The position numbers and the translations under genes were made by a program. Shown here in pieces: positions 1 through 64,000 of a stretch of DNA of 64,000 bases (the first letter of the stretch is position 1; every line of letters starts with the position of its first letter). This DNA is from an uncultured virus (IMG/VR IMGVR_UViG_3300030616_000820). Taxonomy: Duplodnaviria > Heunggongvirae > Uroviricota > Caudoviricetes. The notes under the pieces are model-generated. The model made no database searches. It was not told where the DNA came from and saw only the letters and a list, made by a program, of their open reading frames with translations. The stretch is taken from IMG/VR virus record IMGVR_UViG_3300030616_000820; one strand, given 5' to 3'.

Positions 1-127
1 ATTTGTAGATGCTTTTGATTTGTTTAATTGTATTGATAGAATTGTTAAGCATAAACATATTGATAATCTAAAAGGACTTAGAAAAGTTATTGATAATAGA
101 ATTAAGGAATTAGAAGATAAGGTAAAA
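1..127 (+). repeat. Direct repeat copy 1 (runs off window start); 3' part of a duplicate of the gene at 1844..2047
   Basis: 1..127 is identical to 1867..1993; identity ends right after TAAGGTAAAA. Confidence 0.95.
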
Positions 128-138
128 GTGAATGGAAA

Positions 139-384
139 ATGAGAAGTTTAATTGTAGCAATATTGATATTTGGAAGTATTTTAATATTAAGCATTTTATT
201 AGGTTATATAATTATCAATGAATTTCAAAATCAACAAAATGCTGATGTTAATGATTGTTGCCCTGCAGATGTTGAAACAGATAAAAATATTGTTCCAATT
301 ATGTTTATAACTATACCTGGAATTTGTATATTATTGTTTTTTAGAAATGATATAGAACAATGGATTAAAAGAAAGGTAAGGTAA
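139..384 (+). CDS. Small membrane protein (2 TM)
   Basis: Two hydrophobic segments; flanked by TAAGGTAAAAGTG motifs. Confidence 0.7.
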   Translation: MRSLIVAILIFGSILILSILLGYIIINEFQNQQNADVNDCCPADVETDKNIVPIMFITIPGICILLFFRNDIEQWIKRKVR

Positions 385-396
385 AAGTGTAAGGAT

Positions 397-894
397 ATGA
401 AAAGTAAAAAACCAGTATTATTAATGGGCGGTCATACGGATGAAATGTTTACACCAAAATATGCATTAAAACCATTGTTACCATATATAAAAGATGATTG
501 GACTATATGGGAATGTGCTTATGGTAATGGTGCTTTATATAATCATTTGAAAGAATTAGGTTATGATGTAGTAGGTAATGGTGAAGATTTTTTAAAAACA
601 AATATTGATTGTGATATAATTGTTACTAATCCACCTTATAGTTTAAAATATGAGTTTTTGAAACGTGCCTATCATATACATAAAAGGTTTGCTTTTCTTA
701 TGCCTATTACTGCTCTTGAAGGTATTAAAAGAGGTGCATTATACAATAAGTATGGTATTCAACTGATTATCCCAAATAGGCGTATTAATTTTATTACACC
801 TAATGGTGGTAAGAGTCGTTGGTTTGCTACTGCTTGGTTTACGTATGGTTTGAATTTAGAGTTTGATTTAAATTTTAAGGAGTTAGAAAGGTAA
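397..894 (+). CDS. Small adenine-type DNA methyltransferase
   Basis: WECAYGNG SAM-binding motif I followed by IVTNPPY motif IV; minimal phage-type MTase. Confidence 0.85.
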   Translation: MKSKKPVLLMGGHTDEMFTPKYALKPLLPYIKDDWTIWECAYGNGALYNHLKELGYDVVGNGEDFLKTNIDCDIIVTNPPYSLKYEFLKRAYHIHKRFAFLMPITALEGIKRGALYNKYGIQLIIPNRRINFITPNGGKSRWFATAWFTYGLNLEFDLNFKELER

Positions 895-937
895 TGTAAA
901 AGTTTGAAGAAGAAGGTAAAAAAGACAAGGTGGATAA

Positions 938-1450
938 ATGAAAATACCTAAAAAAGAATATGATGTGATATATGCTGACCCTGCATGGAAATATAATTTT
1001 AGTCCAAGTAAATATTTTTCTATTGAATATCATTATCCAACAATGAATATTAAAGATATAAAACAACTACCGATAAAAAGCAAAAAAAATAGTGTATTAT
1101 TTCTTTGGTCAACATCACCGAAGTTATTAGAAGCATTGGATGTTATGAAAGCATGGGGGTTTATTTATAAAACCCATGCAGTATGGGATAAAAATATACG
1201 TGGGATGGGTTATTGGTTTTTAGGTCAACATGAATTGCTATTAGTAGGAACAAAAGGTAAGTTTAGTCCACCAAAACCTAAGTTTATAATTGCATCAATT
1301 TATACTGAAAAAAAGAATACTAAAAAGAAATCAAGAAAACCATCTTATTTTAGAGATTGGATAACAAGAGCATATACAAATTTTGATAAAATAGAATTAT
1401 TTGCCACTGAAAAAATTGATGGTTGGGATAGTTGGGGTAACGAAATTTAA
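938..1450 (+). CDS. MT-A70 family adenine methyltransferase
   Basis: YDVIYADPAW, HYPTM, LFLW, WGF, E-LL-G, SRKP and IELFA...GWDSWGNE motifs. Confidence 0.9.
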   Translation: MKIPKKEYDVIYADPAWKYNFSPSKYFSIEYHYPTMNIKDIKQLPIKSKKNSVLFLWSTSPKLLEALDVMKAWGFIYKTHAVWDKNIRGMGYWFLGQHELLLVGTKGKFSPPKPKFIIASIYTEKKNTKKKSRKPSYFRDWITRAYTNFDKIELFATEKIDGWDSWGNEI

Positions 1451-1488
1451 ATTAAGAATGTAAGGTAATAGTTCAGGAGAAATGAAAA

Positions 1489-1569
1489 ATGAGTGAAAGA
1501 TTGAAGTGGTTTATTATTGGTGCTGTTTGTGCTTATGGTTGTTCAGCATTAGTAATAATATTTAATTAA
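1489..1569 (+). CDS. 26-aa hydrophobic micro-protein (MSERLKWFIIGAVCAYGCSALVIIFN)
   Basis: AGGAGA RBS upstream; lies exactly between two TAAGGTAA junction motifs; not in ORF track. Confidence 0.55.
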   Translation: MSERLKWFIIGAVCAYGCSALVIIFN

Positions 1570-1596
1570 GGTAATTGTTAAAGGAGAAATGAAAAG

Positions 1597-1818
1597 ATGT
1601 ATGAACACAGTATAAGAATAGCAAGTAAGTTAGAAGCAATTGCTGATGAAATAGACAATGACGAAAGTTTTGAATTTGACGACAATGCAGAATGTTTGTT
1701 TATGGAAATGATTGGAGATACTTGTAGAAAACAATACGAAATGGTGTTGATGTATATCGGTCATCTTAAAGAAGAACAGTTAGCAAAGAATGATTTAGCA
1801 ACTATAAGGAAAAAATAA
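1597..1818 (+). CDS. Hypothetical protein
   Basis: AGGAGA RBS; stop codon is part of a TAAGGTAA motif. Confidence 0.7.
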   Translation: MYEHSIRIASKLEAIADEIDNDESFEFDDNAECLFMEMIGDTCRKQYEMVLMYIGHLKEEQLAKNDLATIRKK

Positions 1819-1843
1819 GGTAAAAATTAAAGGAGAATAAAAT

Positions 1844-2047
1844 ATGGTAGAAAGAGAGTTATCACAATTTGTAGATGCTTTTGATTTGTTTAATTGTATT
1901 GATAGAATTGTTAAGCATAAACATATTGATAATCTAAAAGGACTTAGAAAAGTTATTGATAATAGAATTAAGGAATTAGAAGATAAGGTAAAACTTAAAG
2001 CTAATCAACAAAACAATATAAAAATCAACAGTAGAAATAAAACTTAA
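1844..2047 (+). CDS. Hypothetical protein, duplicated at window start
   Basis: AGGAGA RBS; 1867..1993 identical to 1..127. Confidence 0.7.
   Translation: MVERELSQFVDAFDLFNCIDRIVKHKHIDNLKGLRKVIDNRIKELEDKVKLKANQQNNIKINSRNKT
1867..1993 (+). repeat. Direct repeat copy 2
   Basis: Identical to 1..127. Confidence 0.95.
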
Positions 2048-2136
2048 AGGAAATTAAAAAATAAAAAAAACTTAATATTTAAATAAACTATAAAAAGTAA
2101 GAAAAACATTAAACTTATAATAAAAGAGATGAAAAT

Positions 2137-2430
2137 ATGGAAAATAAAATATACAAATACATAATAGATATTATGACAATATTGTTATTTGTTTTTGTCA
2201 TTCTAGGCAGTTTTTGTGCAGCATTTACAATATTTGTTTTTATAACATCAGTTATAGGAACTTGTTATTATCTTGTTAATGCATCAGAAATAATTTCTCA
2301 AGACCCAACAAGAACATTAATGCTTTGTGGTGCAGGTGTAATTGCATTAATAGGTTATGTTAAATCTTTTAATTTCTTAGCTAGATTAGTTGCAAGATGG
2401 GAAAAAGTTGTTAGACCAAAAAAGAGGTGA
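2137..2430 (+). CDS. Membrane protein
   Basis: Two long hydrophobic segments. Confidence 0.65.
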   Translation: MENKIYKYIIDIMTILLFVFVILGSFCAAFTIFVFITSVIGTCYYLVNASEIISQDPTRTLMLCGAGVIALIGYVKSFNFLARLVARWEKVVRPKKR

Positions 2431-2552
2431 TTAATATTAAATGTGATATTTGTGGCAAAGAAACCAAGAAAGGTAAAATTTTTGTTATACCAAAGCAAGA
2501 GTTTTTATGTTTAGAATGTGCTAAAAAAAGAAGAGAGAAGGGAGGTGAATAG
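2427..2552 (+). CDS. Small Zn-finger protein (CDIC...CLEC)
   Basis: GTG start overlapping the upstream TGA; two CxxC motifs; not in ORF track. Confidence 0.55.
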   Translation: MINIKCDICGKETKKGKIFVIPKQEFLCLECAKKRREKGGE

Positions 2553-2699
2553 ATGGACCCAATAATTATAGGTATACTTATCATAGTTGGCTTTATGGGA
2601 CTTATTTTATCTCTTATGAGAATAATGTTAAAAGCCAAAAAAAGACAACAAAAAATGAATGAAAAGTTTGATGAATACGACCCATATGAAGATAAGTAA
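2553..2699 (+). CDS. Small single-TM protein
   Basis: GGAGGTGA RBS; MDPIIIGILIIVGFMGLILSLMR; not in ORF track. Confidence 0.6.
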   Translation: MDPIIIGILIIVGFMGLILSLMRIMLKAKKRQQKMNEKFDEYDPYEDK

Positions 2700-2700
2700 A

Positions 2701-2728
2701 ATATTAAAAACCAACAAACCTTTATATA
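2701..2728 (+). promoter_or_regulatory. Putative archaeal-type promoter (ATATTAAAA-N11-TTTATATA)
   Basis: TATA box TTTATATA at 2721 with A-rich BRE; same architecture recurs at 4894, 7612, 9272 and 9606. Confidence 0.6.
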
Positions 2729-2757
2729 CTATGAAACCAATTTATACTTGTGATGAA

Positions 2758-2982
2758 ATGAAAGCCAAGGAATTAATTAAAATCCTAAAAGAAGTTCCAG
2801 AGGACACAGAAGTTGTTCTTTGGAAATGGAGCAGAAGAGAAGGCAAATCAGTATATAGACAGCTAACAATAACTTGTAATCATTATAATGAATACAACCA
2901 AAAGAAAAAACAATTAACATTAACAGTGCCAGAATTACCAAGACCTTTTGACCCAGTATATTTAAATAATGAGGAGAATTAA
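2758..2982 (+). CDS. Hypothetical protein (MKAKELIKILKEVPEDTEV, a common phage N-terminus)
   Basis: Start moved from 2659 to the ATG at 2758, downstream of the promoter and a GTGA motif. Confidence 0.6.
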   Translation: MKAKELIKILKEVPEDTEVVLWKWSRREGKSVYRQLTITCNHYNEYNQKKKQLTLTVPELPRPFDPVYLNNEEN

Positions 2983-2983
2983 A

Positions 2984-3172
2984 ATGACATCTTATTTTTT
3001 TAATTCTTCTTTTGGTGGCAAAGCATTACTTGTTGAATTACCAAGAGGAGGATATGTTGAAGACTTTAATGATAATACTACTATAAAATTTACAAACAAA
3101 CAGAAACTTTGGAGTTATGCAAATACAAGATTTAAAGGATATGCAAAATATAAACTTTTAGAGGAGGACTAA
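2984..3172 (+). CDS. Hypothetical protein (cassette array)
   Basis: GAGGAG RBS before ATG 2984; ends in ED-stop. Confidence 0.65.
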   Translation: MTSYFFNSSFGGKALLVELPRGGYVEDFNDNTTIKFTNKQKLWSYANTRFKGYAKYKLLEED

Positions 3173-3176
3173 AAGA

Positions 3177-3365
3177 ATGAATATTTATATGTCAAGAGAT
3201 GGTAGAACAATTAAAGTATTTAATTTTAATTATAGAGGAGAAGAATTAACTTTTATATCATATGAAGGAAGAACAGGAATGTTAAAGAAAGATTACGAAA
3301 AAAGATTAAAAGAATTTAAAGAAGGCAACAAAGGTGGTTACTACTTAAAATTAAAGGAGGACTAA
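3177..3365 (+). CDS. Hypothetical protein (cassette array)
   Basis: GGAGGACTAAAAG junction at both ends. Confidence 0.7.
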   Translation: MNIYMSRDGRTIKVFNFNYRGEELTFISYEGRTGMLKKDYEKRLKEFKEGNKGGYYLKLKED

Positions 3366-3368
3366 AAG

Positions 3369-3479
3369 ATGTTTACATTATATGACAGATTGATTTATGC
3401 AATAAACCATTGTGATGAAACTGATGAATGGAAAAAGGAAACTAAAAGATTATTACAAGATTGGAAAATGGAGGATTAA
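3369..3479 (+). CDS. 36-aa hypothetical protein (cassette array)
   Basis: MFTLYDRLIYAINHCDETDEWKKETKRLLQDWKMED; junction motif at both ends; not in ORF track. Confidence 0.65.
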   Translation: MFTLYDRLIYAINHCDETDEWKKETKRLLQDWKMED

Positions 3480-3482
3480 AAG

Positions 3483-3614
3483 ATGGACGATAAACAAATA
3501 AGAGAAATCATAACAATACTAAGAGAGGCAATTAAAGAAAAAAATTGGAACAAAATTGAATGGATGGTTGATGTATTAAATATGAATACAGTTGATGCTA
3601 TAATGGAGGACTAA
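3483..3614 (+). CDS. 43-aa hypothetical protein (cassette array)
   Basis: MDDKQIREIITILREAIKEKNW...AIMED; junction motif at both ends; not in ORF track. Confidence 0.65.
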   Translation: MDDKQIREIITILREAIKEKNWNKIEWMVDVLNMNTVDAIMED

Positions 3615-3617
3615 AAG

Positions 3618-3806
3618 ATGAAAGTCGCAACATTTGTCATTTCAGAAACAGAACAAAAATATCTACTTGTAGCGTTACACGATTTGTACGACTCGATTAA
3701 AAACGTTCCAACTAGAGACCATACTAAACAAAAGGAATTAAAGCTAATAGATAAACTCGGAGAAAAAATAGCTAAATCAAATTTTATGGAAATCAAGGAG
3801 GATTAA
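3618..3806 (+). CDS. Hypothetical protein (cassette array)
   Basis: Junction motif at both ends; ends in ED-stop. Confidence 0.7.
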   Translation: MKVATFVISETEQKYLLVALHDLYDSIKNVPTRDHTKQKELKLIDKLGEKIAKSNFMEIKED

Positions 3807-3809
3807 ATA

Positions 3810-4376
3810 ATGAAAAAATATAGAACCGGAATACAAAAGCAAGTTCTAAATATTATAGAATATGGTTGTAATGTAATGAAACTACCATATGTAACAACCG
3901 AAGAATTAAAGAAAGAATTAAGAAAGCCAAATGAAACAGATGAACAAATTAAATACAGAATAACCCAAGCAGTTTATCATTTAAAGAAAAACAAAAAAAT
4001 AATTGATAAAGGATATGGTAAATACGCAATTAACAAACAAGGCAAAAAACAATACAAGAAATGTAGTTTGTTAACAGAGAAAAACAAACGACCATACTGC
4101 CCAGTAAAAGAATGTTTTATTGGCGACCCTAATAGACAATGTATTTCAATAGATGATACAGATGGAACAAAGAAAACAACAACACCAGTTTGCCCATGTT
4201 ACACAACAAATAAAGATAATTTAGAAATAGCCAAACAAAAGTTAAACAACATAAAAGCAAAAGACATTGGAAACTATAGATATTATAATTGTAACATAGA
4301 AGACCCAGAAAGCAAATATTATACATTAGACTCACAGCATCCAGAAAAATATATTATGAATTATATATTGGGTTAA
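3810..4376 (+). CDS. Putative DNA-binding protein (wHTH-like N-terminus plus Cys-rich domain)
   Basis: AVYHLKKNKKIIDKGYGKY wing-like segment; six Cys in the C-terminal half. Confidence 0.45.
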   Translation: MKKYRTGIQKQVLNIIEYGCNVMKLPYVTTEELKKELRKPNETDEQIKYRITQAVYHLKKNKKIIDKGYGKYAINKQGKKQYKKCSLLTEKNKRPYCPVKECFIGDPNRQCISIDDTDGTKKTTTPVCPCYTTNKDNLEIAKQKLNNIKAKDIGNYRYYNCNIEDPESKYYTLDSQHPEKYIMNYILG

Positions 4377-4377
4377 A

Positions 4378-4908
4378 ATGGCTTTAATTAGAACAGAAAC
4401 ATTAACCTGTAGACATTGCGGTAAAGAATATATACATAGAATTTATAGTGAAACAACAAAGAATAGTATTTGTCCATATTGTAAAAAAATAAATGATAAA
4501 TGCCATGTTGGAAGACCACCACAATTAAAATCTACAATTTTAAAAGAATGCCAAAATCCTAAATGTGATGATGGAAGGGGGCTTGGCATACCTTTCTTAT
4601 TTTATGCAATAAATGATAGGCAAAAATATTGTTCTAAAGAATGCTACCGACAGGCAGAACAAGCAAAATTTACTGAACGAACAAGACGTTGGAGAAAAAA
4701 TAATCCAGAAAGAAACAGAGAAATTGCAAGAAAATATTATAAAAGGAATAGAAAAAGAATATTAGAAACCCAAAGAAAATGGGCAAAAAACAATCCAGAC
4801 AAAATAAAAGAATATGAAGAAAGACGAAAAGAAAAACAAAAGAAAGAACCTTGGGACAAAAAACTTGTAGATGAATTATCAAAAAAATATAAAATATTAA
4901 AAAAATAA
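4378..4908 (+). CDS. Zn-finger, basic helical-repeat protein
   Basis: CxxC motifs, YCSKEC, and repeated W(R/A)KNNP(E/D) units like those in homing-endonuclease DNA-binding arms; no nuclease motif seen. Confidence 0.55.
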   Translation: MALIRTETLTCRHCGKEYIHRIYSETTKNSICPYCKKINDKCHVGRPPQLKSTILKECQNPKCDDGRGLGIPFLFYAINDRQKYCSKECYRQAEQAKFTERTRRWRKNNPERNREIARKYYKRNRKRILETQRKWAKNNPDKIKEYEERRKEKQKKEPWDKKLVDELSKKYKILKK

Positions 4909-4921
4909 ATAACTTTAAATA
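4894..4921 (+). promoter_or_regulatory. Putative promoter (ATATTAAAA-N11-TTTAAATA)
   Basis: Same fixed spacing as the other copies; upstream of the exonuclease. Confidence 0.55.
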
Positions 4922-4952
4922 ATAATAACAAACATATAGATAAAGTAATAAC

Positions 4953-5780
4953 ATGCAATATAAAACATTAATAATAGACGGGCCTTATTTGGCACATAGG
5001 TCATATTCAGCACCTTATAGATTAAATACATCTAAAAATATTAATTCAACATTAGTACATTCATTTCTAACAACATTGTTATCATTGAAAAAACAATTTG
5101 AACCAATTCAAACAATAATAGCTTGGGAATCGCATGGAACCAAATCTTGGAGAAGAGAACAATATAAACCTTACAAACCACAACATAAATTAGAATCTGA
5201 TTTTGTAAGCCAACAAGAAGATGTTAAAACACTTTTATCATATCTTGGATATGAACAATATTATTCACCAAATAATGAAGCCGACGATGTTATAGCTAAA
5301 TTAACAAGCAAACCAAAACCAATAGTAATATTTACAACAGATAAAGATATAATGCAATTAGTAGACCAAAACTGTCATGTTTTTAATGGGAAAAAAATAT
5401 ATGATAAATTTGAAGTAATTAAAAAATTTGGTGTTAGCCCAAATCAAATTTCAGACTTTTTAGCAATAACAGGAGACATATCAGATAATATACCTGGAGT
5501 TAAAAACTATGGGCCTAAAAAAACAGCCAAAGCAATTAAAGAATTTGGGCTTGTAGAAAAAATACCGCATACTCATTCATTGAATAAATATAAACAACAA
5601 ATATTGTATAATAAAAGATTAACACAGTTAAATAAGAATTGTGATTTAAAAGAATACAAACCAAACAAAACTCAAACAATGTATTCTATATTAGATAAAT
5701 ATGAACTTAGAAGAATAGAAGAGAATATAAATAAATATAAAGAAGTTAATGGAAAAGAACCAATAAAGGAATGGATTTAA
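4953..5780 (+). CDS. 5'-3' exonuclease / flap endonuclease (Pol I N-terminal, T5 D15-like)
   Basis: IIDG, EADDVIA, TTDKDIMQL and GDISDNIPGVKNYGPK (H3TH) motifs. Confidence 0.92.
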   Translation: MQYKTLIIDGPYLAHRSYSAPYRLNTSKNINSTLVHSFLTTLLSLKKQFEPIQTIIAWESHGTKSWRREQYKPYKPQHKLESDFVSQQEDVKTLLSYLGYEQYYSPNNEADDVIAKLTSKPKPIVIFTTDKDIMQLVDQNCHVFNGKKIYDKFEVIKKFGVSPNQISDFLAITGDISDNIPGVKNYGPKKTAKAIKEFGLVEKIPHTHSLNKYKQQILYNKRLTQLNKNCDLKEYKPNKTQTMYSILDKYELRRIEENINKYKEVNGKEPIKEWI

Positions 5781-5781
5781 A

Positions 5782-6255
5782 ATGATAATATTTAGTTATA
5801 CCGGAAAAGATGAGATGACATGTAAAGACTGTGAAGACTATCATAATTGTAGTTTTACGAAAGGAGGAACAATTAATAAATTGCCTTGTATGAAATCAAA
5901 GTTAAAACCAAAAAGACCAAAAGTTACAAATGCAGAATGGGATTTTTTTCAATACAAAAGACAACTAACTTGTATGAAGGTTACAATACAGGCAAAGATA
6001 GATGAAATGATTAGAGACGGTTTAAGACCAAAAGGAATGAATGGCTTACAAGAAAAACATAGTTTTACAGACTATTGTAAATATAGAAGAGCATTAAATA
6101 AAGCATCTGATTTCCTCAAAGAAAATGAAAAAAATAAACATAGTAATGCTTTTATTGATGAATTAATAAATAGCGAAATAATATTAAATGATGATGGAAA
6201 AATAGAAGTTGAAAGCAGATTGGAAGAGTTAAAAGATATAATAAAAGCCTTGTAG
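5782..6255 (+). CDS. Hypothetical protein
   Basis: Co-oriented ORF with N-terminal Cys cluster. Confidence 0.55.
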   Translation: MIIFSYTGKDEMTCKDCEDYHNCSFTKGGTINKLPCMKSKLKPKRPKVTNAEWDFFQYKRQLTCMKVTIQAKIDEMIRDGLRPKGMNGLQEKHSFTDYCKYRRALNKASDFLKENEKNKHSNAFIDELINSEIILNDDGKIEVESRLEELKDIIKAL

Positions 6256-6283
6256 TTAGGTGATAAAACTTAAAGGAATTTAT

Positions 6284-6397
6284 ATGAATATGACATACTG
6301 TAAAGACTGTAATTCAAAAGAAATTAGATTAGACCATAATTTACAACCTTATTGTAGAAATTGTGGAGGATATAATTTGGAGACGATTAGAATATGA
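6284..6397 (+). CDS. Small Zn-ribbon protein (CKDC...CRNC)
   Basis: Two CxxC motifs; ATGA overlap with next gene; not in ORF track. Confidence 0.5.
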   Translation: MNMTYCKDCNSKEIRLDHNLQPYCRNCGGYNLETIRI

Positions 6398-6645
6398 GAA
6401 CAGAATGTGATTATTGTGGTAAAAAAATAACTAAAGGTAGAGGACAAGTATTAAGGCATAAAAAACATTTTTGTAATAAAGATTGTTATTTTAATTATAG
6501 AAGAGAACATCCAGAAGAATATTACAAGCAACCTAAAACTCATAACAGTAACGCAAAAAATAAAATAGAAACATTTGCAGCAATAAAAAACAAAAAGTTT
6601 ATTAACAAAGAAATTATTAAAAAATTATTAAAGGAGGAACAATAA
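6394..6645 (+). CDS. TRASH-like Zn-finger protein
   Basis: CDYC...FCNKDC. Confidence 0.6.
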   Translation: MRTECDYCGKKITKGRGQVLRHKKHFCNKDCYFNYRREHPEEYYKQPKTHNSNAKNKIETFAAIKNKKFINKEIIKKLLKEEQ

Positions 6646-6830
6646 TGGCATATAAATATAAAGACTATACTCTTTATACAAGAAAAGTAAAATTAAGAGG
6701 CGGAAGAGAGCAGACAATATATTATTTTAGCAAAGGAACACCAAAGTCTGGCACACCTTGTGATTTACCAGAAGGATATAAAGTTTGTGAGAATCCAACA
6801 ACAAAATTTGTTTACTTAAAAAAACAATAA
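6645..6830 (+). CDS. Small basic protein, possible chromatin/nucleic-acid-binding protein
   Basis: GGAGG RBS; YTLY-x-RKVKLRGG-x-QTIYYFSK...LPEGY pattern recalls a small archaeal protein family (possibly Cc1-like; from memory, unverified). Confidence 0.55.
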   Translation: MAYKYKDYTLYTRKVKLRGGREQTIYYFSKGTPKSGTPCDLPEGYKVCENPTTKFVYLKKQ

Positions 6831-6837
6831 ATTAAAA

Positions 6838-6973
6838 AAGGAAACATAAACCTTAAACAACCCGTCGGAAAACCGAGAGTCCTGACGCATAAAATATGTC
6901 TTGTTTCCTATCTATTATTTCACTATTCATATGTTCATCAAGACATATGGTTGGAGGAATTTTATGTTTCCTT
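6838..6973. ncRNA. Putative structured RNA/DNA element (three-way junction)
   Basis: 13-bp perfect IR 6838-6850/6961-6973 enclosing CAACC/GGTTG, CGTC/GACG and a 10-bp IR 6894-6903/6939-6948. Confidence 0.5.
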
Positions 6974-7022
6974 ACAAATTTATAAATAGTATGAAAAACA
7001 TATATTATTAATGTAATAAAAG

Positions 7023-7271
7023 GTGTATCTAATGTATATAGACTCCAAATATGTTTTAGATGTGGAAAATAAAATAAAACAAATGGATTATCCAACACCA
7101 CAAAAACTTTTAAACAAATATAAAGGAAAGCTAACAAAACAAGAACTTGGTGGGATATTGGATTATTTTTTAAAAGAAAATAAAATAACTATAGACAAAG
7201 GACATATTGTTTGGATACATAATCCATACCTAACAAATCTTATTAATAAAAGAGGTTTTTTTGTTCTATGA
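7023..7271 (+). CDS. Putative antitoxin / wHTH-like partner of RelE toxin
   Basis: ILDYF-x-KENKITIDKGHIVWIHNP pattern; ATGA overlap with the RelE-like gene. Confidence 0.6.
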   Translation: MYLMYIDSKYVLDVENKIKQMDYPTPQKLLNKYKGKLTKQELGGILDYFLKENKITIDKGHIVWIHNPYLTNLINKRGFFVL

Positions 7272-7600
7272 AAATTATTAATGTAGTTATAGATACAAAA
7301 AATAAAAAGCAAATATACAAACTTTTAGATAAGGAAATTAAACTTAAATTAGCTTTTGATGAAAGTATAGAAAAATTAAAGAAAAATCCATATGCTGGCA
7401 AAAAAGTAAAAAAGAACTTATGGCCCAAAAAATTGATAAAAGAATATCATATAGATAATCTATATAGATATGATATTATAAGAAAACATCCTGGTTGGAG
7501 ACTATTATATACTTTACAGGGAGATTCTAAAATAAAAATTTTAGTTGTTGTTTTAGAAGTTTTAGGACATAAAAAATATGATAGGATGTTTAAATATTAG
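7268..7600 (+). CDS. RelE/ParE-family toxin
   Basis: IEKLKKNPYAG...LYRYD...GWRLLYT...LEVLGHKKYDRMFKY is a typical archaeal RelE-like pattern. Confidence 0.75.
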   Translation: MKIINVVIDTKNKKQIYKLLDKEIKLKLAFDESIEKLKKNPYAGKKVKKNLWPKKLIKEYHIDNLYRYDIIRKHPGWRLLYTLQGDSKIKILVVVLEVLGHKKYDRMFKY

Positions 7601-7611
7601 TTTTTTTTAAA

Positions 7612-7639
7612 ATATTAAAATTATCAAAATATTTATATA
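7612..7639 (+). promoter_or_regulatory. Putative promoter (ATATTAAAA-N11-TTTATATA), preceded by an oligo-T terminator-like run
   Basis: TATA at 7632, 30 nt before the helicase ATG (near-leaderless); T8 at 7601. Confidence 0.6.
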
Positions 7640-7661
7640 GCAACAATTACTTTTTAGAATT

Positions 7662-8966
7662 ATGAAACTTTACCCTTGGCAGAAACAACTTCTTAAAATT
7701 TACAAAGGTAAAGGTATTGTTAAAGGAACACCTGGTTCTGGAAAAACAATTGGTGCCTTATCTTTAATTTACAACAGAAAATATAAAGATGTTTTAATTG
7801 CAGTTCCAACATTAACTCTGAAAAAACAATGGAAAGATGAATTAAAAAGGTTTAAAATGAATGCTAGAGTTGAAACATTTCATAAGTTATACAAACCAAA
7901 CGACATATCCTGCGACCTTTTTATTGTAGATGAATGCCACCGAAGTACAAGTCCAATGTTTATAAAAATGTATAAATATGTAATTTATAAAGACATTTTA
8001 GGTTTATCTGCAACTCCAAATATGTTATCTAAAAAAAGATGTGGCGACATTATTTTAACTGTATCTATGGATGAGGCAAACATTGCAGATTTTAAAGTTG
8101 TATTTGTTTCTGTGCCATTATTACCAAAAGAAAAAATAGAATATAAAACAATATCAAATAAATTAAGAAGCTCAATGGCCGAAGAAGAACATATACACCC
8201 ACAACAAAAACAAATAATTGATGCATTGGTTTATAAAAGAAGGTCATTAGTTTATAATGCAAAAGAAAGAATACCAATAGCCTGTAAATATATTTATGAA
8301 AATAGAAATAAAAATACACTTGTTATTTGCCAAAGGATAGAACAAGCCAATAGACTATCAACAATTACAGGACATCCAGTTTATCATAGTAAAAAACAAG
8401 ATAATAAAGTATTAGAAGACTTTAAAAAAGGAAAGCATAGATGTTTAATATCTGTTGGTATGTTAAAAGAAGGATTTGACAAACGAGATATAGATTGTTT
8501 AATTATTGTATCAACTGCAATTACAGAGGCCCACCACATACAAACAATTGGTAGGGCAATAAGATTACCAAACGATGCTATTATTTACATATTGCTTGCT
8601 TTTGATACTACAGATGAAAAGATATTAAAGTTCAGGTCAAGATATAAATATGAAATTGAAGGTAAGTTTACAGGTAAGTATGATACACCACCATCAAAAC
8701 TTACAAAATTATATTATAAATCCAAAAAGTATGGATTAGACCATAAATATAATTTGTTTAAATCTACAAAAAAAGGAAGGTTTTATTATAAAAAGAATCC
8801 TATAATAAATGATTTAAAACAATATTTATTAAGAGGTGGAAGTTTTAGAATATCAAAAGATAAGAAAGTTATGGTTCTTTTTAAAAATAAAGTTGTAGTT
8901 GTTACAACATTAAAAGAACCATTAGTTGAAAGTAAAGAAATAAATGTTATGAGGGATTTATGGTAA
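7662..8966 (+). CDS. Superfamily 2 DExH helicase (XPB/UvsW-like)
   Basis: GSGKT, VPT, VDECH, GLSAT, EGFD and QTIGRAIR motifs. Confidence 0.92.
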   Translation: MKLYPWQKQLLKIYKGKGIVKGTPGSGKTIGALSLIYNRKYKDVLIAVPTLTLKKQWKDELKRFKMNARVETFHKLYKPNDISCDLFIVDECHRSTSPMFIKMYKYVIYKDILGLSATPNMLSKKRCGDIILTVSMDEANIADFKVVFVSVPLLPKEKIEYKTISNKLRSSMAEEEHIHPQQKQIIDALVYKRRSLVYNAKERIPIACKYIYENRNKNTLVICQRIEQANRLSTITGHPVYHSKKQDNKVLEDFKKGKHRCLISVGMLKEGFDKRDIDCLIIVSTAITEAHHIQTIGRAIRLPNDAIIYILLAFDTTDEKILKFRSRYKYEIEGKFTGKYDTPPSKLTKLYYKSKKYGLDHKYNLFKSTKKGRFYYKKNPIINDLKQYLLRGGSFRISKDKKVMVLFKNKVVVVTTLKEPLVESKEINVMRDLW

Positions 8967-8969
8967 AAA

Positions 8970-9155
8970 ATGAAAAAAGTTTATGTTAATACAACCGAAG
9001 ATAAAATAACAGTTGTTAACCTAAAGGAACATCCATATTTAAAAGACAGAATTAAAGAAGTAGTAGATGATGTTATAGATTTATATTTTAATTTAGAAGT
9101 TGATAAGTTGGAGGGGAAACATGAAGAGAGACAGAAAGATAAGAGTTTGGAATAA
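8970..9155 (+). CDS. Hypothetical protein
   Basis: Co-oriented short ORF. Confidence 0.45.
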   Translation: MKKVYVNTTEDKITVVNLKEHPYLKDRIKEVVDDVIDLYFNLEVDKLEGKHEERQKDKSLE

Positions 9156-9271
9156 AACAGTAATAATTAAAGACGTGCCAGATGGGTATACAGATGAACA
9201 ACTTATAACTTGGGCAAAAAAAAGATTGATATTAAATGGTATGGTTAAACCAACCAATAAGGCAAGTTAAA

Positions 9272-9299
9272 ATATTAAAAATTCCAAAACCTTTATATA
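9272..9299 (+). promoter_or_regulatory. Putative promoter (ATATTAAAA-N11-TTTATATA)
   Basis: TATA at 9292, same spacing. Confidence 0.6.
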
Positions 9300-9327
9300 T
9301 GTAATTTTTTATTTCCTGTTAAAGAAG

Positions 9328-9570
9328 GTGGAAAAGGAAATGAAAAGAGAACAAACAATAGTTATTTGTGAACGCTGTGGAAAGGAAATGACCTTGACTG
9401 CAAGTAAGGTTTTATGTTTCAGAAAAAGTGCCCCTTACCCAAAAAACTGGGCCAAAATCTGGGACAAAAAACGAGTATGTTCTGCATGTGCCAAAGACTT
9501 TAAAATTATGTGGAACAAATATATGCAGGCAGGAATAGTTGACACAGAAATAATTAAATCAAAACATTAA
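9328..9570 (+). CDS. Zn-finger protein
   Basis: CERC...CSAC; true start may be the ATG at 9340. Confidence 0.6.
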   Translation: MEKEMKREQTIVICERCGKEMTLTASKVLCFRKSAPYPKNWAKIWDKKRVCSACAKDFKIMWNKYMQAGIVDTEIIKSKH

Positions 9571-9574
9571 GTAT

Positions 9575-9602
9575 TTGGGGCATCTAGCCCCAACTTTATT
9601 TC
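9575..9602 (+). terminator. Hairpin terminator-like element
   Basis: TTGGGGC-ATCTA-GCCCCAA (9575-9593) followed by a T-rich tail, just after a stop codon. Confidence 0.6.
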
Positions 9603-9605
9603 AAA

Positions 9606-9633
9606 ATGTTAAAAAAATCAAAACAATTATAAA
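9606..9633 (+). promoter_or_regulatory. Putative promoter of the replication operon (ATGTTAAAA-N11-ATTATAAA)
   Basis: Variant of the shared promoter with identical spacing. Confidence 0.5.
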
Positions 9634-9758
9634 CAAACTTTTTATTAAGAATATAAGCACACTCTAATTATATCAGCCTGACTTGGTGGTGAGGAAATAT
9701 ATAATAATTAGAGAAATTAAAATAAATGAAAGATAGGGATAAATATGGAGATTAAAAT

Positions 9759-9953
9759 ATGTCTAAAGACGCAGACTTTGATATATATTTTTCTTTAGGT
9801 TTAATTGTTAGAGGTAGAACGGATTCTTTAAAAGACCTTATTGAGTATATAAAAGAAAATCCAGAACTTACCCTTGTTTTTACTAAAACATCTGTCGGCA
9901 AATTAAGAATTGTTGAAACAGAAGATAATAAAAAATTTGAGAAGGAGATATAA
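9759..9953 (+). CDS. Hypothetical protein
   Basis: GGAG RBS; first gene of the operon. Confidence 0.6.
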   Translation: MSKDADFDIYFSLGLIVRGRTDSLKDLIEYIKENPELTLVFTKTSVGKLRIVETEDNKKFEKEI

Positions 9954-10928
9954 ATGGCAGAGGAAAAAAAATTAGAAATACCAGACGACTTGAAAGCACG
10001 ACTTAAAAAGTTGTCAGAAGCTAGTAATATCAAACCAGCAACTCTTATGAAAAAACTAAGAGAGATTTTTGATACAGATGAAAAAATAAAAGTAATGGAG
10101 AAAGAAGAATTTAAAATCAGATATGCAGTTGCAAGGCTTTTAAAAGAACAAGTTTCAACAGGCCAAACAACTGATTTTTATGTAAAACCATTATTGCATT
10201 TTAATTATCGAGAAATAAATACAGATGCAAAATATGTTGGAGATTTTTCTTGTTTACTTAAAAAAATAGTTAAAGATGAGAATGGAAAAATAGTGGAAGG
10301 TGAAACTGAGTTTGGTGCTGGAACATTATGGAGAGATGCAGCAAAACAGTTAGAAAAATTAGAAAAAGGGAAAATTTATAAAGCATCATTTATAGCAGAA
10401 AAAACAAGTTGGGGATGGTCATTAGGTGGTAACAATGCTGGTTTTGTAGAAGTTGATGGAATAGAATTTCCAGCATTAGATGAATTTTATAAAAAAGAAA
10501 TAGAACCAATGAATGTTGATACAGTATTATCAGATTTAGATATGGAAACAAGCCAAACACCAACAGATATTAAAGTTTTAAATGTAAGAATTATTGATTC
10601 TGATATTAGAGAAAGACCAAATAAAACAGAATATGGATATTATGATATTAATGACGATTCATTTATTGGAAATGAGAAAGGTGTACAGGGACAAAGGCTA
10701 TTTTTAGACCCAAGGGATGTTGAATATGAAATGGGTTGCGACATAAAAGTTGGTGTTAACATTGCAGTTAGAAATGATAAAGTTCAGTTAACACCATATT
10801 TTATATTGCCTGTTGGTGAAGTTCAAAAGAAAATATTTACAGATAAAGATGAAACACCAAGAGAGACAGTATCGGCTGAAGATTTAGTTCCAGATGAAGA
10901 TGATGAAGATGACTTTGGAACAATTTAG
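9954..10928 (+). CDS. Putative single-stranded DNA-binding protein (RPA/OB-fold-like)
   Basis: Beta-rich with a GTLW-type motif, acidic tail DEDDEDDFGTI, replication-module context. Confidence 0.5.
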   Translation: MAEEKKLEIPDDLKARLKKLSEASNIKPATLMKKLREIFDTDEKIKVMEKEEFKIRYAVARLLKEQVSTGQTTDFYVKPLLHFNYREINTDAKYVGDFSCLLKKIVKDENGKIVEGETEFGAGTLWRDAAKQLEKLEKGKIYKASFIAEKTSWGWSLGGNNAGFVEVDGIEFPALDEFYKKEIEPMNVDTVLSDLDMETSQTPTDIKVLNVRIIDSDIRERPNKTEYGYYDINDDSFIGNEKGVQGQRLFLDPRDVEYEMGCDIKVGVNIAVRNDKVQLTPYFILPVGEVQKKIFTDKDETPRETVSAEDLVPDEDDEDDFGTI

Positions 10929-10937
10929 GTGGTTTAA

Positions 10938-12065
10938 ATGGCAGAAAAAAAAGGAAGTGCCGTAAAGAAAAAAGAAACAGATTTATGGAAAGAAAAATTG
11001 GTTGAACCAGTTGATTTTGGTAAATATGCAAAAGAAGTTGTAGATTCAGAAAAAATAATTTTATTTGGAGAATCAAATACAGGTAAAACAAGATGGTATT
11101 TAAAAATATTAGAAGGATTAATTGAACATGGAATGAAGAAAGAAGATATATTAATGTGTGTTGTTTTTCCAGATAGACCAACAGGTATTGCAAAGTTGGC
11201 AAGTTTAATAAAATCAGAATATAGGGAATGTATTAAAATATTTCAGATTAATACATATGAAGAACTTGTTTCATCAACGGCTCAAGCAGAACAATTGTTA
11301 AAAGAACATTACAAAAAAACAGGCAAATATGGTTGGCTTATAGTAGAACTTTTAGAAGATGCTTGGAAATCATCTCAGGATTATTTTTGTAGAGAAGCAT
11401 ATGGTCAGTCTATGGGTGAATTTTTTTCCAATATGAGAGATAGTATGGAAAAGCCAGGGTCTCCTGCTTATGAAGCATTTTCCGGACCCTTTGGTGGACC
11501 TTGGCCTATTATTAAATTTTTCCACAACTATAACTGGATAGATAAGATAAAACGGATGCCTTTTAATGTTTTATTCACATCTGAATTAAAAAGAGAAGAT
11601 AACAAAGACTCTATGTTTGCAGACCTTAAATATAGACCTGCTGGTGAAAAAGACAACATACACAGAGTTGATACAATTATCTATCTCTCTCATAAAGGAA
11701 ACAAATTCTCTCAGGCTTGTTATAAACTCACAGGCTACTCTAAAGTTTATAGTACTGTTGATATAACTGGAAAGAATGGTTATAAAACACATAAAGATTT
11801 ACTTAAACGATTAGAAAAAGCAGGTTTGAGAACAAGCAAAATTGAAGATATAGAAAAAGAAGCTGGTATTGACTTTAAAGAAGAACCAAAAAAAGAAGAA
11901 AAAGAAAGTGTTAAAAAAAATACGACTTCTTCATCTCCTAAAAAAGAAGCGACGACAGAAAAAAAAGAGGAAGATATTCCTCCAAAAAAACAAGAGAATA
12001 CATCTCCTTCTAAGGCTAAAAAGCCGAAAGAAGAAAGCCAAAAAGAAGATGAATGGGCATTTTAG
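10938..12065 (+). CDS. P-loop ATPase (AAA_24/Sak4/RecA-like recombination protein)
   Basis: Walker A GESNTGKT; low-complexity K/E tail; adjacent to the putative SSB. Confidence 0.65.
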   Translation: MAEKKGSAVKKKETDLWKEKLVEPVDFGKYAKEVVDSEKIILFGESNTGKTRWYLKILEGLIEHGMKKEDILMCVVFPDRPTGIAKLASLIKSEYRECIKIFQINTYEELVSSTAQAEQLLKEHYKKTGKYGWLIVELLEDAWKSSQDYFCREAYGQSMGEFFSNMRDSMEKPGSPAYEAFSGPFGGPWPIIKFFHNYNWIDKIKRMPFNVLFTSELKREDNKDSMFADLKYRPAGEKDNIHRVDTIIYLSHKGNKFSQACYKLTGYSKVYSTVDITGKNGYKTHKDLLKRLEKAGLRTSKIEDIEKEAGIDFKEEPKKEEKESVKKNTTSSSPKKEATTEKKEEDIPPKKQENTSPSKAKKPKEESQKEDEWAF

Positions 12066-12089
12066 CCCATTCTCTTTTAGAGGTGATAT

Positions 12090-12317
12090 ATGTTAAAATG
12101 TAGAGATAAAAGACAAGCAGTTGGTTGGTTAGGAATTGCATCCTGTATATCAATGAATATTGTTGTTTTTATAACATTACTTTTTGCACATTTTAATGGA
12201 GGAAGAGTGGTTGTATATGCATTATACAATGAAATAATTATTGAATTATTTTTAGTTCCATTCTTTATTTTATTAGGAACTTATGGATTATATATAAATA
12301 TAAAGGAGAAGATATAA
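12090..12317 (+). CDS. Small membrane protein
   Basis: GAGGTGA RBS; two TM segments. Confidence 0.6.
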   Translation: MLKCRDKRQAVGWLGIASCISMNIVVFITLLFAHFNGGRVVVYALYNEIIIELFLVPFFILLGTYGLYINIKEKI

Positions 12318-13139
12318 ATGAAATTTGAAGTAGAAAATAAGAAGCTACAAGACTTGTTAAATTATTTGAAAGTGGATACATTATTTCCAACATGTGTTAT
12401 TTCAACAAAAAACCAGAAACTTTATTCATCCCAAACAGAAGCCTATGGTTACGCATTTAGATTTGCTTTGTTTGATAAAGAATATTTTGAATCAATAAAT
12501 AAAGACCAAGACTCTGTAAAAATTGATGTTGAAAAAACACTAAAGATAATTAAAAACATAGACCCAGATGAAAAGTTAACAATACAATATCCATCACCAA
12601 GCGATAAAAATAAAATAAACATTAAAGGCAAAACAGATGATATTAATATTAATACACAAACAATTGAAGAAGGTGAAGCCAAAGAAGGACTTATTTTTAA
12701 GATGGAAAAAGGAATACCAATATTAAAAGCAGATACAGATAATCCAGTAAAATTAGACAATGTAATTAAAATGAACATAGAATCATTTAAAGCAGTTGCT
12801 AACAGAGCAACAGCACTTGGAACAGAGTTTTTTTCATTTAATGTAGATAAAAAGAAAAAATTTACTATTAGAATTGGAGACCTTCATAGTGTTTCTGATT
12901 CTGATACTTATAAACCAAAAGAATTTGATGTTGATGTTAAAGAAGAAGTAGAATCAGTTTATACAAAAGGAGTTAATGAGGCAGCAAAAACATTTACTGC
13001 AGACAATGTTGTAATAAATATTAAAACAAATTGTCCCTGTTGGATTACTTCAACAGATGATACATATAGGCTTGGAATGTTATTACCACCATACCAGAAA
13101 GATGAGGATGAAATAATAGAAGAAAATTCGGAAGAATAA
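12318..13139 (+). CDS. Divergent PCNA-like sliding clamp
   Basis: About 270 aa with a two-domain alpha/beta pattern, C-terminal LGMLLPP (PCNA LAP equivalent) and acidic tail; sits before the primase and RFC genes are in the window. Confidence 0.6.
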   Translation: MKFEVENKKLQDLLNYLKVDTLFPTCVISTKNQKLYSSQTEAYGYAFRFALFDKEYFESINKDQDSVKIDVEKTLKIIKNIDPDEKLTIQYPSPSDKNKINIKGKTDDININTQTIEEGEAKEGLIFKMEKGIPILKADTDNPVKLDNVIKMNIESFKAVANRATALGTEFFSFNVDKKKKFTIRIGDLHSVSDSDTYKPKEFDVDVKEEVESVYTKGVNEAAKTFTADNVVINIKTNCPCWITSTDDTYRLGMLLPPYQKDEDEIIEENSEE

Positions 13140-13146
13140 TTTAAAT

Positions 13147-14115
13147 ATGGTTATGTTTCGTGAATTAAATCGTTGGCTTGGGTTTCCTAATCAGATATAT
13201 GTTACAAGTAGTTTTGCAAGAGATAGGTTGATTGAAAAATTCAATGGTAAAACTCCTTGTTTTATATCAAACTTTGTATTTCCAACAAAACAACAGATGA
13301 TAGTAGACAGAGCAACCTTTGATATTGACTCAAAATTTAATTTGAGAATACCATATAAGGATACAAGGAATTTAAAAAAGTTTGCAGAAAAACATAAGAT
13401 ACCGTACAGAATAATTTTTAGTGGGGCCAAAGGGTTCCATTTTTATATATTTTTTAAGCCAGAGGAAGGCAATGAATTAATAAAAACAAAACTTTTGAGT
13501 TTGCAACAATCGCTTGTAGAACATTTAAAGATACAAGCAATAGATGCACCTACAATGGGTCGACTTAGATGGCTTATAAGAATACCAACAACTGTTTATG
13601 TTAATGGCAAACTAGAGAAAAATGGTAATTACTGCCGATATATTAAACCAGAAGAATTTGATAAAGGATTAAAATATATATTTAAGTTAGTTAAAGAACC
13701 AGGTGAACTTCCAGAGAAACCAAAACCAAAACATACAATAGATGAAATATGTGATTTAATTCCAAACTATCAAGAAAGAAAAGCATTTAATGGAACACAA
13801 ATAGATTTTGATTTAGAACAGGGTGCAATACTAACACCAACAATACCAGCAATCGGAGTTCCTTGTTTACAACATTATATAAAAACAAAAGAACCATCTG
13901 AATTAATTAGAATGGAAACAACCTGTTTCTTAAAATTTTTAGGTTACAGAGATATAAGTATTATTGCTTTCTTTAAATCATTAAAATGGAGAGATTGGAA
14001 CTATGGCAAAACTGAATATAAAGTGCAACAGATGAAACCAAGATTTCCAGACTGCAAAAAAATAAAAGCAACAATAAGTGATAAGTATTGTAAAGAATGT
14101 ACATTAGGAAATTAA
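13147..14115 (+). CDS. Archaeo-eukaryotic primase, PriS fused to a PriL-like C-terminal domain
   Basis: FDID, SGAKGFH and IRIP catalytic motifs; C-terminal PCL...PDC...CKEC cysteines. Confidence 0.85.
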   Translation: MVMFRELNRWLGFPNQIYVTSSFARDRLIEKFNGKTPCFISNFVFPTKQQMIVDRATFDIDSKFNLRIPYKDTRNLKKFAEKHKIPYRIIFSGAKGFHFYIFFKPEEGNELIKTKLLSLQQSLVEHLKIQAIDAPTMGRLRWLIRIPTTVYVNGKLEKNGNYCRYIKPEEFDKGLKYIFKLVKEPGELPEKPKPKHTIDEICDLIPNYQERKAFNGTQIDFDLEQGAILTPTIPAIGVPCLQHYIKTKEPSELIRMETTCFLKFLGYRDISIIAFFKSLKWRDWNYGKTEYKVQQMKPRFPDCKKIKATISDKYCKECTLGN

Positions 14116-14238
14116 AAAAGTATATATAAAAGGTGTTAAATTGAAAAAATGTCCGATTACCAGAAGATATTGTATGGAACAAGATTGTGCATGGTGGTCT
14201 GGTTATGAATGTGTAATTAAAAAGATAGGTGAAAAAAA

Positions 14239-14544
14239 ATGAACAATAAAGCCGTATCTGCCGTTATTGGAGTTATAATGCTAATTGCTATAACAGTTGC
14301 AATTGCTGCAACAGTTTGGATTTATATAAATGAATTAGAAGACGAAAGATATGAGTACTACCTTTATAAAGATGGAAATTTCTATAAATGTTATAACTTT
14401 AAAGATGACAAATTTAAATTAAAAATAATATCTCCAGAAAATATAACAGGTGAAAAAGAAGTTAATTTTAAAGGCATTGTTGTATTTCCAGATGGAGATG
14501 AATATAAATTAACAAACTTTGAAGAAGGAATACATAAACGATGA
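14239..14544 (+). CDS. Archaeal type IV pilin (class III signal peptide, DUF1628-type)
   Basis: KA|VSAVIGVIMLIAITVAIAATV N-terminus; one N-I-T sequon. Confidence 0.85.
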   Translation: MNNKAVSAVIGVIMLIAITVAIAATVWIYINELEDERYEYYLYKDGNFYKCYNFKDDKFKLKIISPENITGEKEVNFKGIVVFPDGDEYKLTNFEEGIHKR

Positions 14545-15209
14545 AATTGTTAGTAGACTCTAGAGAAAAATACAAAATAACTTCATTCCGAAAATATATC
14601 AATAATGGTAGTTCTGACATCATAACTGATATAGAAATTGTAACATTAAATGCTGGGGATGCTGCAACACCCGACCTAGAACTTGGTTGGGAAAGAAAGG
14701 CAGAAGATTTTGTTCCTTCAATTTACTCTGACCAACTTGACAAACAGTTGACAGAATTGTCTGACAACTTTTCTCATCCTTATTTATTTATAGAATATGA
14801 AGGCATAATGGATTTAATAGAAAAACATCCACGAACAAATCCAGAAGTCATCATTGGGAAAATCTCGTCCATCCTAGCCAGACATAAAGTTACTGTTTGT
14901 TTTGTTGGTCAGTTCTATATACCCATAGTTGTACGCATGTGCGATAAGTTTTATGATTTAAACAACCCAACCAAAAGATATTCACCTATAAGAATGGGAA
15001 CAACAGTTAGAAGGAATGCAACACCAAAAGAAGTTAAACTTGACATTATATCAAGAATTCCAAAAGTAGGGGCAAAAAAAGGAAATAAACTATTAGAAAA
15101 ATTTGATAATTCAATTCAAAAAATATCTAATGCAACAATAGATGAATTAATAGAAGTAGATGGTATTGGAGAAAAGATGGCAAAATCAATAAAGGAGATA
15201 TTAAAATGA
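14541..15209 (+). CDS. ERCC4/XPF-family nuclease with HhH domain
   Basis: VDSRE, GD, ERK motifs; two HhH motifs (IPKVG, VDGIG). Confidence 0.9.
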   Translation: MKLLVDSREKYKITSFRKYINNGSSDIITDIEIVTLNAGDAATPDLELGWERKAEDFVPSIYSDQLDKQLTELSDNFSHPYLFIEYEGIMDLIEKHPRTNPEVIIGKISSILARHKVTVCFVGQFYIPIVVRMCDKFYDLNNPTKRYSPIRMGTTVRRNATPKEVKLDIISRIPKVGAKKGNKLLEKFDNSIQKISNATIDELIEVDGIGEKMAKSIKEILK

Positions 15210-15421
15210 TAATGACGTTGGCGTTTTTAGTTTCTGCAATACTTTTAATGTTGATTACTCTTATAGAAATAGGATTAGCTGGTGGTGTTAATGAAATGAC
15301 AATGCAATCATCATTACCTTGGTTAATTGCTGGTTGGTGTATATGGCTGGCTACATTTTATGCATACAGAAAATGGGGCAAAATAGAAGAATACGATGAC
15401 GGATATGATAGATACCTTTGA
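15206..15421 (+). CDS. Small membrane protein
   Basis: Two TM segments; ATGA overlap. Confidence 0.55.
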   Translation: MIMTLAFLVSAILLMLITLIEIGLAGGVNEMTMQSSLPWLIAGWCIWLATFYAYRKWGKIEEYDDGYDRYL

Positions 15422-15597
15422 TTTGATTATGACACTGGGGAAGATGGAGATTGGTGAGGAGAGGACAATAGGGAAACATAGGATAAAAAAAGTAAGTAAA
15501 TATACTTACAACTATGTTTGTCCCTGTTGTCGAGGAAAGGTTATATGCTATGGAAAAAATAGGTAAAATATAAACATAGTCTTTGGAGAGATAGGCT

Positions 15598-16434
15598 ATG
15601 CGACAAGAACATTTAATAAGTGTAATAATTCCAACAATAAACAGACCTGATAATTTACAAAGGGCAATAAAAACTGTATTCAATCAGATTTATCAAAACA
15701 TAGAAATTATTGTTGTGGATGATTCCAATAAAGAAAATTTACAATTAAATAAACAACATATTAAACTATTTTCTGACCCAAGAATAAAACATATGATTTG
15801 TAAAGATAAAAGCGGTCCTTCTTTTGCAATCAATAAAGGAATTAAAGAGGCAAAAGGAAATTTTATTGCATTACTTTATGATACAGACGAATGGCTTACA
15901 AACAAGTTAGAAAAACAATTAAAAGTTATGTTGGATAATCCAAACATTGGTTTAATTGTTTGTCATTCTTTAGATAAAAGGTTTAAAAAAGAAATTATAA
16001 GTCAACCAAAAGAAACAATAACATATACAGACTTATTAAAATCATTTCATTTATCATCAACATCTTCTTATTTTGTTAAAAAGGATGCCATTGAAAAAAT
16101 ACATGGTTTTGATACAGAATTACAATTTGAAGAAGAATATGATTTAGCAATAAGACTTTCAAAATATCATAACATAAAAACAGTTCCAGAAGTTTTGGTA
16201 ATCAGAAATGCCTTAGATGAAAGAGTTAAAAGACAATGGAATAAAAAAGTAAGGTCTGTTTTAACTATTTATAAAAAACACTATAAAGAATATAAAATAC
16301 TCGGAACACCAAGTATGCTTTTTAATCATTTTAAAGCAATAGGTTTATTGTTTACATTTTTCTTTGCATTTATTTTTCATAATAAAGTTTACAAAATTAT
16401 TAATCCAATAAAAAAGAGATATGAAGGTGGTTAG
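15598..16434 (+). CDS. Glycosyltransferase family 2
   Basis: SVIIPT, IIVVDDS, NKGI and GFD...EEYD motifs; DxD motif is degenerate (YDTD). Confidence 0.88.
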   Translation: MRQEHLISVIIPTINRPDNLQRAIKTVFNQIYQNIEIIVVDDSNKENLQLNKQHIKLFSDPRIKHMICKDKSGPSFAINKGIKEAKGNFIALLYDTDEWLTNKLEKQLKVMLDNPNIGLIVCHSLDKRFKKEIISQPKETITYTDLLKSFHLSSTSSYFVKKDAIEKIHGFDTELQFEEEYDLAIRLSKYHNIKTVPEVLVIRNALDERVKRQWNKKVRSVLTIYKKHYKEYKILGTPSMLFNHFKAIGLLFTFFFAFIFHNKVYKIINPIKKRYEGG

Positions 16435-19400
16435 TTGACTAGAAAAAGAATAAAAGATTCTTTAGATAAAAGTAAAAGGAAAGATAAGAAGGTTAGAAAA
16501 AAAGTAGATTTTGAAATTAAAAAGAATGCAACTTTAAACAACAAAATTATAATTATTGCATTAATTTCTTTTATCTGTTTAACTTTATATTTAAACACAT
16601 ACAATAATTATACATCTGGTGTTGGTATAAATGATAAAGGAGAAACATTGGGTGAGAAATATTATCTTGCAGGGCCAGACCCTTATTATCATGCAAGAAT
16701 AGCTGAAATTATTTATTATGAAGGTAGAGTTCCATTTATAGCAGAAGGAGAACCTGACCCAATGTTAAGTTATCCTTTACATTTACCAAATCCAAGGCCT
16801 CCTTTGTTTGATATTACTTTAGCAATGGGAGCACATGCTTTATCTCCATTTATGGAAGATATTGATGCTTTAGGTCATTCATTACAGTTTTTACCTGCAA
16901 TATATGGAGCACTTTTGGTAATACCTGTATATTTTATTGCTGCAACATTATTTAATAAAAAAATAGGATTACTTGCAGCATTATTTGTTCCGTTAATACC
17001 GATACATATTGGTTCTGGTCATGGTTCATCATATGCATTAGCTGACCATGATTCATTTATTTTATTGCTTTCTACTTGTGGAATATTTTTCTTTGTAAGA
17101 GCATTACAATTGTTAAATACGAAATATGAAGGATTAAAACAACTTATATTGTTAAACAAAAAGACAATAGTTTATGCAATGATTGCTGGGATATTTTATG
17201 GGATGATAGGATTAAGTTGGGAAGGATTTAGACTTTTTGTTGTTATCTTAGCATTTTATTGTATATTGCAATTTTTAATTAATTGTTATTTAAGAAGGGA
17301 TTTCTTAGGTTTGACTATGATTGGAGTTATATCTTTAAGTATGGTTGCTTTAATGATTTTACCTTATCATTTAATAAGAAACAATTTGAGAGATTTTATG
17401 CTTGTTTCTTCATTGGTTGCAATAGTTTTAATTGCAGGCATAGTGTTTCATTTGCTAAAAAAGCTACCTTCTGTAATAACAATACCTGCAATGTCAACTG
17501 TTGGTATTTGTTCTTTATTTTTAATAAATGCATATGAAATAGCACCAATGTATTCTTTTGTTGCGATGTTCTTTAGAGGTTCTATTTATACTGGCAAAGT
17601 ATCTTTAACCATTGCAGAAGCAGGAACTTTTCCATTAAGTCGTACTGTAATGTCTTTTGGTCCTATTTTATATTGGGTTGCTTGGTTTGGAATAGTTATT
17701 TTTATGGCTAGAACATTATTACATAAAAAAAATTTTATGTTATTTATTAGTGTGTATATAATGATAACATTTTATTTTACAATGACTGCTGGTCGTTTCC
17801 TAAACGATATTGTTCCTTTTGTTGCAATATTTGCAGGTTGGGGAGTATATTTTGTTTTAAAGAAAATAAATTATATTAAAATGTTTGAGAATATTAAGGC
17901 AATAGGTGGATTTCAAGGAATTAAAAAAGGAATAAAGGTTACTCATATTCTAGGTATTCTTTTTATAATTATGTTGGTGTTGCCAAATGCCATTATGTCT
18001 TTTGATGCATCTATACCTTATGAAAAAAAAGCAGAATATGGTAATGAAGATTTATTTGGAACTTTTGGTGTATCGTTTGGTAAAGAAACTTATTGGGTTG
18101 ATGCATTTAGTTGGTTAAATGAACAAGATACAGAATTAGCACCGGAAGATAGGCCTGCTTTTATTAGTTGGTGGGATTATGGTTTTTATTGTGTAATGAT
18201 TGGAGAACATCCTGCAGTTGCACATAACTTTCAAGGTGGCATACAGACAGCATCAAACTTTAAAACTGCTAAAAGTGAAAAGGAAGCAATAAGCGTTATA
18301 ATTTCTAGATTTTTATTTGCAGATTATCATCGCATAAATAATGGAAAAAAACTATCAGATGATGTTGTTTTAGTATTGGAAAAATATATAGGTGTTAATG
18401 AAACAAAGGATGTTAGTAAATGGCTAGCAGACCCAAAAACTTCTCCAGAATTTAATAAAGTTATATGTCCTGAATATGATTCTGCATTAGATAAAAAATA
18501 TAGGAAAGAAGAACCAGATGCATATGTTCATAGTTTTACAGCCATTACAGAAAATCTTACAGACGAAGAAGTTACAAATTTTTATTTAGAAATGCAAAAA
18601 GTTACTGGTTGGAATGTTAGATATTATGGTACAGAACAGTATGACACCCAAATTTTTACAGTTTTTACATTTCTTGCAGATAAAAGTTTGATACCATTGG
18701 GTGCTTTAGAAGATAAATATATGAAAGGATATTTAATTGCCACACATAAAGAAACAAAAGAAAAAACAATAATTTATGAAGATAAATATATAAATTTAAC
18801 AGATTATGATAGAGAGAATTATGCTTTTGCAGGTCCATATTATAATAGAAAATCTGCATATTATGAAACTTTATTTTATAGAGTTTATTATGGAACTCCT
18901 GTAGATGAAGGATTGCCATCTCAAAATGAAAGACTGCCTACATATGGATTAAAACATTTTGTTCCAAAGTATTTATCTCCTTATGTAGTAATAGCAAAAT
19001 ATTATGAGGGTGCAAAAATAAATGGAACAGTAACTTGTAATGGTGTTCCAATGAATGGCGTTTCAATTATTGTTTTTGATAGTATGGGAATACCACATGA
19101 TGTTGGAGTTTTATGGGATAATAAATATAATGTTATAGCTCCAGAAGGTAATTTATCTCTAAAGATTTTTATTCAAAATAAAGAAATAAATAAAAAAGAT
19201 ATTAAAATTACAGAATTAGAAGCAACAAGAAGAGCAGATAATTATAACAAAACAGTTAATTTTGAAGTAGAACCAATTACTATAAATGGCACTATAACAA
19301 AAAATCAAACAGTATTACCAAACATAAATGTTACTCTAGCAAGTCAACTTAGTGGAATGTTTACAAAAGTTTTAACAGATAAAAATGGTAGGTATGTTTT

Positions 19401-19515
19401 TAAAGATGTTCCCCCAAGTGTTTATAGTATAGAAGTAGAGCAAGACGGTAATGTTACATATGCAGAAACAGTAATAGTAACAGAAAATAAGTTATTAGAT
19501 ATAGAGGTTGATTAG
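16435..19515 (+). CDS. aglB: Oligosaccharyltransferase AglB/STT3
   Basis: DPYYH, ADHD, TIAE and WWDYG motifs; multi-TM N-terminal half; C-terminal beta-sandwich (carboxypeptidase-regulatory-like) domains. Confidence 0.95.
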   Translation: MTRKRIKDSLDKSKRKDKKVRKKVDFEIKKNATLNNKIIIIALISFICLTLYLNTYNNYTSGVGINDKGETLGEKYYLAGPDPYYHARIAEIIYYEGRVPFIAEGEPDPMLSYPLHLPNPRPPLFDITLAMGAHALSPFMEDIDALGHSLQFLPAIYGALLVIPVYFIAATLFNKKIGLLAALFVPLIPIHIGSGHGSSYALADHDSFILLLSTCGIFFFVRALQLLNTKYEGLKQLILLNKKTIVYAMIAGIFYGMIGLSWEGFRLFVVILAFYCILQFLINCYLRRDFLGLTMIGVISLSMVALMILPYHLIRNNLRDFMLVSSLVAIVLIAGIVFHLLKKLPSVITIPAMSTVGICSLFLINAYEIAPMYSFVAMFFRGSIYTGKVSLTIAEAGTFPLSRTVMSFGPILYWVAWFGIVIFMARTLLHKKNFMLFISVYIMITFYFTMTAGRFLNDIVPFVAIFAGWGVYFVLKKINYIKMFENIKAIGGFQGIKKGIKVTHILGILFIIMLVLPNAIMSFDASIPYEKKAEYGNEDLFGTFGVSFGKETYWVDAFSWLNEQDTELAPEDRPAFISWWDYGFYCVMIGEHPAVAHNFQGGIQTASNFKTAKSEKEAISVIISRFLFADYHRINNGKKLSDDVVLVLEKYIGVNETKDVSKWLADPKTSPEFNKVICPEYDSALDKKYRKEEPDAYVHSFTAITENLTDEEVTNFYLEMQKVTGWNVRYYGTEQYDTQIFTVFTFLADKSLIPLGALEDKYMKGYLIATHKETKEKTIIYEDKYINLTDYDRENYAFAGPYYNRKSAYYETLFYRVYYGTPVDEGLPSQNERLPTYGLKHFVPKYLSPYVVIAKYYEGAKINGTVTCNGVPMNGVSIIVFDSMGIPHDVGVLWDNKYNVIAPEGNLSLKIFIQNKEINKKDIKITELEATRRADNYNKTVNFEVEPITINGTITKNQTVLPNINVTLASQLSGMFTKVLTDKNGRYVFKDVPPSVYSIEVEQDGNVTYAETVIVTENKLLDIEVD

Positions 19516-19773
19516 ATGCATATTTGTTCTTCTTGTGGTGAAATGATTTTAGAAAATAAAAAGCATCTTGGAATATGCCCAAAATGTTCAAGAAATTCCT
19601 TAAAAGAAATTGTAGTGATTTGTCCAATATGTCATAGAAGATTGACCAATGGTTCGATAGTTGCTGTTGATACTGTTGGTTGGATTTGTAGTCACCCTAA
19701 ATTTGATGTTAAAATATATTTGGAGTTAAGAGATGAAAATATCAATAGTGACGACGACGAAGAGCAATATTAA
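19516..19773 (+). CDS. Double Zn-ribbon protein
   Basis: Three CxxC motifs plus CxH. Confidence 0.55.
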   Translation: MHICSSCGEMILENKKHLGICPKCSRNSLKEIVVICPICHRRLTNGSIVAVDTVGWICSHPKFDVKIYLELRDENINSDDDEEQY

Positions 19774-20482
19774 AAATGTATTAAGGCTCTGTAAAAGTCT
19801 TTATCCAAACTATAAAAATATTCATGAGTTTATATTAGTTGATGCTGGCACTCCAAATTTAGACGATAGTTCAAGTTACTTATTAGAATTTCCAAAAATA
19901 ATAGATGGGAAAGGAACAACTAGAGGAGAAGGAAAAAACATTGGAATTAAAAATGCAACAGGCAATGTAATTGTATTTTTGGATGATGATATAAAAGTTG
20001 ATTTATTTTGGTTAGTAGAACTTAAAAAGTCATTGAAACATTCAGATATTGTTGCAGGTTATTCTCCAAATCCATTGGGCAAAGACCTTGCAAGAGTTCC
20101 AATATATATAAAAGGGCAAGACGTTACTTACCCAACTTGTAATATCGCATATAAAAAAGAAGTTTTTAATAAAATAGGATTTTTTGATAAAAAGTTAGTT
20201 ACTGCAGAAGATGTAGATTTTAATTGTAGGTGTGTTAAAAAAGGATATACAATAAGTTATAATCCAAAGATGGTTGCATTTCATTATCATAGAATATCTT
20301 TTAGAGGATTTGCTAAACAAGCATTTTGGAATGGATATGGCAGAAAACAATTCAATAGATTACATCCAGAATTAAAAAAAGAACATCAACATGGATTTAA
20401 AACAAAAAATATTTTGAGACTTGGGTTTGGATTTTTAGGATATACTTTAGGTGATTTATTTAATGGAAATAGGGATACTTGA
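19733..20482 (+). CDS. Glycosyltransferase family 2
   Basis: VFLDDD, CNIAY, FDKKL-x-AEDVDF, QAFWNG. Confidence 0.9.
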   Translation: MKISIVTTTKSNIKNVLRLCKSLYPNYKNIHEFILVDAGTPNLDDSSSYLLEFPKIIDGKGTTRGEGKNIGIKNATGNVIVFLDDDIKVDLFWLVELKKSLKHSDIVAGYSPNPLGKDLARVPIYIKGQDVTYPTCNIAYKKEVFNKIGFFDKKLVTAEDVDFNCRCVKKGYTISYNPKMVAFHYHRISFRGFAKQAFWNGYGRKQFNRLHPELKKEHQHGFKTKNILRLGFGFLGYTLGDLFNGNRDT

Positions 20483-21311
20483 ATATCATTATCATTGGGA
20501 GTTTGTAGAAACTCTAAAAAAGATTTGTTCTAATCATAATGTAATAGTTTTTAAAGACCCAAAAACTGCAAAGATGAACACAGAACAATTAGATTTACTT
20601 TTTGTTAATACCATAAAGCCTTTGCCTTGGGACATGTGTAGGTGGTTTAATTTTAAGCCTAAATGCAAAACAATATTAACAATACATGAAGCAAATACAG
20701 ATTTTAAAACAATGAAATCTATTTTTAAGAAGTTTGATGCAATTAATATTCCTTATTTACCAATGAAGGATTATGTTTTAAAAGATAAAAACTACAAAGG
20801 GAAACTATTTACTTTACCATATGCAGTTCATGAAAAGAAATATCCAAACAAAAATGATATGTATGTTATACCAGGTAAAATAGAGAAATTTAGAAGAGAC
20901 TATGATTTTGTTTTTAATATGATTGATAATCATCCAAGAGAACAGAAATGGTGTTTTTTAGGAAATCCAATGGGAACATATGGTCATCAAGTAATGCTGA
21001 AATGCATTGATTATTTAGATAGAAAATATAAAATAGAATTTTATCCAGGATATGTTCCACAGAAAGAATATAATAAAATTTTAAAAGATTGTAAAGCAAT
21101 AATATCACCAATTAAAAATCCAACAGTTGGGACAAGTAGACTTTTTAAAGAAATTTATGGCAAAACAAAAGCATGTGGTGCTATTTTTGAATCAATTAAA
21201 TATGGTAAAGAATTAATTTGCACAGAAAAAATTGAACATAATTATAAAGATTATTTATTAAAAGATTGGAAAAAATATTTTAAAGAAGTAGTTTTGGAGG
21301 AGTTAAATTGA
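20451..21311 (+). CDS. Putative GT-B glycosyltransferase
   Basis: IPG...RRDY, E-x-YG-x-TK and C-terminal AIFESIKYG patterns; glycan-cluster context. Confidence 0.55.
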   Translation: MIYLMEIGILEYHYHWEFVETLKKICSNHNVIVFKDPKTAKMNTEQLDLLFVNTIKPLPWDMCRWFNFKPKCKTILTIHEANTDFKTMKSIFKKFDAINIPYLPMKDYVLKDKNYKGKLFTLPYAVHEKKYPNKNDMYVIPGKIEKFRRDYDFVFNMIDNHPREQKWCFLGNPMGTYGHQVMLKCIDYLDRKYKIEFYPGYVPQKEYNKILKDCKAIISPIKNPTVGTSRLFKEIYGKTKACGAIFESIKYGKELICTEKIEHNYKDYLLKDWKKYFKEVVLEELN

Positions 21312-22291
21312 CAAAAGAAAGAATTTTAATAACAGGAATTAGTGGGTTTATTGGAAATGAACTTGCTGAGAAAGCAGAAAAAGAAGGATATGAAGTTGCA
21401 GGAATAATAAGACAATCGTATAGATATAATGATGCAATAAATAGAATGAAAGGAAAAATAAAACTTTATGAGGGGTCATTAACAGACCCAGCAAAAATGG
21501 TTAATATAGTTACAGACTTTATGCCAGATTATGTTGCACATTTGGGTGCAATAACACCAGTAAGCTATTCTTTTGAACATCCTTGGGAAGTAATAAATAT
21601 AAATTTACTTGGGACAGTTAATTTAACAGAAGCATTAAAGAGGTTTTGTCCAAATTTAAAAAGATTTGTTTTTGCTTCATCTATGGAGACATATGGACAT
21701 CAACCAGAATATCATAAAAAGTTTAAACCATTTGATGAAGAAACTCCACAAATGGCAGCTTGTCCTTATGCTGTTGCAAAAATAGGTGCAGAAAAATATG
21801 TTAAATATCTTTATTATGCTTATAAGTTTCCAGGAGTTTCATTAAGACAGACAAATACATATGGACGAAGAGATAATGATTATTTTGTAGCAGAAGCATT
21901 TATAACACAAATGTTAAAAAACCCAGATGAAGTTAATTTTGGAAACCCTGAACCAGTACGAAACTTTTTGTACATTGATGACTTGGTTGACCTTTATTTA
22001 ACATTATTTAAATCCAAAAATAAGAAGATACTTGGAGAATCTTTTACAATTGGACCACCAAATGGAATTACTATTGGTCAACTTGCAGATTCAATTAAGT
22101 CAAAATTAAATTGGAAAGGCAAAATAAATTGGTATACAAGAGAAATTAGAGATGGAGAAATTTATTATTTAAATTCCAATAATAAAAAAATTACAGAAAT
22201 GACAGGATGGGAACCTAAAGTTGGTTTATCCGAAGGTTTAGATAAAACAATAGATTATTGGAGGAACAAACTGAATGTTAAAAACCGATAA
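21308..22291 (+). CDS. NDP-sugar 4,6-dehydratase/epimerase (extended SDR)
   Basis: TGISGFIG, SSMETYG and YAVAK (YxxxK). Confidence 0.92.
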   Translation: MTKERILITGISGFIGNELAEKAEKEGYEVAGIIRQSYRYNDAINRMKGKIKLYEGSLTDPAKMVNIVTDFMPDYVAHLGAITPVSYSFEHPWEVININLLGTVNLTEALKRFCPNLKRFVFASSMETYGHQPEYHKKFKPFDEETPQMAACPYAVAKIGAEKYVKYLYYAYKFPGVSLRQTNTYGRRDNDYFVAEAFITQMLKNPDEVNFGNPEPVRNFLYIDDLVDLYLTLFKSKNKKILGESFTIGPPNGITIGQLADSIKSKLNWKGKINWYTREIRDGEIYYLNSNNKKITEMTGWEPKVGLSEGLDKTIDYWRNKLNVKNR

Positions 22292-22616
22292 AACAATATT
22301 AAAATCAATTAAAAACCCATATGCAAGAAATTATACAATAAAGCATTATGTCCCAGAAATAACTTTTGAAGGCTCTGATAAAAAGCCAGACTTTGGAGAA
22401 CTAAGAATAGAGTTTGTTCCAAATGAATATTTAATAGAATTAAAATCTCTAAAGTATTATTTCTATCAGTTTAGAGGAAAGAGATGTTCCTATGAACGAT
22501 TTATAAATGTTGTTTTTGATGATATAGATGAAATTTATGACCCCATAGAATTAAAAATAACATTTAAGACTAGACCAAGAGGAGGAATTTCTAGTTATTT
22601 GGAAATTGAAAAATGA
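22275..22616 (+). CDS. QueF-like T-fold protein lacking the catalytic Cys
   Basis: PE-x-T...PDFG, ELKSLKYY, YE and PRGGI motifs align to QueF, but the C-P segment is replaced by EGSDKK. Confidence 0.8.
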   Translation: MLKTDKTILKSIKNPYARNYTIKHYVPEITFEGSDKKPDFGELRIEFVPNEYLIELKSLKYYFYQFRGKRCSYERFINVVFDDIDEIYDPIELKITFKTRPRGGISSYLEIEK

Positions 22617-23490
22617 GGTAATAAAAATGAAAATAAAAATTGGAAATAAATATGTTGGTAATAATGAATCTATTTTTATAACTGCAGAAGCAGGCATCAA
22701 TCATAATGGAGATATAGATATTGCAAGAGGATTAATTGATATTGCTTCAAGTTCTGGTTGTGATGCAATTAAGTTTCAAAAAAGAACAGTTGATATTGTT
22801 TATACGAAGGAAGAGTTAAACAAACCAAGAGATTCTCCTTGGGGAACTACACAAAGAGAACAGAAAGAAGGAATTGAGTTTGGAAAGAAAGAATATGATG
22901 AAATTAATAGGTATTGCAAAGAAAAACAAATAATGTGGTATGCTTCTTGTTGGGATGAAAAAAGTGTTGACTTTATAGATAAATATAACCCACCTTGTTA
23001 TAAAATAGCATCGGCATCATTAACAGATGATGCATTACTTAGATATACAAAATCAAAAGGCAAACCATTGATACTTTCAACAGGTATGTCAACAATGGAC
23101 CAAATTAAACATGCAATTGATATTTTAGGAGAAGAAAATATAATAATTTTACATTGTACATCTACATATCCATCAAAACCAGAAGAACTTAATTTAAAAG
23201 TAATACAACAGTTTAAAAAACAATTTAGTTGTCCAATAGGATATAGTGGTCATGAAGTAGGTTTATCTGAATCAATTGTTGCAGCATCTCTTGGTGCTTG
23301 TATGATTGAAAGACATATTACTCTTGATAGAGCAATGTATGGTTCAGACCAATCAGCAAGCATAGAGCCACAAGGTATCAGAAAATTGGTAAAGGACCTA
23401 AGAGAGATAGAAATTATATTAGGAGATGGAAATAAAAAGGTATACAAAAGTGAAATTCCAATAATTAAAAAGTTGAGAAGAAATGAATAA
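22606..23490 (+). CDS. neuB: Nonulosonate synthase (NeuB family) 1
   Basis: AEAGINHNGD, KFQKR, STGM, HCTSTYP, GYSGHE, IERHITLDR. Confidence 0.93.
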   Translation: MKNEVIKMKIKIGNKYVGNNESIFITAEAGINHNGDIDIARGLIDIASSSGCDAIKFQKRTVDIVYTKEELNKPRDSPWGTTQREQKEGIEFGKKEYDEINRYCKEKQIMWYASCWDEKSVDFIDKYNPPCYKIASASLTDDALLRYTKSKGKPLILSTGMSTMDQIKHAIDILGEENIIILHCTSTYPSKPEELNLKVIQQFKKQFSCPIGYSGHEVGLSESIVAASLGACMIERHITLDRAMYGSDQSASIEPQGIRKLVKDLREIEIILGDGNKKVYKSEIPIIKKLRRNE

Positions 23491-24121
23491 AATAAAATAT
23501 CTGGGTTTAATTCCTGCTAGAGGTGGAAGCAAAAGAGTTCGAAGAAAGAACATTAGAATGATTAATGGCAAACCATTAATTTATTGGAGTATTAAATATG
23601 CAAAGGAATCAAAAAAATTAGATAAGGTTGTTGTTTCTACAGAAGATAATGAAATTAAAAAAGTTGCATTAGAATATGATGCAGAAGTTTTAGATAGACC
23701 AAATGAACTCGCAAAAGATAATGTTCCAGACCAACCAGTTTTAAAACATGCATTAGAAAATATTCCAGCAGAAAATATTGTTCTTTTAAGACCAACTTCT
23801 CCAATAAGAATATATGGAATTATAGATGCTTGTATTAAAATATATGAAAGAAAAAAACCAGATTCTTTTGTTGCGGGATTTATAAATAAAGAATATGAAG
23901 CATTTTCAAAACCATTTACTTATTCTCAAAAAGAAAAAGGTTGGTTTCAAAATAGTGGATGTTGTGAAATTCATAAAGCCGATGTAATTTTATCAGGCAA
24001 ACCATATGGAAAAAAACAATATAAATTTCTAGTTCCAGACTTTTATAATTATGAAATAGATAATGAAATAGAGTTAATAATGGTAGATTGTTTGATGAGA
24101 AGGTTGGTAGATTCAGAATGA
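23483..24121 (+). CDS. neuA: CMP-nonulosonate synthetase (NeuA family) 1
   Basis: IPARGGSKR-x-RKN, VSTED, PTSPIR, EID. Confidence 0.92.
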   Translation: MNKIKYLGLIPARGGSKRVRRKNIRMINGKPLIYWSIKYAKESKKLDKVVVSTEDNEIKKVALEYDAEVLDRPNELAKDNVPDQPVLKHALENIPAENIVLLRPTSPIRIYGIIDACIKIYERKKPDSFVAGFINKEYEAFSKPFTYSQKEKGWFQNSGCCEIHKADVILSGKPYGKKQYKFLVPDFYNYEIDNEIELIMVDCLMRRLVDSE

Positions 24122-24681
24122 TAGGTGAAATTAGACATATAGCTGTAAAGATTGCAGAAGAATTGTTTCCATTACAAATAGCAAGAGAAATGACATTGTT
24201 TATAAAAGATAATTATAAAGAGTCACTTGTAGGTATGGAAATAGGAACTCAACATGCAACAAATGCTTATAATATTTTAAGATTACTTCCAATTAAAAAA
24301 CTTTATCTTATTGACCCATATGAAAACTATGATGAAAATACAGAAGACCCAAATTTAGATGTAGAAAATATTCGTAAAATAGCAAACAAAAAAATGGCAC
24401 CTTTTTCTAATGTTGAATTTATATATAAATATTCAGAAAACGCATCTGATATGTTTAAAGATGAAGAAATTGATTTTTTGTACATTGATGGAAATCATAA
24501 TTATAAATATGTTAAAAGTGATATTGAACTTTATTATCCAAAGATTAAGAAAGGTGGAGTTTTAGGAGGACATGATTATAATCCTGTGTTTCCAGGTGTA
24601 TCAAAAGCAGTAAATGAATTTGTTAAAAAACATAATTTAAAACTTTATGGTTCGAATATAGATTGGTGGGTGGTAAAATAG
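24088..24681 (+). CDS. Class I SAM methyltransferase (Methyltransf_24-like)
   Basis: EIG, IDP, YIDGNH, GHDY; likely start at ATG 24118. Confidence 0.85.
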   Translation: MFDEKVGRFRMIGEIRHIAVKIAEELFPLQIAREMTLFIKDNYKESLVGMEIGTQHATNAYNILRLLPIKKLYLIDPYENYDENTEDPNLDVENIRKIANKKMAPFSNVEFIYKYSENASDMFKDEEIDFLYIDGNHNYKYVKSDIELYYPKIKKGGVLGGHDYNPVFPGVSKAVNEFVKKHNLKLYGSNIDWWVVK

Positions 24682-25829
24682 AATACTCAAGACATGAAGC
24701 AGAATTTATGAAATGTGCAGCATCTTTTCCTATAGTATGGAAAAAAGCAGTTGATTATTATATATGGGATGAAAACAATAAAAAATATTTGGATTTTACA
24801 TCTGGTATATTTGCAATTAATATCGGGCATTCAAATCCCGAAGTTATAGATGCAATAAAAAAGCAATTAGATAAAAAATTACTTTTTACGTTCTCATATC
24901 CAACTGAAATTAGAAAAAAGTTTGTTGATAAATTAATGTCTATGGTTCAACCACATTTAGACAAAGTAGCATTATATTGTACAGGCTCAGAAACCACAGA
25001 TAGAGCAATCCAAATAGCAAGAAAGCATACAGGTAAAAAAGAAGTTATGACAATAGAAAAATGCTTTCATGGAAATACTTGTTTATGGGAAGATATATAT
25101 AAATCAAGCAAAAATAAAATAGATTTTCCATTAACAAATGATAGAGATTTTGATAAAGATATAAGTTATTTTGAACCAGAAAGCATATGTGCATTTATAT
25201 TAGAAGGATATCAAGGTTGGAGTGCATATGTTTATCCAAAAGAATATGTTTTAAAAATAGAAGAATGGTGTAGAAAAAATAATATTTTATTAATTTTTGA
25301 TGAAGTTCAATCTGGTATGAAAAGAACAGGCCCATTGTTTTGTTATGAAAATTATGGTGTAAAACCAGATTTGGTTATATTTGGTAAAGGTGCTGCAGGT
25401 GGTTTACCTTTATCTGGTATTTTAGGTAGAGAAAAAATAATGGATTGTATGAATGAAGAAAAGTTTGCAAGTACACATTCTGGTAATACATTAGTTATGG
25501 CTACAGCACTTGCAAATTTAAATGAAATAGAAAAAATAGATTCAGAAGAAATTAAAGATAAAGGAGAATATTTTTTTAAATTACTTAAAAATATGAAACA
25601 TAAAATCATAAAATCAATAGTTGGTAAAGGTTTGATAGCTGCAGTTCATTTTGAAAATAAAGAAATTTCTGAAAGGGTTGCATTAAAATGTTTAGATAAT
25701 GGATTAATGGTTGTTAATACAGGATTAACTACATTAAAAATAGGTCCGCCATTAACTATTGATAAAAAATCCATTAAAAAAGGAGTAGATATTATTGATA
25801 AAGCAATTGGAGAGGTAGAAAATGATTAG
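24663..25829 (+). CDS. Class III PLP aminotransferase
   Basis: YLDFTSG, GH, FHG, DEVQSG, GKGAAGGLP, STHSGN. Confidence 0.92.
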   Translation: MVGGKIEYSRHEAEFMKCAASFPIVWKKAVDYYIWDENNKKYLDFTSGIFAINIGHSNPEVIDAIKKQLDKKLLFTFSYPTEIRKKFVDKLMSMVQPHLDKVALYCTGSETTDRAIQIARKHTGKKEVMTIEKCFHGNTCLWEDIYKSSKNKIDFPLTNDRDFDKDISYFEPESICAFILEGYQGWSAYVYPKEYVLKIEEWCRKNNILLIFDEVQSGMKRTGPLFCYENYGVKPDLVIFGKGAAGGLPLSGILGREKIMDCMNEEKFASTHSGNTLVMATALANLNEIEKIDSEEIKDKGEYFFKLLKNMKHKIIKSIVGKGLIAAVHFENKEISERVALKCLDNGLMVVNTGLTTLKIGPPLTIDKKSIKKGVDIIDKAIGEVEND

Positions 25830-26133
25830 AGTTATAGGAATTAGACACATAGGTATTGAAACAGATAATATGGAAGAAATGATTAAATTTTATGAAAAAC
25901 TAGGTTTGCAAGTATATTGGGATGAAATAGAACAACCAGACCATACTGGATTTGACGAACCAGTAAGAACTGTTAAAATGTTTTGTAAAGATAATAGCAC
26001 AATAGAGCTTACTACTAATCATAAGTATAAAAATCATTTTGCATTGGATGTTAAAGGTACAGAAACCAAAACCGAATGGATAGAAGACCCAGATGGAAAT
26101 ATGATAGAGGTTGTAAATAATGACAAAAACTAG
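25822..26133 (+). CDS. VOC/glyoxalase family protein
   Basis: RHIGI, IEL, HFAL, DPDGNMIE. Confidence 0.85.
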   Translation: MIRVIGIRHIGIETDNMEEMIKFYEKLGLQVYWDEIEQPDHTGFDEPVRTVKMFCKDNSTIELTTNHKYKNHFALDVKGTETKTEWIEDPDGNMIEVVNNDKN

Positions 26134-26719
26134 AATAAATCCATTACAATCATTTTCAAATAGACTATATACTTTTACTCTTAACTTAGCACATAGAATG
26201 AATTTTCATTCATTAAGATATTCAATTAAATACATAAGAGATAATTATGATGGAAAAGATTTGATAGGTGCAGAAATAGGAATAAGATATGGCGGTCATT
26301 CATTAACTATTTTAAAACATCTACCAATGAAAAGGCTTTATTTAATAGACCCACAGCAAGGCTATGATGGGATAGATGGATACCATAGGAGAGGCTTTAA
26401 AGAGATAAGAAAGGGTTTAAAAAGGAATTTAAACGCATATTCTGACAAACTTGTGTTTATTAGAAAAATGTCAGAAAATGCAGTAGATGATATTCCAGAT
26501 AATATGGATTTTATTTATATTGATGGAAATCATGATTATGAATATGTAAAGAAAGATGTAGATATGTACTATCCTAAGATAAAAAAAGGAGGAGTATTGT
26601 GTGGTCATGATTTTCAATTACCTGATGTAGCAAGAGCAGTAAGTGAACTTGCAACAAAGCATGACCTAAAAGTATATGCAGATGGTTATTTGGTAGACTG
26701 GTGGGTAGTTAAAAAATAA
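26120..26719 (+). CDS. Class I SAM methyltransferase (Methyltransf_24-like), paralog of 24088
   Basis: AEIG, YIDGNHDY, YYPKIKKGGVLCGHD, DWWVVK. Confidence 0.85.
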   Translation: MTKTRINPLQSFSNRLYTFTLNLAHRMNFHSLRYSIKYIRDNYDGKDLIGAEIGIRYGGHSLTILKHLPMKRLYLIDPQQGYDGIDGYHRRGFKEIRKGLKRNLNAYSDKLVFIRKMSENAVDDIPDNMDFIYIDGNHDYEYVKKDVDMYYPKIKKGGVLCGHDFQLPDVARAVSELATKHDLKVYADGYLVDWWVVKK

Positions 26720-26727
26720 ATTAAAAG

Positions 26728-27045
26728 ATGATAAAAATGAAAACATATATATTTGATATAGATGGAACAATAATGGAACAAAAGACAGAAACAACATATC
26801 ATTTGGCAAAGCCCTTTAAACAAATGATAAAAAAAATTAACAAACTTTATGATGATGGAAATAAAATTTATTTTTATACTGCAAGACCTATGGAAGATGC
26901 AGTTTTTACAAATGTTCAACTTACAAAGTTAGGTTTAAAATTTCATCATATCTTTTTTGGAAAGCCAGTAGGGGAATCTCCAGAAACTACTTTTTATATT
27001 GATGATAGAAGTATGACACCAGATAAATTTATGGAGGAATATTAA
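26728..27045 (+). CDS. Minimal HAD-family phosphatase (capsule biosynthesis type)
   Basis: DIDGT, TAR, GKP, IDD. Confidence 0.85.
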   Translation: MIKMKTYIFDIDGTIMEQKTETTYHLAKPFKQMIKKINKLYDDGNKIYFYTARPMEDAVFTNVQLTKLGLKFHHIFFGKPVGESPETTFYIDDRSMTPDKFMEEY

Positions 27046-27845
27046 TGGAAAAATGCTTTAATGGGCTTACGGTTTGTAATGTAGAATTAACAAGTAGATG
27101 TAACAAAAATTGTTGGATGTGTGGAAGACGTAAGATAGAAAGAGATTACCCACATCTTGCAAAATGGGGAGAGATGCCTTTTGAAATGGTTGAATTAATT
27201 GCTAAACAATTACCACCAAACATATTAGTTACTTTACATAATAATGGAGAACCTACAATGTATCCAAAACTTAATGATGCATTAAAACTTTTTAATAAAC
27301 AAACAAGACACTTTGGGACAAATGCAAAACTGTTGGTTAAAAAAGCAGACCAATTAATTGACAATATGGAACTTTTAACCATATCTGTTATACAAGATGA
27401 CCCAGAAGGAGATGAACAATATGAAATAGTTAAACAATTTTTAGATTTAAAAGGAAATAAAAAACCATATTTAACATATAGACTTTTAGGTCATATAAAT
27501 AAAAAAGAAAGATGGGAGAAGCTACCTGGATTAACTACAAGCAGAACAATACATAGCCCTATGGGTAGTTTTAAATATAGAAAACAACCAACAAAGCCAG
27601 AGTATGGTGTATGTTTAGACCTTTTAAGTCATTTAGTTATTGATAGATATGGTGCAGTTTCGCCTTGTGTTAGATTTGACCCATATAGACTTGGAGTAAT
27701 TGGTGATGTTAATGAAACACCTTTAGTTGATATTTGGAATGGACCTGAAAGAAAGGAATGGTTAGATTTACATTTACAACATAAAAGAGACCAAGTTTCG
27801 TTATGCAAAACTTGTAAGTTTTGGGGAGTAGCTAGAAGTGATTAG
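27045..27845 (+). CDS. Radical SAM protein with SPASM/twitch domain
   Basis: CNKNCWMC, GEP, and C-terminal C...PC...CKTC. Confidence 0.9.
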   Translation: MEKCFNGLTVCNVELTSRCNKNCWMCGRRKIERDYPHLAKWGEMPFEMVELIAKQLPPNILVTLHNNGEPTMYPKLNDALKLFNKQTRHFGTNAKLLVKKADQLIDNMELLTISVIQDDPEGDEQYEIVKQFLDLKGNKKPYLTYRLLGHINKKERWEKLPGLTTSRTIHSPMGSFKYRKQPTKPEYGVCLDLLSHLVIDRYGAVSPCVRFDPYRLGVIGDVNETPLVDIWNGPERKEWLDLHLQHKRDQVSLCKTCKFWGVARSD

Positions 27846-27847
27846 TT

Positions 27848-28708
27848 ATGGAGTATGAAACCCAAGAAGAAAGAAAACAAAGAGCAATAAGAATACTCTG
27901 GAAAATTTCAAAGGTTAAAACAATAGAAGATAAAATTAGTATAGTTATAGATAGGATACCAAATATTTTTAGAAAGATGTATTGTTTGTTTGGTAGAATT
28001 TGCACACATAGATTTTATAAACAATATGTTGAATATAATAAAAGAATTAGAAAGTTACACAATAAACACAAAGGAGAACGATGTATTATAGTTGGGCATG
28101 GTCCTTCTTTAAATAAAACCAACTTTGACCTTATAAGAAATGAGAACTTTATGACTGTTGGTTGCTTCTTTAAATCAATGCATAAGTTTAGAATTAAACC
28201 TAAATATTGGTGTGTTACAGATATGTATGAGTTGGCTCATTTTCATAAGGATTTATTGAAGTTAGATATACCTTTATTTTTAACAGAAGAAGCAGGTAAA
28301 TGGTTTTTAAAGAAAAAGGATTACTATATGAAAGATGCATCAAATGACCCAATAGTGATAAGACCATATGGTTATATGGGGACTTGGGATAAATTTAGTA
28401 AGGATTTAACTAAGGGTGCATATGGTGGAACTGTTATTTTATCTTGTCTTCAGATAGCATATTATTTAGGTTTTAAAGAAGTATACTTGATAGGTTGTGA
28501 TTGTGATAGCAGACAAGGTAGAACATTCATAGATGGAACTGATGAATTTAGTGATAAAATAGAAGATAATCTTGAAGGTTGGAAAATTATGTTTGAAAGA
28601 TATAAAACTTGTAAGAAAGCATTTGAAGAAGATGGTAGAAAGATTTACAATGCAACAGTTGGAGGAAGATTAGAAGTATTTGAAAGAAAGAGGTTAGAAG
28701 AATTATGA
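27848..28708 (+). CDS. Maf/DUF115-like protein (putative nonulosonate transferase)
   Basis: LHNKHKGERCIIVGHGPSL, QIAYYLGFKEVYLIGCD, IYNATVGG. Confidence 0.8.
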   Translation: MEYETQEERKQRAIRILWKISKVKTIEDKISIVIDRIPNIFRKMYCLFGRICTHRFYKQYVEYNKRIRKLHNKHKGERCIIVGHGPSLNKTNFDLIRNENFMTVGCFFKSMHKFRIKPKYWCVTDMYELAHFHKDLLKLDIPLFLTEEAGKWFLKKKDYYMKDASNDPIVIRPYGYMGTWDKFSKDLTKGAYGGTVILSCLQIAYYLGFKEVYLIGCDCDSRQGRTFIDGTDEFSDKIEDNLEGWKIMFERYKTCKKAFEEDGRKIYNATVGGRLEVFERKRLEEL

Positions 28709-29397
28709 AAATATTACTTATGGGAACAGCAAGAGAAGGCAGTACAAGAGTTAAAAATAAATTAACAAGGTCTTTTGGCAATACAACATTATTTGATTTA
28801 TATCTAAAAAAGTTTGAAGAAGTTAAAAAAATGAAAAGTCCTTTTGATGATATAATAATAGCAATCAATAAAAAAGATAAAACATTATGGGAAAAATCAA
28901 AAAATTCTGATGTAAAAATTGTAGAGAGGGATGAATATTCTGCATCATCAAAAGCAGATACTTTTAAACAAATATTTCATTTTCTTGAAGACTTTGACCA
29001 AGAATGGGTTGTTTGGGTTAATGCATGTTTTCCCTTTTTAAAACCAAAAACAATAGTTGAGGTTGTTAATGTATTTAAAACCAAGAAAGACGCTATGTCG
29101 TTAACTTGTGTTAGACCTAGGTATAATCATTTCTGGGATTTTAAAACACATATGACAATTAACAATCAAAAGAAAATAACAACAACCCAAAGAATGAATC
29201 CAGTTTTAGAAAATGTAAGTCATGTGCAAGTATGGAATAGAGATTATATTTTTGAACATGACCATAAGTGGGGCATGACTAAAAATCATCCTTATTTACA
29301 TATTGTTAAAAAAAATGAAGAATGTTTAGATATTAACACAGAATTGGATTTTAGTATATGTGAATCTTTATGGAGGACAAAATATGAAAGTAGTTAA
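28705..29397 (+). CDS. Cytidylyltransferase (NeuA-like) 2
   Basis: AREGSTRVKNK, NACFPFL, DINTELDF. Confidence 0.82.
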   Translation: MKILLMGTAREGSTRVKNKLTRSFGNTTLFDLYLKKFEEVKKMKSPFDDIIIAINKKDKTLWEKSKNSDVKIVERDEYSASSKADTFKQIFHFLEDFDQEWVVWVNACFPFLKPKTIVEVVNVFKTKKDAMSLTCVRPRYNHFWDFKTHMTINNQKKITTTQRMNPVLENVSHVQVWNRDYIFEHDHKWGMTKNHPYLHIVKKNEECLDINTELDFSICESLWRTKYESS

Positions 29398-30424
29398 AAT
29401 AGGAGATAAATGGGTAGGAGATAAACATCCTTGTTTTATATCTGTTGAACCAGGTGCAACACATACAGGATTAAAAAGTGCAAAAAGACTTGCAAAAGCA
29501 GCAAAGGAATCTGGTGTTGATGCTGTAAAATTTCAGACATTAGATACAGATGAATTAATGTCTATATATAGCCAAAGTCAAACAATTGAATATAAAACAA
29601 AAGAAGGTTGGAAAAAAGAAAGTTTGTATAATGCATTAAAAAGAAGAGAGTTGACGTTTGATGAATGGAGAGAACTAAAAGAATATTGTGATAAAATAGG
29701 AATTCTTTTTATTTCTGCACCAAGTGGACCAAAAACTGTAGACCTACTTGCAGATATTAATTCTGCAGCAATTAAAATACTAAAGTCAGATGTTAACAAT
29801 CGTTATTTAATAAGGTTGGCTGCAAAAAAACATTTGCCTATTATTTTAGATGCTAGGGAGAAATTTCAGGATGTTGAAGCAGCAATACAAATATGTGAAG
29901 ATGAAGGCAATGACCAAGTTATTATTATGCATTGTCCTTCTGGTTATCCAACAGAACATGCAGGTATTCATCTAAATGTAATTCCTTATATAAAAGGAAT
30001 ATTTGGAAGACCTGTTGCATATTCTGACCACTCATTAGGTGATTATATGAATTATGCAGCTTTAGGTATGGGTGTAAATTTTATTGAGAAAACAATATCT
30101 CTTAACAAAAATACAGATGCAGTTGAACATTTTATGTCATTGGAACCCGAAGAAATTAAAATTTTTGTTGAAAGGATAAGAAGTGTTGAGCAAGCATTTG
30201 GTAATCCAAGAGTAATTTTTAGTTCTAGAGTTAAAATAGAACATAGAAGAAGCATTGTTACAAAAAGAGATATAATGAAAGGAGAAAAATTTACATTAGA
30301 AAATATAAAATTTCAAAGACCTGGTAATTTTTTATCTGTAGAAAGATATGAAGAATTGTTAAATAAAAAGGCAATAAGAGATATACCAAAAGATAATTTT
30401 GTAAGGGAGAATGATTTTGAATAG
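29360..30424 (+). CDS. Nonulosonate synthase (NeuB family) 2 with C-terminal SAF domain
   Basis: VKFQ, HCPSGYP, YSDHS, IEK, RRSIV...RPG; divergent N-terminal motif EPGATH. Confidence 0.88.
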   Translation: MNLYGGQNMKVVKIGDKWVGDKHPCFISVEPGATHTGLKSAKRLAKAAKESGVDAVKFQTLDTDELMSIYSQSQTIEYKTKEGWKKESLYNALKRRELTFDEWRELKEYCDKIGILFISAPSGPKTVDLLADINSAAIKILKSDVNNRYLIRLAAKKHLPIILDAREKFQDVEAAIQICEDEGNDQVIIMHCPSGYPTEHAGIHLNVIPYIKGIFGRPVAYSDHSLGDYMNYAALGMGVNFIEKTISLNKNTDAVEHFMSLEPEEIKIFVERIRSVEQAFGNPRVIFSSRVKIEHRRSIVTKRDIMKGEKFTLENIKFQRPGNFLSVERYEELLNKKAIRDIPKDNFVRENDFE

Positions 30425-31289
30425 TAGGGAATTAAAAAAATTATTAGAACAACATTATAATATATCTGTAAAATCAATAGAACAAGGCAAAGGATATAAT
30501 TTAAATTCTAAAAACTATCTTATTACTTCTTTAGATAATAAAAAATATTATTTAAAAAAACAGGATTATTCATCAAAGACAATAAATCAAATAAAAGCAA
30601 TGGATTTTTGTTGTATTAATAAAAAATTAAAACTTCCATCTATAATATCTACAAAAGAAGATAAATGTTTTTTTACAGATAAAGATATGTTATTTCTTTT
30701 AACAAAGTTTTATGATGGAAAACACTGTAGTTTTACAGATAAAGAAATATATTCTGCAGGTAAAGAATTAGTTATTTTAAACAAACATTTAAAAGACATT
30801 GGAATTGAAATTAAAAGGGATAAAAGATATGATAATCTTACAGAAGAAGAAATAAATATTATCAGGCAAAAAACAAAAGACAAAAATGTGTTATTAATTT
30901 GTGATAAACTACAAAATTTATATGATGAATTTCCAGAAGATAATGATAAACAATTGGTTCATTTTGATTATAATATAAATAATGTTTTGTTTAAAGATGG
31001 TAATGTAGATGTAATTTTAGATTGCGGGTCTATTGTTACTTCTTCTTTAACACAATCTATTGCTTTTGGTTGTGATAGATTTTCTTGGAATAAAAAAAAT
31101 ATGATGACATTTCTTCGTGGTTGTATAATGGGTGGGTTTGATGAAAATAAAATAGATATGATTCCTCAATATATTGTTAAGGAAGCAACCCAAAGAATTA
31201 ATTATATTTTAAGAACAGATGAATGGCTTTTTGATATAAATAAGCAATTAAAAACTATAAAAAGAATGGGTGGTTTAAAATGGATTTGA
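30411..31289 (+). CDS. APH/homoserine kinase type II-like phosphotransferase
   Basis: YLK, VHFDYNINNVLF and ILD motifs. Confidence 0.72.
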   Translation: MILNSRELKKLLEQHYNISVKSIEQGKGYNLNSKNYLITSLDNKKYYLKKQDYSSKTINQIKAMDFCCINKKLKLPSIISTKEDKCFFTDKDMLFLLTKFYDGKHCSFTDKEIYSAGKELVILNKHLKDIGIEIKRDKRYDNLTEEEINIIRQKTKDKNVLLICDKLQNLYDEFPEDNDKQLVHFDYNINNVLFKDGNVDVILDCGSIVTSSLTQSIAFGCDRFSWNKKNMMTFLRGCIMGGFDENKIDMIPQYIVKEATQRINYILRTDEWLFDINKQLKTIKRMGGLKWI

Positions 31290-31936
31290 ACAAACAAAAT
31301 ATAAAGTTTCTATCTAGTATAACAAATGAAATATTAGATTGGACATTTGATACATTTCCAGATAAAGTATTTACTACAAGTGCATTTGGAATAAATGGCA
31401 CAGTATTGCTTGATTTTTTATACAAAAAAAATAAAGACATACCAATTTATTTTATTGATACAGGTTATCATTTTCTTGAAACAATTGAAATTAAAGATTA
31501 TTATAGACATAAAGGATTAAACATTATAGAAGTATCATCAACAGTTAATTCAAATAGGATATTAGAAGAGATGGGTGTTGATATGTGTTGTAGTATCAAC
31601 AAAGTTGAACCAATGAAAAAAATATTAAAAGAAAATAAAGGCAGTGCTTGGCTTACTGCTGTTAGTAGAAGTCAAACTGAAACAAGAAGAAAATTTAGAT
31701 ATTTACAAAATCAAAAAAAAGTGTTAAAAGTATGTCCTATGTTAAATTGGAAAGAAGATGAAATATGGTCATATGCAAAAGAAAAAGAACTTGTATATAA
31801 CAAACTTTATGATAAAGGATATAAAAGTATAGGTTGTGAACCATGCACTTGTAAAACAAAAAAAGGAGAAGATAGTCGTGCTGGTAGGTGGAGAGGATTT
31901 GATAAAGATGAATGTGGCATACAGATAGAATTTTAG
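31280..31936 (+). CDS. cysH: APS/PAPS reductase (CysH family, Fe-S APS-reductase type)
   Basis: SAFG, IDTGYHF, CC-x-x-NKVEP, GYKSIGCEPCT, RAGRW, ECGI. Confidence 0.9.
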   Translation: MDLNKQNIKFLSSITNEILDWTFDTFPDKVFTTSAFGINGTVLLDFLYKKNKDIPIYFIDTGYHFLETIEIKDYYRHKGLNIIEVSSTVNSNRILEEMGVDMCCSINKVEPMKKILKENKGSAWLTAVSRSQTETRRKFRYLQNQKKVLKVCPMLNWKEDEIWSYAKEKELVYNKLYDKGYKSIGCEPCTCKTKKGEDSRAGRWRGFDKDECGIQIEF

Positions 31937-31952
31937 TAGAGGAGCAAATAAA

Positions 31953-33083
31953 ATGGAAAACAAATTTTTACCTTATGGTAGACAATGGATAAATAAAGAA
32001 GACATTAAAGCAGTTGCAGACACATTAAAAAGTGATTTTATAACAACAGGACCAAAAGCAAAAGAATTTGAAGAAGCTATTGCAAAATATTGTAATGTAA
32101 AATATGCAGTTGCAGTATCTTCTGGTTCTGCTGCATTATATATGGCAACCAAAGCAATAGACATATCTACAAATGATAGGTTAATTACATCTCCAATTAC
32201 GTTTTTATCAAGTTCAAATTGTTCTTTTTTTAATGGAGGACAAACTGATTTTGTAGATATTTATTCTGATACATATAACATAAATGATACAAGAATTAAA
32301 AATAAAATAAATCCAAAAACAAAAGTAATTGTACCTGTAGATTTTGCTGGCCAACCTTGTAAATTAGATGAGATTAATAAAATTGCCAAAGAAAATAATT
32401 TGCATGTTATAGAAGATGCTGCACATTCTTTAGGTGCAGAATATAAAGGCAAAAAGGTTGGTGGTCTTTCAGAAATAACAATATTCAGTTTTCATCCTGT
32501 TAAATCAATAACAACAGGAGAAGGTGGTATGGTTTTAACAAACAATAAAGAAATATATGAAAGATTACAGATGTTAAGAAATCATGGTATTACAAAAGAT
32601 GTCAATAGAATGAATAGAAATCATGGTGATTGGTATTATGAAATGCAAAAATTAAGTTGTAATTTTAAGTTAACAGATTTTCAATGTGCTTTAGGTTTAA
32701 GTCAGCTTAAAAGACTAGATGGTTTTATAAAAAGACGGCAAGAAATAACAAAAATATATAATGAAGAATTTAAAGAAGTTCCTGAAATTACTATTCCATA
32801 TACAAAGCCAGATGTAAAATCTGCTTGTCATTTATATGTTATACAAGTAAAAAATAGAAAGAAAGTATTTGATAGATTAAGAAAAGAAAATATGTTTGTT
32901 CAGGTTCATTATATACCAGTATACAAACAACTTTTCTACCAAAAGAAAGGATATGGATATAATGAATGTCCTATTGCTGAAGAGTATTACAAACATTGTA
33001 TTTCAATACCTTTGTTTCCAAAGATGACAGATGAAGATATAAAACAATCAATAAGCATAGTTAAGAAGGCAGTCAAATGTTAG
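31953..33083 (+). CDS. pseC: PseC-like DegT/DnrJ sugar aminotransferase
   Basis: LPYGRQ, EDAAHSLG, FSFHPVKSITTGEGG, WYYEMQ, VQVHYIP. Confidence 0.88.
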   Translation: MENKFLPYGRQWINKEDIKAVADTLKSDFITTGPKAKEFEEAIAKYCNVKYAVAVSSGSAALYMATKAIDISTNDRLITSPITFLSSSNCSFFNGGQTDFVDIYSDTYNINDTRIKNKINPKTKVIVPVDFAGQPCKLDEINKIAKENNLHVIEDAAHSLGAEYKGKKVGGLSEITIFSFHPVKSITTGEGGMVLTNNKEIYERLQMLRNHGITKDVNRMNRNHGDWYYEMQKLSCNFKLTDFQCALGLSQLKRLDGFIKRRQEITKIYNEEFKEVPEITIPYTKPDVKSACHLYVIQVKNRKKVFDRLRKENMFVQVHYIPVYKQLFYQKKGYGYNECPIAEEYYKHCISIPLFPKMTDEDIKQSISIVKKAVKC

Positions 33084-33598
33084 AAGGAAAAAATGTAGTA
33101 TTAAGACCAATAGAAGAAGAAGATTTAATTCTTTTTAAAGATTTAAGAAACTATGAGCCAATCAGAAGAGGATTAAGAGAATATAAACCACTCAATATGT
33201 TAAATCAAAAGAAATGGTTTGAATCATTATCAGATTCAAATCATATTATGTTTGCTATAGAAGACTCTGAAAAATTAATTGGTTGTTGTGGTCTAACTTA
33301 TATAGATTGGAAAAATGGTAAGAGTGAAATATCTATTTATTTAGGTTATAAAAACTGGCAGGAAAGCAAAAAAGCAGAAGAAGTTATAGACATTCTTTTG
33401 AAATATGGTTTTAATGAATTAAGACTCAATAGAATATATAGCATAATTTTTGAGTTTAATGATTTGTTTATGAATTTATGTAAGAGATGTAATTTTAAAT
33501 ATGAAGGAGAAATGAGAAAATCTTTATTTTATGATGGTAAATATTGGGATGAACATATATATGGTATTTTAGCAGATGAATATCGAGGAAAGAGATGA
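33077..33598 (+). CDS. GNAT (RimJ/RimL, PseH-like) N-acetyltransferase
   Basis: LRPIEEED, YGFNELRLNRI, FKYEG; adjacent to pseC. Confidence 0.85.
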   Translation: MLEGKNVVLRPIEEEDLILFKDLRNYEPIRRGLREYKPLNMLNQKKWFESLSDSNHIMFAIEDSEKLIGCCGLTYIDWKNGKSEISIYLGYKNWQESKKAEEVIDILLKYGFNELRLNRIYSIIFEFNDLFMNLCKRCNFKYEGEMRKSLFYDGKYWDEHIYGILADEYRGKR

Positions 33599-34248
33599 AC
33601 AATTTAATAGTAACAACAAAGTCTTGGAATATTAAAAGAGCAAAAAACTATCCTTTAATTACAGATAGAAAGGATTTAACATTAGAAAATATAAAAAAGA
33701 CAAATCCAAGATATATTTTCTTTACTCATTGGTCTTGGAAAATACCAAAGGAAATATATGAAAACTTTGAATGTGTTGTATTTCATATGACAGATTTACC
33801 ATATGGTAGGGGTGGTACACCAGTTCAAAATTTAATACTAAGAGGATTTACTAAAACAAAAATAACTGCAATTAGTCCAGTTGATGAAATAGATGCTGGT
33901 CCTATTTATTTAAAAAGAGATTTATCTTTAGAAGGAACAGTTGCAGAAATATATGATAGAGCGTCAAAAACAATTTATGAAGATATAATACCATATATCA
34001 TAAAAAATAATCCAAAACCAGTTGAACAAAAAGGTAAAGTTACAAGATTTAAAAGAAGGAAACCAAAAGATAGTGATATTTCTAGATTAACAAATTTAAA
34101 ATCTGTTTATGATTATATTAGAATGTTGGATGGAGAAGGATATCCACCAGCCTTTTTAGAAACAGATAATTTAAGAATAGAATTTACAGATGCAAAACAA
34201 AAAGGGCAATGTATAGAAAGCAGAGTGAAAATATGGGAAAAATATTGA
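33595..34248 (+). CDS. Sugar N-formyltransferase (Fmt-like)
   Basis: FHMTDLPYGRGG-x-P-x-QNLI, DAGPIY, IRMLD-x-EGYP. Confidence 0.88.
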   Translation: MNNLIVTTKSWNIKRAKNYPLITDRKDLTLENIKKTNPRYIFFTHWSWKIPKEIYENFECVVFHMTDLPYGRGGTPVQNLILRGFTKTKITAISPVDEIDAGPIYLKRDLSLEGTVAEIYDRASKTIYEDIIPYIIKNNPKPVEQKGKVTRFKRRKPKDSDISRLTNLKSVYDYIRMLDGEGYPPAFLETDNLRIEFTDAKQKGQCIESRVKIWEKY

Positions 34249-34895
34249 TTGTGGCTGCACATCCAGACGATGAAATACTTGGGTGTGGTGGAACTGTTAT
34301 GCGTTTATCTAATGAAGGAAATGATGTTTATACTTTGTTATTATCTAAAGGTGCAAAATCAAGAAAGGGATTTACAGATAAACATTTGAATGAATTAAAT
34401 TCACAAATTAAAAAAGCCAATAAAATAATGAATGTAAAAGGTTTTTATATCTATGATTTTCCAGATAATAAATTTGATTCAGTTCCATTATTAGATATAG
34501 TAAAAACAATAGAAAAAGCTATAGAAGAAATAAAACCAAATATTATTTTTACTCATTTTAAAAATGATTTAAACATAGACCATAGGTTAACATATAAAGC
34601 AGTTATTACTGCAACAAGACCTATTGAAAATAGTTTTGTTAAAACAATTTATTCTTTTGAAATTCTTTCATCAACAGAATGGAACTATCCATTTACATTT
34701 GTTCCAAATGTTTTTTTTAATATCGAAGATACTTTAGATAAAAAAATAGAAGCAATAAAATGTTATAAAAATGAAATAAGAGAATATCCGCATCCTCGTT
34801 CTATAAAAGGAATAGAAATACTTGCACAAAAAAGAGGGATGGAAATTGGTTTGAAGGTGGCTGAAGGATTTTGTCTAGTAAGAAAAATAAAATAA
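34209..34895 (+). CDS. PIG-L family deacetylase
   Basis: AAHPDDE, DLNIDH, PHPRS. Confidence 0.92.
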   Translation: MYRKQSENMGKILIVAAHPDDEILGCGGTVMRLSNEGNDVYTLLLSKGAKSRKGFTDKHLNELNSQIKKANKIMNVKGFYIYDFPDNKFDSVPLLDIVKTIEKAIEEIKPNIIFTHFKNDLNIDHRLTYKAVITATRPIENSFVKTIYSFEILSSTEWNYPFTFVPNVFFNIEDTLDKKIEAIKCYKNEIREYPHPRSIKGIEILAQKRGMEIGLKVAEGFCLVRKIK

Positions 34896-35650
34896 AAATT
34901 ATTCTTTTTGCAAATGGAGACTTAGGATTATTAATTACTAGGTTTTTAGTTAAACAAAAAGAAAATATTGTTGGTTTAGTTACAAATCCAATAGATAAAT
35001 CTGAAAAAAGGGATAGAATAATTAAAGCATCTTGTCTTGATAAAAAAAATATTTTAACACCTAAGTCATTTGAAATTAGAGAAGTAAGTCCATTTATAAA
35101 TGAAAGAAATCCAGATTTAATATGTTCTATTTGGTCTAGATATATTTTTAGTTCAGAAATAATAAATTCAACACCAAAAGGAATAGTAAATCTTCATAAT
35201 TCATTACTACCATTATGTAGAGGAGCAGGTGGAAACATTTGGCCAATAATTGATAATTTTCCAAGTGGCGTTACTTTACATTATATTGAGGAGGAAATAG
35301 ATGAGGGTGGTATTATTGACCAGAAGAAAGTTCCTGTTTATTTAACTGATACAGGTAAAGATTTATTTGAAAGACAGATAAAAGAAATGGTTAGTATATT
35401 TTCAAAAAATTGGGATAGAATTAAAAAAGGAAATATAAAAACTAAAAAACAAGATACAAAATCATCATTTTATCTTCATAATGATTTTTATAAGATAATG
35501 CATATTAAAAAAGAAAAAAAATACAAGGCAATAGATTTAGTTAATATTCTAAGAGCTCTAACATTTCCACCATATACTGGTGCATATATCATCGACCCAT
35601 TAGATAAAAAAAAAGTATATTTAGAATTAAAATTAAAGAAGGAGAAATGA
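34871..35650 (+). CDS. Sugar N-formyltransferase 2
   Basis: NLHNSLLP-x-x-RG, GVTLH, IDEG, RALTFPPY. Confidence 0.88.
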   Translation: MSSKKNKIKIILFANGDLGLLITRFLVKQKENIVGLVTNPIDKSEKRDRIIKASCLDKKNILTPKSFEIREVSPFINERNPDLICSIWSRYIFSSEIINSTPKGIVNLHNSLLPLCRGAGGNIWPIIDNFPSGVTLHYIEEEIDEGGIIDQKKVPVYLTDTGKDLFERQIKEMVSIFSKNWDRIKKGNIKTKKQDTKSSFYLHNDFYKIMHIKKEKKYKAIDLVNILRALTFPPYTGAYIIDPLDKKKVYLELKLKKEK

Positions 35651-35651
35651 T

Positions 35652-36371
35652 ATGCCAAAAAACTATGGTTTGAAATTAATAAATTTAAAGAGATGTTTTT
35701 TAGAAGGCAATAACAAAAATAATCTTTTTAATGAACAATATGCAAACCGTATGAATGATTTTGCTTTAAGTGAAAGAGCAACAAAAGAAATAGAGTTTTT
35801 AATCAAAAAAATATTACCAACTGAAAATTCAAAAGTTCTTGATTTTGGTTGTAATACTGGTGTGACAATGAATCATATATGGGAAAGATGTAGAAGTAAA
35901 ATGTATGGTGTTGATATAAACGAATATGGAATAAATGAAGGTAAAAACAAGTACCCAAGTTTTAATTTTAAAATTATTAATTCTCATTTATTACCATATA
36001 AAAATAATTTCTTTGATTGGGTAATGGTAAACCATGTAATTGCACATGTTCCAAATCCTTCTTTAACATTAAAAGAAATTTATAGAGTGTTAAAAGCAAA
36101 TGGTAAAGTATCTATCGTAACACCCAATAGATGGTATGCTATTTTTATGACACCAAATAATATTATTAATAATTATAAACCAGACCCAACAATTTTAAGA
36201 TATTATACTTTTAAAAGTTTAAACAAGTTGTTAAAAGAATGTGGATTTGATGATATCGACCAAACTTTTTTTGGTGAAATGCCATCTTGTTTAAATTTTC
36301 TTTCTGTTAACTTTTGTAAAATGCGATTGATTGCAATCGCAAAAAAAGGAGATATAAAAAATGAGAACTAA
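35652..36371 (+). CDS. Class I SAM methyltransferase
   Basis: VLDFGCNTG, GVD, RVLK. Confidence 0.88.
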   Translation: MPKNYGLKLINLKRCFLEGNNKNNLFNEQYANRMNDFALSERATKEIEFLIKKILPTENSKVLDFGCNTGVTMNHIWERCRSKMYGVDINEYGINEGKNKYPSFNFKIINSHLLPYKNNFFDWVMVNHVIAHVPNPSLTLKEIYRVLKANGKVSIVTPNRWYAIFMTPNNIINNYKPDPTILRYYTFKSLNKLLKECGFDDIDQTFFGEMPSCLNFLSVNFCKMRLIAIAKKGDIKNEN

Positions 36372-37068
36372 AATAATAGGAGAAATAGGTTTAAACCATA
36401 TGAATGATTTTGAGACAGGTAAAAAACTAATTGACCTTTGTATTGAAACAGGATGTAGTCTTGCAAAACTTCAATTATGGAAAGCAGATGATTTGTTTAA
36501 AGGTAAAGATACATATGAACAAAATAAAAAGTTTGAACTTAGTAATTCTTTAGCAACAAAATTTTTTGATTATGGCAAAGAAAATGGTATGGATATATTT
36601 TTTAGTGTATTCTATCCTGAAGCAGTTGATTTTTGTGAAGAATTGGGTGTTAAATACTATAAACTTTCAAATGCTTTTTCAATAAATAAAGAAATGGTTA
36701 AAAAATGTTTAAATACAAAAAAACCAGTTATTATAAGTTTTAGTGATTACTATCCTATAGATTATAGATTGGTATCAAACAAACAAGTAATTCCTCTTTA
36801 TGTGGTGCCTGTTTATCCACCAAAGTATTCTGATTTTAATATTGGTAGACTTAAAAAGATAATAGATGCTGGTGGTGGTTATAGTAATCATTATACAGAT
36901 TTATTTTTTCCAATGTTATCTGTATATTTAGGTGCAAGTTGGATAGAAGCACATATTAAACTTGATAATGAAATATCCAAAGGAAGTCCAGATGATGTAT
37001 GTAGTTTGACTGCAGACCAATTAAGAGAATTTGCAAATTGGCAAAATAAGGTTTTTAAGGAGCAATAA
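36361..37068 (+). CDS. Short NeuB-family synthase 3
   Basis: EIGLNH, KLQ, YPP, GYSNH, IEAHIKL; only 235 aa. Confidence 0.82.
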   Translation: MRTKIIGEIGLNHMNDFETGKKLIDLCIETGCSLAKLQLWKADDLFKGKDTYEQNKKFELSNSLATKFFDYGKENGMDIFFSVFYPEAVDFCEELGVKYYKLSNAFSINKEMVKKCLNTKKPVIISFSDYYPIDYRLVSNKQVIPLYVVPVYPPKYSDFNIGRLKKIIDAGGGYSNHYTDLFFPMLSVYLGASWIEAHIKLDNEISKGSPDDVCSLTADQLREFANWQNKVFKEQ

Positions 37069-37070
37069 AT

Positions 37071-38210
37071 ATGAGATATTGTAAAAAATGTGTAATGCCA
37101 GATACCCGACCAAATATATTATTTGATGAAGAAGGGGTTTGTTCTGCTTGTAAAAACTATGAAAATAGAAAAAACATAGATTGGGACAAAAGATGGAGAC
37201 AATTAGAAGCTGTTGCAGATAAATATAGAGGATGTAATGGAAATTATTATGATTGTATTATAACAGGAAGTGCAGGCAAGGATACATATTATCAAGTTCA
37301 TATTTTTAAGGAAGTATTAAAAATGAATCCATTGCTTTTATCTGTAAATAATTTTACTTGGACAAAAACAGGTAAAAGAAATTGGAAGAACCTTTTAAAT
37401 GAATTTGGGATTGATGCTGTGAGACTTACTCAAAACCCAAGAGCTTGCAAAAGAATGTTTGCAAAAGGATTAGAAAAAGGAGTTCCAACTTGGTATTTTG
37501 ATTTTGCAATTTATGCTTGGCCATTATATATGGCTACAAAATTAAAAATTCCTTTAGTTGTATATGGTGAAAATGTTAATTATGAATATGGTGGTATAAA
37601 TAAAGAAGACCAGCCTAGTGCATTAAATCAAATAAATAATGATGCAGTTAGACCCATACCGACAGAAGAATGGATAGATAATGAAATTGAAGAAAAAGAT
37701 TTTGCTTGTTGCAGATACCCAACAGAAGAAGAAATTAAAAATTCAAAATTAAATCCAATTTATTTAAGTTATTATGTTCCCTGGTCTGGTTATAAAAATA
37801 TGGAGTTTGCAAGAAATAGAGGATTTAGAACATTATCAGATACAAATGAATGGGAAAGAAAGGGATTTCTTGAACAATATGACCAAATAGACACAGTTGG
37901 ATATTTAGTTCATTCTTGGTTTAAATTTGTTAAATATGGACATTTTAGAGTTACCGATGTTGCAAGCATATGGATTAGAGAAGGAAGAATGACTAGAGAA
38001 GAAGCAGTTAAAAAAGTTATATCAGAAGATTGGAAGTTAGATAAAAAAATGTTAAAGGATTTTTTAATGTATATAGGTTATACAGAAGAAGAATTTTGGA
38101 AAATTGTTGAAAAACATGCAAATAGAAATATTATAGAAAAAAGAAACAACAATTGGAGACTTAAAGAAAATATTGTTGAAGCATTAAAGAAAGGTGGAAA
38201 AGCTGAGTAA
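37071..38210 (+). CDS. N-acetyl-sugar amidotransferase (WbuX/PseA family)
   Basis: YCKKCVMPDTRP, GVCSAC, SAGKD PP-loop, YGEN, KYG, IREGRMTREEA. Confidence 0.9.
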   Translation: MRYCKKCVMPDTRPNILFDEEGVCSACKNYENRKNIDWDKRWRQLEAVADKYRGCNGNYYDCIITGSAGKDTYYQVHIFKEVLKMNPLLLSVNNFTWTKTGKRNWKNLLNEFGIDAVRLTQNPRACKRMFAKGLEKGVPTWYFDFAIYAWPLYMATKLKIPLVVYGENVNYEYGGINKEDQPSALNQINNDAVRPIPTEEWIDNEIEEKDFACCRYPTEEEIKNSKLNPIYLSYYVPWSGYKNMEFARNRGFRTLSDTNEWERKGFLEQYDQIDTVGYLVHSWFKFVKYGHFRVTDVASIWIREGRMTREEAVKKVISEDWKLDKKMLKDFLMYIGYTEEEFWKIVEKHANRNIIEKRNNNWRLKENIVEALKKGGKAE

Positions 38211-39588
38211 TAAACAGAGAGTTCTTTTGGTAGTTCATGATGTTTACCAAGATGATAATGAATTACCTTTAGGACCTGCATACATAGCTTCTGTGCTAAG
38301 AAAGAACGATGTAGAGGTAGAAGTATACTCTATGGATGTTTTTCACTATACGAACAAGCAATTGGGTGAATATTTAGATAAAAGAGAATATGACCTAATT
38401 GGTGTTGGATTTATGGCTGCTAGATTCAAAGAAACTATTATTGACTTATGTAAAACAATTAATAAGCATAAAAAAAAGGCATGGCTTGTGCTTGGTGGTC
38501 ATGGTCCTTCTCCAATACCAGAATATATGTTTAAAACAACAAATGCAGATGTTGTAGTGGTTGGAGAATGTGAAAATATTATTATGGAAGTTTTAAATGA
38601 TAAACAAGAGAACAACAATAAAAGAGTTTATAGGGCAAAACCAGTAAAGCATTTAGATGAAATACCTTTTCCATCTTGGGATTTATTTCCAACTAAAATA
38701 TATGCAGATTCTTATAAATGGAAAGGAATGAATAATGAAGATAAAGCAATGGATATTTTATCTTCTAGAGGATGTGTAAATAGGTGTGCTTTTTGTTATA
38801 GAATGGAAAAAGGAATTAGAGTAAGAACAATACCTAACATTATAGAAGAAATGAAACTTTTAAACAATAGGTATAATGTTAATTATTTTTTATTTGAAGA
38901 TGAATTGTTTGTATTATCCAAAAAAAGATTAGAGGAATTTTACATTGCAGTTCAAAATGCAAATCTTGATATAAGATATGTATGTAATGCTAGAGTTACT
39001 CTTATTGATGAAGAATTGTTGCAACTAATGAAAGATAGTGGGTGTATTTTTATAAATTATGGATTTGAATCAATGAACCAAAAAGTTTTAGATGGAATGT
39101 ATAAAAATACAACTGTAGAACAAAATGAAAATGCTGCAAAGTTAACAAAACAATTCAACATTCCTTTTGGTCTTAATTTAATTTGGAATAATAAATATGA
39201 TACCCTAGAAACTTTAAAACAAGATAAGGAATTTATTATAAAACATAATCTATATGGACAATTAAGAACTATAAGACCAGTGACACCATATCCTGGTTGT
39301 GCTTTATATTATGAAGCAATAAATGAAGGATTATTAACTGGTCCAGATGATTTTTTTAATAGATTTCATAATTCTGATTTAATAACTGTTAACTTTACTG
39401 ATTTAGATGAAAAAACAATGTATAATGCATTATATAAAACAAACAAGGAATTAATTTATGACCATTATAAAAAAACAAATGGTAATATGAAGGAAGCAGA
39501 AGAAGGAATAGAAGGTTTTAGAAGACTATATTTTGAAGGAGATTATAAATTTAGAGGTGTAAGACATTATGATAAAAAAGATGAATAA
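38194..39588 (+). CDS. B12-binding radical SAM protein
   Basis: PLGPAYIAS, GGH, SRGCVNRCAFC, GFES, PYPG. Confidence 0.9.
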   Translation: MEKLSNKQRVLLVVHDVYQDDNELPLGPAYIASVLRKNDVEVEVYSMDVFHYTNKQLGEYLDKREYDLIGVGFMAARFKETIIDLCKTINKHKKKAWLVLGGHGPSPIPEYMFKTTNADVVVVGECENIIMEVLNDKQENNNKRVYRAKPVKHLDEIPFPSWDLFPTKIYADSYKWKGMNNEDKAMDILSSRGCVNRCAFCYRMEKGIRVRTIPNIIEEMKLLNNRYNVNYFLFEDELFVLSKKRLEEFYIAVQNANLDIRYVCNARVTLIDEELLQLMKDSGCIFINYGFESMNQKVLDGMYKNTTVEQNENAAKLTKQFNIPFGLNLIWNNKYDTLETLKQDKEFIIKHNLYGQLRTIRPVTPYPGCALYYEAINEGLLTGPDDFFNRFHNSDLITVNFTDLDEKTMYNALYKTNKELIYDHYKKTNGNMKEAEEGIEGFRRLYFEGDYKFRGVRHYDKKDE

Positions 39589-40213
39589 AATATTAGGTGT
39601 TATACCTGCTAGAGCCGGTTCAAGAGGCATACCAAATAAAAATAAAAAAATATGTGCAAGCAAACCTTTAATTCAATGGACAATTGACTCAAGTAAAAAA
39701 TCTAAATTACTTAATAATATTATCATTACGACAGATGACCCAGATATAATAAAAATAGCAAAAAAGAACAATATTAATGTTATAATAAGGCCACCCGAAT
39801 TAGCAACAGACGATTCTTTAATAGTTGACACTTTAAATTATATTTTAGATAAAATACCAGATACACATATTTTGGTTTTGTTACAACCAACTTCTCCAAT
39901 AAGAAATGATGGTTTGATAGATAAATGCATAAAAAAATTTTTAGATGGAAATTATGATTGTTTAGTAACAGGATATAATCATTGTAGAAAATATGAAAAA
40001 AGGGCCTTAAGAAGGCAGGAAATGAAACCTAATTTTTTTAATGATGGTAATGTTTTTGTTTTTAAACCTGAGAAAATTAGAGAAGGAAAAACAGTTTGTA
40101 AAAATTATGGTAAGGTATATACATCAAAAGAAGAAAATGTTGACATAGATGATGAATTTGATTTTTGGTTGGCAGAAAAAATATTGGAGAAAAAATATGT
40201 TAAAAAAAGTTAA
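39569..40213 (+). CDS. CMP-nonulosonate synthetase (NeuA family) 3
   Basis: IPARAGSRGIPNKN, QPTSPIR, DIDDEFDF. Confidence 0.92.
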   Translation: MIKKMNKILGVIPARAGSRGIPNKNKKICASKPLIQWTIDSSKKSKLLNNIIITTDDPDIIKIAKKNNINVIIRPPELATDDSLIVDTLNYILDKIPDTHILVLLQPTSPIRNDGLIDKCIKKFLDGNYDCLVTGYNHCRKYEKRALRRQEMKPNFFNDGNVFVFKPEKIREGKTVCKNYGKVYTSKEENVDIDDEFDFWLAEKILEKKYVKKS

Positions 40214-40526
40214 GAAAGCTTGGGGTTCAGAAGAATGGATAGTTAATAATGAACACTACTGTGGTAAAATTCTCAATTTAAAGAAGGGGTATAGGTGTTC
40301 TTTGCATTATCATAAATTAAAAGATGAAACCTTTTATATTTTAGAAGGAATTGTAAAAATGGAAGTTGGTGATAGAGAATTAATAATGAAACCAAAAGAA
40401 AGCATACATATTTTACCAGGCATGTCTCATAGATTTACAGGCCTAAAGGATAGTAAGATTATAGAATTTTCTACTCAACATTTTGAAGAAGATAGTTATA
40501 GAAAGATTTTAAGTGGTAAGGTGTAA
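40149..40526 (+). CDS. Cupin (sugar isomerase-like)
   Basis: KAWGSEEW, SLHYH-x-x-KDETF, HRF, EFST; likely start at ATG 40197. Confidence 0.85.
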   Translation: MMNLIFGWQKKYWRKNMLKKVKKAWGSEEWIVNNEHYCGKILNLKKGYRCSLHYHKLKDETFYILEGIVKMEVGDRELIMKPKESIHILPGMSHRFTGLKDSKIIEFSTQHFEEDSYRKILSGKV

Positions 40527-41358
40527 AATGAAATTTTATTTATCTAGTTTTAATAGAGCTACAGATGGTGCATTATCAAAATTAATATCAAAATTAAAAG
40601 ATAAAGATATGTATACAAAAAATTACAAAGATGCTGATTATATTGTGGCAATTGCAGACCGCACTGAAACCTTTGATTTTATAGTAGAACAATTTAAAGA
40701 GAATAGAAAGATAATTCATTTATGGGCAGGAGAGAAATCATCTTGGGCAACTCATGATGACGTATGGCGACATAGTATGACATTAATGTCTATGATGCAA
40801 CTTTGTACAAATTGGTCTGCAAAAGTAAGAGTAGAAAGGCTTTGTAAATCAGTAGGTAAAACATCAAATGTACATATTATTGGAAATATTTTTTATGATA
40901 ATTTAGAGTTTGATGATAGTAAAGTTCCAAATGAACCTTATGATTTAATATTATATAATCCACCAACTAGATTTACAAAAAAAGAAGTTTTAGAAGAATT
41001 GAAAACAATAAAAGATATTTTAGATAAATCAAATAAAAAATATGTTTGGATTGAACCCAATGGAGATATGTTTAGTGGGTTGGTTTCAAAATATGTAACT
41101 CATTTTACATTTCCAAGACCTCAGTTTTTAAGTTTAATGAAAAATTGTGATAAATTTATAACCAATTCATCTTGTCAATATTTTGAAGGTAGTTTACTTT
41201 TAAAACCTAAACAAATTATTTCTATTGGAAAAAGAAACATAACAAGAGAAAGTAAATATTCAGATATGAAAATAAAAAATGCGTCTGATAATATTATAAA
41301 ATTATTTGAGGAATTGAAAAATGAAAATACCGTTATTCAAGATAGACTGGACATATGA
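40513..41358 (+). CDS. Short NeuC-like UDP-GlcNAc 2-epimerase
   Basis: NRA-x-DG, DRTE, HLWAGE, DD-x-x-RH, NSS, IG-x-RN-x-x-RE; about 100 aa shorter than typical. Confidence 0.75.
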   Translation: MVRCKMKFYLSSFNRATDGALSKLISKLKDKDMYTKNYKDADYIVAIADRTETFDFIVEQFKENRKIIHLWAGEKSSWATHDDVWRHSMTLMSMMQLCTNWSAKVRVERLCKSVGKTSNVHIIGNIFYDNLEFDDSKVPNEPYDLILYNPPTRFTKKEVLEELKTIKDILDKSNKKYVWIEPNGDMFSGLVSKYVTHFTFPRPQFLSLMKNCDKFITNSSCQYFEGSLLLKPKQIISIGKRNITRESKYSDMKIKNASDNIIKLFEELKNENTVIQDRLDI

Positions 41359-42415
41359 AGACATAACTGAAATAACAAAAGTTATACAAAGAGGAAAGTA
41401 CTGGGCCACTGGTGAAGAAATAGAAGATTTTGAAGAAGCAGTAGCATATAAAATTGGCATGAATTATGCAGTTGCTTGTAACTCTGGAACTTCTGGTTTA
41501 CATTTATCTTTAATAGCATCAGGAATTAAAAAAGGAGATGAAGTAATTGTTCCATCATATACTTTTATATCAACAGTTAATTCCATAAGATTTGTTGGTG
41601 CAAAACCCATATTTGCAGATATAGAAAGAAAAACTTTTGGTTTACATTTAGAAGACGTTAAAAAGAAAATAACAAAGAAAACAAAAGCAATTATTTTAGT
41701 TCATTATGGTGGTTGTCCTGCCTTTTTTACAGAAGAAATTAAAAAATTATGTAAAGAAAAAAACATAAAATTAATTGAGGATGCTGCTGCTGCGTTAACA
41801 GCAAAAATAAATAGTCATAATGCAGGAACCTTTGGAGATTTTGGAGTTTTTAGTTTTTGTCAAAATAAACCAATAACTTCTGGAGAAGGAGGAATGATTG
41901 TTACAAATTCAAAAGAAGATTACAAAAAATTAAAACTTTTAGTTTCTCATGGTAAACAAGGAGACAACTATGTTTCATTAGGATATAATTTTAGAATGTC
42001 TTCTATTAATGCAGCATTAGGTCTTTCACAGTTTAGAAGAATTGATTCTTTGGTAATTAAAAGAAGAAAAATTGCAAATGAATATTATTCTAAATTTCAT
42101 TATTTAAAAGAGATGACACCATTTAAAGAACCACCTAGTTTTTATTCAACATATTGGATATACCCAATAACAGTTAAAAAAGAAATTAAAAAACCCTTAA
42201 TGAATTATTTAATTGAAAATAAAATATTTACAAAATCATATTATATGCCAGTTCATCTAACAAAATATTATTCAGATAATATTAAATTACCTGCAACTGA
42301 AAACACCTACAACTCTTCTTTTTGTTTACCTATATATCCAACTTTAACAAATGATGAAGTAAATTATATTAAAGATAAAGTATGTAAATTTTTTAATGGA
42401 GAGATAAAATGTTAG
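41321..42415 (+). CDS. DegT/DnrJ/EryC1/StrS sugar aminotransferase
   Basis: NSGTSGLH, EDAA, FSFCQNKPITSGEGG, GYNFRM. Confidence 0.92.
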   Translation: MKIPLFKIDWTYEDITEITKVIQRGKYWATGEEIEDFEEAVAYKIGMNYAVACNSGTSGLHLSLIASGIKKGDEVIVPSYTFISTVNSIRFVGAKPIFADIERKTFGLHLEDVKKKITKKTKAIILVHYGGCPAFFTEEIKKLCKEKNIKLIEDAAAALTAKINSHNAGTFGDFGVFSFCQNKPITSGEGGMIVTNSKEDYKKLKLLVSHGKQGDNYVSLGYNFRMSSINAALGLSQFRRIDSLVIKRRKIANEYYSKFHYLKEMTPFKEPPSFYSTYWIYPITVKKEIKKPLMNYLIENKIFTKSYYMPVHLTKYYSDNIKLPATENTYNSSFCLPIYPTLTNDEVNYIKDKVCKFFNGEIKC

Positions 42416-42855
42416 TGGAAATTTTAGAATTTTTACAAAGTATGTCAATGATAATATTGCCAATGTATTTGGTTGTTTTAGTATTGTTTTTAATAAAAGA
42501 CTTTTCTGTAAAAAATGTAATGAATCCTTTAAAATCAATTAAGGGAACAATATGTACGGCAATTACTTTTACTATATGTTTTACTGTGGTCATTCTATCT
42601 TTGATTTCAATATATTCTGTTGCAATTATTTGGGAAAACTATGAAATAGAAGAAGGAGAAACGGTTGCTCCTTTAGTAAAAGAAGTTTGTTATTTTTCAG
42701 TTATATTCATATCACAATTAATAGGAGTTGTTTTAATAAATTTCTTTTGGAATAATATCTATCGGAAACAAATTATTCCTGGTGAAGGAACATTAAAAAA
42801 AAGAATAAAAAAAATATGGGGAGAGATAAAAAAAGATGTTAGAAGTAAAAGATAA
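42409..42855 (+). CDS. Membrane protein (3 TM)
   Basis: Three hydrophobic segments. Confidence 0.6.
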   Translation: MLVEILEFLQSMSMIILPMYLVVLVLFLIKDFSVKNVMNPLKSIKGTICTAITFTICFTVVILSLISIYSVAIIWENYEIEEGETVAPLVKEVCYFSVIFISQLIGVVLINFFWNNIYRKQIIPGEGTLKKRIKKIWGEIKKDVRSKR

Positions 42856-43780
42856 AACAATACTTGTTACCGGTGGTGCAGGTTTTATTGGAACTGCTAT
42901 TACAAAGCTATTGTTAGAAAAAGGAGCAAATGTAAGAACACTTGATTTGACAGATAAAGTAAATTTAATTGGTTATGATAATTTATCTGTCTATAAAGGT
43001 AGTGTAATGGATAATGATAATGTTACAATAGCAATTACTGGTTGTGATTATGTTGTTCATTTAGCTGCAATGCTTGGTGTTAAGAACACAGAAGAAAAAA
43101 GATTGAGAACATTAAATACAAATATACAGGGAATTAAAAATATTTTAGATGAATCAGTAAAGGCAAAGGTTAAGAAAATTATTTTTTCTTCATCTTCAGA
43201 AGTATATGGAGACCAACCAACACCAATTAAAGAAAATACACCATTAAATCCAAAGTCGATTTATGCAGTAACAAAGTTGGTTGGTGAAGAATATTTAAAA
43301 GCATACAAAAAAGTATATGGTCTTGATTATACTATTGTAAGATACTTTAATGCTTATGGGCCAAGACAAAAAAATAATTTTGCAATGAGTGGATTTATTG
43401 AACAAACCCTTAGAAATCAAAGTCCAACATTATATGGTAGTGGTAAACAAGTAAGGTCTTTTTGTTACATAGATGATATTGTTAATGGAACTTATTTAGC
43501 ACTTACAAATGAAAAAGCAAACTCTGGAATTTTTAATATAGGAAATCCAACAGAACCTATAACTATAGAAAAATTGGCTAAAAAAATAATATCTATTTAT
43601 GGGACAAAATTAAAACCAAAGCATATAAATTTAGATAAATCAGATAGAGATAAAAAAAGAGAAATTTATAACAGAATACCAGACATTTCAAAGGCAAAAA
43701 ATAAATTAAAATATAAACCTAAAATAAAGCTAGAAGATGGAATTAAAAAAACAATTAAATGGTGGGAAGGACAAATATGA
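42836..43780 (+). CDS. NAD-dependent NDP-sugar epimerase/dehydratase
   Basis: TGGAGFIG, SSSEVYG, YAVTK, RYFNAYGPRQ. Confidence 0.93.
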   Translation: MLEVKDKTILVTGGAGFIGTAITKLLLEKGANVRTLDLTDKVNLIGYDNLSVYKGSVMDNDNVTIAITGCDYVVHLAAMLGVKNTEEKRLRTLNTNIQGIKNILDESVKAKVKKIIFSSSSEVYGDQPTPIKENTPLNPKSIYAVTKLVGEEYLKAYKKVYGLDYTIVRYFNAYGPRQKNNFAMSGFIEQTLRNQSPTLYGSGKQVRSFCYIDDIVNGTYLALTNEKANSGIFNIGNPTEPITIEKLAKKIISIYGTKLKPKHINLDKSDRDKKREIYNRIPDISKAKNKLKYKPKIKLEDGIKKTIKWWEGQI

Positions 43781-44514
43781 ATATTGTTATTGTTGGTAAA
43801 GGACAAATCGGTAGTAATATTGAAAAAAAAATGAAGGAAAAAAATTTAGATAATATATACACAATAGATATTAATAAATCTAAAAAACCAAATTATTTAT
43901 CTTTAAGTGAATATTATAAAGATAGAGGGTTGGCAGATGTATATATTATATGTGTTTTAACTCAAAGTCAATTGATAGATGTAGCCAAACAAATAGAGCT
44001 AGATAATAAACCTTTAATAAGTATTGAAACTGCTTGTGACCCAGATTCATATGATAAAGTAAAACAAATAGTTAAAGACAAAGCAGATGTAATTGTATTT
44101 CAAGAAAGATGGAACCCAAATGATATGTTTCATTCAGTGTTTAATCAACCAAGAGTAATGGGTGGTGATTATGATAGAGGACGTGATTTTTATTGTAGAT
44201 ATATGATGTATGAAAATATTGTAGTTACCGACAAACCAGAGTTGGCTGTTTTATGTAAAGTTGTAGAGAATGCTTATAGATATATAGAAATAGCAATTGC
44301 AGAAGAATTAAAAATGTTGACTGATAAAGATTTTGATGAACTTAGAAGACTAATAAATACAAAATGGAACATAGATATAAAACAGGCAAGAAACGGCATT
44401 GGTGGGCATTGTTTACCTAAAGATGTGAAAATAGTGGATGGATATTTTAAAGACAACTTAATTTTTAAAACAGCAATGGAAATTGATAAAAAATATAAGG
44501 AGAAAGTAAAGTGA
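43759..44514 (+). CDS. Truncated UDP-sugar 6-dehydrogenase (WecC/UDPGDH family)
   Basis: GKGQIG, ER, KVVENAYR, GIGGHCLPKD; C-terminal UDP-binding domain absent. Confidence 0.8.
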   Translation: MVGRTNMNIVIVGKGQIGSNIEKKMKEKNLDNIYTIDINKSKKPNYLSLSEYYKDRGLADVYIICVLTQSQLIDVAKQIELDNKPLISIETACDPDSYDKVKQIVKDKADVIVFQERWNPNDMFHSVFNQPRVMGGDYDRGRDFYCRYMMYENIVVTDKPELAVLCKVVENAYRYIEIAIAEELKMLTDKDFDELRRLINTKWNIDIKQARNGIGGHCLPKDVKIVDGYFKDNLIFKTAMEIDKKYKEKVK

Positions 44515-44858
44515 AAGAGGAAAGATTTAAAGATTGGAAACTACCAAAATTTGATAGTAATGGTTGGACCATATATGGATGGAGATGCCAAAATCCTGAA
44601 GGATTAAAAATGGGTAATAAAGTAGACATTGGTTGTTTCACATATATGAATGCTAAATACGGAATAGAAATTGGGGATAATGTACAGATAGGTCCACATT
44701 GCACAATACATACCGACAATACAGAAAACGATACCCATGAAAAAATAATAATAGGTAAGAATTCTCTAATAGGTTCATATACTCTTATACTACCAGGAGC
44801 AATAATACCACCAAACAGTAAGATAAAAGCTAGGAGTATAATAAAAGGAAATAAATAA
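44511..44858 (+). CDS. Hexapeptide-repeat (LbH) acyltransferase
   Basis: IEIGDNVQIGPHC, IIGKNSLIG. Confidence 0.82.
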   Translation: MKEERFKDWKLPKFDSNGWTIYGWRCQNPEGLKMGNKVDIGCFTYMNAKYGIEIGDNVQIGPHCTIHTDNTENDTHEKIIIGKNSLIGSYTLILPGAIIPPNSKIKARSIIKGNK

Positions 44859-45875
44859 ATGACAATATTTTTTATTAATTCTCCTGCAGAAGCAATACAT
44901 AGTGCTTTACCAATGATAAAAGAAAAGAAAATAGATGACTTAACAATTGTTACAACTAAAGATATGAAACATTTTTTTGAACAAAAAACAAATGGTAAAG
45001 TTATAGTTCCGGAAGTTCATCCTAATCTCATAACAAAAAAAACAAAACGCAAATTAATTTCAAATGCAATTAAAAGCAAGTTTGAATATAAAAGACTTTT
45101 TAAAAACATAGAAAATGAGGAAATTTATTTATTCTTTACTTCTTGGTCAGTAGTTCATATGAGTTATGTTAAAAAGTTATCTAAAAAAAATAAAATATAT
45201 TTATGTCATGAAGATTATATAACAGGTATATATGATGAAAGTAAAAATATAAGTTCTTTTTTTATGAGATTGGCTGCAAAAATACTTTTAAACATAGATG
45301 TTAAAATACTTATTTGGGAAGGAACACCAGTATGGGAATTAAAAAAGAATTCGTTTCCAATGGAAATCATTTCTTATGATAAATTTAATAATAAGTTACC
45401 AAAAGAATTTATGGAAGATATAAAAGATATAAAAGATAAAGATATGCTTTTTTTAGCTGGATTTCTAGGAGAACAGTTTAATGTAGATTATGATGAAAGT
45501 AAAGAAAATATAGAATTTGTGAATGAATTGGTTGATATTTTTGATAATTTGTTTGGCAATAAATATGTTATAAAAGGACACCCAAGAGATGGAAAACTAT
45601 ATGGTAAAATGAAAGAATCTAAAAACATATTACCAGAACATTATCTAGCTGAAACATTGTTTGGTCATAAATGGAAATATATAATTGGTTTTAAAACAGA
45701 AGCATTGGCATCTGCAGCATTGCATACAAATGCAAAAGTAATATCTCTTATAAATTTATATGATTGGAATGATTATATTACTAAAAAATGGTATGTCAAT
45801 GTATTTAACAAAAGTAATGTTTTAATGCCAAAAACATTAGATGAATTTAAAGAAATGTTAGGTGTTGATAAATGA
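44859..45875 (+). CDS. Putative sialyl/nonulosonyl-transferase (GT-B, HP motif)
   Basis: YVIKGHPR, AE, VISL patterns as in bacterial sialyltransferase-like families; next to flippase. Confidence 0.6.
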   Translation: MTIFFINSPAEAIHSALPMIKEKKIDDLTIVTTKDMKHFFEQKTNGKVIVPEVHPNLITKKTKRKLISNAIKSKFEYKRLFKNIENEEIYLFFTSWSVVHMSYVKKLSKKNKIYLCHEDYITGIYDESKNISSFFMRLAAKILLNIDVKILIWEGTPVWELKKNSFPMEIISYDKFNNKLPKEFMEDIKDIKDKDMLFLAGFLGEQFNVDYDESKENIEFVNELVDIFDNLFGNKYVIKGHPRDGKLYGKMKESKNILPEHYLAETLFGHKWKYIIGFKTEALASAALHTNAKVISLINLYDWNDYITKKWYVNVFNKSNVLMPKTLDEFKEMLGVDK

Positions 45876-46873
45876 CTTTGTTTTTTGTAATTTCTCCGTA
45901 TGCAGTTACACATCAAGTTCTTCCATTGTTGAAAGAAAGAAAATTTCAAAAGTTAACAATTGTTACTACTGAAGGACTTGCACCATTTTTTAAAGGTCTA
46001 AACATTAAAACTATAACATCATCTGTTAATATAAATTTGTTTGATAGAAAATCAAAAAGGAAATTTCTATCTAACATAATAAAGGCAAATAAAGAATACA
46101 AACTTTTGTTTGAAGGATTAAACAATGAAGAAATCTATTTGTTTTTTTCTTCTTGGGCTGTGGTTTATTTTAGTTATATTGCAAAGTTATCAAAAAATAA
46201 CAGGATATATCTTTATGAAACTCCACAGTCAAAAGAAATTATTTACAAAAAAGCAAAAGGGGTCAGGGCATTTTTAATGAAACATATAGCAAAATTATTC
46301 TTAAAAGTTGATACAGAAATATATCATATGGGGATGACATTAGCATATGTTTTAAAAAGGGAATCTTATCCAATAAAAACTGTTACATATGATAAATTTA
46401 ATTCTAGTATATCTGATATTTTTATTGATGAGCCTAAACTTAAAGGTAAGGATATTTTATTTTTAGGTGAAGAAGTAGAAAACGAAGGTGCAAATTTAGA
46501 AGATGTAATAAAGACTACAAACTTTTTATATAATTTATTTAAAAAATATCATAAGGATTCATATGTCATAAAAGGTCATCCATATAATGGCATTATATAT
46601 GGTAAGATGTCTAATTCTAAAAGTATAATTTCAAATAAGTCAATAGCCGAGCCATTGTTAGGTCATAAGTGGAAATTTATAATTAGTTATTATTCTGAAT
46701 TTCTATTAACTGCAAAGAAGAATTCAAAGGCAAAAGTAATTTCATTGTTGTATTTATGGAAATGGAGAGATTTAAAAGAAAAAAAATATTGGGTGGATGT
46801 TTTTGGTAATGCTGATATTTTAATGCCAAAGTCATTATCAGAACTTGAGGAGATATTAATGAATGATTGCTAG
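45872..46873 (+). CDS. Putative sialyl/nonulosonyl-transferase, tandem paralog
   Basis: Shares NEEIYLFF-SW-VV, YDKFN, YVIKGHP, GHKWK, AKVISL and LMPK with 44859. Confidence 0.6.
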   Translation: MTLFFVISPYAVTHQVLPLLKERKFQKLTIVTTEGLAPFFKGLNIKTITSSVNINLFDRKSKRKFLSNIIKANKEYKLLFEGLNNEEIYLFFSSWAVVYFSYIAKLSKNNRIYLYETPQSKEIIYKKAKGVRAFLMKHIAKLFLKVDTEIYHMGMTLAYVLKRESYPIKTVTYDKFNSSISDIFIDEPKLKGKDILFLGEEVENEGANLEDVIKTTNFLYNLFKKYHKDSYVIKGHPYNGIIYGKMSNSKSIISNKSIAEPLLGHKWKFIISYYSEFLLTAKKNSKAKVISLLYLWKWRDLKEKKYWVDVFGNADILMPKSLSELEEILMNDC

Positions 46874-48395
46874 AAGGTCATTAATTATTGTAAGTACACA
46901 AATTCTTATTCGTTTTTTTGGTTGGATAGGATTATTTGTGTTAGCAAAATTATGGGGAGGTTTTGCACCTGAAGCACTTGGAACAATAGGTTTTGCTATG
47001 GCTTTTGTTGCTTTATTTACATTTATTGGTGATTTGGGTTTTTCTGCTGCACATATAAAAAGAATTTCAGAAGGCAAAGACTTAGGTGAATGTGTTGGAA
47101 CTTATTTTACAGTTAAATTTTTACTTGTTGGATTAATGTCATTAATACTTATTATATCAGTTCTTTTGGTTGAACATGACCCATTAATAAATACAGTTAT
47201 TTGGATTTTTATTGCATATTATATATTTACAAGTCTTTTACAGATACCCATATCTACATTTGAAGCAACAAAAAAGATAGTTAAAAGACAAATAACACTG
47301 ATAACAGAGAATTTAGTTAAAGTCCCTTTGTTTATTACTGTGGTTGTTATTGGTAGTGGATTGGTGGCATATTCTGTTGATAATGATAACTTGATTATAT
47401 TATTATCATCATCTTATGTATTAGGTATAATGTCTACTTTTATGGTTGGTCTTTGGTTGTTTAGAAAATATCCAATTAAAAAACCAAAGTGGTCGTTATT
47501 TAAAAGTTATTTTTCTTTTGCTTTGCCAGTAATGATGTTATCTCTTGTATCTGCTTTTTCTGTCAATACCGACAAAATAATGATAGGTTATTTTTGGGAT
47601 ACTATTGAAGTTGGATATTATTTTACTATGAAACAAATAACACATATCTTTCTTATATTATCTGGGTCAATTGGTATTGTTCTTTTTCCGACATTATCTA
47701 ATTATCATTCAAATAGCAATTATGAAAAAATAAGAAATACAACACATCTTGCAGAAAGATATATTTCTATGGTTTTAATTCCAATAGTAATTATTGTGGT
47801 AATATTTTCAAAAACAATAATAAATGTAATGTTAAATAATTCTTTTATCCCAGCATCTTCAGTTTTAATTGCTTTGATGATTCTTTGTTTTATAAGTAGC
47901 ATATCTGTTCCATATACTTGTCTTATTACAGGGATAAATAAACCTAGCATTGCTGCAAAGATAGGTGCTTTAATATGCTTTACAAATATAGGTTTAAATT
48001 TTTTATTGATACCCAAAGATGGTTTATTATCATATGTTGGAATTAATGGTGCATTGGCTGCTGCTATTGCAACTATTTTAGCCAATACTATTGGTTTTTT
48101 TGGTCTTAGGTTTTATGCAAAAAAGTTGACAGATATACATATTTTTAATAAACATATATTTCTGCAGTTGTTTGCTGGTTTTATTATGTTTTGCTTTCTT
48201 TTTGTTTTTAATTGGAAATTGTATATTATGTCTTGGTATGGTCTGTTTTTATTTTCATTTTTTGGTTTAATTATTTATTTATCAATATTATTTATTATAA
48301 AAGAATTTAGAAAAGAAGACTTTAATTTTTTCTTAGATTTGTTTCATCCTAAAGAGATGATTAAATATGTATCAGGAGAGATAAAAAACAAATGA
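46863..48395 (+). CDS. Flippase (Wzx/MOP superfamily, AglR-like)
   Basis: About 14 TM segments; DLGF, TDKIMIGYF, VGYY, LFPTLS, GALAAAIAT. Confidence 0.9.
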   Translation: MIARRSLIIVSTQILIRFFGWIGLFVLAKLWGGFAPEALGTIGFAMAFVALFTFIGDLGFSAAHIKRISEGKDLGECVGTYFTVKFLLVGLMSLILIISVLLVEHDPLINTVIWIFIAYYIFTSLLQIPISTFEATKKIVKRQITLITENLVKVPLFITVVVIGSGLVAYSVDNDNLIILLSSSYVLGIMSTFMVGLWLFRKYPIKKPKWSLFKSYFSFALPVMMLSLVSAFSVNTDKIMIGYFWDTIEVGYYFTMKQITHIFLILSGSIGIVLFPTLSNYHSNSNYEKIRNTTHLAERYISMVLIPIVIIVVIFSKTIINVMLNNSFIPASSVLIALMILCFISSISVPYTCLITGINKPSIAAKIGALICFTNIGLNFLLIPKDGLLSYVGINGALAAAIATILANTIGFFGLRFYAKKLTDIHIFNKHIFLQLFAGFIMFCFLFVFNWKLYIMSWYGLFLFSFFGLIIYLSILFIIKEFRKEDFNFFLDLFHPKEMIKYVSGEIKNK

Positions 48396-49267
48396 AATAT
48401 TATGTAGAACAATTTCCATTAGTATTTGAAAATAATCTATATAAATTAGATGGTAATGGTGTTCTTTTAACAAAAATACCATATAGCCAACAATATTATC
48501 CAAGTTTAGAATATATAACAGTGTATGCTTTAGAAAATATAGAAAATTATATGGATATAGATTGTAGGACTAAATTTTTAAATCAAGTTAATTGGCTTAT
48601 TAATAATATAAACGATAATGGTGTTTGGAAACAAAGATTTAAATTACCTTATTATAACTTTGAAGAATCTTGGATAAGTGGTATGGGGCAAGGCCTTGCT
48701 TTATCTGTATTAATTAGGGCATATCAAGTAACTGCAGATAATAAATATTTAAAAATTGCAAAACAAGCATTTAAACCATTTACAAAAAGAATCAAAGAAG
48801 GTGGAATATTATATATAGATTCAAAAAAGGATATTTGGATTGAAGAATGTTCTGTTTATCCACCACCACATACATTAAATACTTTTATTTATGCATTGTT
48901 TGGAATTTATGATTTATATAAAATAACAGGTAATGAAGAAGCAAAAGACCTATGGTTTGATGGTATAGAAACACTTAAAAAACATATTAAAAGATATGAT
49001 ACAGGTTATTGGTCTTATCATAATTTGTTAACAATGCATCCTGCAGAACAAATATTTCATGAAATACACATAGAACAATTAAATGCATTATATAAACTTA
49101 CAGAACATAAAATATTTAGGAAATATTCAGAAAAATTTCAGGAGTATTTAAATAAATCATCTTACATATACAAAGCGAAGGTAAAGAGAGGAATCGTTCA
49201 TTTTAAAACACATGGAACGATAGGTTTAGTTAAAAGATATATTGAAAAAAGAAGGTGGGAAGATTAA
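48392..49267 (+). CDS. D-glucuronyl C5-epimerase family protein
   Basis: WISGMGQG-x-ALS-x-L-x-RAY, WIEE, LN-x-FIYALFGIYD, YDTGYWS, H-x-x-H-x-EQL. Confidence 0.85.
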   Translation: MKYYVEQFPLVFENNLYKLDGNGVLLTKIPYSQQYYPSLEYITVYALENIENYMDIDCRTKFLNQVNWLINNINDNGVWKQRFKLPYYNFEESWISGMGQGLALSVLIRAYQVTADNKYLKIAKQAFKPFTKRIKEGGILYIDSKKDIWIEECSVYPPPHTLNTFIYALFGIYDLYKITGNEEAKDLWFDGIETLKKHIKRYDTGYWSYHNLLTMHPAEQIFHEIHIEQLNALYKLTEHKIFRKYSEKFQEYLNKSSYIYKAKVKRGIVHFKTHGTIGLVKRYIEKRRWED

Positions 49268-50141
49268 AAAGAAATTAAGGTTTGGTGGAATTTCCTTTGG
49301 TGGAAATTATCCACATGTGATTATATTTGGCAAAAAATACAAGACTGTTTTTGGTAGAGATAGAAAAAATAATGACTATAGGTTTGAAGTTAAAAAGAAA
49401 ACAAGGTGGGATTTTTTTTTAAAATACTTTTATTTTTTGTTTCCATTAATAGATGTTTTACAATATGTAACTTATAACCCACCACAATCAGTAAGTCATG
49501 CAGTTAAACCAGCAGTAGAAAAAACAGCAGAGGTTTCAGAGAGTATGGGTGGTTTTTATATTTCAGCTATTGGTGTGTTATTGGTAACTTTGCTATATAT
49601 GTTAACTTTCTTTTATCTTTATTATTACTTAATATTTAGAGGAGTTAGAACTTGGCATGGAACAGAGCATAAAGTAATAAGTGCAGCAGAAGAAAATGAT
49701 ATAGAGAATGCAAAAAAATATAATCCTATACATGAGAGATGTGGAGGAACACTACTGCCCACAATATTCCTTGGATATTTTATTTATATTTTTATTTATG
49801 CATATACAGGATTTCCCTTTGGAGAATTTACAATAGTTACTATACTTTTATTTTTAAATGTAAAGTTCTTTCATAAATATGACAAGTTTGGGATATGGTT
49901 TGGTAAAAAGTTTCAGAAGTATTTTTCCATTAGTGAACCAAGCGATTGGCAATTAAAAATTGGTCAGAAAGCAATGGGTAACTTGTTAAAGGCAGAAAAA
50001 GAAGAACAATATGAAACAGAAGGTAAAGTATTTGATATGAGCATAGGTAGAACAGGTAAGTTAACAAAGAAAGGATATATATTTCCAAGTATTCTTTTGG
50101 TAATACTCATTATGGTTATACTTGATATGATGGTGATTTAA
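49242..50141 (+). CDS. DUF1385 membrane protein
   Basis: GG at N-terminus, WHGTEHKVI, HERCG, Q-x-x-x-x-x-x-EP. Confidence 0.8.
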   Translation: MKKEGGKIKKKLRFGGISFGGNYPHVIIFGKKYKTVFGRDRKNNDYRFEVKKKTRWDFFLKYFYFLFPLIDVLQYVTYNPPQSVSHAVKPAVEKTAEVSESMGGFYISAIGVLLVTLLYMLTFFYLYYYLIFRGVRTWHGTEHKVISAAEENDIENAKKYNPIHERCGGTLLPTIFLGYFIYIFIYAYTGFPFGEFTIVTILLFLNVKFFHKYDKFGIWFGKKFQKYFSISEPSDWQLKIGQKAMGNLLKAEKEEQYETEGKVFDMSIGRTGKLTKKGYIFPSILLVILIMVILDMMVI

Positions 50142-50657
50142 ATGTCTGATTTATTTTATCTAAGAATAATATTAGCAATCATTTGGCTATCTGTTGCATC
50201 ATATCAAGACATTAAAACAAGATTGATACATAATTATATTTGGTATGCAATGTTTGGTTGGGGATTTCTGTTTTTACTTCTTGATATTTTTAATGATGAA
50301 ATTGAACTGGTAGGTATCTTTTTTATACTTATATTAATAATAGTATCAATAATAATATATAATGTATTTAATAAAGTTCAACCAGAATCCTTTGGTGGTG
50401 CAGATTTAAAAGCATTTATTTGTATTGCAATATTTTTACCAATACCATTTATTTTTGGTATGTTTCCGTTTTCATATCTTGTTATAGTTATTGCAGAATT
50501 GTTTGCATTTGCTTGGTATTTTCCTCAAGCAGTTAAATTACCAAAAGATGAATGGAATACAATAAAATTCCCACTTATCCCATTTTTACTTTTTGGTGTT
50601 TTATTTACATTTGGGGTTTGTTTATTAGAAATTAATGGAGGTGGACTATGGATTTAA
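50142..50657 (+). CDS. Prepilin peptidase (A24; PibD/FlaK-like)
   Basis: ASYQDIKTR and FGGADLK catalytic aspartates; PLIPFL; multi-TM. Confidence 0.88.
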   Translation: MSDLFYLRIILAIIWLSVASYQDIKTRLIHNYIWYAMFGWGFLFLLLDIFNDEIELVGIFFILILIIVSIIIYNVFNKVQPESFGGADLKAFICIAIFLPIPFIFGMFPFSYLVIVIAELFAFAWYFPQAVKLPKDEWNTIKFPLIPFLLFGVLFTFGVCLLEINGGGLWI

Positions 50658-50914
50658 AAACTCAAATAAAATTGGTTGGGAGCTCTTTAATAACTTCTCT
50701 TGGCTTTATATCAATCGTCTTTTTCTTTTGTATAATAATGCCAACATTAGATGGATTGATGTTAGGGGTCATAACTGGTTTATTGTTTGTAGCTTCAATT
50801 ATATTATTTGTATACCCTATTTTATTTAGAGAATATATAGAACAATATTGGAAAGAATATGAAAATAAAAATATGCAAAACAGTTCTAAGTCAGACGATG
50901 GGTTTGATGTTTAG
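50648..50914 (+). CDS. Small membrane protein
   Basis: GGAGGTG RBS; two TM segments. Confidence 0.6.
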   Translation: MDLKTQIKLVGSSLITSLGFISIVFFFCIIMPTLDGLMLGVITGLLFVASIILFVYPILFREYIEQYWKEYENKNMQNSSKSDDGFDV

Positions 50915-51179
50915 TAGACGTAAAAACTTATTGTTTATATTAGAAGAACCAATGTATATGGATTTACACATGTTATTTGTGTTTTTCCCAGTAGATGCAT
51001 TATATTTAGATAAAAATATGAAGATAATGGAAATTAAACATATGAAGCCGTTTAGGCTACTGTACAAAGCAAAAACTAAGGCAAGCTATGTATTAGAACT
51101 TGCAGAATTACATAAGTTTAGAATTGGCGATAAGGTGGTTATAAAGAAAAATGAAATCTACAAAGAGAAAGCATGTTAG
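50859..51179 (+). CDS. DUF192 family protein
   Basis: GLMF, HMLFVFFPVD-x-x-YLD, YVLEL. Confidence 0.85.
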   Translation: MKIKICKTVLSQTMGLMFSRRKNLLFILEEPMYMDLHMLFVFFPVDALYLDKNMKIMEIKHMKPFRLLYKAKTKASYVLELAELHKFRIGDKVVIKKNEIYKEKAC

Positions 51180-51334
51180 AAGATGTGGGGAAGGATGTAC
51201 ATATTTTAAAAAATATGGAAAAGATAAATGGGGGTATTGTATTTTAAAAAAAGAGCAAAGGTCGAGGTTTGCACATGGATGTGAAGAATTTAAAAAAAAC
51301 CAAAACAAATAAAAAACCTTTACTTATACATATA

Positions 51335-51415
51335 ACTAAAGGATTGTTGATAAGGAGTGGATAGGATATGAGTAACATTACTAAAGGATTTAATACTGAA
51401 ATTACTAAAGGATTT
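51335..51415 (+). repeat. Three copies of ACTAAAGGATT spanning the recombinase start
   Basis: At 51335 (upstream, non-coding), 51380 and 51404; the last two extend to ATTACTAAAGGATTT. Confidence 0.8.
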
Positions 51416-52006
51416 TCTGAAAAACCAATTGTTACTTATTCTCAACATCGGGACCGATATGATAATTTAATTGGTGTTCGGATTTTGAGACCTTGGGAAA
51501 TTAAATCATTAATTAAAGCAATACCAAAAAAATATAGTAAAACGCAATTTGAATTTTTATTTTATACTGGTATGAGATATGTCGAAGCAGAAGCAATAAA
51601 AGAAAGACAAGACCTTTTTGATGGAGAAAATATACATTTAACACCTGATTTAATAAAAAAACCTAAATGTACAATTAAAGACAGATATGTTAAACTAAAT
51701 CCAGTTGGTAGAAGAGTTACCGAAGAATATTTTAAATTAGAAAAAGAATTGCCACATTGGAATACTTGGCGAGAGAATTTAAGACGTTGGGCATTAACTG
51801 CAAAAATAGATAATTCTTATTTGTCTGTTAAAACAACCAGAAAGACTTGGGAAAGTTATTTGGTTTTTACATATCCAAATTTAAGAGATGCAATATTTAT
51901 AAGTCAGGGACATACAGAATTAACAGCATTAAAAAATTATATTAATTTGCCTTTTTCACAGAAGAATAAAGATAATATGATAAATTATGTTGTGGGGTGG
52001 AGTTAA
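51368..52006 (+). CDS. Tyrosine recombinase, catalytic domain only
   Basis: YTGMRYVE (R), KTTRKT (K-x-x-R), QGHT and catalytic Tyr in LKNY; no N-terminal core-binding domain. Confidence 0.85.
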   Translation: MSNITKGFNTEITKGFSEKPIVTYSQHRDRYDNLIGVRILRPWEIKSLIKAIPKKYSKTQFEFLFYTGMRYVEAEAIKERQDLFDGENIHLTPDLIKKPKCTIKDRYVKLNPVGRRVTEEYFKLEKELPHWNTWRENLRRWALTAKIDNSYLSVKTTRKTWESYLVFTYPNLRDAIFISQGHTELTALKNYINLPFSQKNKDNMINYVVGWS

Positions 52007-52201
52007 ATTAAAGTTAAAGTAACATGCAAAAATTGTAACAAACAGTTTTATCGGACAATTAGTAGGTCAGAAAAAAATAGATATAACTTTTGTTGTAGAA
52101 ATTGTTATTATGAATATAAATCTAAAAACCCAAAACAATTTATAACTGTTCATAGAACAAATCATTATAAAAAATTATTAAGTTTATCAAAAAGTAAATA
52201 A
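52007..52201 (+). CDS. TRASH-like Zn-finger protein (probable ATT start)
   Basis: IKVKVTCKNC...FCCRNCY; in frame directly after the recombinase stop; resembles 6394..6645; not in ORF track. Confidence 0.55.
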   Translation: MKVKVTCKNCNKQFYRTISRSEKNRYNFCCRNCYYEYKSKNPKQFITVHRTNHYKKLLSLSKSK

Positions 52202-52287
52202 TATATGTGGCGAAAGGGAAACAAAAGATATCCATATTTCATATTTCTCAACTCTGTTCTCTTGTTTCCCCGCCATTACATATATTA
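52199..52287. other. Long imperfect hairpin
   Basis: TAATATATGT/ACATATATTA, GGCG/CGCC and GGGAAACAA/TTGTTTCCC arms. Confidence 0.6.
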
Positions 52288-52321
52288 AAAAAAACAAAAA
52301 TAATTTAAAGACTAAAAATAT

Positions 52322-52588
52322 TTGTATCTTGAAGGTGGAAAACTGGAATCAAAGGATATAGAGATAGAAAAAGTTAAACTCAAATATGAAAAACTTAAAC
52401 TTCAAAATATGAGGTTGGAAGATAGAGTGGCTAAAACAGAAAAAATTCTGTTAAAAACATTGAATTTAATAGACATAATTGATAGAGAGATGGGTCCTGT
52501 ATATATGAAATATCTTTCAGAAGAACAAATTAAAAAGTTTGATGAAGAAAGAAAGAAGTTAGAATTAAATGAAGTTATGTACAAATAA
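52322..52588 (+). CDS. Coiled-coil hypothetical protein
   Basis: Heptad-like K/E/L pattern; downstream of a promoter-like motif at 52282. Confidence 0.55.
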   Translation: MYLEGGKLESKDIEIEKVKLKYEKLKLQNMRLEDRVAKTEKILLKTLNLIDIIDREMGPVYMKYLSEEQIKKFDEERKKLELNEVMYK

Positions 52589-52603
52589 AGGAAAGGAAAT
52601 TAA

Positions 52604-53911
52604 ATGCAAAATAAGGTATGGACAGAGAAGTTCAGACCTAAAACATTAGACGATGTAATAGGTCAAGAACATGCAGTTAAATTTTTGAAGGCTTTTGTTA
52701 AACAGGGAAATATACCAAACATGTTATTTGCTGGGCAACCTGGTACAGGTAAAACTGCTTCAGCAATTGCATTATGTAGAGATTTTTATGGCAAAAAGTG
52801 GAGAGATTATTATTTTGAAGTTAATGCAAGTGATGAATCTAGAGTTGAGTTTATGAGAACAAAAATAAAGGAGATAGCCGGAATTCCATTATTTGACCAA
52901 GGGTTTAAAGTGATTTTCATGGATGAAGCGGATTATCTTTGTCTTGGTGAAAATACAAATATTATAACTGGTTGGAATACAAATCAACAAATAACAAACA
53001 TAAAAGACATATCAACAAATAGATATATTTCTATGCCTTCATTAAATTTAAAAACAAAAAAAATAGAAAAAGACATGGGAAAACGAATTAACCCAAATAA
53101 AAAAGAACTTTTTAGTGTTGAGCTAGAAGATGGTAGAAAAATAGAATGTAGTAAAGACCATAAATTTTTTGTTAAAAAAAATAATAAATTAAAAGAAAAA
53201 AAGTTATCAGAATTAAAAGAAGGAGAAGAAATTATAGATTGTTTTGATGATTTAAATATTAATAGATGTGAAGTATGTGGTAGAATTACGGTAAGAAAAA
53301 GATTTTGTAGTTATAGGTGTGCAAACAAAGGACATAGTATTGATATAAGTGGCAAAAACAATCCTTGGTATGGCAAGTCTTGGAATAAAGGAAAAACAAA
53401 AGAAGATGATATAAGAATTGCTAAACAAGCATGCTATGATAAAAAAAATGGTAATTATGGAGGAACATGGCATGGAGAACGTTTTTGGGATATTGCAACA
53501 GACAAAGAAAAACAAGAGTTTAAAAAAAAGTTATCTTTAAGACTTAAAGGAAAAACATTTAAAGAATTGTTTGGAGAAAATGAATTAATAGAACGAGCAA
53601 AAAGAATTAGTAGAAAACAAGAAGATTATAGTAAAAACATAATTAAAATAGCAACAGAAATATGGATAGAAGATAAATTAGAAAATAAAAAATATGTCAA
53701 TTGTGAGTTATGTAATAAGAAATTAAAAATTGGTGGTCATGGAAAAAATAATTTAATAATACATCATAAAGACGGAAATCATAATAATCATATACCAGAA
53801 AATTTAATGTTTGTTTGTCCAAAATGTCATAATTTTAAATGTCATAATGTAAAAGAAAACTTTTTGGAAAAAGGATGGAAAATAACACATAGAAAGAAGG
53901 TGTTAGAATGA
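52604..53911 (+). CDS. rfcS: RFC small subunit N-extein + intein N-part + HNH endonuclease
   Basis: WTEKFRP, GQPGTGKT, NASD, DEADYL; then intein block A CLGENT (Cys at 52940), block B IECSKDHKF, NUMOD3-like repeats and HNH (HHKDGNHNN...NL...CPKCH). Confidence 0.92.
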   Translation: MQNKVWTEKFRPKTLDDVIGQEHAVKFLKAFVKQGNIPNMLFAGQPGTGKTASAIALCRDFYGKKWRDYYFEVNASDESRVEFMRTKIKEIAGIPLFDQGFKVIFMDEADYLCLGENTNIITGWNTNQQITNIKDISTNRYISMPSLNLKTKKIEKDMGKRINPNKKELFSVELEDGRKIECSKDHKFFVKKNNKLKEKKLSELKEGEEIIDCFDDLNINRCEVCGRITVRKRFCSYRCANKGHSIDISGKNNPWYGKSWNKGKTKEDDIRIAKQACYDKKNGNYGGTWHGERFWDIATDKEKQEFKKKLSLRLKGKTFKELFGENELIERAKRISRKQEDYSKNIIKIATEIWIEDKLENKKYVNCELCNKKLKIGGHGKNNLIIHHKDGNHNNHIPENLMFVCPKCHNFKCHNVKENFLEKGWKITHRKKVLE

Positions 53912-54021
53912 AAACAGCTACTATTAAATCTATTAAATCCATTGGAATTAAAAATACATATGATATAACAATGAAAAAAAATCATAATTTCTTTTTAGGA
54001 AATGGAATACTTACTCATAAT
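52940..54021 (+). mobile_element. Intein with HNH homing endonuclease, split over two ORFs
   Basis: Starts at Cys after DEADYL and ends HN|S at 54021 in the next ORF. Confidence 0.88.
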
Positions 54022-54648
54022 TCTTCTTCAAGCCAAGCAGTTTTAAGACGAGTAATTGAAAAATCATCAAAAAACTGTAGATTTATTTTTAGTTGTAATT
54101 ATCCAAATAAAATAATACCTGCAATATCTGACCGTTGTGTTGTATTTAGATTTAAAGCAATTAAAACTCAAGAAATGGCTATGTTGTTAAAAAAGATAGT
54201 TGCAAAAGAAAACATACCAATAACTCCTTCTGCAATACATACATTAGCATCACTTTCAAGAGGTTCAATGAGAAATGCATTAACAATTCTACAAACATTA
54301 AAACTTAGTGGAATAACTGAAATTACTGACAAAGAAATTTATGATATGACATATTGGGTTGATATGGATTACATAAAGAAATTACTTGGTTCTGCAAAAA
54401 TAGGTGATTTGGATAGTATAGATAAAAGAATTAATGACTTACTCTATGAAAAAGCATACTTACCTGAAGAAATATTAAATTTTATGGTTATAGTAATCAA
54501 AGAATCGGATATTAATAGGTCAATAAAATTAAATCTTCTTATGAAAATAGGTAGCATTGAATATTATATATCCCAAGGTGCAAATCCATATGTTCAATTA
54601 ATGTCATTTATGATGTATGTAACAAAACAACTAAGTGGAGGAAAATAA
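53908..54648 (+). CDS. rfcS: 38-aa intein C-part + RFC small subunit C-extein
   Basis: MKTATIKSI...TYDIT...HNFFLGNGILTHN|S, then QAVLRR, FIFSCNY, ISDRC (SRC-like) and GSMR. Confidence 0.92.
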   Translation: MKTATIKSIKSIGIKNTYDITMKKNHNFFLGNGILTHNSSSSQAVLRRVIEKSSKNCRFIFSCNYPNKIIPAISDRCVVFRFKAIKTQEMAMLLKKIVAKENIPITPSAIHTLASLSRGSMRNALTILQTLKLSGITEITDKEIYDMTYWVDMDYIKKLLGSAKIGDLDSIDKRINDLLYEKAYLPEEILNFMVIVIKESDINRSIKLNLLMKIGSIEYYISQGANPYVQLMSFMMYVTKQLSGGK

Positions 54649-54903
54649 TTGTTTAAGAGGAGAAGGTCTGAAATAGATATAATAAAAGATATATTATCAT
54701 TATCTGAAGGTGGAGCAAAACGAACTCATATAATTTATAAATGTAATATGAGTTTTACACAATTTAAAAGATACATTGAATTTCTGTCAAATAATAATTA
54801 TATAATAAGACAAAAGACAGATGGTAGAAAATATCATATAACAAAAGATGGCGAACACTTTTTAAAAGATATTAATAAAATAACACATAGGTTTGAACAA
54901 TGA
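54649..54903 (+). CDS. Archaeal winged-helix transcription regulator
   Basis: RRSEIDII-x-DIL...KRTHIIYKCNMSF...YHITKDG. Confidence 0.85.
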   Translation: MFKRRRSEIDIIKDILSLSEGGAKRTHIIYKCNMSFTQFKRYIEFLSNNNYIIRQKTDGRKYHITKDGEHFLKDINKITHRFEQ

Positions 54904-55172
54904 AAAAATTAACAAGAGCAGATTGGATTGCAATTATAATATTTTTAGTTTCAATGAATATTATTAGTCTTTGGACTATTGATATATCACTATCTGCTGT
55001 GCTATTACCACAAGAGTATAAAGTAATGTTAACAAATGGTTGGAGAAATTCTGACCCTATGTTAATGTATCATTTATCCCTTTATTTAGCAATGGTTACT
55101 TTATTAATTTTATCTTTCATTTGTGTTAAATTTATTCTTGGTGAAGTAAAATATGACAAACGCAATAACTAA
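54900..55172 (+). CDS. Small membrane protein
   Basis: Two TM segments. Confidence 0.6.
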   Translation: MKKLTRADWIAIIIFLVSMNIISLWTIDISLSAVLLPQEYKVMLTNGWRNSDPMLMYHLSLYLAMVTLLILSFICVKFILGEVKYDKRNN

Positions 55173-55878
55173 TGGTATAAGTCAAAGTCAAATTAATCTA
55201 TACAGAAGTTGCCCATATGCATACAAATTAAAATATGTTGATGGATTAGAACCAATGATGTTTACAAGGGATTTTTTAGACATTGGAAAATATATTCATG
55301 ATGCAATAGAGGTATACTATAAAAATTTGTATGATACAGATACCAACCCCGAATCAATCTATAAATCAACATATTCTGTTTTAAGGGAGAACTGGGACCA
55401 TACATTATTGCCAGAGTATTTAAAAAAGGCAAATATATGTTTACAGAACTTTGGTTTGTTAGAATATGAAAATATGCAGGAAAATAAAACAGAACCAGAA
55501 TCAGAAGGTAATTATACATATGATGATTTTAGGGCAAAGTTAGATTATTTTAGAAGAATTCCATTGTTAATTGGTGATTTTAAATCATCAACAAAGCCAA
55601 TAGTATATTATGATTATAAAATACAAGCTGCAGTTTATCTATATGTTATGAGGCATAAATTAGATTTAGATATTGATGATTTTTATTTTTGGTATTTATA
55701 TCCAAATATAGTAAAGAAAGTCAAATGGGATGATTTACAAAAGGTTTTGGAAGATGCAAAAAAATATAGAGATGAAATAAAAGATGCTTTTGATAGTATG
55801 GAATTTAAAAAGAAACCTAGAACAAAAAGCACTTGTAAATATTGCGATTATAAATATTATTGTGTAAGAGGTTTTTAA
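55153..55878 (+). CDS. PD-(D/E)XK RecB/Cas4-like exonuclease
   Basis: SQSQINLYRSCP, G-x-x-IH, KLD, DFKS, QAAVY, C-x-x-C-x-x-x-x-x-C Fe-S staple. Confidence 0.88.
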   Translation: MTNAITNGISQSQINLYRSCPYAYKLKYVDGLEPMMFTRDFLDIGKYIHDAIEVYYKNLYDTDTNPESIYKSTYSVLRENWDHTLLPEYLKKANICLQNFGLLEYENMQENKTEPESEGNYTYDDFRAKLDYFRRIPLLIGDFKSSTKPIVYYDYKIQAAVYLYVMRHKLDLDIDDFYFWYLYPNIVKKVKWDDLQKVLEDAKKYRDEIKDAFDSMEFKKKPRTKSTCKYCDYKYYCVRGF

Positions 55879-55884
55879 ATCTCT

Positions 55885-56385
55885 ATGGAGTTGAATAATA
55901 TGAAAGTAATAAGGAGAAGAATTATGAAAAAAATAAGAGTAGAAGATAAATTAAAGCATGAGTTATTAGAAATTAGAAACAAATATGGATTTTTAAATAT
56001 GAGCAGAACAATAAAATATCTCATAAAGCTAGAAAAAGATTCTGAAATTATAAAAGGAATTGTAAAAGATGCCATAGATGAGGTTGTTAATGAACCAGTT
56101 GAAGATGCAGTAGTTGTTGAAGAACCAGAAGAAGAAATTATTGAACCAGAGAAAATTCAAACAACAATAGAACAAGTTCAACAGGACATCCAAAAATTGG
56201 CAAAGGAACCAGTTCAAGAAACTTTTCAAGAACCAGTAGAACCAATAAAAAAAGAGCCAGAAAAAATAGATACAGAAAATATTAAAAAAGTAGTTTGCCC
56301 AAAATGTGACCATAACTTTTTTGCCGATGTTTCTAGAAATGTTGTTTGCCCAAAATGTGGGTTGGTAGGTAAAAGTAGTAAATAG
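55885..56385 (+). CDS. Putative DNA-binding protein (RHH-like N-terminus, acidic linker, C-terminal Zn ribbon)
   Basis: KKIRVED...TIKYLI; CPKC...CPKC. Confidence 0.5.
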   Translation: MELNNMKVIRRRIMKKIRVEDKLKHELLEIRNKYGFLNMSRTIKYLIKLEKDSEIIKGIVKDAIDEVVNEPVEDAVVVEEPEEEIIEPEKIQTTIEQVQQDIQKLAKEPVQETFQEPVEPIKKEPEKIDTENIKKVVCPKCDHNFFADVSRNVVCPKCGLVGKSSK

Positions 56386-56394
56386 GGAGATAAA

Positions 56395-57639
56395 ATGGAA
56401 TGGGTAAATAAAATACATACAAGAAACACTTTAGAAATATTAAAACAAATGCCAGATGATTTTGTAGATATGTCTATTACATCTCCTCCATACTGGAATC
56501 TTAGGGACTACGGTGATGAAACAGAAACAATCTGGGGTGGAGATAAAGAGTGTAAACATGACTGGGATAAATATGTAAGACCAAATTTTTGTAGTAAATG
56601 TGGTGCTTGGAAAGGACAACTTGGTTTAGAACCACATCCAAACATGTTTATTAATAATCTTGTAGAAATTTTTAGAGAATTAAAAAGAGTTCTAAAGAAA
56701 ACAGGTAGTTTTTATTTAAATATTGGAGATACTTATTATGCTACCAGTGCAGTTACTAAAGATAAATGGAAACACAAAAAATCTATTGGTACACCAGAAA
56801 AGTCGAATTATGTTTATGATGAAAAATGGTTGCAACCCAAACAGTTAATGCTAATACCATCCAGATTGGCAATAGCAATGCAAGAAGATGGATGGATACT
56901 TAGGAATGATATAATATGGCATAAACCTAATCCTATGCCAACAAGTGTGAAGGACCGTTTAAACAACACATACGAACATGTATTTCATTTTGTTAAAAGT
57001 AGGAAATACTATTATAATTTAGATGCAATAAGAATTCCACATAAAACTGCTACTTTTGAGAGAGCCAAACATGCTTTTAATAAAACAGGAGCATCTATAC
57101 ATAGTGCAGTCAAAGAAACAGGACAAAAAAAATTTGCTGAAAACTTGTTAAGTGGAAAATTATCAGGTAAAAATCCAGGCGACTTTTGGTTAATTAATAC
57201 AAAACCTTGTCCAAAAGCACATTTTGCTGTATTTCCTAAAGAACTTGTAGAAGGACCAATTAAATCTAGTTGTCCTCTATATATATGCAAAAAATGTGGT
57301 AAACCAAGAGAACATATAATTGACACTGTTGGTCATAGAACGCCAGAAGAAGAAAAAAAATTAAAAGAATTAATGGCTAAAAGAGGAATACCAAGACAAT
57401 CTGCTGGTATAATGGTACCAAGTCATTCAAAAAAAATAGATAAAGGATGGACAGACTGTGGTTGTAATGCAGGATTTGAACCTGGTATAGTTTTAGACCC
57501 ATTTTGTGGAACTGGTACAACTTGTAGAATTGCCAAAAGTTTTGGACGTAGATATATAGGAATTGATATTAACCCAACGTATGTTGAAGAATTTGCAAAA
57601 GAAGAACTTGGTCATGGTTCTGTTAGGGAGTGGTTTTAA
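56395..57639 (+). CDS. DNA amino-methyltransferase (N4-C/N6-A, beta class) with Cys-rich insertions
   Basis: TSPPYW, IIWHKPN, HFAVFP, VLDPFCGTGTT. Confidence 0.93.
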   Translation: MEWVNKIHTRNTLEILKQMPDDFVDMSITSPPYWNLRDYGDETETIWGGDKECKHDWDKYVRPNFCSKCGAWKGQLGLEPHPNMFINNLVEIFRELKRVLKKTGSFYLNIGDTYYATSAVTKDKWKHKKSIGTPEKSNYVYDEKWLQPKQLMLIPSRLAIAMQEDGWILRNDIIWHKPNPMPTSVKDRLNNTYEHVFHFVKSRKYYYNLDAIRIPHKTATFERAKHAFNKTGASIHSAVKETGQKKFAENLLSGKLSGKNPGDFWLINTKPCPKAHFAVFPKELVEGPIKSSCPLYICKKCGKPREHIIDTVGHRTPEEEKKLKELMAKRGIPRQSAGIMVPSHSKKIDKGWTDCGCNAGFEPGIVLDPFCGTGTTCRIAKSFGRRYIGIDINPTYVEEFAKEELGHGSVREWF

Positions 57640-57959
57640 TGGGATGTTTTGATAGAATAATGTTAAAAGTATACGAAAGAAGATACAGAAAATTATTGTT
57701 AAAAAGATTTAAACCAAAACGAAGAATGAAAATACGACCATTAACAAACGACATTTATGCAATTAGGATGAAAGATGGAAAATATACTTATATAAAAATT
57801 CCAAATAACGACGACATATTGTTTGATTATGCAAAAGGATTACAACATGTTTGTAGACTGTCAGATAATAAAGTTAAAGTTGATGAAGATAAATTAGACC
57901 AACCAAAAAAGGATTGGTTAAATAAAAATAAAGATAAAGACCCAGAGGAACTGATATGA
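57630..57959 (+). CDS. Hypothetical basic protein
   Basis: Co-oriented ORF. Confidence 0.5.
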   Translation: MVLMGCFDRIMLKVYERRYRKLLLKRFKPKRRMKIRPLTNDIYAIRMKDGKYTYIKIPNNDDILFDYAKGLQHVCRLSDNKVKVDEDKLDQPKKDWLNKNKDKDPEELI

Positions 57960-58082
57960 AAAAATGTAACTGTAAATGTGGAGATTGTAGAACTCTTTTT
58001 ACAATAACTTTTAGAAAAAGCGTGCCACCTTGGTCATTAACTTGTCCTGTTTGTGGGTCTAAAATATTAAAAGTAGAATGGT

Positions 58083-58538
58083 GTGAAAATGAAGAGAGTT
58101 AATATACTATACAAGATGGGAGTATCATCAGATGGCAAGGCTTGGTTGCAATACCGAGAAGAATCAGGCAAAGAACATATGGATGATGGACGAATTGATA
58201 ATATCATACAAGTGGTTAATAACATCGTTGGAGATGAGTTACATAAAATTGATAAGATATATACTAGAGATATTTTAAATGGGTTAGAACGGGTTGATTT
58301 GAAGTTTAAACAGAAACAAGAGGAATGGAGGAAACATAATAAACATCTGAGAAACACCCTTTTATATTCTATTGACTGCTATAATGAATTACATCTTTTT
58401 GATGCTGTTGGTCTTTTAGAATATTATAAACAAGGGTTTGTTGTTATTTCAGAAAAATTATTATCAATGAATGCTGAAAAAATAAAAGAAAGGATGCTTA
58501 AAAATATGAATAGGGCAACAGTTAATGATTGGATATGA
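58083..58538 (+). CDS. Hypothetical protein
   Basis: Co-oriented ORF; C-terminus TVNDWI. Confidence 0.6.
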   Translation: MKMKRVNILYKMGVSSDGKAWLQYREESGKEHMDDGRIDNIIQVVNNIVGDELHKIDKIYTRDILNGLERVDLKFKQKQEEWRKHNKHLRNTLLYSIDCYNELHLFDAVGLLEYYKQGFVVISEKLLSMNAEKIKERMLKNMNRATVNDWI

Positions 58539-58701
58539 GAGTTATAGAACATAAATGGATTTGTCCTTTTTGTAATTCCAAAGGAAGGTATTGGACAACT
58601 TCAAGAAATGCTAGATTTCTAGGAAGAATACATATTAAAAGTTATCATAACAGAAAGTCAGAGCCAAAAATTAAATCTAGGAGAATAAAGTAGGAAATTA
58701 A

Positions 58702-59496
58702 ATGGAAATTAATCAAGTATATAATATGGATTGCTTGGATGGTATGAGACAAATGAGTTCTAGTATAGTAGATTTAGTTATAACAAGTCCTCCATACGAT
58801 AATCTTAGAGACTACAAAGGATATTCATTTGATTTTGAACCTATTGCAAAAGAAATATATAGAGTAACAAAAAAAGGGGGAGTTGTAGTATGGATTGTTG
58901 GAGATGCAACAGTTAATGGAAGTGAGACAGGAACATCATTTAGACAAGCCTTATTTTTCAAAGAATGTGGTTTTAATATACATGATACAATGATTTACAA
59001 AAAATATAATATTCCTGTTCCTGCACATGGTAGATATAACCAAGTTTTTGAATATATGTTTGTTTTTTCTAAAGGTAATCCAAATACTTTTAATCCAATA
59101 AAAGATAGAATTAACAAGACAAGAGGAAATATAGAAAAAACAAAGTTTAGACAAAAAGACGGTAATATTAAAAAAACTAATGTTTTAAGAAAAACAGATG
59201 CTTTTGGGATAAGAACTAATGTTTGGGAATATATGGTAGGAAGCAAACATTCTGCTGATGATAAATATGCAAAACATCATCCAGCAATCTTCCCAGAGAA
59301 ACTTGTAGAAGACCATATTAAAAGTTGGAGTAACAAAGGAGATTTAGTTCTAGACCCATTTTGTGGTTCAGGTACAACTCTTGTAGTGGCTGAAGGGTTA
59401 GAAAGAAATTTTATTGGGTTTGATATAAGTAAAGAATATGTAAATTTATCTATACAAAGATTAAAAGCTAGACCGACGCTTGGAGAATGGTTGTAA
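58702..59496 (+). CDS. DNA amino-methyltransferase (N4-C/N6-A, beta class)
   Basis: TSPPYD, HPAIFP, VLDPFCGSGTT. Confidence 0.93.
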   Translation: MEINQVYNMDCLDGMRQMSSSIVDLVITSPPYDNLRDYKGYSFDFEPIAKEIYRVTKKGGVVVWIVGDATVNGSETGTSFRQALFFKECGFNIHDTMIYKKYNIPVPAHGRYNQVFEYMFVFSKGNPNTFNPIKDRINKTRGNIEKTKFRQKDGNIKKTNVLRKTDAFGIRTNVWEYMVGSKHSADDKYAKHHPAIFPEKLVEDHIKSWSNKGDLVLDPFCGSGTTLVVAEGLERNFIGFDISKEYVNLSIQRLKARPTLGEWL

Positions 59497-59673
59497 TGGG
59501 ATATGAATTTGAAGAAAAATTAATGATTTTTGATTTAAAGTTATGATATTAGGATATAAACACAACTTTTATATATAATGTAGGCTATTACGACAAAAGT
59601 CAGATTTGTCATACAATATGGCATAAAGTCCAGTTTTTGTTTGGCAATGATGACAAAACAAGGAGGAAGGAAA

Positions 59674-60582
59674 ATGTTAGAACTTCCATATGAACCCATA
59701 AAATATGAAATAAACGCAGGAAACATTGGTAACTTCAAGTTATCAAGGTTTAAAAGGAATATACGTGAATTACACGTAAATGATATAAAAGCTAGTTTAG
59801 AAAACGGCGACCACTTTCATATGCCACTAGCAGTTTTTAAAACTGGAAATGGTGGATATGAAATATCAGCGACAACTGAATCAGAAGCAATAGACGGAAA
59901 TCATAGGTTAACTGCTATACAAAAGTGGTTATCTAAAAATCCAAAAGAAGCAATACAAGTCTTGCTTATGGTTTATAAAATAGATAAAAACGTCAACGTC
60001 AACGTAAGAAAAATTTTTCATGCGGTCAATATAGGTAGAAAGCAAAACACAGATGATTATATCCGAGCTTACAAGGATACAATCCCAATTTTTAATAAAC
60101 TAACCACTAGTAGAGTTATACCTTGCTCTATCTATGGTAATAGAGATGAAATGAAATTCTACCATGTTGTCGGTGGATATATTCGAGCAAAACAAAACGG
60201 TAATTTTAAAGGTACTTGGACTGGAACGCCGAAAGATTTTGTTGATGAAGCTAGAAAATTGACCGACGCAGATGTTGATGTAATGGAAGAATTCTGGGAA
60301 GATTTTACCAAAATGTTCTCGCTAAAAGGAGTGCAAAACATAAGAAATTTAGCTTGTTGTAAAACAACAGGATTTGCAGTTATGTTTTATATATGGATGC
60401 ACAACAAGGACAGATTAGGTCGTGATATCGTAATCCAGAAAGTCAGAGATAAGCTCGAAGGAACTTCATTTTTTGAAGAATTGGCAAGAAGCCCTGGTAT
60501 ATCTAATAGTAAAAAAGTTCTGGACGCATTTGTAAGAAGGCTGAACAAATCAAACAAAAAATACGAATTTCGCAATCAGTGA
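59674..60582 (+). CDS. ParB/sulfiredoxin-fold (DGQHR-like) protein
   Basis: FKR-N, IDGNHRLTA, F-x-x-VN motifs; start moved to ATG 59674 after AGGAGG. Confidence 0.65.
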   Translation: MLELPYEPIKYEINAGNIGNFKLSRFKRNIRELHVNDIKASLENGDHFHMPLAVFKTGNGGYEISATTESEAIDGNHRLTAIQKWLSKNPKEAIQVLLMVYKIDKNVNVNVRKIFHAVNIGRKQNTDDYIRAYKDTIPIFNKLTTSRVIPCSIYGNRDEMKFYHVVGGYIRAKQNGNFKGTWTGTPKDFVDEARKLTDADVDVMEEFWEDFTKMFSLKGVQNIRNLACCKTTGFAVMFYIWMHNKDRLGRDIVIQKVRDKLEGTSFFEELARSPGISNSKKVLDAFVRRLNKSNKKYEFRNQ

Positions 60583-60824
60583 TTAATATGCAATGTTTCA
60601 ATTGTGGCGAAGAAATAGACGAAGAAAACGATGAGGAAATCTTTTATAATGATGATGGAGACCCTTTATGCGAACAGTGTTATTGCGAAGAAATGTCAGA
60701 GGACTTTCCTATAACATTTAGTAAAAAAGTTATGTCAAAGCTAGAAGATTTCTGTACAAAACAGGGAATCAGTCGAAATGAAGCTGTAGAAAAAGCAATA
60801 AAAAAATATCTGGATTTAGAGTAA
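60579..60824 (+). CDS. Zn-finger + ribbon-helix-helix (CopG-like) regulator
   Basis: CFNC...CEQC; ITFSKKVMSKLEDFC-x-x-QGISRNEAVEKAI. Confidence 0.78.
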   Translation: MINMQCFNCGEEIDEENDEEIFYNDDGDPLCEQCYCEEMSEDFPITFSKKVMSKLEDFCTKQGISRNEAVEKAIKKYLDLE

Positions 60825-60901
60825 AATATATTCTCTAAATCTATTATTTTTGTAGAACTGTTATTATAAAAGATTTAGTTGATTATGTTTAAAATGAAAT
60901 A

Positions 60902-61303
60902 ATGTTTTATAATAAGAGGTATGAAAAAAATATGTATATAGTTAATTCCAACAACTCAGAAACTTTTAAAGAAAAAGGTTTGCACATATATAATGATTCA
61001 TTACTCAAAAATATAATGATACCTTATTCAGAAGGTAAATTAAATATTAAATCTACAATATACATACATAATATAGAAACAGATAAACAATATGAAATAA
61101 TTGACAACCCAAAGAAAAAGGCAATAATGGAAAAAACATTAGATAAAATATTTAGCATTAAATACAAAGAAAAACCAAAGGAACAATGGATTAAACCAAA
61201 AGAAAAGCCAAAAGAAGCTAAGGAAGAAATAACTGTTTATGAATATGAAGATGAAGAATGGAAACAACCAAAGAAAAAAGGAAAGATGGATAAATGGGTT
61301 TAA
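60902..61303 (+). CDS. Hypothetical protein
   Basis: Co-oriented ORF; C-terminus KMDKWV. Confidence 0.5.
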   Translation: MFYNKRYEKNMYIVNSNNSETFKEKGLHIYNDSLLKNIMIPYSEGKLNIKSTIYIHNIETDKQYEIIDNPKKKAIMEKTLDKIFSIKYKEKPKEQWIKPKEKPKEAKEEITVYEYEDEEWKQPKKKGKMDKWV

Positions 61304-62307
61304 ACAATTTTATTGCAAATGAAAACAAAATAGTTAGACAGATAGAAGATTGGTTTAACAATCAACATTCCAAACAAATAATATTAACAGGTCCACCAGG
61401 AAACGGCAAAACATATTTAATCCAATTACTTGCAGAAAAATACGATTATCATTTACAAACTATAGACCCATATGATATAACTAATAAAAATGATTTTAAT
61501 AACATCATTAAAACATTAAATCTTTTACCAATAGACTGCCAACAGAAAAAAAAACTAGTTTTAATAGAAAACTTAGATGAATTTCATAAAAACTATAGAA
61601 CAAGACTTTTTGAAATGCATACTGTTTGTAATTATCCAATAGTTTTTACAGGTCATAAAATGAATAGTTATGTTCCTGTTAAATACAGAAATAAAATAGA
61701 AATATTTAGAATTAAAAAACCTGCTAAAACAAAGATTAAATTTCTTCTAAAACAAAAAATACAGGAATTAAATATTGAAATGGATGATGAAATATTAGAT
61801 AAGATAGCTGAAAAAAGCCCATCTGTAAGGTCGGCAATTAACAGTTTATATAATTCATCACCAAATGAAATTACAAATCCATTACCTACCTTTAGAGAAC
61901 AAATTGACAATATAAAACATAACAATCTAAAGGAAGATGTTAATCTAAAACTTTTATACTGCATTTTTGGTAATGTTACAGACTACAAAACAATGTCAAT
62001 ACTTGCAGAATTTGATTTACTGTTAAATAGTAAATTTAAAAGTGAAATAGATAAATATTTTTTTAACATTATTGATTTTAAATTTAAAAAAGATTTTGTT
62101 TATCCAAATTTTATGAATCAGTATCCTAAGAGTAATAATCAATACAAAAAGTATTGTAAAGACATGCATGTATCTAGCAGAATTGTTAAAAGAGAGTTTG
62201 CCAAATTAATAGAGCTTTTAGAAACTAAAAAAGAACCAGAAAAACAAAAACCTATTAAAAATAACAAAAATAATTTAAACTCACAAAACATATTTGATTT
62301 TGTGTGA
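61294..62307 (+). CDS. RFC large subunit-like AAA+ clamp loader (short)
   Basis: LTGPPGNGKT, degenerate Walker B LIENLDE, PIVF, VRSAINSL; K-rich tail ending QNIFDFV (PIP-like). Confidence 0.75.
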   Translation: MGLNNFIANENKIVRQIEDWFNNQHSKQIILTGPPGNGKTYLIQLLAEKYDYHLQTIDPYDITNKNDFNNIIKTLNLLPIDCQQKKKLVLIENLDEFHKNYRTRLFEMHTVCNYPIVFTGHKMNSYVPVKYRNKIEIFRIKKPAKTKIKFLLKQKIQELNIEMDDEILDKIAEKSPSVRSAINSLYNSSPNEITNPLPTFREQIDNIKHNNLKEDVNLKLLYCIFGNVTDYKTMSILAEFDLLLNSKFKSEIDKYFFNIIDFKFKKDFVYPNFMNQYPKSNNQYKKYCKDMHVSSRIVKREFAKLIELLETKKEPEKQKPIKNNKNNLNSQNIFDFV

Positions 62308-62313
62308 GAAGAG

Positions 62314-62721
62314 ATGGGCAAACTTAAAGATATGTTTGGCGGTCAAATAAAAGAATACAGTAAACATAGAAAGAAAAAGAAATGGGAAAAAACAGAACCT
62401 AAGTTTATTAATTTTGATATAACATTAAAACAAATTAAAGAGAATGGATTGCTTAGATATGATTTGATGGTTACTAATTTATTAGATATTAAAGATAGAA
62501 GAAGTATTAGTACGAAAGCAGTAGAAACAAACGAAAAAGGATTAATTACAAAAATATTATGTCCTTTTTGTGGTAAAGAATTGAAATTAAATAGGCATTG
62601 GCATGCATACTTTTGTACAAACAAAGAAAAAAAAATATTGGAAATTACAGATATAAGATATGATAAACCAAAAGAAATAAAGGAAATTAAGGAGGATGAA
62701 ATGTATAGCTTACAACTATAG
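62314..62721 (+). CDS. Hypothetical protein with Zn ribbon
   Basis: CPFC...FC. Confidence 0.5.
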   Translation: MGKLKDMFGGQIKEYSKHRKKKKWEKTEPKFINFDITLKQIKENGLLRYDLMVTNLLDIKDRRSISTKAVETNEKGLITKILCPFCGKELKLNRHWHAYFCTNKEKKILEITDIRYDKPKEIKEIKEDEMYSLQL

Positions 62722-62984
62722 ACAATCTCAGCATCAAGTAAATCCGTCCTTCTAGTTATAGTTTAAACCTTTGGTATTAAACTTCCTCAAAAATTAACGA
62801 ATTAGGTGGTCTTGAGTTAGTTGGGATTGGTAGCTATTGTAAATATATACATTTCAATTTTCCATTTCTCCAACTAGGTGTAAAAATGGATTACTTCTGT
62901 TAAAATTCCATTTTTCCATTTTTCCACTATATACCCCTAGTTTTTATATAATAATATAGTATATAGTATAGTGGTGTAGGAACA
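62722..62984. other. Non-coding region, candidate replication origin or control region
   Basis: TTCCATTT repeats at 62860, 62906, 62914 (partial at 62922), inverted copy near 62882, 9-bp IR 62926-62934/62959-62967. Confidence 0.3.
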
Positions 62985-64000
62985 ATGAAGGAGAACCCTT
63001 ATGGTAATATAGAGATAGTAAGAAGAGACTTTATAGAAAAATTAACACAAGAACTAAGATTTTTATTTAAAGGTGTATCACCGACTTGGGCAGAAACTTG
63101 TGCAAGAACAACATTAGGAACCATATTAGATAAAGTTAAAATTGCATATGCAGGTAAACCTTTATCTGTAAATCAGTTTAACCTTTGTATTGGCCCACCA
63201 GGTGTAATAAAAACATTACCTTTAGAGTTTTGTAGGGAAATTATAAGTAGAGTAGACCAGAAAACAAAATATGATTATCTTTTGCCATCTAAATTTACAT
63301 CTCCTTCTATGATACAACATTTATCTGAACTTAGAAAAGACAGTCCTAAATGGCCCAAAAAATACAAACATAATCATGGAACTATTTTTAGGGATGAATT
63401 TACAGCACTTTTTAAACAGGCAAGAGAAGTAGAATATATGTCAGATATGTTAGAATTTTTATCTGAACTATATGATGGGTCTGTCCAAAAGAAACGAACT
63501 GTTGAAAGAGGAGTAGAAGAGGCACCAGTTGTAAATGTTAATTTACTTAGTGCGACAACCTATGACTTTTTATCCAAAGTTGATGATGACTTTTTTACTC
63601 AAGGAACAGGAACTAGATTTTTGTATACAGTAATTGATTTTGATGATATTGAAATTAAAAAGTTTGAAAGGAAACACTTCTTAGGTAAAGTAATAGAAGA
63701 AAGAGACCAGCTAATTAATACCTATGCAGATTGGCTTGCACAATTAAGTAAAGCAAAGGAATTAACTACTTTATTTTTAGAACATAAAGCATATATGAAA
63801 TGGAATGATTATTATGTTAATAACAGGAAGAAATGGATGTCTTTGGGTAAAAAAGACCCTATGGGATGGGAGTATCCTTATTTGGTAAGAATGCCAGAAT
63901 ATGTTTTAAAACTTGCAGGTATTTATTCAGTTAGTAAAAATATAGATAAAATAATAAGAGCACATGATAAGAAGAAAGAAAAATATCTAAAAGATTTTTC
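62985..64000 (+). CDS. DUF3987-like P-loop ATPase/helicase, truncated by window end
   Basis: Hand translation is open to the end: IGPPGVIKT, IFRDEF, LSELYDG, LLSATT, GTGTRFL, RMPEYVLKLA; absent from ORF track because it has no stop in the window. Confidence 0.7.
   Translation, partial: MKENPYGNIEIVRRDFIEKLTQELRFLFKGVSPTWAETCARTTLGTILDKVKIAYAGKPLSVNQFNLCIGPPGVIKTLPLEFCREIISRVDQKTKYDYLLPSKFTSPSMIQHLSELRKDSPKWPKKYKHNHGTIFRDEFTALFKQAREVEYMSDMLEFLSELYDGSVQKKRTVERGVEEAPVVNVNLLSATTYDFLSKVDDDFFTQGTGTRFLYTVIDFDDIEIKKFERKHFLGKVIEERDQLINTYADWLAQLSKAKELTTLFLEHKAYMKWNDYYVNNRKKWMSLGKKDPMGWEYPYLVRMPEYVLKLAGIYSVSKNIDKIIRAHDKKKEKYLKDF

Follow-up and report, generated by a model that had tools for sequence, protein, structure and literature searches.

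A virus-like archaeal element with AglB, a flippase and a nonulosonate gene set behind its replication genes

Gene content of the window

The window, the whole stretch of DNA analysed here, comprises 64 kb of the 121-kb contig IMGVR_UViG_3300030616_000820 (121,009 nt). Every gene lies on one strand, the coding share is 94.5% and GC is flat at 25–31%. The replication genes, pilus-related genes and family markers are as follows.

9954..10928, + strand: backbone protein with an acidic tail, probably SSB-like by position and appearance; no family match
10938..12065, + strand: AAA_24/Sak4-like ATPase, family marker (Pfam AAA_24 below cut-off)
12318..13139, + strand: divergent PCNA sliding clamp (Foldseek match to PCNA)
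13147..14115, + strand: AEP primase, probably PriS fused to a Cys-rich PriL-like C-terminus (weak PHROG matches)
14239..14544, + strand: short type IV pilin of class III carrying a single sequon (passes Pilin_N and TIGR02537)
14541..15209, + strand: XPF/ERCC4 nuclease (family match), last conserved gene upstream of aglB
50142..50657, + strand: A24 prepilin peptidase (passes cut-off)
50648..50914, + strand: 88-aa two-helix membrane protein, element-family marker (70 relatives)
51368..52006, + strand: tyrosine-recombinase-like protein (PHROG integrase E 6.5e-6; Pfam weak)
52604..54648, + strand: RFC small subunit in two ORFs overlapping by 4 nt, with intein pieces in both and HNH in the first
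61294..62307, + strand: RFC large-subunit-like protein (family match)

The clamp, primase and RFC named in a preliminary description of this DNA are present, RFC with both a small and a large subunit. The clamp is predicted to adopt the PCNA fold at 8–15% identity (Foldseek E 3.5e-8; model pLDDT 60), and the weakly matching primase (PHROG primase E 4e-6) retains an invariant DxD, GxKGFH and four C-terminal Cys. The window also encodes a phage-type exonuclease, a helicase and four DNA methyltransferases. Orthologues of the SSB-like protein occur at 34–67% identity in the related loci L042/L043, L044 and L091, and the marker ATPase has 183 relatives. The 88-aa protein lies directly upstream of aglB in the other clade of the family and gave marginal matches only, in 4 of 197 host-class genomes. 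Considered as a candidate capsid or OST subunit, it has no Pfam family and no fold match above background; its hairpin showed no significant fold match when compared as a spindle-virus capsid, and a complex prediction with AglB (score 0.01) is uninformative either way.

The pilin (Pilin_N score 29.2 against a cut-off of 25.2) and the A24 peptidase had been described as bracketing the glycan genes. Both identities hold, but the bracket as a functional unit is rejected: the pilin sits between primase and XPF and has no match in the relatives' element loci compared. By this context it is a lineage-specific insertion inside the replication block. Its sequon has a 25–34% probability of arising by chance. 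The two genes stand 35 kb apart, the window holds no match to a pilus assembly ATPase or platform, and A24 homologues occur in all five host genomes tried. Because the pilin lies within the replication genes, the glycan run is taken to begin at 15598.

15598..16434, + strand: GT2 glycosyltransferase (family match; 51% to a host chromosomal GT2)
16435..19515, + strand: AglB/STT3 oligosaccharyltransferase (STT3 and AglB core domains, catalytic motifs intact)
19733..22291, + strand: GT2 (19733), unclassified candidate glycosyltransferase (20451) and NDP-sugar 4,6-dehydratase, a trio kept behind aglB in L044–L046
22275..22616, + strand: QueF-like protein, not a glycan gene (family match)
within 22606..31936, + strand: NeuB (22606), NeuA (23483), methyltransferases, class III aminotransferase, phosphatase, radical SAM, PF01973 protein (27848), NeuA-like (28705), NeuB-SAF (29360), kinase-like protein, CysH (31280)
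within 31953..44858, + strand: PseC (passes cut-off), PseH-like GNAT, two formyltransferases, PIG-L deacetylase, methyltransferase, short NeuB (36361), WbuX amidotransferase (passes cut-off), B12 radical SAM, NeuA (39569), cupin, NeuC-like (40513), DegT aminotransferase, epimerase, short dehydrogenase, hexapeptide acetyltransferase
44859..46873, + strand: two paralogous GT38/GT52-like nonulosonyl transferases with an HP motif (similarity to (poly)sialyltransferase families)
46863..48395, + strand: Wzx/MOP-type flippase (family match; 46% to a host flippase)
48392..49267, + strand: D-glucuronyl C5-epimerase-like protein (family match; 44% to a host gene)

The run is a single same-strand stretch with no gap above 30 nt from 15598 to 51179. 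The WWDYG and DPYYH motifs reported for AglB are borne out: aligned to A. fulgidus AglB (3waj), the protein carries DPYYH at 82, DHD at 204, TIAE at 392, R454 and WWDYG at 579. An STT3 membrane domain with the catalytic Asp, DxD/H, TIxE, Arg and WWDYG places it among predicted oligosaccharyltransferases. Of 37 element-clade AglBs, 34 keep all the motifs and the remaining three each lack a single pattern. The protein itself bears 12 sequons, 10 of them within residues 655–1006.

The GT2s, flippase, three NeuB, three NeuA-like and one NeuC-like protein and the two HP-motif transferases were likewise found where first described. Six candidate glycosyltransferases lie in the run; that at 20451 has no family match and is 33% identical to a protein within a host glycan cluster. 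The product of 44859 is similar to (poly)sialyltransferases of GT38/GT52 (atlas score 0.97; PF07388 present in 31–72% of cluster members), and its paralogue 45872 matches the same single host protein. The supposed Maf-like protein stands as a PF01973 match at 27848 (Pfam's present name is MptE-like), a family presumably linked to Maf. QueF (22275), CysH (31280) and DUF1385 are non-glycan genes inside the run. Each nonulosonic-acid (Pse/Leg) step has a candidate; PseC passes its cut-off, and NeuB, NeuA and NeuC fall below their equivalog cut-offs. Two of the three NeuBs lack the SAF domain, the NeuB at 29360 has Thr where the aligned PseI has His (EKT versus EKH), and the NeuC-like protein, of only 281 aa, falls below the NCBIfam cut-off.

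PseB, PseG, GlmU/GlmS and dolichol/prenyl synthesis were not identified among the 93 window proteins. The suggestion that the element glycosylates independently of its host is therefore too strong. Glycosyltransferases, flippase and oligosaccharyltransferase of a putative N-glycosylation pathway do occur together in the window.

An element family with a conserved aglB

The order clamp–primase–XPF–aglB is found at all five element loci that include upstream DNA and at none of 63 other AglB loci (the L042 and L043 entries represent a single sequence; L045 and L046, with no upstream DNA, were left out). The left junction is kept in L044 at 55–79% identity. The idea that the glycan block interrupts the replication genes by accident is unsupported, because aglB behind XPF is the conserved order of the family. 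Relatives' loci were covered to 10 kb, and sugar genes follow aglB in every element locus examined. Their content varies by lineage, from nonulosonate genes in the window to heptose or LicD/sulfotransferase sets elsewhere. The flippase together with the nonulosonate set is confirmed in the window only; NeuA/NeuB or NeuA/PF01973 are also present in L045 and L046. As read from gene order, aglB belongs to the core of the entire element family, and the glycan locus that follows it is variable. That the enzyme is kept at the same spot in relatives suggests that it serves to coat the element's own or the host's surface proteins with chosen sugars.

In the AglB tree the element proteins form two clades, both free of MAG sequences, and a quick mixture-model tree has the same topology as LG+G4. 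Element AglBs are about 1000–1030 aa long, against mostly 1150–1440 aa in hosts. The nearest named AglBs belong to Thermoplasmata MAGs including JdFR-43 and HyVt, names that serve for Thermoprofundales subgroups in the available text of PMC9585477. AglB was probably captured twice from Thermoprofundales-like hosts. It has no match among 50,697 GenBank phage records. Family contigs range from 100 to 270 kb (up to 271 kb), and a further five of the 32 clade-2 AglBs lie on contigs of exactly the same size as an ATPase-match contig. Clade 2 includes contigs of 100,995, 123,277, 129,852 and 135,095 nt. An 80-kb virus-like contig (G034:C4) was left out as a relative, sharing only a distant primase (26%) and XPF (31%).

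AglB is present in 190 of 197 host-class genomes, and hosts keep it apart from glycan clusters, with any glycan-gene match at 5 of 116 other loci. The cargo itself resembles host glycan clusters (NeuB 68%, PseC 55%, GT2 51%, flippase 46%; flippase DNA identity to host-class genes 63–76%), with nonulosonate genes close to those of the window in G061, G066 and G037. Element markers are nearly absent from the same genomes (ATPase 0, clamp 1, primase 2). The single clamp match is a primase and clamp pair joined to chromosomal HMG-CoA synthase, thiolase and RNase Z genes. It comes from a smaller relative that lacks AglB, and its host junction, seen on a single MAG contig, may be a misassembly. A primase pattern scan of GTDB contigs returned eight weak deltaproteobacterial matches (21–32%) and missed G055, so pattern scans, including the marker scan behind the absence from hosts, are of limited sensitivity.

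Chromosome, virus or megaplasmid

The many host-like genes might instead reflect a chimeric join or a chromosomal origin, either as an island or as a reduced archaeal chromosome, and a lone ribosomal L29-like gene occurs in a close relative. Against this, the junction is conserved across independent contigs, GC is flat, the marker ATPase is found in none of the host-class genomes and the AglB clades contain no MAG sequence. As first described, housekeeping genes are missing: no tRNA, rRNA or Rfam match lies in the 64 kb, and ribosomal and aminoacyl-tRNA-synthetase families have no match among the 93 window proteins. This explanation is very improbable and largely refuted. With its own replication genes, no core cellular markers and so slight a presence of its markers in host-class genomes, the window is neither chimera nor chromosome but part of an extrachromosomal virus-like element. 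On gene content, the initial reading of such an element with its own late N-glycosylation machinery stands.

A sharper version of the reading favoured below, differing in the nature of the element and in the target, is that of a true virus whose particles are enveloped or spindle-shaped and whose virion proteins are the main substrate; its chances are slightly below even. The dense single-strand layout, the phage-type exonuclease, helicase, methyltransferases and clamp loader, QueF here and FolE/TGT in L091 all point this way. Two relatives are IMG/VR records (L042/L043, one sequence). Glycosylated proteins in SSV1 and HRPV-1 are described in the available text of PMC10384203. The relative G001 encodes a PAV1 ORF375-like ATPase beside membrane-protein genes, and a 59,411-nt contig holds both this and the marker ATPase. 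As a virus hallmark the PAV1-like ATPase is weakened, since it also occurs in 12 of 197 host genomes, where the inspected copies sit in two-gene islands; the window's contig is not among the 68 matches listed, and other PAV1 genes gave no match. PAV1-like spindle-shaped viruses share an ATPase of this kind with G001, yet PAV1 is 18 kb and no capsid match was obtained. Head, portal, terminase and tail families are also unmatched among 60 window proteins, as are virion families among 30 proteins of the relative's fragments G001 and G002, and Terminase_6N in both fragments; HK97 capsid, portal and terminase are absent from the window (64 of 121 kb) and from these two incomplete fragments. A CRISPR search of window positions 1–19600 and 44500–64000 against 197 genomes, taking the best two candidates per genome, gave seven short high-identity matches, none in arrays.

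The lack of virion-gene matches is also in line with a megaplasmid-like element that forms no capsid and alters the surface of its host for aggregation, phage resistance or cell contact during transfer, a possibility that is somewhat less likely than not. Contig sizes varying from 100 to 271 kb, the ParB-like, integrase-like, pilin and peptidase genes, and the recovery of only one family sequence from IMG/VR, by alignment-based scans (single-sequence scans with AglB and with the ATPase found none), are in keeping with it. However, the window has no Orc/Cdc6 or Rep match, and a full divergent replisome with single-strand layout is more typical of large viruses. An AglB is nonetheless carried by a Methanosarcina plasmid in the available text of 10.64898/2026.10.06.756670.

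A putative element-specified glycotype

We consider it probable that the window covers roughly one half of a virus-like element that measures ~120 kb, replicates autonomously and resides in Thermoprofundales-type (MBG-D) archaea, and that it comes from an undescribed family with a fixed aglB, a variable sugar locus and an element-specified glycotype. With aglB held behind the replication genes and the variable locus behind aglB, the long operon would produce CMP-activated, N-acyl-, amidino- and methyl-decorated nonulosonic acids from host UDP-sugars. The GT2s and GT38/52-like enzymes may then assemble a glycan on a lipid carrier supplied by the host, after which the flippase would turn it outward and the element AglB would move it to N-x-S/T sites of membrane-exported proteins. 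Since every host already has AglB, the element enzyme most likely accepts the element's own glycan. Targets would include element-encoded surface or particle proteins and, unavoidably, the host S-layer and pili, and the changed glycotype would serve receptor recognition or masking and the exclusion of competitors.

Alternatively, AglB and the nonulosonate genes may serve separate products, the sugars entering an O-linked or polymeric glycan through PF01973 and the GT38-like enzymes while AglB boosts transfer of the host glycan. The nearest families of 44859 are bacterial polysialyltransferase-like, the C5-epimerase suggests a uronic-acid polymer, and hosts do keep aglB away from such clusters. 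This is unlikely given the unbroken operon-like run from aglB to flippase and the sugar genes behind aglB in every element locus; an archaeal N-glycan with legionaminic acid is also reported (available text of PMC6137143).

Virus-encoded sugar synthesis and transfer are familiar from chloroviruses, Mimiviridae and serotype-converting phages, and we know of no STT3-type transferase in giant eukaryotic viruses or such phages. Chromosomal agl loci of Haloferax volcanii and Halorubrum lacusprofundi share AglB, glycosyltransferases, epimerases and a flippase with the window (PMC10384203, available text), and Thermoprofundales clusters share its nonulosonate genes; the window differs in its extrachromosomal replicon, shorter AglB, MAG-free clades and aglB beside the sugar genes. 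Archaeal viruses and plasmid vesicles (STIV with A197, His1, NSV and pR1SE), in the same source, encode glycosyltransferases thought to alter glycosylation; they carry few of these genes and rely on host AglB. Borgs of Methanoperedens are likewise large and low in GC, carry genes for cell decoration and replicate in a virus-like manner (PMC11208441, PMC9879509, available portions). The 121-kb contig is much smaller, has only weak tandem arrays of 2–3 copies and no perfect ones, and shows Thermoplasmata affinities, and we rejected Borg membership; 'oligosaccharyl' and 'STT3' are absent from the main text of PMC11208441. The nearest published precedent, Methanosarcina plasmid P2, is likewise mobile and has a lone AglB distinct from the chromosomal copy. 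As far as the available text of 10.64898/2026.10.06.756670 goes, P2 is a single case of an orc-type plasmid; that text names neither a flippase nor a sugar pathway, and the word 'glycosyl' is absent from it. In the present family aglB is conserved and stands beside a virus-like replisome. AglB goes unmentioned in the available text of PMC13502194 and PMC13452462, and our literature search turned up neither a virus nor an element family that combines AglB, flippase and sugar pathway.

AglB/STT3 N-glycosylation has been regarded as a function of cells from which viruses merely profit, and viral bypass of the archaeal host pathway is posed as an open question in the available text of PMC10384203. 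More tentatively, at somewhat less than an even chance, the family may consist of 100–270 kb Thermoprofundales viruses whose oligosaccharyltransferase core gene, captured at least twice from hosts, and hypervariable glycan locus write an N-glycan type of their own onto proteins of the virion and of the host surface, as the viral equivalent of serotype loci. The markers described here provide access to a mobilome for which no description was found in the literature. If the proposal is true, dozens of divergent transferases and nonulosonate enzymes become available for biochemistry, archaeal glycan diversity and aglB genes would have a route by which to spread, and mobile DNA would be able to dictate which glycotype an abundant sediment archaeon displays on its surface.

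The element family and the site of aglB

By sequence and gene order, the AglB-bearing element is a member of a family rather than a one-off. The window genes concerned (start positions or ranges) are:

9954, conserved backbone protein
10938, AAA_24/Sak4-like ATPase (marker)
12318, PCNA-like clamp
13147, primase
14239-14544, pilin
14541, XPF nuclease
16435-19515, oligosaccharyltransferase AglB
46863, Wzx-type flippase
50142-50657, A24 prepilin peptidase

The AglB search returned 439 relatives, of which the best 120 were listed. In a first tree (FastTree, 157 rows) the window AglB joined four proteins of 53-55% identity to form clade 1. A second clade, clade 2, comprised 32 proteins of about 1000 aa each, and the contigs carrying nine of these measure 64-135 kb; neither clade of this tree contained a MAG sequence. 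Element DNA was taken from seven clade members, L044-L046 in clade 1 and L042, L043, L091 and L109 in clade 2. All five loci with upstream DNA have four or all five of the genes 9954, 10938, 12318, 13147 and 14541, in conserved order, ahead of aglB; four of these loci are independent, as L042 and L043 are the same in sequence. This order precedes aglB in none of 63 other AglB loci having at least 3 kb upstream. Catalytic patterns are intact in 34 of 37 element AglBs. Five of the 32 clade-2 AglBs lie on a contig identical in nucleotide size to that of one of the 120 listed ATPase relatives, ten of which are on contigs of 100-271 kb. The preliminary description had allowed for a chimeric join, against which L044 argues by spanning the left junction of the window at 55-79% identity.

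Two small genes also neighbour aglB in relatives. A lone ribosomal L29-like gene (L044:9596-9817; Pfam 34.3 against a cut-off of 24.5; 37% to a Thermoplasmata L29) lies immediately upstream of aglB in the closest relative and is absent from the window. An 88-aa two-helix membrane protein (50648-50914; 70 relatives, near-absent from hosts) is encoded directly before aglB in clade 2 and 31 kb after it in the window.

The glycan run and its variable cargo

The window covers 64 kb of a 121,009-nt parent contig, with 94.5% in plus-strand ORFs, GC of 25-31% throughout, and no tRNA or Rfam match found. Within 15598-51179 all inter-ORF gaps are 30 nt or less and third-position GC is 14.6%, versus 17.4% and 18.6% in the flanks. 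Family scans (Pfam on 93 proteins, NCBIfam on 54, PHROGs on 60) bear out the gene list behind the earlier proposal of a near-complete archaeal N-glycosylation system. Only three sugar-related genes, PseC, WbuX and CysH, exceed their NCBIfam cut-offs, and none of PseB, PseG, GlmU or carrier synthesis was identified in these scans of window proteins. The catalytic motifs of AglB are in place in alignment to A. fulgidus AglB. The HP-motif protein 44859 is similar to GT38/GT52 transferases, and fold comparison confirms the clamp identity. NeuB 29360 has Thr where His is conserved, and SAF is absent from NeuB 22606 and NeuB 36361; environmental NeuBs commonly lack SAF, according to PMC8208679.

Cargo behind aglB varies across the family. 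L043/G002, the latter a related-element fragment, encodes a GHMP kinase, SIS isomerase, nucleotidyltransferase, transaldolase and epimerases, in our own reading a putative heptose-type set. L091 and L109 carry epimerases, GT2s, GAPDH and LicD, plus a sulfotransferase or FkbM methyltransferase. Nonulosonate genes occur in L045 and L046 too, ordered differently from those of the window. A GT2, the unclassified candidate glycosyltransferase 20451 and a dehydratase are common to the window and L044-L046. Because the relatives' loci end 3-10 kb past aglB, the flippase is confirmed for the window only. A 148-aa membrane protein within the run (42409-42855) is 38% identical to a gene in the L091 glycan run, although the cargo differs.

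The proposed bracketing of the system by pilin and prepilin peptidase is not a conserved unit. The pilin gene lies between primase and XPF, a site without a pilin-like gene in L042, L044, L091 and L109, and its sequon has a chance expectation of 25-34%. Prepilin peptidase homologues occur in all five host genomes tried, the relatives' loci stop short of the peptidase position, and the window yielded no pilus ATPase or platform. The pilin is nonetheless a plausible substrate.

Several other window features were recorded. QueF (22275-22616) lies inside the run and L091:961-2897 holds FolE and a TGT-like gene, making 7-deazaguanine DNA modification possible in the family. Family scans place four DNA methyltransferase genes within 397-1450 and 56395-59496. 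The RFC small subunit (52604-54648) is split into two ORFs with a 4-nt overlap, the first with an intein N-part and HNH and the second with an ATG-led intein C-part; this looks like a natural split intein, with a frameshift as the alternative. Two small overlapping ORFs at 7023-7600 have no family match and resemble an antitoxin/RelE-type pair; one, 7268, is 41% identical to a host protein. A 132-nt direct repeat (1-132 and 1867-1998, 98% identity) at the window's very start could reflect either an assembly end or a duplication.

Host and origin of aglB

The named AglBs nearest to that of the window come from Thermoplasmata MAGs, and 36 of 41 loci have Thermoplasmatota or similar titles (one is labelled Deltaproteobacteria). 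These MAGs include JdFR-43 and HyVt, names in use for Thermoprofundales subgroups in PMC9585477. In 197 genomes from the same class as G003, AglB occurs in 190, NeuB in 53, the primase in two, the clamp in one and the element ATPase in none. The sole clamp match, G055:C23, is a 20-kb contig whose primase and clamp are of element type (57% and 39% to L042) and adjoin HMG-CoA synthase, thiolase and RNase Z genes; this apparent element-chromosome junction is one contig, from a smaller relative, with no tRNA at the junction. Cargo identity to host glycan clusters is 68% for NeuB, 55% for PseC, 51% for GT2, 46% for the flippase, 44% for the C5-epimerase and 39% for the GT38-like protein. No CRISPR match of window DNA was found in the host-class genomes. 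With host-like AglBs and cargo, the single G055:C23 contig and no CRISPR match, Thermoprofundales-type archaea are the likely host, and only likely. One host-class MAG bin also holds an 80-kb, 28% GC virus-like contig (G034:C4, L163-L166). Its primase/XPF are distant, and to the eye some of its ORFs look polymerase-like, reductase-like and amidoligase-like.

In 29-row IQ-TREE analyses (LG+G4 and PMSF quick), clade 1 falls outside and clade 2 inside the sampled host AglBs. A tree uniting the two clades is rejected (AU p = 0.008, LG+G4), with groups defined after a tree was seen and rows that are a subset, so that two captures of aglB, or in-place replacement, are likely rather than settled.

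Nature of the element and meaning

Whether the element is a true virus is close to an even question, tilted slightly towards no. Gene layout, phage-type replication and DNA-modification genes, and two IMG/VR records in the family favour it, as does an ATPase of the related-element fragment G001 that resembles PAV1 ORF375 and sits beside membrane-protein genes. However, family scans found no head, portal, terminase or tail families in the 64-kb window or in G001/G002, 12 of 197 hosts have members of the PAV1-like ATPase family as well, and among the matches listed it is not on the window's contig. A capsid-less element is somewhat less probable, though a serious candidate, and other or unresolved forms take the rest. 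The G001 ATPase gene ends a run of membrane-protein genes (L124:4298-9569) whose order recalls PAV1 by eye, whereas the ATPase alone matches by sequence. G024:C156 has a similar run, and the G060, G061 and G099 chromosomes (L156, L157, L160, L161) carry small islands of PAV1-like ATPase and neighbour gene, 49-51% identical to G001.

The glycan system is established in its gene identity, order, conservation and host-like ancestry. Its long run would be expressed as an operon, the products of which would make decorated nonulosonates; the glycan would be assembled on the host's lipid carrier, flipped and then transferred by the element AglB. It could be attached to proteins of the element and to the host's S-layer or pili. 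The AglB outer domain itself holds 10 sequons over about 370 residues, where the window rate predicts about 1.5. Since hosts already have an AglB, retention of another copy together with a dedicated sugar locus is best explained by a need to transfer a non-host glycan.

No AglB match was found in 50,697 phage records, and no virus-encoded AglB/STT3 in the literature searched, although supplementary gene tables of Borg, plasmid and virome papers could list such genes. Nor did that literature, which misses most subscription papers, describe this element family. According to PMC10384203, a few archaeal viruses encode glycosyltransferases, and how viruses use the host's machinery is for the most part unknown. 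Main-text portions of Borg papers mention glycosyltransferases but no oligosaccharyltransferase (PMC11208441, PMC9879509). Mobile aglB has precedent in an AglB reported in a preprint on a Methanosarcina plasmid (10.64898/2026.10.06.756670). The element's glycosylation system is real and unusual, in a setting where mobile glycosylation genes are already known as a kind, and there is a reasonable chance that it is the first N-glycosylation system of a virus.
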